Positions 1-20,146 of a stretch of 20,146 nucleotides of DNA are shown piece after piece. Source of the DNA: Abditibacteriaceae bacterium (GTDB taxonomy: Bacteria; Armatimonadota; Abditibacteriia; Abditibacteriales; Abditibacteriaceae); NCBI GenBank assembly GCA_031372065.1, contig JANMKN010000099.1, positions 1 to 20,146 on the forward strand, in the 5' to 3' direction. The notes under the pieces are model-generated. The model searched no databases. It saw only the letters and a list, made by a program, of their open reading frames with translations, and was not told the origin of the DNA. Positions within the stretch are counted from its first letter, which is position 1. The number at the start of each line of letters is the position of its first letter. The position numbers were made by a program, and so were the translations under genes.

Positions 1-1
1 G

Positions 2-397
2 AAATTCTCGCCGCAGTTCGATAAAGCGGCGGGGCGTTATGTTTCCGATCCGGGCGCGGATGTTATGATTTGCTCGGATGCGGGCGCTGTGGGCTGGAAC
101 GGGCAGCGTTCGCGCCATGTAATTCACTGGGACACGCCTCACACTTCGATGACACATGAGCAACGCACCGGGCGGGCCTATCGCGTCGGACAGGAACACG
201 ACGTTTCTGTTGACACAGTGATGACAGATACGCCCTATGAACGCAGTCGCCGGCGTCGGCTGGAGCGCAAGGGCGCATTACGTGAAACGCTGACCACACC
301 TGCCGAATTGATAGATGATAGTGGACTCGCCATGAAAATCTTCAATCAGACACAGGCAGCACAGGCCCAATTGGTCAATCAGTCAGTCTCGTCGTAA
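2..397 (+). CDS. SNF2/SF2 helicase, C-terminal fragment (5' end outside window)
   Basis: Frame is open from position 2 (KFSPQF...); HELICc motifs V/VI: SDAGAVGWNGQ...IHWDTP...EQRTGRAYRVGQ. Confidence 0.85.
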   Translation, partial: KFSPQFDKAAGRYVSDPGADVMICSDAGAVGWNGQRSRHVIHWDTPHTSMTHEQRTGRAYRVGQEHDVSVDTVMTDTPYERSRRRRLERKGALRETLTTPAELIDDSGLAMKIFNQTQAAQAQLVNQSVSS

Positions 398-412
398 AAT
401 AACATGATGATT

Positions 413-436
413 AGGTGTGAACCATGGTTCACACCT
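413..436. promoter_or_regulatory. 24-bp perfect palindrome AGGTGTGAACCATGGTTCACACCT, putative operator (copy 1)
   Basis: Perfect inverted symmetry; the 18-bp core TGTGAACCATGGTTCACA recurs exactly at 18767-18784; contains GAAC-N4-GTTC. Confidence 0.75.
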
Positions 437-443
437 CCACTTT

Positions 444-488
444 AGGCCCAGAGCCGCGTTTCCCCGAAAAGGAAGCGCGGCTTTTTTT
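444..488 (+). terminator. Intrinsic terminator-like hairpin with conserved leader AGGCCCAGAGCCGCG (copy 1)
   Basis: Stem AGCCGCGTTTCC (452-463) / GGAAGCGCGGCT (471-482) with one G-U pair, 7-nt loop, followed by a T run. Confidence 0.8.
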
Positions 489-523
489 GTTTTTGCTTTG
501 CGCCTTTTGCTTTGAGGTCTTTT

Positions 524-886
524 ATGCCACTTCTTTCCGAACAGCAATTAATCGAACGCCACCGGCCCGGTTTGACGCATGACGCGGCGTATGCGCAAAA
601 GACTGTGGGTAGGGCGCAAACGCGCATCCACGGCCAACTGGCGCGGACACAAAGCCAGAACGCTGTGAATGTGCAGCGATTACAAGAGATCGTTGCTGCT
701 GCGGAGCAAAAGGGCGCGGCGTTGCAAAAGCAGTTGCCGCAGCTCTCGCAATTGGCTGATGTTGCGGTCGGCGAAGAACGGGACACATCGCACCGAAATT
801 ACCTGCAAGCCGTTCAGAATATCCAGCGTTGCACGCAAATTCGTGACGCGGCATCGCGAGAGCTAATTATAGCCCGCAACCATTGA
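524..886 (+). CDS. Hypothetical protein, 120 aa, Q/A-rich, probably alpha-helical/coiled coil
   Basis: GAGG upstream of ATG 524; fills the gap between the hairpin and the next gene; no recognised family. Confidence 0.65.
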   Translation: MPLLSEQQLIERHRPGLTHDAAYAQKTVGRAQTRIHGQLARTQSQNAVNVQRLQEIVAAAEQKGAALQKQLPQLSQLADVAVGEERDTSHRNYLQAVQNIQRCTQIRDAASRELIIARNH

Positions 887-909
887 TTGATTGATTTTAA
901 GGATTTAGC

Positions 910-1767
910 GTGACGGAACTTTTCGACCTCATTTCAACCAACGAACGTTTGACGAAAGGGCATGGCCCTGCACCCTTTCCTCCTCCCTACCCTGCCGAAA
1001 TTGTAGAGTTAGTTGTGCTTTCAGGGCGTGAAGCGCCGGGCGTATTGGCACCCGGCACCTATCGCTATGCGGCGATTGCGTTTTCTGGCGATGGGCAACG
1101 CGCGGCGCGGCGAGAAGCCCGCTGTTGTTGCGCCATTACAGAAGGGCAAAAACCAAGCATCGAAGCCTATACCACCGATTTAAACACGGTTGGTTTTGAG
1201 ATTTATCGGCAAGACGCTGATGAACCGAAAGAATCAACTGCATGGCTTCTTGTTGCGCGCCAGACGGGGCGCCACATCACCTTTGCAGATGATGGCAAGG
1301 CTCCCGGCGAGGCACTTTCGGTCGGGACTCAAATTGATTTGCTGGTTCACAAACATTCTCTGTTAAAGGCCACCAAAGAAGATGCTCTAAGCGGTGGGCG
1401 CTTTCTGCTGGATCACATAATGCGTTCGCTTGATGGTGAGATTCTGGCTACGGAAAAAACTCTGGCCCAACTCAAAACCCAATTCAGTCGTGAGATTCTA
1501 CATTTGATGATTTTCCAAGCGAATACAGCGGAGCTAAAGGCTTTCGTTCATCCGCAATCTTGTTCTGAGGGCGCGCTCTATGATTTGGCACTCGTTGAAT
1601 TGAATATGCGCCATGAGCTAAATAGCAATGAGACAACCAAACAAGAGGATTCCGACGAAGAATACGATGAAGATGATCGTGTTTTGGGCATTGAGAAAAT
1701 CCCGCACAGGCTTAAAGAGAGAAAACCTCCATTTCGCGCTTTGCGCAATCGTAGGAAATTGCCATGA
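910..1767 (+). CDS. Hypothetical, putative virion protein with FN3/Ig-like beta-sandwich domain
   Basis: Pattern GTYRYAAIAF..G ... GFEIYR ... LVA ... TFADDG resembles phage FN3-like domains; stop overlaps the next ATG (ATGA); LTKG and LLKA motifs flank the domain. Confidence 0.7.
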   Translation: MTELFDLISTNERLTKGHGPAPFPPPYPAEIVELVVLSGREAPGVLAPGTYRYAAIAFSGDGQRAARREARCCCAITEGQKPSIEAYTTDLNTVGFEIYRQDADEPKESTAWLLVARQTGRHITFADDGKAPGEALSVGTQIDLLVHKHSLLKATKEDALSGGRFLLDHIMRSLDGEILATEKTLAQLKTQFSREILHLMIFQANTAELKAFVHPQSCSEGALYDLALVELNMRHELNSNETTKQEDSDEEYDEDDRVLGIEKIPHRLKERKPPFRALRNRRKLP

Positions 1768-4700
1768 AATTTACAGTGCCTCTTGCCCTGTTTTTGAATC
1801 TAACCGAGAAGGTTGATTCTTTTCAAAAATCTATTTGCGCCGGGGAGCCTCCGTCTGGCTCTCCTGAAACGCCTTTTGCTGGCAGCAGCCATATGCCGCT
1901 GCTGCTGCTCGTCAACGAATTTTCCAAAGGTATCGGGTCGCGGCGCAATAATCCCCGCTTACAGCGTAAAAAAGTGTTGGTGCATGGCGCACAGGGCAAC
2001 TTGTTTTACGCCGAACGCTTGGTCGCACCTGATGAGTCGGCTGCATCGGGGTTTCAATTGCCGGAAGCGGGCAACACGCCACGTGTGCGGCAACGAAAAA
2101 GCGACAATGCCGCGCCGGTTTCGACCTCGGCGCCGGTGTCACAATCAAAGACTCAATCAACGTCAACAACTTCGACTTCGCCACCATCGTTATTTGATTG
2201 GGCCAACCAGCAAAAGCCGCAATTTACGCCACGCCCGAAAAAGGCAACGGGGCTTGCGCATTCATCCAATTCGCAAACCTCAACACTTTCACTTTTTGAT
2301 TTAATAGATGAGGGAGAATCGAGTAATGCAACCACAACTGGAAACGGGGCCGTCGTTACCAACGGAAGTGATGACAGCACAAGGCCCAGTCAAAATGCCG
2401 CTCATGACGAATCTGGACGAATGGGGCCGGGAGTTCGTGCGGACATGGACGCGCTGCCAACCGGAGACGGTAGCGCAGTGGATCAAGGACGGGACGCTGG
2501 GGCAGAGAGCGCGCGAGGCGCAGGAAGCGATGGCGGAGGAGATTTCGCTTCTGGTGGAACAGGGATTGACACTGCACGAAGCGAAGCACGACGCGACGAA
2601 GAAATATCTTCAGCCACCGGAAACGGAAGCGGAGATGCCGCAAGCGGAGATGCCGCACACGGAGAAGTAGAAGCGATGCCCGCCAAACGCACGGCACCGA
2701 AAGTTGCGGCGCGTGGCCTGAGCGACACCCAAAACAATGATGCCGATTTGGTTTTGACCGATGCCGACGAAATCGGCAAAGGATCGCTCGGCCAAAAGGC
2801 GAAAGACAACTTCGCGGCGTTGGATTTGTTGAAGCAGCTTGAAATTGAAGAGCGTGAACCTACCGATGCCGAAAAGCGCGTTTTGGCACATTATGTGGGC
2901 TGGGGCGCGTTCGGCCAAGCGTTTCAGGACGCTTTTGAACCCTATGCTGATGTCGAATGGAAGGACATCAGCGGCCACATCAAAACCTATCGTTTCAGTG
3001 GCGCTGATAAAGCGCACTTTGAGCTTTACAAACAAATCAAGTCACGTTTGACCGATGAAGAATTTGCCAGCGCGCGCGCTTCGATTAAAAATGCGCACTA
3101 CACAGCGCCGCCCGTTGTAAAAGCCATCTGGTCGGCATTGCAGCATATGGGCTTCACTGGCGGGCGCGTGCTGGAGCCTTCGATGGGAACGGGCAACTTT
3201 TTCGGGTTCATGCCGCCGGAGCTAACAGCGCGCAGTCGGCGCACCGGCGTTGAACTTGATCAAGTCACCGGCAAAATGGCGCGTTATTCGTATCCCGGCG
3301 CGCAAATCCACATCAAAGGTTTCGAGGAAACTCCCCTACCCGACAATCAATTCGACGTGGTGGTTGGTAATGTGCCCTTTGGCGATTATGGTGTCATTGA
3401 CCACGATTATGTCAAGCAGGGCCGTAAATTCTTAACAAGCCGCGTTCACAACTACTTTATTGCCAAAAGCATTGATAAGGCTCGGCCCGGCGGCATAATA
3501 GCCATCATCACATCGGCGGGCACTTTGGATGCCCGCACCGCGCAAGGCGTGCGTGAGGCGTGGGCTGATAAAGCGCATTTTCTGGGTGCGATCCGTCTGC
3601 CTAATACGGCCTTTGAAGAGAATGCCGGCACGCGGGTAACTACCGATATTATCTTTCTCCAGAAGAAAGACCCTGCTTTTGAAGCGTTGCACCCGCGCGA
3701 TGCAGAGGGGCATTTCATCGAAAAGTGGACGGAATCCGTTCCTGTGCAAGTGCGGCATAAAGATGACAAAGATGGCACTGGCCCCGACTACGCTGTGCAT
3801 CTCAATGAATATTTTCAAGCGCATCCCGATAATATGCTCGGCAAGTTGGCTGTCGGCGGCGGGCTTTACAACGACAAGCAAAGCGCTCTTGAAAGTGATG
3901 GGCGCGATATGGCTCTTGCTTTGGATGATGCTATTTTGTCGTTGCCTTCTGACATTTTTTATCGCCCCGAAGATGAAGCGGAGCGCGATGCGCAGGATCA
4001 ATTAAAACTGGCTGATGAAAGTATTAAGCCGGGCGCGTTTCACTTTGAAGATGGTGAAATCTACCAGAATCGCAACGGCCATCTGATGCCGGTTGATGTG
4101 AAAGACGCTAAAGAACGCAAGCGTCTGATGGGCCTCTGGCATCTGTGCCGCTCCTCCAAGGAACTGCTGGCCTCAATGTATGAAGATGTGCCCAATGAGG
4201 TGATTGAAGCGAAGCAGCAGCTTCTTAATCAGGCGTATGACAACTTCGTGCGCGAATTCGGGGACTTGCATAAGCGGCCCAACGTGCGCGCTTTCTGTTC
4301 TGACCCTGACGCTGGTTTGCTGCTGGCTTTGGAACACGCTGACCGCGAAACCGGCGCGATTTCCAAAGCGGACATTTTCTCGCAACGCACTATTACGCCC
4401 CACTCCACCGCCGAAACTGCATCTTCACCGCAGGATGCTCTGGGCATTGTTTTAAACGAATGCGGCGAACTGGATTGGCGGCGCCTCAGCGAACTGCTCA
4501 ATCGTGAGCCTGAAGGCATTCGTGATGAACTGGCCGGGGCCGGTCTTATCTTCCGTGACCCCGAAAAGGAAACCGACCCCGTTACCGCTGGTTGGGTGAC
4601 GGCTGATGCCTATTTATCGGGCGAAGTCAAGCAAAAGCTAAAAACCGCACAGGCCATTGCGGAAGTGGACGCTTCGTATAAGCCAAACATCGAAGCGCTC

Positions 4701-7700
4701 GAAGCGGTTCAACCACAGCCGCTTTTACCCTCGCAAATCGAAGTGCGGCTCGGCGCGCCTTGGGTGCCACCGCAGCACGTCAATGACTTCATCACGCATA
4801 TAGTGGGAACTGGTTACAGCAAGGATTTGGTGCAGTTTTCTAAGCATCTGGGCTGGACCATCAACGCGCTCGACCAATGGGATGCGCGGCGCGACAACGC
4901 GGCCATGACCAGCGCGTGGGGCACGCCTTCCATCAACGCCCTGAAAATCCTCGAAGCCACGCTCAATATGCGTGATGTCACGCTGACCAAACCTGACCCT
5001 AACGACCGGGAAGGTAAAAAGCGCGTCACCGATGTGGCGGCCACGCTCGCCGCGCGCGAGAAGCAGCGCCTTTTGAAAAATGAGTGGAAAAGCTGGATTG
5101 AAAATGATGCGGCGCGCCATGCGGGTTTGGCGGACCTTTACAACGAGATTTTCAACACAACGGCGCCGCGCGCCTTCGACGGATCTCATTTAACTTTTCC
5201 CGGCATGGCTGCTGGTTTTGCCAAAGGTTTTCGACAGCACGCAAAAAACGCTGTCTGGCGCGCCATTCAAACCGGCAACTGTTTGTTCGATCACGTTGTC
5301 GGCGCCGGTAAAACCGGCTGCATTGCTGCTACCACGATGGAACTGCGCCGCTTGCGTTTGGCAAAAAAGCCGATGATTGTGGTGAGGAATCCCCAGCTTG
5401 AGCAATGGGAGCGGGAATTTCGGGAAATCTATCCAAACGCCAAACTGCTGGTTATCAATGAAGGCATGGGCAAAGCCGAAAAGCGCCGGGAACTTACGCA
5501 TAAAATCGCGACAGGTGACTGGGACGCGGTCATCGTCGCGCAAAGCACTTTCAAAGAAATGCCTGCCTCGCCGCGCTTGTATCACGAGTTCATCGAAGAA
5601 CAATTGTGGGAATTACGCGCCGCGTTGGAAGAAGAAAATCAGCGTGCCTCAGCGCAAAACGGCAAAAAGAAATCGCGCTCACAGAAGAACATCGAAAAAT
5701 CCATTGCCAGCTTGGAAATCAAGCTGAAAACCATGCAGGCCGATGTCACAGAACATCAGGATCGCGGTTTGTATTTCGATGAGATGGGCGTGGATGCCCT
5801 GCTGGTAGATGAGGCGCACGACTACAAAAATTTGTTTTTCGCCACCAAGATGAACCGCGTTGCGGGCCTCAATAGTTCTTCATCGGAAAAGGCGATGGAC
5901 TTGTTTGTGAAGTCGCAAAATATGCTGAAGAAAAATAATCAGCGCGGACTCATCTTCGCCACTGGCACGCCGGTTAGCAATACGCTGGGCGAAATGTATA
6001 CGATGAAGCGCTATTTGATGCTGCCAAAACTCAAAGATTTGGGCTTTGACCGCTTCGACTCGTGGGCCGCGACTTTTGGCGATACGGTGACTTCGATTGA
6101 AAAGGCGCCTGAAGGCGGATTTCGACAACGCACGCGCTTTGCAAAATTCGTCAATGTGCCGGAAATGGTCGGCCTGTATCGTCAAGTCGCGGACGTGAAA
6201 ACCCGCGATGATTTAAAGGATATTTTGCCAACGCCTGCGCTCGATGGCGGCGAACCGAAAATCGTCACGGCGCCCGCCTCACCTGAACTCAAAGCCTACA
6301 TGGAAACGCTGCAAGAGCGCGCGAAAATTCTTCAAGTCGGCGATGAAAACGGGCGGCGCCCCCTGCCCAGCGAAGATAACTTTTTGCTGATTACCTCAGA
6401 TGGCCGCAAAGCCGCTTTGGATTTGCGTTTAATGGTGCCGGGCGCGCCAGATAATTCTCATTCCAAAGTCGCCAAATGTGTGGCGAATGTGGCACGCATT
6501 TACGGCGAAAGCAGTGACCGCAAAGCAACCCAGTTGGTATTTCTGGACATGGGCACGCCGACTGGCGAAGCAAATAAGGGAGCAAATAAAAAGTCCAAAC
6601 CCGCCAAAGTCATTGTGAAAGGCGCGGCCAAAGGTTTACCTGATGTTGATAATGATGATCTTGCCGATGACAATGACGAAGGTTTGGACGCGGAAGAACA
6701 GCGTTTGGTGGGCAGTGTTTACGATGACATCAAGCGAAAACTCATTGCCGCCGGCGTGCCCGAAAAAGAGATCGCTTTCGCGCATGATTTCAACACGCCC
6801 GCGCGCCGCAAGGAAATGAGCCGCCTGATGGATACCGGGCAGTTGCGCGTCCTAATCGGCTCTACTTCCAAAATGGGCGTTGGCCTCAATGTGCAGCGTC
6901 GCCTTTATGCTAATCATCATTTGGATTGCCCTTGGAAGCCCGGCGAACTGGAACAGCGTGATGGGCGCATCCTGCGCCAAGGGAATATGCATCACGAAAG
7001 CCAGTGGGATATTCCCGTTCAGATTTATCGCTACGGCACAGAAGGCTCGTTCGATGAATATATGTGGCAAGCTGTAGCAAAAAAGGCGGCGTTTATTGCT
7101 CAGACGCGGCAAGGCGAGTGCGCACGAACCTGCGAGGACATGGACGAAACTGTCATGACAGCCTCTTCCATGCAGGCGGCGCTTTCGGATAATCCGCTGA
7201 TGGGCGAAAAGGCGCAAGTGGACTCTGATGTTTATCGTATGACCCAATTGCGCAAAGGCTACCTTGATAATCGCTTTCGCGTGCAACGCCAATTGGCCGG
7301 TTTGCCCCGACAGCGCGACGAGGCGCTCAAAGACGCCGAAGACCGGGAACTGGCGGCTGTTCACTTCGATAAGCATCGTCAGGAGAAATTCTCGCTGATG
7401 GTGAACGGGCAGGTTTATGATGATCGCCACGAAGCGGGCGTGGCTCTTTCGCACGCTCATGAAGCCGTGTTAGACGCGCTCGATCATCCGCCGTATGAAG
7501 CGAAAATCGGTCACTATCAAGGCTTTGACATCTATGCACAAGTCGCACCTGACCAATGGAGCGAGTTTGACCCGCTGGTTTCCAATCTGGCCTATCAACT
7601 GCGCACGCCGGACGGCAAGGGAAAGCGTTGGTTACACGCGGGCAGTTCAGCCGCTTCAACCACAACCAAAATTGACAACACGCTGAAAAACTACGCTTTT

Positions 7701-8192
7701 GATGCTGCCGATGCGCGCCGCCACGCCGAAACGCTGTCCCAGCATATCGCGGAATTCAAGGCGATTGTGGATAAGCCGTTCGAGCATCAGGAACAATTGA
7801 ATGCTGCTGTCAAGCGTCAGAACGAAATTGACGCCGAACTCGCCAAAGGCAGCGATGCCGATACCGCTGTGGCAGACGAAGAAACTACAAACGATGCGGC
7901 TGGCGACACTAAAGTTGAAGGGGCGATTGTGGAAGACAAATTGACCAAATCCGTGGAAAGCCACTCAATGTTTGGCAATGGTCTATTGCGCTTGATGAAG
8001 GCCCTCAGTGCTACGGGCCGGGGCCGCTTGGTGGACGGAAACTTTGAATATGTGCCGCCTGAAATCCGCCAAAAGGAAGAAAATCAGCAAAAACAGTTCG
8101 CCGATCTTCGCTTGCTCTCGTCGCAGTTTGAAATCGTAAACAGATTTCCAAATGCGTTACCAAAGGAGTTTTCTCGTGAGCAAATATTATGA
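1764..8192 (+). CDS. DarB-like protein: N6-adenine DNA methyltransferase + SNF2-family helicase, with a long low-complexity N-terminal leader
   Basis: MTase motif I RVLEPSMGTGNF and motif IV GNVPF; helicase Walker A HVVGAGKT, Walker B VDEAH, ATGTP, motif VI QRDGRILRQGN; same architecture as phage P1 DarB and ICE MTase-helicases. Confidence 0.92.
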   Translation: MKFTVPLALFLNLTEKVDSFQKSICAGEPPSGSPETPFAGSSHMPLLLLVNEFSKGIGSRRNNPRLQRKKVLVHGAQGNLFYAERLVAPDESAASGFQLPEAGNTPRVRQRKSDNAAPVSTSAPVSQSKTQSTSTTSTSPPSLFDWANQQKPQFTPRPKKATGLAHSSNSQTSTLSLFDLIDEGESSNATTTGNGAVVTNGSDDSTRPSQNAAHDESGRMGPGVRADMDALPTGDGSAVDQGRDAGAESARGAGSDGGGDFASGGTGIDTARSEARRDEEISSATGNGSGDAASGDAAHGEVEAMPAKRTAPKVAARGLSDTQNNDADLVLTDADEIGKGSLGQKAKDNFAALDLLKQLEIEEREPTDAEKRVLAHYVGWGAFGQAFQDAFEPYADVEWKDISGHIKTYRFSGADKAHFELYKQIKSRLTDEEFASARASIKNAHYTAPPVVKAIWSALQHMGFTGGRVLEPSMGTGNFFGFMPPELTARSRRTGVELDQVTGKMARYSYPGAQIHIKGFEETPLPDNQFDVVVGNVPFGDYGVIDHDYVKQGRKFLTSRVHNYFIAKSIDKARPGGIIAIITSAGTLDARTAQGVREAWADKAHFLGAIRLPNTAFEENAGTRVTTDIIFLQKKDPAFEALHPRDAEGHFIEKWTESVPVQVRHKDDKDGTGPDYAVHLNEYFQAHPDNMLGKLAVGGGLYNDKQSALESDGRDMALALDDAILSLPSDIFYRPEDEAERDAQDQLKLADESIKPGAFHFEDGEIYQNRNGHLMPVDVKDAKERKRLMGLWHLCRSSKELLASMYEDVPNEVIEAKQQLLNQAYDNFVREFGDLHKRPNVRAFCSDPDAGLLLALEHADRETGAISKADIFSQRTITPHSTAETASSPQDALGIVLNECGELDWRRLSELLNREPEGIRDELAGAGLIFRDPEKETDPVTAGWVTADAYLSGEVKQKLKTAQAIAEVDASYKPNIEALEAVQPQPLLPSQIEVRLGAPWVPPQHVNDFITHIVGTGYSKDLVQFSKHLGWTINALDQWDARRDNAAMTSAWGTPSINALKILEATLNMRDVTLTKPDPNDREGKKRVTDVAATLAAREKQRLLKNEWKSWIENDAARHAGLADLYNEIFNTTAPRAFDGSHLTFPGMAAGFAKGFRQHAKNAVWRAIQTGNCLFDHVVGAGKTGCIAATTMELRRLRLAKKPMIVVRNPQLEQWEREFREIYPNAKLLVINEGMGKAEKRRELTHKIATGDWDAVIVAQSTFKEMPASPRLYHEFIEEQLWELRAALEEENQRASAQNGKKKSRSQKNIEKSIASLEIKLKTMQADVTEHQDRGLYFDEMGVDALLVDEAHDYKNLFFATKMNRVAGLNSSSSEKAMDLFVKSQNMLKKNNQRGLIFATGTPVSNTLGEMYTMKRYLMLPKLKDLGFDRFDSWAATFGDTVTSIEKAPEGGFRQRTRFAKFVNVPEMVGLYRQVADVKTRDDLKDILPTPALDGGEPKIVTAPASPELKAYMETLQERAKILQVGDENGRRPLPSEDNFLLITSDGRKAALDLRLMVPGAPDNSHSKVAKCVANVARIYGESSDRKATQLVFLDMGTPTGEANKGANKKSKPAKVIVKGAAKGLPDVDNDDLADDNDEGLDAEEQRLVGSVYDDIKRKLIAAGVPEKEIAFAHDFNTPARRKEMSRLMDTGQLRVLIGSTSKMGVGLNVQRRLYANHHLDCPWKPGELEQRDGRILRQGNMHHESQWDIPVQIYRYGTEGSFDEYMWQAVAKKAAFIAQTRQGECARTCEDMDETVMTASSMQAALSDNPLMGEKAQVDSDVYRMTQLRKGYLDNRFRVQRQLAGLPRQRDEALKDAEDRELAAVHFDKHRQEKFSLMVNGQVYDDRHEAGVALSHAHEAVLDALDHPPYEAKIGHYQGFDIYAQVAPDQWSEFDPLVSNLAYQLRTPDGKGKRWLHAGSSAASTTTKIDNTLKNYAFDAADARRHAETLSQHIAEFKAIVDKPFEHQEQLNAAVKRQNEIDAELAKGSDADTAVADEETTNDAAGDTKVEGAIVEDKLTKSVESHSMFGNGLLRLMKALSATGRGRLVDGNFEYVPPEIRQKEENQQKQFADLRLLSSQFEIVNRFPNALPKEFSREQIL
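2326..2670 (+). CDS. Nested (+1 frame) 114-aa ORF inside the DarB-like gene; TnpV/DUF1896-like helical protein
   Basis: GAGGGAG (2310-2316) 9 nt before ATG 2326; amphipathic globular-looking sequence (WGREFVRTW...PETVAQWIKDGTL...LVEQGLTLHEAKHDATKKYLQPPE), while the host frame here is G/D/S/A-rich low complexity. Confidence 0.6.
   Translation: MQPQLETGPSLPTEVMTAQGPVKMPLMTNLDEWGREFVRTWTRCQPETVAQWIKDGTLGQRAREAQEAMAEEISLLVEQGLTLHEAKHDATKKYLQPPETEAEMPQAEMPHTEK
2627..2656 (+). repeat. 15-bp exact tandem duplication AAGCGGAGATGCCGC x2
   Basis: 2627-2641 and 2642-2656 are identical; length is a multiple of 3, so both overlapping frames are preserved. Confidence 0.9.
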
Positions 8193-9531
8193 CCCCTTTT
8201 GCCCCAATTTAAGCAAGGCTGTGGCCTCTGGTTATCCCCTGCAAGGCCGGTTGAATTTTCAGGGTTTGAAGATTTCAATTGAGAATCGCAAGGGTTCTTA
8301 TCGCGAAGACAAGCATCACTCGCCTCCAAAATGGCGCAGTAAAATGTTTTGTCACTATGGCTACGTCAAAGGCAGCGAAGGCGTAGACGGCGATCATGTG
8401 GACGTGTTCGTGGGGCCTAATCCGGGCGCAACGCACGCTTACATCATCACGCAAGTGAAACCCTACAGCGGCGAATTTGACGAGCAGAAAATCATGCTCG
8501 GTTTTGATTCGGCCAAAGACGCCAAAGAAATGTATATGCGGCATTATGATACACCCAAATTCTTCGGCGGCATCGCGGCCATGCCGATGGCAGAATTCAA
8601 AAGCAAGGTGATGCACACGCTACACGGCTCCAAACTGATTAAATCGGTGTCAGGCAAGCCTTATTCGCCTACTTTATGCGCTGCCCTACTCTGCAAGGCC
8701 ATCGTGGTCGGTGGTGGCGAGGATTGCCCGCATTGCGGTGCCAGTATGGAGCGCGGCGACGATGGGAAATGCAACCGCTGCTTAAAACCGTGGCCGGCGG
8801 CAACCTTAGCCGTGCCGCACCCAGACGCCGATGGAGGCTGTAAAGGCAATTGCCCGCACTGCGGCACAACGATATTCGCTGATTCGGGGGAGAAACGCCG
8901 TCTTTGCCATCAATGCAGAGCGCCGTTTGACGTGATTCCGCAAGGCAAAAGCTACAGGTTGGAACCTCTCAAAAAATCGGTGGCCGCATTATCACAGGAG
9001 ACGATAGGGGCCTTGGGCAGTGTGAAATGGGTTTTGCCTTCGGCGTTTGAATTGGGCAAGGGCATCGGAGAAGAACTCGCCAAAAGTTTTAAAAGCCTCG
9101 AAGCCAAATTAGCGCCGTTCGGTTTAGGCTTGACTGACTTTTTGAAGAAACCGGATGATTCATATTATCCGCTTCCTGAAGGTGAACCGGTCATTTACAC
9201 CACGCCGGAAGTGCGACGTATTGTTTTAGCGCACGCCATGCAAGCTGCCCTGAAAATCACTCAACATCCTAAAGCGGTTATCGAAGTTGCGCGCGCGCGT
9301 CTGGCGCAAGGCGAAAGCATCGCCAATCAATTCTACGGCGGCGGGGTGGGAATGGAAAATCATCTGGCGATTTTGGCGGCCATTGAAATGACACCGACAG
9401 AGTTTCGTTTAGCTCTGGCGCGCTTGAAAGGTGAAATCACAAATGAACCGACGGACGAACTTGTGGACAGTGAGGCAGTGATCAGTGAAACACTCGCGCC
9501 GGAATTAGCGCCGGGCGAAATTGCGCTTTAG
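8176..9531 (+). CDS. InPase (inorganic pyrophosphatase-like) domain protein with two Zn ribbons
   Basis: GTG 8176 after AAGGAG; signature GLKISIEN.KGS.R...W...M..HYGYV.G..G.DGDHVDVFVGP...FDEQKIMLGF; CPHC..CNRC and CPHC..CHQC pairs. Confidence 0.85.
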   Translation: MSKYYDPFCPNLSKAVASGYPLQGRLNFQGLKISIENRKGSYREDKHHSPPKWRSKMFCHYGYVKGSEGVDGDHVDVFVGPNPGATHAYIITQVKPYSGEFDEQKIMLGFDSAKDAKEMYMRHYDTPKFFGGIAAMPMAEFKSKVMHTLHGSKLIKSVSGKPYSPTLCAALLCKAIVVGGGEDCPHCGASMERGDDGKCNRCLKPWPAATLAVPHPDADGGCKGNCPHCGTTIFADSGEKRRLCHQCRAPFDVIPQGKSYRLEPLKKSVAALSQETIGALGSVKWVLPSAFELGKGIGEELAKSFKSLEAKLAPFGLGLTDFLKKPDDSYYPLPEGEPVIYTTPEVRRIVLAHAMQAALKITQHPKAVIEVARARLAQGESIANQFYGGGVGMENHLAILAAIEMTPTEFRLALARLKGEITNEPTDELVDSEAVISETLAPELAPGEIAL

Positions 9532-9551
9532 GGCACACAAGGCATAAAACG

Positions 9552-9830
9552 ATGGCGAAACTGCATTTAATGACAAAAACCGACAAGGAAACGGTCTACG
9601 TTTTCGAGTGTCCCGGCTGTGGCTGTGGGCACTGGGTGCGAACGCATGGCCCCGCGCCCGTTTGGTCGTGGAATGGTGACATGGATAAGCCGACTTTCAA
9701 GCCCAGCCTACTGGTGTCGCCTCATACAGACTATCAATGCCATTCCTATGTAACGGATGGTAAGATTCGCTTTCTTCCTGATTCTTATCACGCTTTGGCG
9801 GGAAAAACCGTTGAAATTCCAGAGTGGTAA
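9552..9830 (+). CDS. DUF6527-like small metal-binding protein
   Basis: Pattern FECPGC..GH...W.WNGD..KPTF.PSL...CHSYV.DG.I.F. Confidence 0.8.
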   Translation: MAKLHLMTKTDKETVYVFECPGCGCGHWVRTHGPAPVWSWNGDMDKPTFKPSLLVSPHTDYQCHSYVTDGKIRFLPDSYHALAGKTVEIPEW

Positions 9831-10246
9831 AACCCGATATGAATAATGTTCACATCCCACAATTAGAAGCCAAATGTCACTTGCGCCACTTGAAGATTTA
9901 TTATTCCAATGGCGAAGTGCAGGATTTCGAGGGAATTTTTCGCGGGCCTATTTTCTTGGAAACTGGCGAGGTTTTTGTCATGGTCAGCGTGCCGCAGAGC
10001 CAACGGCACCGGGACGCCACGAACGCTTTTAATGAGATGGTGGGCCTTGAACCTTTGTGTGTTGTTGTAGATGTGCTCGGCGGTGCCGTGCTTTATGAGC
10101 CGCGCAGTGTAGAGCCAGAACGTTTTGCGCCTCCCATTTTGAAGTATTTAGATGAGAATCCGGCGTGGCCTGCCATGCTGGAAATGAGCCATCCGAAAGA
10201 AGAAGAAAACGGAATTCGTTTTCTTTTGGGCGAAATGCCAAAATAA
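9824..10246 (+). CDS. Hypothetical protein (~140 aa; start may be ATG 9839)
   Basis: Overlaps the upstream stop and ends in the terminator arm; normal composition; no family recognised. Confidence 0.7.
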   Translation: MVKPDMNNVHIPQLEAKCHLRHLKIYYSNGEVQDFEGIFRGPIFLETGEVFVMVSVPQSQRHRDATNAFNEMVGLEPLCVVVDVLGGAVLYEPRSVEPERFAPPILKYLDENPAWPAMLEMSHPKEEENGIRFLLGEMPK

Positions 10247-10283
10247 AAGGGAGGCGATAGCTAATGTCGCCTCCCTTTTATTT
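10241..10283. terminator. Bidirectional intrinsic terminator between convergent blocks
   Basis: 17-bp perfect inverted repeat AAATAAAAGGGAGGCGA / TCGCCTCCCTTTTATTT, 9-nt spacer, T tracts on both strands. Confidence 0.9.
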
Positions 10284-10480
10284 CATTTCACGTTGTCGAG
10301 AAAGATGCCGCCGATGATGGCATATTTCCCAAGGATGTCGCCTCTTCTCTCGGAAGGCATTGACGACATGGCACGCACTACCAGCAATGTTGCTTCCAGA
10401 GCCTTATCGTCGTTACGTTTGGCGCGGTCTGCTAAAGCGCCGCACTCGTCTTCAATTTCGCGTCGGATGTCGTCATCCAT
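10283..10480 (-). CDS. Hypothetical protein, 65 aa
   Basis: Last ORF of the - strand block; stop abuts the terminator. Confidence 0.6.
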   Translation of the reverse strand: MDDDIRREIEDECGALADRAKRNDDKALEATLLVVRAMSSMPSERRGDILGKYAIIGGIFLDNVK

Positions 10481-10517
10481 AGTTTTCTTGAACCCTGATT
10501 CCTTGTATCGGGCCTGT

Positions 10518-10709
10518 TCACTCAGGCCACAATTCTTTGGCGAGGCGGTCTACGATCTCGCCCTCTGCGGCGGTCATTTCAATGTGAATTGGATTCGTGT
10601 CAATTTCGTCACAGCGATTAGCAATGTGATCTTCCAAGTCGCTTTGCTCTGCTGGCAAAGCATCCATGATTTCCTGCCACCCGTCGTAAGAAAAACTGCG
10701 TGTGACCAT
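10518..10709 (-). CDS. Hypothetical acidic protein, 63 aa
   Basis: AAGGAG before ATG 10709; D/E-rich. Confidence 0.7.
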   Translation of the reverse strand: MVTRSFSYDGWQEIMDALPAEQSDLEDHIANRCDEIDTNPIHIEMTAAEGEIVDRLAKELWPE

Positions 10710-10779
10710 TGGTTCTCCTTGAAAATCGTTCGTTGGCCTCAATTATAGCCCGCTCTGCGCTGATTTGCCTTGTGCTTAT

Positions 10780-10803
10780 AAACCTCGCGGAGAATTTCTG
10801 CGG
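10780..10803 (-). promoter_or_regulatory. Degenerate copy of the minus-block intergenic motif (copy C)
   Basis: + strand AAACCTCGCGGAGAATTTCTGCGG matches 17874-17897 at 18/24 positions; intergenic and upstream of ATG 10709. Confidence 0.5.
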
Positions 10804-10808
10804 AGGCT

Positions 10809-11681
10809 TCACGCCACATCCAACAAAACCAACTGCTTTTTCTCCTCGGCCCGCTGGCGTTCCAAACGTTGGGCAGCAACGGGATTGAGCCATAAAACTT
10901 CGGTGCGTGGTGCGTTGCTCTGGGCGCGAGCCTGCGTCTCGAATCGCTTCCAGTGCCCTAACATTTCATCGTAAAGACCTGAATGATAGCCAGACAACAA
11001 AACAGGCCCCGGATGCGCTTCCAGCGCTTGCAAAAGCGCTTTGTGCCCTTCGTCGTCCATTTCATGAGCATAAAGGCGCCGCTGGCGTGTTGATAAATGG
11101 TAAGGCGGGTCGGCATAAATCAACACGTCTGCATTGGCGTGGCGCGCGATGACATCCAAGGCGGGGCGATTTTCAATTTGCGCTTGTAACAAGCGTCCGG
11201 CAGCGTAGCGCACTCGATCCGGCAGGCGATGCCATGTCGCCACCGGCGACTGGTCTTCTGCGCAACGTGAACGCCATCCACTGGTGACGGTTCGTTGCTG
11301 CGACGCACAGCCCGCGCGCTGCCCGATGCTTTGCCACATGGACACCGCTAACCGGCGTGCCCGTTCGACGCGATTGCCGCGCGGCTCGCCCAAACGCCGT
11401 CGGCAAAAAACATACTCCGCGCGTGCCCATGGTGTTAGCTCCAAGGCCGCTGCCAATTCATGGGGTTTATCCCGCACCACGCGAAAGAAGTTAACAAGTT
11501 CGCCGTCGCGGTCATTGAGCATTTCCACGTTGGACGGCTCCTTGTTGAAAAAGACGGCGCCGCTGCCAAAATATGGTTCAATATAGCAATCATGCTGCGG
11601 CATATGGCCGATAATCCACTCCGCGATATTCCATTTGCTACCCGGCCATTTGAGAGTCGGGGCATTGAGTTGTGTGGTCAC
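10809..11681 (-). CDS. DNA adenine methyltransferase (Dam/D12-class), orphan
   Basis: GTG 11681 after AAGGAG; LKWPGSKW, motif I EPYFGSGAV, motif IV DPPY; no restriction endonuclease recognised nearby. Confidence 0.92.
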   Translation of the reverse strand: MTTQLNAPTLKWPGSKWNIAEWIIGHMPQHDCYIEPYFGSGAVFFNKEPSNVEMLNDRDGELVNFFRVVRDKPHELAAALELTPWARAEYVFCRRRLGEPRGNRVERARRLAVSMWQSIGQRAGCASQQRTVTSGWRSRCAEDQSPVATWHRLPDRVRYAAGRLLQAQIENRPALDVIARHANADVLIYADPPYHLSTRQRRLYAHEMDDEGHKALLQALEAHPGPVLLSGYHSGLYDEMLGHWKRFETQARAQSNAPRTEVLWLNPVAAQRLERQRAEEKKQLVLLDVA

Positions 11682-12270
11682 GATTCGTTTCTCCTTCCTC
11701 TGGATGAATGTCAAATTGCAGCGGTTCGGGAATGCCGGCGAAGGTGAGATAGCGCAGCATTTGCAGCACGCCAGACAAGGGCAAAGGAAGCCCTTTCTCT
11801 TCGTCCTTGGTGAACGGCGTGCCATATTCTTTACAATCTTCGGCAGGTTCTTCGTCGAGTCGTTCCGGTTTCATGTAAGAATGGAATTTGAACGGCATAC
11901 ATTCGATAAGGAATTCATGCAAATACAAATTGCGCTCGCTGAAAATGCCGGTGCCATCGCATCTCTCGCACTGATCCATGCCGCCAAAGCCGTAATCATA
12001 AGCCATGCCACTGCCGTCACAGTCCCAGCACTTTCGTGTTTCCACGCGTGCAATGCGGCCCCGCGTTAGGTCTGGTTGATGTTCCTGAATCCACAAGTCT
12101 TTGCACTGGTAGAAGCGCAGTCGCGTGTTACGGCAAGAATTGGTTTTCACAAGGCGGTTGCCTGTAAAAACAGCGGCGGCAATGGCGAGTTCATCGCTGG
12201 TGTGCAGCGCACGCCAAGCGTGCCATAGTTCAGGACTGCTCATTTTCGACCAATTAGGAATGCGGCTCAT
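11638..12270 (-). CDS. Hypothetical, YkyB-like protein with an inserted DnaJ-type Zn finger
   Basis: AAGGAGG before ATG 12270; CWDCDGSG and CERCDGTG (CxxCxGxG x2); flanks AVFTGNRLVKT..Y..K and FKFHSY resemble YkyB (tentative). Confidence 0.7.
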   Translation of the reverse strand: MSRIPNWSKMSSPELWHAWRALHTSDELAIAAAVFTGNRLVKTNSCRNTRLRFYQCKDLWIQEHQPDLTRGRIARVETRKCWDCDGSGMAYDYGFGGMDQCERCDGTGIFSERNLYLHEFLIECMPFKFHSYMKPERLDEEPAEDCKEYGTPFTKDEEKGLPLPLSGVLQMLRYLTFAGIPEPLQFDIHPEEGETNRDHTTQCPDSQMAG

Positions 12271-12609
12271 TGGCTGGGGCCTCCTTGAAATCAACGCCGG
12301 TCAAATCCACCCTACCCCACTTTTGTGAGCCACGGTAAGGCAATGGTTCCTCAAGTTGGCGCGCATTTTCTAAAAGCCATCCAAAGCGGCCCTGCTCGTA
12401 GTTGCCATAAATGCCTTCTCGCTCACTGATGGTTTTTGCCAATTCTTCAGTGGGCAGACAATCAATGAGGTCAACAACAGCAATCACACAACCAAAATGC
12501 ATCGTATGCCCCTTTAAATCACAACGCAATGGCTCCAGGAGACGCGCTTTGGATTGCCCTTCTTCTTTCACCGTGAAGAATTTGAGGTGCTTTTTGGTTT
12601 TGGCTCGTG
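12254..12609 (-). pseudogene. ASCH-domain gene, 3' half only
   Basis: FGCVIAVVDLIDC...E...GNY..GRFGWLLEN...L..PLPYRGSQ is the ASCH C-terminal half; the N-terminal QPWA..GxKxxExR motif and a good RBS/start are missing. Confidence 0.7.
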
Positions 12610-13224
12610 CGTTGGCTCCGGCCATGTAATACGGCCTTTCTTGCGCGCCTGAAGGAAAAAGCGTTTGCGCGCTGTGGCCGCGCCGAAATAGGCGGAATTC
12701 AAAACCCGGTAATCCACCTTGTAACCGCGAATTTTGAGTTGCTTTATCCAGTTTTTGAAAAACAGCCCCTTCTTTTCAGGAATCGGACGCCCGCGTTTTT
12801 TCTCATCGGAATGATCGTCAGGATACAGCGGCCCCCAGTTCATGAACTCCGGCACGTTTTCGACGAGAATGTTATCAATGTTGACTTCCTCGGCCCAGCG
12901 AATGACACACCACGCCGTTGCCCTACTCTGCTCGTTCATGGGCTTGGCGCCTCTGGCTCTGGCGTGATGAGTGCATTCCGGCGCGAACACGGCAAAATGC
13001 AGATGGCCGTCCGGCACAATTTTGCGGGGCCAAACGGAATCCAAGTTCTCGCACCAGTGGCGCACGTTAGGATGATTCAGCGAATGCGTTTCAATGGCGG
13101 TGGCCCAGTGGTTTACGGCATCCACTTCGATGTTAATACCCAGTTCCTCGCACGCTTCCAATAAACCACTTGTGCCACCTCCTGCTCCGCAAAAGAAATC
13201 TCCGGCTTTGATAGTGATTTTCAT
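12568..13224 (-). pseudogene. DNA cytosine-C5 methyltransferase, N-terminal half (truncated)
   Basis: Motifs I (DFFCGAGG), IV (PEC), VI (ENVPEF) and VIII (TARKRFF) present; ends about 12 aa after WPEPTH with no TRD or motifs IX/X; ATGA coupling at 13221-13224. Confidence 0.8.
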
Positions 13225-13517
13225 CGCTTGGCCTCGCTTGTGGGTAAACAAAGATGCATCCATGTTTCTTGTCCCCAATGCTGCCAGAAACGGTCATTCC
13301 AATCCGTGGCGCTCTCGCAATTGGGGCAAACGCCGGTATTGGTGCTGTGCCACCGGGGGCCAAACATCCATGTTGTTCCGGGGTGTGTCTGCTGACGGGC
13401 ATCGCACATGGCGCATACATCAGATTTCTCAGATGTGGAGTCAGGTTGGATAATGTCTTTGCAGACGCGGCATACAGCAATGGCTTGAAGCGATTCGTCG
13501 TTCATTAAATGGCTCAT
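13221..13517 (-). CDS. Hypothetical Cys-rich protein, 98 aa (three CxxC pairs)
   Basis: AGGAGG before ATG 13517; CRVC, CAMC, CPNC; stop coupled to the MTase start. Confidence 0.7.
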   Translation of the reverse strand: MSHLMNDESLQAIAVCRVCKDIIQPDSTSEKSDVCAMCDARQQTHPGTTWMFGPRWHSTNTGVCPNCESATDWNDRFWQHWGQETWMHLCLPTSEAKR

Positions 13518-13674
13518 AACGGCACCTCCTGAACTTCACGCGGATATGAATCCGCGATGCTTGGCAGCTCGTCCACGCATCGCGCACGGCTTGCACCAAA
13601 TGAGGCACTGCATCGCGTGTATAACTGTTTTCCGCCACCTGTTTTTCCAGTGCCTCTAACTCATGACTCCACAT
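13441..13674 (-). CDS. Small hypothetical protein, probably frameshifted near 13573 (likely original stop at 13514-13516)
   Basis: AAGGAG before ATG 13674; as read it overlaps the next gene by 77 nt, while a one-base shift gives a stop coupled (ATGA) to ATG 13517. Confidence 0.5.
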   Translation of the reverse strand: MWSHELEALEKQVAENSYTRDAVPHLVQAVRDAWTSCQASRIHIRVKFRRCRYEPFNERRIASSHCCMPRLQRHYPT

Positions 13675-14155
13675 GGGCAGTCTCCTTGTTTGTCAGTTTG
13701 GCGATGATCCGCAGTTTTTCTGCATAACAAAGTGCTACTTCGCGCAAATCATTCAATGATGTCTGATGCTCTTCATGCCAACGGGCGTGATAGGCGACGT
13801 GATCTGAAGCGGGCAAGGCGGCGATTTCCGTTTCAAATAAAGCGCGATCTGTGGGCGAACCGGATAGGGTGCTTTCCAAACAAGTGATAAGCGCCGCGCA
13901 CTCGTTTTCTACGACAGAGGCAAGGGCTTGCTCGAAGGTCTGGCCGAATTGATGAAAAAACCATTTGTCGTGCCCGCCAATCAGGAAGATTGGCATATCG
14001 AGCCTTTCACTGGCGTGATCACTTTCCTGCGGGTCTTTGACTTCGCGCAGTGCATACGCCCCTGCCCCGATGAGGCTACAGGCAATGCACGCGACACGAA
14101 AATCGTCGGCGCGTAGCGTGTAAGGGTTGGATGGGTTGATAATTTCAAACAGCAT
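13661..14155 (-). CDS. Hypothetical protein, 164 aa
   Basis: GAGG before ATG 14155; short overlaps with both neighbours; begins MLFEIINPSNPYTL. Confidence 0.75.
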   Translation of the reverse strand: MLFEIINPSNPYTLRADDFRVACIACSLIGAGAYALREVKDPQESDHASERLDMPIFLIGGHDKWFFHQFGQTFEQALASVVENECAALITCLESTLSGSPTDRALFETEIAALPASDHVAYHARWHEEHQTSLNDLREVALCYAEKLRIIAKLTNKETAHVES

Positions 14156-15263
14156 AACTTGATACCTCGCTAATCTCGTTTGCTTCTCTTGGAAGTTCGC
14201 GCACTCTTAAATCTGCGGGCCATTCGTCCATGTCGCCGCCATGCAAATCGTGCGGGTTCCATGTCCATGAATTGCTGGCGGCGTTTTGGGAAAGCCTCGC
14301 TCGGTTGCCTTCGCGCTCATCAATGTGCGTGGCATCGTTGTCGCTGACGATGACCGTGCGGCCCAATTGCTTGACAAAAACCGGCACCTCCGCTTTGCGG
14401 CACTGGGCAATCGTTGAACGAATCGTCGAAAGGTCACAAGGCCGCGCGCCCGTGCCTGATTCGCCGCCGACAACGATTTGGTCAATGCGCCCCGGCATAT
14501 CACCGTGATTCACAAAACCGTTTGCGCGACTTTTGTTCATCCAAAAACCACGGCGTAAAACATCTACCGAATGCATCTTCGGCCATTGGATGGCAGAAAA
14601 GTCCACCGGCTTCAAAGCCGGCTCATAGGAAATCCACTGCACGCTGGCGGGCGTTTGCATCAAAAGCGGTAAGCGCTCATTCGCCGAGTCTTGGTCTTCG
14701 ATGCTGACGCCTAAATGAAGATTGCGAAGCGGCCAACCTACGTTTACATCTGGATGCAAACAACCTTCGACGGCGTTGCCGGCAAAGGCCCATACTTCCT
14801 CGCCAAACTCGTTCATCGCGGCGGCGGCGATAACCTTGTCCCACTGGACATCGCGTGTGAAATATTCCAGCATACGCTCCGGCCTTTTCGTGAGGACTTT
14901 GTATTTGTGGCGGGCCGTCATTGCCACAACAGCCAATGTTTTATCAATGAAATCGAATGGCACATCTTCGTGGAAAAGGTCGCTCTGGCTCGTCACAAAA
15001 ACCGTCTGAGGCTTTTTCCAGTGCAACGGGTCTTCAAGGCGTTCAGGCACCGTGCGCACAAGGCCCGTCCAGTTCAAATTGCCGCCTTTGGTCTTTTCAA
15101 CAAGGCCCTGATAAAGCGGCCCCACTTTGGGGTTGGGATTGTGACCAAGGCGCCACGCAGTTTTGATGGCGTAGCATAATTTGCAGCCGTCGGATTTTTT
15201 GTCACAACCGAGCGTGATGCCCCACGACATCGTGGCCCACTGAATGGGCGTCTTCGAACTCAT
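14145..15263 (-). CDS. Phage Gp37/Gp68 family (DUF5131), radical-SAM-like protein
   Basis: IQW..SW....GCDKKSDGCKLCYA (Cx6Cx2C), SDLFHE, VLTKRPER, LGVSIEDQ, SYEPAL, VVGGESG.GARP, PVFVKQLG; ATGA coupling at 15260-15263; AGGAG RBS. Confidence 0.93.
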   Translation of the reverse strand: MSSKTPIQWATMSWGITLGCDKKSDGCKLCYAIKTAWRLGHNPNPKVGPLYQGLVEKTKGGNLNWTGLVRTVPERLEDPLHWKKPQTVFVTSQSDLFHEDVPFDFIDKTLAVVAMTARHKYKVLTKRPERMLEYFTRDVQWDKVIAAAAMNEFGEEVWAFAGNAVEGCLHPDVNVGWPLRNLHLGVSIEDQDSANERLPLLMQTPASVQWISYEPALKPVDFSAIQWPKMHSVDVLRRGFWMNKSRANGFVNHGDMPGRIDQIVVGGESGTGARPCDLSTIRSTIAQCRKAEVPVFVKQLGRTVIVSDNDATHIDEREGNRARLSQNAASNSWTWNPHDLHGGDMDEWPADLRVRELPREANEISEVSSYAV

Positions 15264-16567
15264 GATCTTGTCTCCTGTGGTTTTTGGTTTCCTTGTGGCT
15301 TGGTGATAATACGAATACTGCAATGCTGATTAAGGCGCCGCACGCCCTTTGATTGGCGGTGATGTGCGTCCTTTTCGCGCATTTTTACAAGGTGCCGCTG
15401 AATTTGTTCCCAAGTCCAGCGCGGCCCCAGCGTGGCAACGTGTTCAATAATGCGATTGCGCGCCCGCGTCCTAATTGTCTTTTCGCGCCGTTGAGCCTGC
15501 TCAACCACAGGACGCTTTTCCTTGAGGTATTTGACGTGGTTGGCGATTTGCGGCCATGTGCGCTGTGCCCCTTTTTCCGCAACCTGTTTCACGATGAGGT
15601 TGCGACGGCGCGTGATAGCGGCTTTTTTGCCTCGTGGCATCCAGTGCGTTGTATTGGGAGGCAGACCATCGGGAGCCGCGCCTTTGTCCAGCATCGCTTC
15701 AAGATACTCGTCTTGCTTTTTGGTGAATAGAGAGTGCTTTAATTCTAAATTCACCGGCTTGGGACGCGGCCAGCGCGGTGAATCATATTCGGTCAAAAGC
15801 CACTCGGTTTGTTCCTTGGTAAAGCAAGTGCGTCCTTTGGTCGGATTCATAAAATGCAAGCGCATTTTTCCCGCTTTAACCCCGCCCACGCCATGATGAC
15901 GAGCAACTTTGCCGACTTTGGGAATATCCCATCCGGTAACACGTTCGAGTGCCGTGGCAGGCCACGTTTGCCAGCAATACTTGAGAAATTCCACCATCAG
16001 CGGCGAGGCGTTGTGAACCTTATCGCCGAGCGGCCCAAACTTTTTCCAGTATTTTTGCAAAGCGCGTGGTTTGGCTGGACGCGGATCGGCAAGGGAACAG
16101 CGCGACCAACGTAGGGATGTGACTTCCTGTTGTCGGTTGCAAAAGACGACGACATTCGATTGTGGCGTGGCGCCTTTGAAATCCGTTGCCATCTGAATCG
16201 AGCCATGCCGGCACCGCAAACAACCGATTTGCGCGCCGGGCGGGGCAGGGGGGAAAAGTTCCGGCGGCACATGGGAGGCGCCACTTTCGGCGGTGGATAA
16301 CACGCGCGCAAGGCGCTCTCGCGCATAAGCGTTCTGGCAATCACGACAAAAGCAACGATAACCATCGTTGCTTTTGGCCGCGCGCGCCCATTTGGTTTCG
16401 AGCGATTTCCACACACCACACTTGTGACAGTATTTTTCGCCACGTTGCAGGTGGAACAGCACACCTTCGCGCGTGGCCTCAATCTTTTCGGCAAGATCAG
16501 CGATTTGCTTTTCAGTCAAATTGAGCATGGGGATCTCTTGTGTGAAATCTTCTGTTGGTTGGCTCAC
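15260..16567 (-). CDS. Putative multi-domain DNA-binding protein (C4 Zn finger, HTH-like and duplicated Myb/SANT-like segments)
   Basis: GTG 16567 after GGAGG with GTGA coupling; KYCHKC...DG...CRDC; repeats FTKEQTEWL/FTKKQDEYL and RTWPQIANHV/WTWEQIQRHL; basic composition. Confidence 0.75.
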   Translation of the reverse strand: MSQPTEDFTQEIPMLNLTEKQIADLAEKIEATREGVLFHLQRGEKYCHKCGVWKSLETKWARAAKSNDGYRCFCRDCQNAYARERLARVLSTAESGASHVPPELFPPAPPGAQIGCLRCRHGSIQMATDFKGATPQSNVVVFCNRQQEVTSLRWSRCSLADPRPAKPRALQKYWKKFGPLGDKVHNASPLMVEFLKYCWQTWPATALERVTGWDIPKVGKVARHHGVGGVKAGKMRLHFMNPTKGRTCFTKEQTEWLLTEYDSPRWPRPKPVNLELKHSLFTKKQDEYLEAMLDKGAAPDGLPPNTTHWMPRGKKAAITRRRNLIVKQVAEKGAQRTWPQIANHVKYLKEKRPVVEQAQRREKTIRTRARNRIIEHVATLGPRWTWEQIQRHLVKMREKDAHHRQSKGVRRLNQHCSIRIITKPQGNQKPQETRS

Positions 16568-16914
16568 GCTGATTTGCCTCCCTTTTCTGATAAATCGCAA
16601 TCCGCATAATGCAGCGCGCAATCATGCGAGAAGTAGCTGTCGGATTCCACGTTCAAATTGGTGCAAAAGCGAATGGTTTGCTCTCCTTTGGCAATGGTTT
16701 CCGCGCACTGGCGGCAACGGATGCGGCCCGATGATGCCTCGACTTCGGCCCGGCCAATCTCGAAAATCGTCCCGGCGCCGACGTTGCGGCGATAACCGGC
16801 GTGAATATGGCCGCGAATGATGCCCGCGCTACGGCTTGAAATTGTCGTGAATTTTTCCGCGCGCTTTTGGCGGGTCAGTCGGGTAGGGTGCAAGTTGGAA
16901 ATTTTGGTGGTCAT
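16564..16914 (-). CDS. PARP-type zinc-finger-like protein, 116 aa
   Basis: ASSGRIRCRQCAETIAKGE..I.F...LHYADC matches the A.SGR..C..C...I.KGE.....H..C pattern; the start choice (ATG 16914) is uncertain and has no clear RBS. Confidence 0.65.
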   Translation of the reverse strand: MTTKISNLHPTRLTRQKRAEKFTTISSRSAGIIRGHIHAGYRRNVGAGTIFEIGRAEVEASSGRIRCRQCAETIAKGEQTIRFCTNLNVESDSYFSHDCALHYADCDLSEKGGKSA

Positions 16915-16921
16915 GTCTTTG

Positions 16922-16966
16922 AAAACCTGTTGGTGAATTTTTGCAGGGGGAAACACTTCCCCTGCA
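16922..16966 (-). promoter_or_regulatory. Minus-block intergenic motif (copy A) plus adjacent inverted repeat
   Basis: AAAACCTGTTGGTGAATTTTTGCAG (16922-16946) is 24/25 identical to 17873-17897; TTCCCCTGCA (16957-16966) is also shared. Confidence 0.7.
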
Positions 16967-16994
16967 CCATCGCTTGCAGATCTGCCAATTGCGC

Positions 16995-17120
16995 TCAGTA
17001 GCGGCGCTCTGTGCCGCGTCCGCCGCAACGGGGGCAAGAGCCGCCGCCATCCTCGCTAATGTGGTCTAATTCGTCTTCCGGCAGTTCGTCGTGGTCATGT
17101 TCACCATAAAATCGGGGCAT
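16995..17120 (-). CDS. 41-aa acidic peptide with a single CxxCxGxG motif (not in ORF track)
   Basis: AAAAAGGAG 6 nt before ATG 17120; MPRFYGEHDHDELPEDELDHISEDGGGSCPRCGGRGTERRY*. Confidence 0.6.
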   Translation of the reverse strand: MPRFYGEHDHDELPEDELDHISEDGGGSCPRCGGRGTERRY

Positions 17121-17145
17121 ATTCGTCTCCTTTTTGTCGCCATGA

Positions 17146-17175
17146 GGGGCCGGACTTGATTTTTAGTCCGGCCCC
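17146..17175. other. 11-bp GC-rich hairpin after the SWIM gene (terminator, pause or RNA-stability element)
   Basis: GGGGCCGGACT / AGTCCGGCCCC with an 8-nt loop; no U tract follows on the - strand. Confidence 0.6.
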
Positions 17176-17185
17176 GCTGTCGTTT

Positions 17186-17785
17186 TCAATCGAAATAGCT
17201 GTTGTAATCCCAATCGCCATTAGGCAGATAACCGGGCTTCAATTCGCCGGTTTCGGGGTCAATGTGAGGCGGCACCGCAATTTTTTCAACAGGCGAGGCT
17301 TGCGCGTGGGTGAGATGCAAAACCTTTTCAGCATCGCGCCGCAGTTCGCCGCGCCGCACGCAACCTTCAATGAACCGCTCCAAATGCTTGCAATGCAAAA
17401 GCGGCGTTTTGATGCTAATCGTGATGCCTAATTTCTTGGCAGTGGGGTTCAAGCGATAGAAAGAATGCTCGCAGTTGCAACGGCATTCGCCCGTTACAAG
17501 GTCAACTTCGGGGCGATGTTCAATGCCTTCATCGGCGCGTGTGAATGACTTGGTGACGCCACAAGCGATTTCGGGCGTGGTTTCGGCGCGGCGAACACGA
17601 CGGCGAATTGGGGTAGGGTTGTAAGAGCGGGTTTTGCGGTGCGGGCGGACAAAGGTGTCATACGGGCCGCGCCGTGTCTCGTTGTTGGCAACGGCGGAGC
17701 CGACGACGGGCTTTTGGGTTGGTGCGACTTGTGTTGTCTCTTGCGTTGCGGCTTGCGTTGTAACGTCTGTCTGTTGATACTTCAT
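17186..17785 (-). CDS. SWIM zinc-finger protein, 199 aa
   Basis: C.CNCEHSFYR ... HCKHL (CxCx(n)CxH); GGAG upstream of ATG 17785. Confidence 0.8.
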   Translation of the reverse strand: MKYQQTDVTTQAATQETTQVAPTQKPVVGSAVANNETRRGPYDTFVRPHRKTRSYNPTPIRRRVRRAETTPEIACGVTKSFTRADEGIEHRPEVDLVTGECRCNCEHSFYRLNPTAKKLGITISIKTPLLHCKHLERFIEGCVRRGELRRDAEKVLHLTHAQASPVEKIAVPPHIDPETGELKPGYLPNGDWDYNSYFD

Positions 17786-17872
17786 CTTGAATCAATTCTC
17801 CAATCCGGTTTTGGTTACGATTGAGGCGCCAACTTTTCCAGAGTGGGGCGCCTTTTTCGTTTTACACTTCTA

Positions 17873-17927
17873 AAAACCTGCTGGTGAATTTTTGCAGAAA
17901 TTTACATGAAAATTCCCCTGCAAAAAT
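17873..17927 (-). promoter_or_regulatory. Minus-block intergenic motif (copy B) plus 10-bp inverted repeat
   Basis: AAAACCTGCTGGTGAATTTTTGCAG (17873-17897); IR ATTTTTGCAG (17888-17897) / CTGCAAAAAT (17918-17927). Confidence 0.7.
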
Positions 17928-17933
17928 ATCTTT

Positions 17934-18608
17934 TTATTTTTCCTTTTGCGGCAACGTTTCTTGTGGCGTCCCTTGTGGCGTTCGGGCTTTCAAATCTGTC
18001 AAGGCGAAATCAATTTCGCACGCCATTTGCGTGGTCTGGCAATGAATCCAGCGATAAGTTGAGGCGAAAAACGCCACAAGATCGCAGTGCCATAAAGCCG
18101 CATCTTGGGGTGGGTTGGCATCAAAGGAATGGTTGAGATAATTGCCGATTTGCGGCAATAGGAAATCAAAGTGATGGATTGTTTGCTTTAGCTTGTAATG
18201 ACGGCGCGCGCGCCATGCCGACGGGCTTTGGGCCTCGTATAAAACTGTGAAGTCGTTTAATTCCAGTGCCCCAAAGGTATTGTTCCAGCGTTGGAGAAGT
18301 TCGCTTTCAGAGGGCACCCGCGTAAATAGTTCAACAGGCCAGAAATTGACGACAATTGGCTCTATGCGGCTCATCAGACGAATCAAGCATTCATCAAGGC
18401 GTTGTAACTGCTGTGTTAGAAAGGCACTTTCAGCAGGCTGCTGTGTGGGCATTGTTGCGCTTCGGGGGACAGGATTAGCATTTGCCCCCGCATTCACCCC
18501 CGTATTCACCCCCGCAGTGGCATAGCCGTTAGTGACAGGAGACTGACCGCCGGTGCGGAATCTGTTATGGAATTCGTCATGGAATCCGTTTTGGTTGTGT
18601 TGACTCAT
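17934..18608 (-). CDS. Hypothetical protein, 224 aa, low-complexity N-terminus
   Basis: First ORF of the - strand block, divergent from the protease gene; no family recognised. Confidence 0.7.
   Translation of the reverse strand: MSQHNQNGFHDEFHNRFRTGGQSPVTNGYATAGVNTGVNAGANANPVPRSATMPTQQPAESAFLTQQLQRLDECLIRLMSRIEPIVVNFWPVELFTRVPSESELLQRWNNTFGALELNDFTVLYEAQSPSAWRARRHYKLKQTIHHFDFLLPQIGNYLNHSFDANPPQDAALWHCDLVAFFASTYRWIHCQTTQMACEIDFALTDLKARTPQGTPQETLPQKEK
18479..18514 (+). repeat. Three imperfect 12-bp tandem units encoding GVNT-GVNA-GANA
   Basis: CATTTGCCCCCG CATTCACCCCCG TATTCACCCCCG. Confidence 0.8.
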
Positions 18609-18628
18609 GATGCCCTTTTATAATGCCC

Positions 18629-18658
18629 TTGACGGAAAGAGGATTTTAGCGTTAGAAT
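18629..18658 (+). promoter_or_regulatory. Sigma70-type promoter for the head operon
   Basis: TTGACG (18629-18634), 18-bp spacer, TAGAAT (18653-18658); 5/6 match to each consensus hexamer; in the divergent intergenic region. Confidence 0.65.
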
Positions 18659-18705
18659 CCCATTTGTATTTGTCGTGATTCACAATTCTGATTTACAACT
18701 TGATG

Positions 18706-18750
18706 AGGCCAAGAGCCGCGTTTTTCTCTTTGAGAAGGGCGCGGCTTTTT
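18706..18750 (+). terminator. Terminator-like hairpin with leader AGGCCAAGAGCCGCG (copy 2), promoter-proximal attenuator
   Basis: Stem AGCCGCGTTTTTCTC (18714-18728) / GAGAAGGGCGCGGCT (18732-18746) with three G-U pairs, followed by TTTT. Confidence 0.75.
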
Positions 18751-18766
18751 CATTCTACATTGATGT

Positions 18767-18784
18767 TGTGAACCATGGTTCACA
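18767..18784. promoter_or_regulatory. 18-bp perfect palindrome TGTGAACCATGGTTCACA (copy 2)
   Basis: Identical to 416-433; 100 nt upstream of the protease ATG. Confidence 0.75.
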
Positions 18785-18883
18785 TTACAGCAAAAAACAG
18801 CACATGAAAACAACATGGAAACCAATCCCAATAAAAATTGAATTCATTGGATTCGATTAATGACCTGATGCCGGAGGCCAAAC

Positions 18884-20023
18884 ATGGCCCTGCCCGTTCC
18901 CATTCCGCCTGTAGAATTTGCCCATGAAGCAGCGTATGCAGCCGTGCATCCAGTAGCTTATGCAAATGAGCCAGTGCGCGAGATCGAAATTTATTTAGAG
19001 CTTCAAAAAAGCCATGTAGATAAAAAAACCGGGCGCATTTGGGTTCGCGGTGTAGCGACGGATAACAGTGTTGATTTTCAGAATGACATCGTTCAGATTT
19101 CGCAGATCGGGACAAACCTCTCTATCCTTAACCGGGGCTGGGGCAAGTTCAATTTTGAGCATCACGATGAAAAAGTCGGCGAAATTACCCGAATTGCCTT
19201 TATCTCGCCGGCAGAAGCGCGTGCCAAATACGGCGTTGAGTGCAGCGGAACAGTGTTGGAGTTGGAAGGATTTATCTATGCGGTCACTGACAAAACGCCG
19301 GAAAAATCGGATGTGCGCGAAGTTCACAGACTTATTGACGTGGACGCGCGACTGGGTTTTTCGCTGCAAGGCGGCATCGTGCAACGTATTCCTGTGCAAG
19401 GCAAGGATGGTAAGACTTACAAAGTCGCTGTGCCTTCGTTCGTAAACCTCTGCGCGATTACGACGCAGCCAGTCAACATGAACACGATTTGCCTGCCGTT
19501 TGCCAAATCGTTAGCCGCTGTTCTCTGTGAAGGCGGCTTAAGCGAAGCAGAGTGGGCTGTGGTCAGCGAGGCCAGTGAAGCAGATGGCGGGACTGCCTCC
19601 GGGACGAATAAACCGGCGCCGATGCTGTTCATGGGCGACGGGGCCGGGGTAGACGATTTGATTAAATCGCTGGTGGGAGCGGCATTGGCCTCAACCGGTG
19701 GTCAGGCTTTAGTGGGCGCTTTAGGCGGTGACAGCGTGCGTATGGGGGCCGTAGACCCGAAAAGCGTGGACGACACAACTGACGACAAGAAATCTGCAAA
19801 ATGTCACAAATGTGCCACTTCCTTGAGTAAAATGACGAAGTTCTGCCCCGAATGCGGTGCGGCGCAAAGCAGTGCGCAAAGCACGATGCAGCCGGAATTA
19901 AAAAAATCGCTGGTGAATGCCTCGGCTGGATTTTCCCAAAACTTTGGCATCTCGGAATGTGAACAGGCGATAGACATCATAATGGCGGCGCAAATTTTCA
20001 TGAGCGCTTTGGGTCGCAATTGA
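18884..20023 (+). CDS. Prohead (head maturation) protease with a C-terminal Zn ribbon
   Basis: GGAGG RBS; VRGVAT...VDFQND, FNFEH (putative catalytic His), LGFSLQG (putative catalytic Ser), AITTQPVN..T; CHKC...KFCPECG. Confidence 0.85.
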   Translation: MALPVPIPPVEFAHEAAYAAVHPVAYANEPVREIEIYLELQKSHVDKKTGRIWVRGVATDNSVDFQNDIVQISQIGTNLSILNRGWGKFNFEHHDEKVGEITRIAFISPAEARAKYGVECSGTVLELEGFIYAVTDKTPEKSDVREVHRLIDVDARLGFSLQGGIVQRIPVQGKDGKTYKVAVPSFVNLCAITTQPVNMNTICLPFAKSLAAVLCEGGLSEAEWAVVSEASEADGGTASGTNKPAPMLFMGDGAGVDDLIKSLVGAALASTGGQALVGALGGDSVRMGAVDPKSVDDTTDDKKSAKCHKCATSLSKMTKFCPECGAAQSSAQSTMQPELKKSLVNASAGFSQNFGISECEQAIDIIMAAQIFMSALGRN

Positions 20024-20038
20024 GGAATTAAACCACAG

Positions 20039-20066
20039 AGACAATCAGGAAGTAGACAATCAAGAA
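20039..20066 (+). repeat. 13-bp direct repeat AGACAATCA(G/A)GAA x2
   Basis: 20039-20051 and 20054-20066, 12/13 identical, immediately before hairpin copy 3. Confidence 0.7.
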
Positions 20067-20067
20067 C

Positions 20068-20117
20068 AGGCCCAGAGCCGCGATTCTCCATTGGAGAAAA
20101 GCGGCTCATTTGTTTTT
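20068..20117 (+). terminator. Terminator-like hairpin with leader AGGCCCAGAGCCGCG (copy 3)
   Basis: GAGCCGC (20075-20081) / GCGGCTC (20101-20107) plus TTCTCC/GGAGAA inner stem; followed by ATTTGTTTTT. Confidence 0.7.
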
Positions 20118-20134
20118 AGTTTGAGGAGACAATT

Positions 20135-20146
20135 ATGAAATTGTTT
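20135..20146 (+). CDS. Start of next gene (MKLF...), truncated by window end; by position possibly scaffold or capsid
   Basis: GAGGAG (20123-20128) 6 nt before ATG; only 4 codons visible. Confidence 0.5.

Follow-up and report, generated by a model that had tools for sequence, protein, structure and literature searches.

Why should a phage place hairpins shaped like terminators directly ahead of its own genes, and why should these hairpins share a leader? The window (the whole stretch of DNA analysed, 20,146 nucleotides from an Abditibacteriaceae bacterium) raises this question with three such elements, to which we refer as gates. A first-pass annotation had read them either as terminators opened by a phage antiterminator or as RNA-processing sites. 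The relevant features of the window are the following.

372..400, + strand: promoter-like site TGGTCA-17-TAAAAT (9/12), 44 nt upstream of copy 1; consensus match only
416-433, no strand: palindrome TGTGAACCATGGTTCACA, adjoining copy 1; a separate, phage-specific DNA repeat
444..494, + strand: gate copy 1; leader A-GGC-CCAGA-GCC at 444-455, terminator-shaped hairpin at 453-481, U-rich tail at 482-494
524..886, + strand: 120-aa gene behind copy 1, first in its block; homologues in 5/5 phages
1764-8192: DarB-like gene, same block as the 120-aa gene
8152-9531: InPase-domain gene, same block
10241..10283, no strand: long bidirectional terminator-like hairpin at the block end; no leader; internal control
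18629..18658, + strand: promoter-like site TTGACG-18-TAGAAT (10/12), 48 nt upstream of copy 2; consensus match only
18706..18750, + strand: gate copy 2; leader A-GGC-CAAGA-GCC at 18706-18717, hairpin at 18715-18745, U tract at 18746-18750
18767-18784, no strand: second copy of palindrome TGTGAACCATGGTTCACA, downstream of copy 2
18884..20023, + strand: likely prohead protease gene behind copy 2, conserved in 5/5 phages; the PHROG match to head maturation protease is weak (E 3.9e-5)
20068..20117, + strand: gate copy 3; leader A-GGC-CCAGA-GCC at 20068-20079, hairpin at 20077-20105, tail to 20117
20135..20146, + strand: gene start behind copy 3; the gene runs on into contig C408, immediately followed there by the major capsid gene; only its position suggests a scaffold

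The repeated hairpins ahead of + strand genes are real, and the ATG positions given for them by the first-pass annotation (524, 18884 and 20135) are right. The sequence AGGCCMAGAGCCGCG occurs without a mismatch at 444, 18706 and 20068 of the + strand, and with up to two mismatches the window still held exactly 3 occurrences, against a mean of 0.15 and a largest value of 2 in 100 shuffles. This family ranked top among the direct repeats of the window. Each copy consists of a hairpin followed by a U-rich tail, with fold z-scores from -3.4 to -5.5. Contigs from public DNA runs (three runs, one study) span copies 1 and 2 without any difference, so the sequence was assembled correctly; one of the runs may, however, be the origin of the window's own DNA. 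In copy 1, a 3-bp mini-hairpin is predicted at 445-447/453-455, and the leader overlaps the foot of the terminator-shaped hairpin. Copy 2 lies in a divergent region with no + strand gene upstream, 138 nt ahead of the protease start. The stem of copy 3, 29 nt ahead of the next start, has a 2x2 internal loop, and C408 opens with a variant of this copy whose stem is perfect. The hairpin at 10241-10283, located between convergent genes and terminator-like on both strands, does lack the motif as had been claimed.

Two further kinds of site accompany the copies. Promoter-like sites numbered 16 against 12.7 in shuffles, which makes them weak. The palindrome TGTGAACCATGGTTCACA, missed by the earlier annotation, occurs twice in the window against 0.02 expected. 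A LexA box has the form GAAC-N4-GTTC, and we considered the palindrome as such a box; this was rejected, with 7/8 occurrences of GAACC-NN-GGTTC in the window's genome (G000) on phage contigs, some of them within genes.

The count of three holds for the window only, and the family as a whole is much larger. Thirteen copies, the three of the window among them, are spread over six contigs of one phage-plasmid, and in four related phages the number ranges from 7 to 11 (11 in G001, 11 in G023, 7 in G022 and 7 in G006). The carrier is a large, temperate phage-plasmid, and the comparative set comprises only five phages, all of them kin. In the four relatives the copies share the strand of the virion genes and precede those for terminase, portal, protease, capsid region, tail and lysis. 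The 107-kb contig of G023 is the clearest case: 11/11 leader hairpins precede late genes on the strand that encodes the virion, and the hairpins at block ends and on the early strand have no leader. This comparative evidence bears out the proposal that the element marks terminators ahead of late genes and is absent from block ends and early blocks. Leaderless terminator-like hairpins do occur inside late blocks, namely at 53993 in G023 and 3128 in G022 (both after the capsid gene) and at 57274 in G023.

The element is phage-specific and not a REP-like repeat of the host. Among hairpins that start with GCC and run out into a U-rich tail, a filter that captured 9/13 of the G000 copies, the full leader was present in 9/9 phage hairpins and 0/196 host hairpins. 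Likewise, the best 31 matches of a covariance-model scan of 27 genomes were all on phage contigs. The G006 leader had 6 exact matches, all on a single strand of the phage contig, and one match elsewhere with one mismatch. In five more genomes of the family without this capsid, and also in G002 and G003, pattern counts were close to those of the reversed control and formed no cluster. Searches with the capsid revealed no relative among viral or metagenome contigs. An exact-pattern scan of IMG/VR returned 34 loci with one exact match each; by eye nearly all of them had no hairpin with a U tract, giving no support for spread beyond this group, and the near-identical loci L017 and L029 are lone terminators. 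Rfam yielded no match at the gathering score on the five phage contigs, its best matches on the window (E 0.18 at best) falling well short of gathering. We found no description of the element in the literature searched, which consisted mostly of non-subscription papers.

The core common to the copies is GGC-loop(4-7)-GCC, with a loop mostly of 5 nt and a GCC that doubles as the foot of the terminator stem; this overlap is found in 46/46 copies by construction. Written as a leader, the motif is RRGCC-N2-4-GAGCC, its internal spacing varying from 2 to 4 nt. In the copies of G000, G001, G022 and G023, an A or G precedes the motif in 40/40 (A in 37) and the spacer is CA, AA or CT in 30/40; upstream of the leader, no positions are conserved. 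The leader had been described as unpaired ahead of the stem, which is true of AGGCCM (6 nt) and not of AGAGCC, since the latter pairs with the 3′ arm of the stem and the first tail bases. Several single folds show a lower stem, CAGG with the tail. As for the main stem, 8-21 bp long (mean 11.9), the earlier view of an RNA-type hairpin on the + strand is upheld: inner stems differ yet covary. In the 12 G000 copies used, 97.5% of cells are paired versus 39-48% in slid controls and 6/10 stem pairs are changed on both sides, and across stems G-U outnumbers A-C by 35:2. CC/GG occupies stem pairs 2-3 in 46/46 copies, an invariance partly built in because the search pattern required GCC and GG. On the coding strand, the copies have a GC-rich hairpin with a U-rich tract directly behind it, which is the sequence form of an intrinsic terminator. 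The U tract is fixed at the stem, and the distance to the ATG ranges from 11 to 151 nt. With ATGs picked by script, this gap is at most 35 nt in 24/45 copies and at most 55 nt in 39/45. Start codons this close behind the stem leave little room for a promoter in between, so the genes of those 24 copies likely depend on read-through.

How, then, might transcription pass these hairpins? We consider it probable, judging from sequence, that the gates are intrinsic terminators subject to local, sequence-specific antitermination through the leader, in the manner of RAT and LicT. By default, the host polymerase would halt at the U tract, and virion and lysis genes would stay silent while the phage persists as a plasmid-prophage. 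As the leader emerges, its GGC could pair with the GCC that opens the terminator, but a 3-bp hairpin alone (~ -3.4 kcal/mol) would be too weak to win, the terminator fold having an average advantage of 9 kcal/mol. A trans-acting, phage-encoded reader would recognise the loop or the RRGCC-N2-4-GAGCC sequence and hold the leader; the base pairs beside the U tract could then not form, and transcription would pass the terminator. Antitermination would take place separately at every gate and not once per operon. In G006, the most distant relative, the loop at its seven sites is AUUAC instead of CCAGA, and the GGC-AUUAC-GCC sites before the terminase, before the protease and after the capsid gene are orthologous to those of the other phages. 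Such a difference at orthologous sites is expected if reader and sites change together. Against this reading stand the weakness of the mini-hairpin, which exceeds a probability of 0.5 in only 24/46 folds of nascent prefixes, and the leaderless hairpins inside late blocks. The outer pair is broken by AGC for GGC in 5/40 copies (G000, G001, G022 and G023) without compensation, and GGC/GCC pairs show zero compensatory changes.

The proposed mechanism has partial precedents. RAT overlaps the 5′ arm of its terminator and is a hairpin of roughly 30 nt with internal loops, whereas the gate element is only ~11 nt with a 3-bp stem. BglG, SacY and LicT act in sugar operons, while gates occur 7-13 times per phage genome before virion genes. 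The likeness that we propose is that of a protein-bound RNA element at an intrinsic terminator permitting local read-through, as described for CAT binding to RAT (PMC9614035). The CAT_RBD domain (PF03123) was found in 0/5 genomes (completeness 85-94%), and control genomes were positive in 4/14 cases. The sites of ANTAR proteins (AmiR, EutV, NasR) are short tandem stems with conserved hexaloops. The gate leader is also a short stem with a conserved loop, but it stands alone: the mini-hairpin has a loop of 4-7 nt, and no partner is conserved upstream of it. Binding of ANTAR to nascent RNA disrupts an intrinsic terminator (PMC9614035). No ANTAR domain was matched among the phage proteins scanned; the genome search (0/5 genomes) was uninformative, as the control genomes gave no match either. 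Antisense RNA acting in trans is not indicated either: apart from one match in a coding region, no complement of the leader was found beyond the reverse strand of the motifs themselves. Pairing of the leader with sequence past the U tract (5/46 versus 2.9 in shuffles) was unsupported.

If a reader exists, its best candidate is a Cys/His protein of 113 aa whose gene closely precedes the terminase block, an assignment from sequence that we regard as tentative. The gene lies at C282:8456-8797 in G000, where it has a 116-aa gene as neighbour, and at about C4:78259-78573 in G006. This protein occurs in 6/401 genomes of the phylum, namely the five with the capsid gene and one with a remnant. Its gene is closely followed by a promoter-like site, a leader terminator and the terminase, recalling phage lambda, in which the Q gene precedes pR′. 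However, in G022 and G021 the gene abuts the terminase with no gate between, and the G022 protein has lost its CxxC, so it may instead be a gene of the packaging block. The protein has no Pfam family, one weak unnamed PHROG match (1/16 members), only atlas matches below 0.9 and no PDB fold match (best Z 3.0); its best viral matches have E 0.13-0.32. The - strand genes of the window, earlier put forward as regulators, are poor candidates, as 0 were found in all five phages and 0 in G006. A gene at 11638-12294 considered as Q-like was rejected: its weak PHROG match covers a DnaJ-type zinc finger only, and among the phages the gene turned up in G000 and G001 alone. No match to DUF2292 or Com passed the cut-off in any of the 5 genomes, and the phage contigs had none.

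Read-through might also need no factor at all. The GGC/GCC mini-hairpin could compete kinetically with the stem foot, and the resulting leaky terminators would set the ratio of virion proteins. For most copies, folding of the short nascent prefix predicts the mini-hairpin, whose probability exceeds 0.5 in 24/46 folds of longer prefixes. The failure of searches of phage proteins and the five genomes to find a known antiterminator family also fits. Left unexplained are the unpaired letters, kept within a lineage and swapped between lineages, and the complete avoidance of the leader by the host (0/196 hairpins). A dozen leaky stops in series would, moreover, starve distal genes unless each had its own promoter; a -10-like hexamer lies upstream of the gate in 18/46 copies versus 8.8 in shuffles. 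On balance, we hold this factor-free tuning to be unlikely.

A slightly more doubtful proposal is that the leader is a loading or pausing site, akin to boxB or nut, from which a factor-bearing polymerase ignores downstream terminators. A small hairpin with a lineage-specific loop does resemble the boxB of lambdoid phages. The leaderless hairpins within late blocks must still be passed, and the model of the Cys/His protein has a faint match to a viral zinc ribbon designated Elf1-like (E 0.13). Internal terminators and long stems at block ends are shared with lambda N/nut-boxB, Q and pLS20 conAn: late or conjugation operons hold internal terminators that are overcome by a factor of the mobile element, with long stems at block ends (PMC8191782, PMC10325885). 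In the conAn system, long stems withstand processive antitermination (PMC10325885), which suits the long, bidirectional block-end stems (10241-10283); for the same reason the long stems of the gates count for local gating. Against a processive factor, such systems pass terminators of any sequence (PMC10325885, PMC8191782), making a tag fused to the stem of nearly every terminator redundant. Lambda N, Q and conAn are indifferent to terminator sequence, whereas the gate tag forms part of each terminator. In addition, each genome has one NusG, with no extra and none on phage contigs, and Q family PF06530, the sole Q family searched, was found in 0/5 genomes.

The RNA-processing alternative of the first-pass annotation, here extended to translation, is less likely, and we consider it improbable. 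A nuclease or activator would act at the leader, leaving the message with a protective 5′ hairpin and a U-rich landing tract for ribosomes. In many copies of G022 and G023 the start codon comes 11-30 nt past the stem, with a U-rich tract and, by eye, no obvious Shine-Dalgarno sequence. Nevertheless, the U tract is tied to the stem and not to the start codon (138 nt off at copy 2 of the window, 146 nt in G001), copies after divergent regions (18706 in the window, 14307 in C370) have no upstream gene to cut off, and the ribosome site is not covered by the stem. In G006, the inner stem TGCAAGTACTTGCA is common to leader and leaderless hairpins, so that set was shaped by copying of a unit. A neutral repeat of this kind, or a DNA-binding site or promoter element overlapping terminators by chance, is very improbable as a general account, for in the other four phages inner stems vary freely and covary while the leader stays, every copy faces the late direction, the G-U bias marks one strand, and both motif spacing (2-4 nt) and start-codon distance are too variable for fixed promoter geometry.

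Returning to local antitermination, its most specific form is one that we offer more speculatively still than the candidate reader. A new zinc-ribbon protein that binds RNA would open each of about a dozen separately tagged terminators per genome by reading the 5-nt loop of a 3-bp hairpin, and loop and protein would change together between phage lineages, yielding orthogonal antiterminator-site pairs of a CCAGA and an AUUAC type. Textbook late switches of phages rely on one modification of the polymerase (Q, N) or on action at promoters. Gating terminator by terminator with a minimal tag would be a distinct way to silence, and then jointly open, virion and lysis genes. The tag is ~11 nt long, puts no demand on the inner stem and occurs naturally in two versions, making it testable by loop swaps; if protein-dependent, gates could serve as compact orthogonal on-switches for synthetic biology. 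For the phages themselves, this reading proposes a function for an unannotated protein family, that of the 113-aa Cys/His protein.

The 15-mer AGGCCMAGAGCCGCG occurs on the + strand of the window at 444, 18706 and 20068 (copies 1 to 3), with no further site at up to two mismatches; shuffled windows held 0.15 copies on average and never three. Each is the opening of a hairpin whose tail is U-rich (z -3.4 to -5.5), and ATGs follow at 524, 18884 and 20135, which bears out the first-pass annotation's placement of three such elements ahead of + strand gene starts. Its observation that the terminator at 10241-10283 lacks the motif also stands: this hairpin is bidirectional, lies between convergent genes and has no leader. 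The Rfam scan that it proposed returned no match to the element.

The window is contig C284 of a 6.14-Mb assembly of 410 contigs (G000). Contig C246 overlaps its start (141 nt, 100% identity). Contig C408 (L004:1-101) overlaps its end (20046-20146) over 101 nt at only 91% identity, so copy 3, with a 2x2 internal loop, and the first C408 copy, with a perfect stem, are probably alleles; the sample probably held two strains of the phage. Together with C38, C282 and C370, these contigs encode RepA, an integrase-family protein, ParA, ParB, an S24 repressor, both terminase subunits, endolysin, portal, major capsid protein, a helicase and a DarB-like protein. By this predicted gene content, the six contigs belong to a large temperate phage whose replication and partition genes are of plasmid type.

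We detected 13 leader copies in G000, all on the six phage contigs and all oriented toward late genes. The leader reads A-GGC-loop-GCC, its GCC being the stem foot, and the hairpins that it opens, here called gates, precede the following genes (the labels scaffold, tail tube and holin derive from position and size only):

Window 444, + strand: gate upstream of the 120-aa/DarB block (copy 1)
Window 18706, + strand: gate upstream of the likely protease gene (copy 2)
Window 20068, + strand, and C408: gate upstream of the scaffold-like gene (copy 3 and its putative allele)
G000 phage contigs: gates upstream of the terminase block, endolysin, portal and large helicase
G000 phage contigs: gates upstream of a post-capsid gene, a tail-tube-like gene, two tail genes and a holin-like gene

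Behind gate 1, window 1764-9531 encodes a DarB-like methylase-helicase (2142 aa) and then an InPase-domain protein, a position from which both are likely virion-packaged anti-restriction functions. On the - strand, a short C-5 methylase ORF (12568-13278, 236 aa) spans only the first part of its family model and may be truncated.

A filter for G000 hairpins that start with GCC and finish in a U-rich tail retained nine of the 13 phage copies; the leader was present in 9/9 such hairpins on phage contigs vs 0/196 elsewhere, which speaks against a REP-like repeat of the host. Ten host hairpins open with GAGCC and mostly carry A-rich letters in place of the leader; by this comparison, nothing sets the stem foot apart, and it is the AGGCC part that is specific to the phage.

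The stem is 97.5% paired in 12 G000 copies, with both-side changes at 6 of 10 pairs, far above slid controls (the shuffle test of pairing is inflated by sequence relatedness), and G-U outnumbers A-C 35 to 2 across 46 copies. Both results agree with the earlier reading of inner stems that differ yet pair and of G-U pairs as a sign of a + strand RNA. Stems span 8-21 bp; pairs 5-7 vary and pairs 2-3 are invariant in the 46 copies, an invariance partly built into the search. The start codon lies 11-151 nt past the stem (≤35 nt in 24/45 copies, ≤55 nt in 39/45), and the U tract stays at the stem while this distance varies. At gates of related phages (G022:C12, C23; G023:C91), many late genes begin 11-30 nt past the stem; a U-rich tract is present there, and no Shine-Dalgarno sequence is evident. 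A -10-like hexamer was seen 8-50 nt before 18/46 copies, vs 8.8 in shuffles, so some gates probably have a promoter of their own in front of them and others a gene.

The capsid gene was found in five of 401 genomes of the phylum, all in one family. Exact 12-mer matches numbered 12 in G001 (nine forming hairpins), eight in G023 (four), none in G022 and one in G006 (none), vs none for the reversed control; on the fetched contigs, the variant pattern RGCC-N2-4-GAGCC occurred 11 times in G001, 11 in G023 and seven in G022. A covariance model of 12 G000 copies was built and scanned as the first-pass annotation had suggested, and its 31 top matches in 27 family genomes, 12 of them training sequences, all lie on phage contigs; lower matches, judged by model range, are probably mostly generic hairpins. 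On the 107-kb G023 contig, all 11 leader hairpins lie on the virion strand, and hairpins without leader occur at block ends (33581, 42695, 91623), on the early strand (95294, 76398) and in accessory regions. Leaderless hairpins inside late blocks, after the capsid gene (G023 53993, G022 3128) and at G023 57274, are evidence against the leader marking late terminators. Gate positions turn over in part: the capsid gene is gated in G023, the scaffold-like gene in G000, G001 and G022.

The AGGCC motif is absent from the 100-kb contig of the G006 phage, whose capsid is about 43% identical. Instead, seven hairpins, all late-strand and including pre-terminase, pre-protease and post-capsid sites, are led by GGC-AUUAC-GCC or a close variant, where G000 and its kin have a CCAGA-type loop. 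Common to both lineages are GGC, a 4-7 nt spacer and the stem-opening GCC. The G006 set is weaker as independent evidence because its inner stem is itself a repeat, found also without leader; the core TGCAAGTACTTGCA (G006:C4) recurs in many hairpins with and without leader, bidirectional ones included.

The phage contigs displayed other features. A palindrome, (T/G)GAAC-N4-GTTC(A/G), is nearly confined to them, scattered and partly inside genes, several sites being near promoters and gates; it is retained in G006, where the terminator loop differs. These palindromes likely serve phage ParB as parS-type centromere sites, or else act as repressor operators. A duplicate of one tail gene's end lies 10 kb downstream; at the border sits a conserved gene of 447-478 aa that belongs to no known family, and the adjoining tail cassette differs among relatives. 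This is possibly a tail-fibre switching or exchange region. Accessory genes include DUF4365, PadR, HEPN AbiU2, a PIN, AAA ATPase and methylase block, and a 2H phosphoesterase with a weak Acb1 (anti-CBASS) match. G021, which carries a phage remnant, has three identical copies of a short repeat that contains a hairpin, one of them where the remnant's small terminase gene is broken; the repeat probably marks the ends of an inserted element.

Window 416-433, 18767-18784; C282 13694; C370 3812, 14347; C408 3076, 7409: palindrome
G023:C91 (7 sites); G001; G006:C4 (2 sites): palindrome in relatives
G023:C91 66123-68762, 77259-77975, 78879-80315; end of C408, C38, C370 14477-15820: tail duplication and border
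L002 (C282) 2939-7823, 12998-13684; G023:C91 69444-74350; G006:C4 66553-67215: variable accessory genes
G021:C11 153077, 153278, 159054: hairpin-containing repeat

The element is real and well controlled, and its function is what we infer. We lean toward each gate being a terminator opened locally when a phage factor binds its leader, because late genes need read-through, nearly every late terminator is tagged but block ends are not, the loop is swapped lineage-wide and the competing fold is weak. In predicted nascent RNA, GGC/GCC pairing reaches -3.4 kcal/mol, with probability above 0.5 in 24/46 prefix folds, and forcing it costs a mean of 9.2 kcal/mol vs the terminator; AGC in 5/40 copies removes the outer pair of this mini-hairpin. 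For the window's three copies, such pairing is predicted to keep the upper stem and remove the pairs beside the U tract, which would account for the variability allowed in the inner stem. Terminators leaky in cis alone, through this weak fold, seem unlikely. The leader could alternatively be described as a direct repeat, RRGCC-N2-4-GAGCC, read as single-stranded RNA.

A loading site for processive antitermination seems slightly less probable still: such systems pass terminators whatever their sequence, and long stems hold out against them (PMC10325885, PMC8191782). A processing or translation site, set beside the variable start-codon distance, is improbable, and a neutral or DNA repeat, set beside the G-U excess, very much so.

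Our literature search found no description of this element. As proposed, the gates would resemble RAT/LicT and ANTAR antitermination in their working (PMC9614035), which is local in RAT/LicT; they differ from RAT/LicT in protein family and RNA, and from ANTAR systems in RNA.

As for the factor, we found no CAT, Q (PF06530), Com, DUF2292 or extra NusG protein. A search for ANTAR, in which no positive control responded, also gave no match. Three Pfam scans, covering 21, 52 and 106 phage ORFs chosen from those of about 55 aa or more, some large ones excepted, revealed no antiterminator family. The - strand genes of the window, earlier put forward as regulators, fare poorly: in profile comparisons each is missing from one or more of the phages, and G006 has none of them. 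One non-structural candidate is common to the phages, a 113-aa protein with CxxC, a basic HSKGK...RGRW stretch and CDxGH. It occurs in 6/401 genomes (five phage carriers and the G021 remnant), has 11 library relatives and, in G000, G006 and (with one gene inserted) G023, is encoded immediately before a TATAAT site, the gate and terminase. Its predicted fold is confident (pLDDT 82.5), the first model matched no solved fold, and its best viral match is a small zinc ribbon (E 0.13). That this Cys/His protein reads the leader is doubtful, because no gate separates its gene from the adjoining terminase block in G021 and G022, and CxxC is missing from the G022 form. A conserved 116-aa gene upstream of it (L002:7977-8327), with a similar ORF in the same place in G006 by eye and no family or atlas match above 0.8, is another candidate for a late regulator. 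With two natural loop types available, the proposed function would be easy to test.

Follow-up and report, generated by a model that had tools for sequence, protein, structure and literature searches.

A lysine-type motif as the predicted cleavage signal of a prohead serine protease, with candidate head-packaged cargo, in an uncultured phage

In bacteriophage T4 the prohead protease cuts after Glu in Leu/Ile-x-Glu; its substrates are the protease itself, the scaffold, the propeptide of the capsid protein and the capsid-targeting leaders of ejected cargo (internal proteins and Alt). Phage HK97 is not known to have a separate scaffold or cargo; its gp4, a prohead serine protease of the fold class considered here, presumably cuts gp5 after Lys and before Ser in maturation (K103|S104). 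In the Herelleviridae, the head module of Listeria phage A511 comprises the portal, the prohead protease, gp85 and Cps, and the mature Cps peptide is annotated from residue 24 (ALK|SF, K23|S24; RefSeq NC_009811). The DarB protein of phage P1 (~250 kDa) is a head protein for which the N-terminal 30 residues are a sufficient capsid-targeting signal, while the P1 capsid protein is cut by a Glu-type rule at E120|S121; the passages of the source considered here make no mention of DarB cleavage (PMC9024508). The passages considered of Iyer et al. (2017; PMC5512222), on polyvalent proteins of phages and conjugative elements, also name Alt packaging; they define both the InPase domain and the DarB-type methylase-helicase dyad as modules of phage polyvalent proteins for which packaging in the virion is predicted, and they propose that a zincin-like MPTase domain contained in these proteins carries out their processing.

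The stretch of 20,146 nucleotides analysed here (the window) corresponds to a single contig of an uncultured phage, ~100 kb in size, in a probable Abditibacteriaceae genome (G000), whereas the Herelleviridae infect Firmicutes. The reverse complement of contig C246 matches the window start over an exact 141 bp overlap. The first four codons (MKLF) of a scaffold-like gene lie at 20135..20146 (+), with the remainder on the neighbouring contig C408, where the major capsid gene follows. The order portal, protease, acidic scaffold-like protein, capsid is shared with A511 and Bacillus phage BPS10C, and the A511 protease (LEKS and FMKS) and that of BPS10C (FAKS) bear the same two flanking sites as the protease found here. 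Unlike in these phages, our protease possesses a zinc-ribbon tail, a cluster of giant polyvalent enzyme genes, into which a reverse-strand methylase cassette intrudes, is located between portal and protease, and the relationship of the capsid protein is remote (phrog_752, E 4.5e-32; no tblastn hit to Herelleviridae). The protease fold is that of T4 and the logic of the T4 system appears to be retained, but the cut is predicted after Lys, the enzymes predicted as cargo are multi-domain proteins with lengths of 450 to 2100 aa, and the sites occur also at tails and junctions. In contrast to phage P1, the DarB-like gene lies inside the head module and has Lys-type sites at both ends; in contrast to HK97, scaffold and predicted cargo genes are present, and Pfam Peptidase_S78 matched neither the protease nor any of 20 sampled homologues. 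As opposed to the scheme of Iyer et al., the junction motif fits the prohead protease, and no peptidase family was detected by Pfam in the cargo proteins.

Our preferred reading, to which we would assign a probability of about 0.7, is that the four-residue motif [LF]xK[SAG], or more generally a hydrophobic residue, any residue and Lys before Ser, Ala or Gly, serves as the cleavage signal of the prohead serine protease that the phage itself encodes, its role in the cargo being less certain. Once within the prohead, this enzyme would release its own core from an N-terminal leader and a C-terminal tail, chop the scaffold at six sites, strip ~45 residues off the capsid protein and probably trim the portal ends. 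More tentatively, head-packaged polyvalent cargo may be encoded in the region that separates portal and protease (a 769-aa protein, a giant SNF2 protein, the DarB-like methylase-helicase and the InPase protein); the N-terminal leaders, C-terminal tails and some domain junctions of these proteins would be cut by the prohead protease too, before ejection with the DNA. Judged from sequence, cleavage after Lys is a well-supported inference, owing to the scaffold rank, the alignment of the capsid N-terminus with A511, the protease fold and the conserved flanking sites described below; the packing of giant anti-defence enzymes into the head is likely, and the processing of the DarB-like, InPase and SNF2 proteins is plausible but weaker. 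Such a system would represent a lysine-rule counterpart of the familiar prohead protease/cargo arrangement.

The 379-aa protease (18884..20023, +) is composed of a core (residues 44-209), a linker, a zinc ribbon and a helical tail. It had been recognised as a prohead protease in an earlier sequence-only reading of the window, and its fold, invariant residues and gene order support this assignment. In the AF2 model the core has a pLDDT above 90 and adopts the T4 gp21/herpesvirus (assemblin) type of fold (gp21 5jbl, Z 11.1, rmsd 2.4 Å over 128 residues); the BFVD matches are prohead proteases, and residues 34-212 show 27-28% identity by tblastn to annotated Herelleviridae prohead proteases. Among 118 family representatives, Asp64 (19073-19075, +) and His93 (19160-19162, +) are conserved in all and Ser160 of the GFS motif (19361-19363, +) in 117. 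The predicted self-sites, all on the + strand, are LQK|S at residue 40 (19001-19012), FAK|S at 206 (19499-19510), LIK|S at 259 (19658-19669) and LKK|S at 339 (19898-19909), and the fold lies between K42 and K208, bracketed as the earlier reading had it. K42 is kept in 114 and K208 in 116 of the 118 representatives, and a hydrophobic-x-K-[SAG] sequence is present no more than 8 residues away from site 1 in 113 of them and equally near site 2 in 117; in close homologues K42, K208 and K341 are found in 9/9 and K261 in 7/9. In 5 of 114 homologues, however, site 1 is only 5-10 residues from the N-terminus; its role could be structural, with no cut made there.

The 357-aa scaffold on C408 contains six sites against 0.33 expected (P 1.4e-6), which places it first among the 4643 ORFs of at least 200 aa in the genome, the InPase protein and the protease being 7th and 9th. 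These sites persist in relatives with just 41-54% identity, and the scaffold is also the top ORF for the motif in the genomes G023 (6 vs 0.48 expected) and G006 (4 vs 0.38). Comparable counts were obtained for the scaffold of G022 (6 vs 0.82), a protease-scaffold fusion of G254 (8 vs 0.94), BPS10C gp264 (11 vs 1.84) and gp004 of Yersinia phage fHe-Yen8-01 (6 vs 1.0). The major capsid N-terminus, where a search for the motif had been suggested, indeed bears FQK|S and LEK|G. Of these, LEK45|G46 is conserved in all the relatives and coincides in the alignment with K23|S24, where the mature peptide of A511 Cps is annotated to begin; at this column Lys followed by a small residue is present in 8 of 8 aligned capsid proteins. 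The experimental A511 site ALK|S has Ala at P3, and the P3 rule is therefore loose. In a scan of residues at the P1 position of the structural set, Lys was the only strong outlier (12 vs 1.4, z 8.8). The C408 scaffold had not been seen by the author of the motif and is still its top ORF.

All 20 sites that had been listed for the four + strand proteins are present, against 6.29 ± 2.43 expected, and none of 5000 within-protein shuffles reached this number, so that the motif exceeds its compositional background. Taken singly, the InPase ORF has 6 sites vs 1.12 (0/2000 shuffles), the protease 4 vs 0.62, the DarB-like ORF 8 vs 4.0 (P 0.045, marginal alone) and a 285-aa ORF 2 vs 0.47 (P 0.08), all by shuffles. 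The reported scarcity on the minus strand holds as a count, with the single match LDKG in ten ORFs (2504 aa), but statistically this is no significant shortage (1 vs 3.06, P 0.18). Over the 4643 ORFs of the genome the motif is not favoured in general, with 2783 sites found vs 2845 expected (ratio 0.98), whereas the portal-to-capsid block has 47 vs 14.8 and the other phage ORFs 22 vs 23.2. An extended motif with a hydrophobic P2' was defined on the very proteins analysed.

The DarB-like protein (1764..8192, +; 2142 aa; predicted head cargo) matches phrog_10089 'DarB-like antirestriction' with E 0 and contains the Pfam domains N6_Mtase, ResIII, SNF2-rel and Helicase_C. Its terminal sites on the + strand are FQKS at residue 20 (1821-1832), FSKG at 53 (1920-1931), LAKG at 2026 (7839-7850), LTKS at 2060 (7941-7952) and LMKA at 2077 (7992-8003). 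Since the PHROG match spans residues 106-2050, the sites at 20, 53, 2060 and 2077 fall outside it. For the proteins taken together, the view that sites sit at domain borders is mostly confirmed. FSK|GIGS corresponds to LVK|AIRS of G023, directly ahead of a conserved block, and LAKG2026 to LAKG2080. The three core sites, FAKG1152 (5217-5228, +), FVKS1381 (5904-5915, +) and LRKG1829 (7248-7259, +), map to conserved parts of the helicase and probably escape cleavage.

The InPase ORF (8152..9531, +) encodes the InPase domain (PF18823, E 4.5e-41, residues 31-152), two Cys4 zinc ribbons (C192-C255) and a C-terminal domain; its start is likely the GTG at 8176, preceded by AGGAG, from which the sequence-only reading had counted, hence its residue numbers are 8 lower. 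The sites on the + strand are LSKA at residues 20-23 (8209-8220; formerly LSKA12), LIKS at 162-165 (8635-8646; LIKS154), LCKA at 180 (8689-8700; LCKA172), LKKS at 273 (8968-8979; LKKS265), LGKG (9052-9063; LGKG293) and LAKS (9076-9087; LAKS301). The first two bracket the InPase domain and those at 180 and 273 the ribbon pair, as had been claimed. LIKS is kept in G023, whose InPase protein starts at the residue following LSK| of G000; it has no leader, and the leader is thus not needed for packaging. An InPase domain is present in 409 phage records, and the annotation there is often that of a minor head or portal protein. The 285-aa ORF (910..1767, +), with LTKG at residue 14 (949-960, +) and LLKA at 151 (1360-1371, +), had been called FN3-like; it has no Pfam or PHROG match, Atlas scores of at most 0.85 and no orthologue found in G023. 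The SNF2-type protein, ~1970 aa in total (1890 aa in G023), begins on C246 and ends in the window at 2..397 (+; Helicase_C, E 1.5e-7), and the 769-aa neighbour has a weak PBECR2 match.

The cargo proteins leave room for the strongest alternative, which we consider unlikely: the motif would be a cut site only in the protease, scaffold, capsid and perhaps portal, and the copies in the DarB-like, InPase, SNF2 and 285-aa proteins, packaged or not, would remain uncut, having arisen mostly by chance or by lineage-specific drift. Structural proteins are enriched 8- to 12-fold in every genome and cargo only ~2- to 2.7-fold; a broad set of ten G023 cargo ORFs shows no enrichment (20 vs 16.6, z 0.8), many internal SNF2 sites of G000 are not kept in G023, and even a host molybdopterin oxidoreductase on C283, a non-phage ORF, attains 5 sites vs 1.3 by chance. 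Against this, Lys is the sole P1 outlier in the G000 cargo set (32 vs 11.8, z 5.9; next best z 1.8), the preferences of this set alone at P3 (L > I > F) and P1' (S, G, A) agree with the protease-family logos, and some leader, tail and junction sites are shared by two or three genomes at poorly conserved termini, the SNF2 N-terminal ones by G000, G023 and G006. The 769-aa and SNF2 proteins, outside the scope of the sequence-only reading, are likewise enriched (15 vs 5.4; 10 vs 3.88 for the C246 part of SNF2). Among genomes the density in cargo is uneven, with 13 vs 6.0 in the G006 cargo and 16 vs 8.3 in the G023 orthologues. The earlier proposal of cargo processing is upheld only in part, by the ~2.7-fold enrichment in G000 and some conserved sites, and weakened by the lower or absent signal in the G023 sets.

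That the motif is rather a docking or recruitment signal, recognised by the substrate groove of the protease or by the scaffold so that its carriers enter the prohead, most of them needing no cleavage, appears improbable. T4 capsid-targeting signals lie in N-terminal leaders, and a protease site 1 very close to the N-terminus in some homologues would suit such a role. Motif copies in our proteins also occupy N-terminal leaders, where the passages considered of PMC9024508 place the phage P1 DarB signal. The aligned A511 capsid site, however, is the annotated cleavage point, at least six copies along scaffolds suit degradation better, and the G023 InPase protein does without a leader.

That the enrichment is an artefact, whether compositional or post-hoc, of choosing a degenerate pattern by eye can be set aside as highly improbable, for although the motif was defined after the data had been viewed and has a genome-wide density of 1.4 sites per 1000 aa, the shuffles, the genome-wide ratio, the first rank of a scaffold outside the earlier view, the recurrence in a further five genomes as well as in three named phages and the flanking sites kept in 113 and 117 of 118 protease representatives refute it as far as sequence statistics (shuffles, ranking, replication) go.

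The hope that the motif alone could predict cargo genome-wide is not supported, given this background rate and the non-phage ORFs that form the majority of the top 25. The 124-aa ORF at 512..886 (+), to which no function is assigned and in which the motif scan gave 0 sites, shares 55% identity (tblastn) with an ORF of G023.

By synteny with single contigs of 100–107 kb in two related genomes (C91 of G023 and C4 of G006, in neither of which terminal repeats are present), the window, one entire contig (C284; 20,146 bp) of the 410-contig, 6.1-Mb source assembly G000, is part of a phage of about 100 kb, the remaining pieces of which fall, also by synteny, on contigs C282, C246, C408, C38 and C370. 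Its start is joined to C246 by an exact overlap of 141 bp, and its final 12 bases cover the opening codons (MKLF) of a scaffold-like gene that continues on C408. The head block reads portal (780 aa, on C246; phrog_11117, E 9.7e-12), proteins of 151, 374 and 769 aa, an SNF2-type giant protein whose C-terminal end lies at 2–397 (+) of the window, the plus strand genes of the window, a scaffold-like protein (357 aa) and the major capsid protein (500 aa; phrog_752, E 4.5e-32). The plus strand genes comprise a conserved 124-aa ORF, a 285-aa ORF of no family (Atlas look-up leads only, with scores not above 0.85), a DarB-like methylase-helicase of 2142 aa, an InPase protein, a DUF6527 gene, a 140-aa ORF and, at the far end, the 379-aa protease (18884–20023, +). 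The placement of the protease gene between the portal and the scaffold and major capsid genes is repeated in G023, G006 and a third relative, G001.

The motif [LF]xK[SAG], for which a cut after Lys is predicted, is real and non-random. In the sequence-only reading it had been picked out by eye in four plus strand proteins and taken as the mark of head cargo matured by the prohead protease; all the sites listed there are present, the InPase positions being shifted by 8 because the count began at GTG 8176, which, with AGGAG upstream, is probably the true start of this protein. These four proteins contain 20 sites vs 6.29 ± 2.43 expected, and none of 5000 shuffles reached 20. The minus strand does hold few sites (1 vs 3.06 expected in ten ORFs), a deficit that is not significant (P 0.18). 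Since the motif was originally chosen by eye, it was tested on proteins outside that selection. No general bias exists in the genome (2783 sites vs 2845 expected in 4643 ORFs of at least 200 aa). The scaffold-like protein on C408 carries six copies (LMKA, LAKS, LLKS, LSKS, LAKS and LKKS) vs 0.33 expected and ranks first among the 4643 ORFs, the 769-aa and SNF2 proteins together have 15 vs 5.4, and the entire head block has 47 vs 14.8, while the other phage ORFs (C282, C408 past the capsid gene, C38, C370 and the reverse-strand cassette of the window) have 22 vs 23.2. Contigs C283, C205 and C330, considered as phage pieces from one G023 match, were rejected and left out of this phage control (14 vs 5.3, 1 vs 1.05 and 1 vs 0.71 sites, respectively); C283 is host chromosome, as its isocitrate dehydrogenase, molybdopterin oxidoreductase and Type ISP enzyme genes indicate.

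When one motif position was changed at a time, Lys was the sole strong outlier at P1, both in the protease, scaffold and capsid proteins (12 vs 1.4) and in six cargo proteins (32 vs 11.8), and it was unremarkable in 46 other phage ORFs (36 vs 32.3). The cargo set alone gave a preference of L > I > F at P3 and of S, G and A at P1', and these cargo-only scans agree with the logo of the protease family. The suggestion that the motif could predict cargo genome-wide fails for the motif alone: at 1.4 background sites per 1000 aa, prediction also requires position and gene context, and a host oxidoreductase on C283 attains 5 vs 1.3 by chance.

The same enrichment recurs in relatives. The scaffold protein is the top-ranked ORF of its contig in G023 (6 vs 0.48), where the protease is second (4 vs 0.58), and it is also top-ranked in G006 (4 vs 0.38), the protease of which is 36% identical to ours; in G022 the scaffold has 6 vs 0.82. 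In G254, from another family of the phylum, a protease-scaffold fusion has 8 vs 0.94 and the capsid N-terminus bears LLKA and LFKA. With a wider P3 set (LFIMV), gp264 of Bacillus phage BPS10C has 11 vs 1.84, gp004 of Yersinia phage fHe-Yen8-01 6 vs 1.0 and the protease of the latter phage 6 vs 1.18, and the gene order in both phages is the same as here. Across four genomes the scaffold sites stand at the same alignment positions in proteins that are just 41–54% identical.

The motif is also found where it was expected at the capsid N-terminus, as FQKS (residues 14–17) and LEKG (43–46). According to the mat_peptide annotation of RefSeq NC_009811, from which we took the mature end, the A511 capsid protein begins at residue 24 (ALK|SFTTG), in agreement with the Lys-Ser cut named for it in the sequence-only reading. 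When eight capsid proteins are aligned, the Lys of the A511 cut occupies the same column as LEK45|G46 of our phage, which connects the motif with an actual cleavage; the other proteins have LSKG, LTKG, LSKA, LLKA, LTKA and VSKS in this column. Three of four close relatives retain the upstream FQK|S, which would be a second cut, inside the propeptide. The sole match of the capsid protein in a tblastn search against phages was Yersinia phage fHe-Yen8-01. The portal protein (C246 9796–12138, −) bears the motif close to each of its ends, as LAKA48, LLKS89 and LGKS758, of which LGKS758 follows an acidic low-complexity tail; G023 retains both N-terminal copies (LLKA57 and LLKS93), and trimming of the portal by the protease is possible.

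The protease shares 27–28% identity over residues 34–212 with annotated Herelleviridae prohead proteases. Its sole protease-profile match is PHROG 1028, 'head maturation protease' (E 3.9e-5), and at E ≤0.01 no Pfam protease family matched it or any of 20 sampled homologues, so it is classed by fold and context, outside the Pfam families of the Peptidase_S78/U35 type. Close homologues are rare (9 among 5.8 billion proteins, one of them 73% identical) and a scan of viral contigs with the protease found no relatives; at profile level, 1.84 billion representatives yielded 295 family matches at E ≤0.001. Among the 156 proteins in hand, 118 with the protease core were analysed and 38 that were partial or zinc-ribbon-only were dropped. 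The candidate catalytic residues Asp64, His93 and Ser160 are kept in 118, 118 and 117 of the 118, and the two flanking Lys residues, Lys42 (site 1) and Lys208 (site 2), in 114 and 116. In 113 of these proteins a hydrophobic-x-K-[SAG] sequence is at most 8 residues away from site 1, and in 117 one is found within the same distance of site 2, whose logo is [LIFVM]-[AV]-K-S-[LFM]. Many members of the family have long C-terminal fusions, with a median of 146 and a maximum of 1211 residues after site 2.

An AlphaFold2 (AF2) model built on a 9-sequence alignment (pLDDT 44.7, weak Foldseek matches) was superseded by one from the 118-sequence alignment, in which the core, residues 45–205, has pLDDT above 90. 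The modelled core (44–195) superimposes on T4 gp21 (5jbl_A) with Z 11.1 and an rmsd of 2.4 Å over 128 residues, and on herpesvirus assemblins with Z 7–10; in BFVD there were 129 matches at E ≤0.001, the named ones being prohead proteases. Foldseek against the PDB gave nothing at E ≤0.001 with the 118-sequence model, herpesvirus proteases filling the top 20, and a profile search of PDB sequences yielded zinc-ribbon noise only. On its fold, conserved residues and gene placement the protein is a prohead serine protease of the gp21/assemblin fold, and its activity on capsid and scaffold is predicted from the motif statistics and the A511 alignment. As judged from the regions matching gp21, the assemblins and the BFVD prohead proteases, the two conserved Lys sites mark precisely the limits of the fold, an arrangement reminiscent of herpesvirus assemblin, which has self-release sites, and of T4 gp21, which autoprocesses.

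We therefore favour, with a probability of roughly 0.85, the reading that the motif would be the Lys-type cleavage signal of the phage's own prohead protease in the protease, scaffold and capsid proteins. For these three the cut after Lys proposed in the sequence-only reading is borne out by the motif statistics and the A511 column; for the cargo the picture is divided, the position scans and conserved sites speaking for trimming and a broad set of ten G023 cargo ORFs against it, with enrichment absent (20 vs 16.6).

The cargo proteins themselves are of recognizable kinds. The DarB-like protein has the methylase–helicase dyad architecture, with N6_Mtase (433–638) upstream of ResIII/SNF2 (1163–1356) and Helicase_C (1678–1740), and its phrog_10089 match (E 0) covers residues 106–2050; the location of its gene within the head block, after the portal and before the protease, predicts that it is packaged in the head and delivered with the DNA. 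The InPase domain, PF18823, spans residues 31–152 (140.3 bits vs a cut-off of 26.8, E 4.5e-41; E 4.3e-40 in the G023 orthologue), and 409 phage records contain homologues, often labelled as minor head or portal proteins. DarB-type dyads and InPase domains are both among the polyvalent-protein modules of phages predicted to be packaged, for which Iyer et al. suggest that metallopeptidase domains built into the proteins do the processing (PMC5512222). Searches of the cargo proteins of our phage revealed no peptidase domain.

Leaders ending in the motif are seen in the DarB-like (K22, K55), SNF2 (K110, K139), 769-aa (K28) and InPase proteins and in the 285-aa ORF, and some are conserved. The InPase protein of G023 lacks one, since it starts exactly where the protein of our phage would after LSK|A, and LIK|S follows the domain directly in both. 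In the DarB-like protein FSK|GIGS, which directly precedes the first conserved block, has LVK|AIRS as its G023 counterpart, LAKG2026 is matched by LAKG2080 and LTKS2060 approximately by LAKS2105; three core sites fall in conserved helicase regions. In the SNF2 protein of three genomes LSKA/LEKS/LEKS and LLKS/LHKS/IRKS precede a conserved RWITVHPHG domain, and LKKG/MKKS/LTKG stand about 20 residues ahead of the helicase module. These conserved cargo sites occupy otherwise poorly conserved positions. Enrichment is weaker elsewhere (16 vs 8.3 in G023 orthologues, 13 vs 6.0 in G006 cargo). On this comparison of sequences, it seems slightly the better supposition that the prohead protease cuts the cargo in at least some of its leaders, tails or junctions.

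A wider scheme may be put forward more tentatively, at somewhat less than even odds. In a large clade of tailed phages, most of them uncultured (295 cluster representatives, E ≤0.001), one Lys-type prohead protease would release itself at the two hallmark flanking sites and, inside the capsid, split the giant polyvalent anti-defence proteins (DarB-like, SNF2 and InPase cargo) at leaders, tails and domain junctions, and the separated enzymes would be ejected along with the DNA. What is new in this predicted extension is a prohead protease dissecting polyvalent head cargo in place of the built-in metallopeptidases of Iyer et al. The principle that prohead proteases trim head proteins is familiar from T4, phiKZ-like phages, P1 and HK97, and would be no surprise to a specialist in phage assembly. 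In P1, DarB has an N-terminal targeting signal and the capsid protein is cut at E120|S121 (PMC9024508), that is after Glu, whereas the cut predicted here follows Lys. No usable account of a Lys-type cleavage motif was found in the literature on Herelleviridae and HK97. If the rule holds, it amounts to a cleavage code, open to testing, for a family of prohead proteases that Pfam does not model and that occurs in Herelleviridae, in a Yersinia phage and in phages of Abditibacteria, a little-known lineage. Such a code would predict where the mature capsid, scaffold, portal and protease proteins begin and end and suggest how giant polyvalent anti-defence proteins become ready for ejection. Its practical use, in annotating head modules and choosing candidate packaged proteins, needs the position of the motif (leaders, tails, junctions) together with gene context, never the motif alone.

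Several observations concern neighbouring features. In G254, a distant relative, the SNF2-type giant (C328 3515–9064, −) has an intein (PF14890, E 5.8e-11) in its helicase region. At the DarB position G006 encodes a 2249-aa Strawberry-notch-type helicase (C4 8269–15018, −; AAA_34, Helicase_C_4, DUF6908) with motif sites 36 residues from its N-terminus and 20 from its C-terminus. Window positions 20047–20146 are near-identical to positions 1–100 of C408 and differ at several bases, so the assembly break within the head module probably stems from co-existing strain variants. The head module is interrupted by a reverse-strand cassette at about 10.8–18.6 kb (10809–18608, −), sitting among plus strand genes and holding a Dam-like D12 methylase (10809–11825), a C5 methylase (12568–13278), DUF5131 (14145–15323), a 453-aa protein whose N-terminus is an HNH/Lar-like zinc finger, and several orphan ORFs, with a single motif site in 2504 aa. 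The C5 cytosine methylase (12254–13278, −) appears split: a 236-aa ORF corresponds to the N-terminal part of PF00145 only, and an overlapping 123-aa ORF (12254–12625) aligns with the last 70 residues of a 405-aa protein in G023, which may reflect a frameshift, or else an artefact of sequencing or strain. The 107-kb contig of G023 begins with a homologue of Type ISP restriction-modification enzymes (C91 3187–8064), the counterpart of which in the source genome lies on an ordinary chromosomal contig (C283 7204–9987), which may mean that the G023 phage is integrated or that it carries host-like defence genes.
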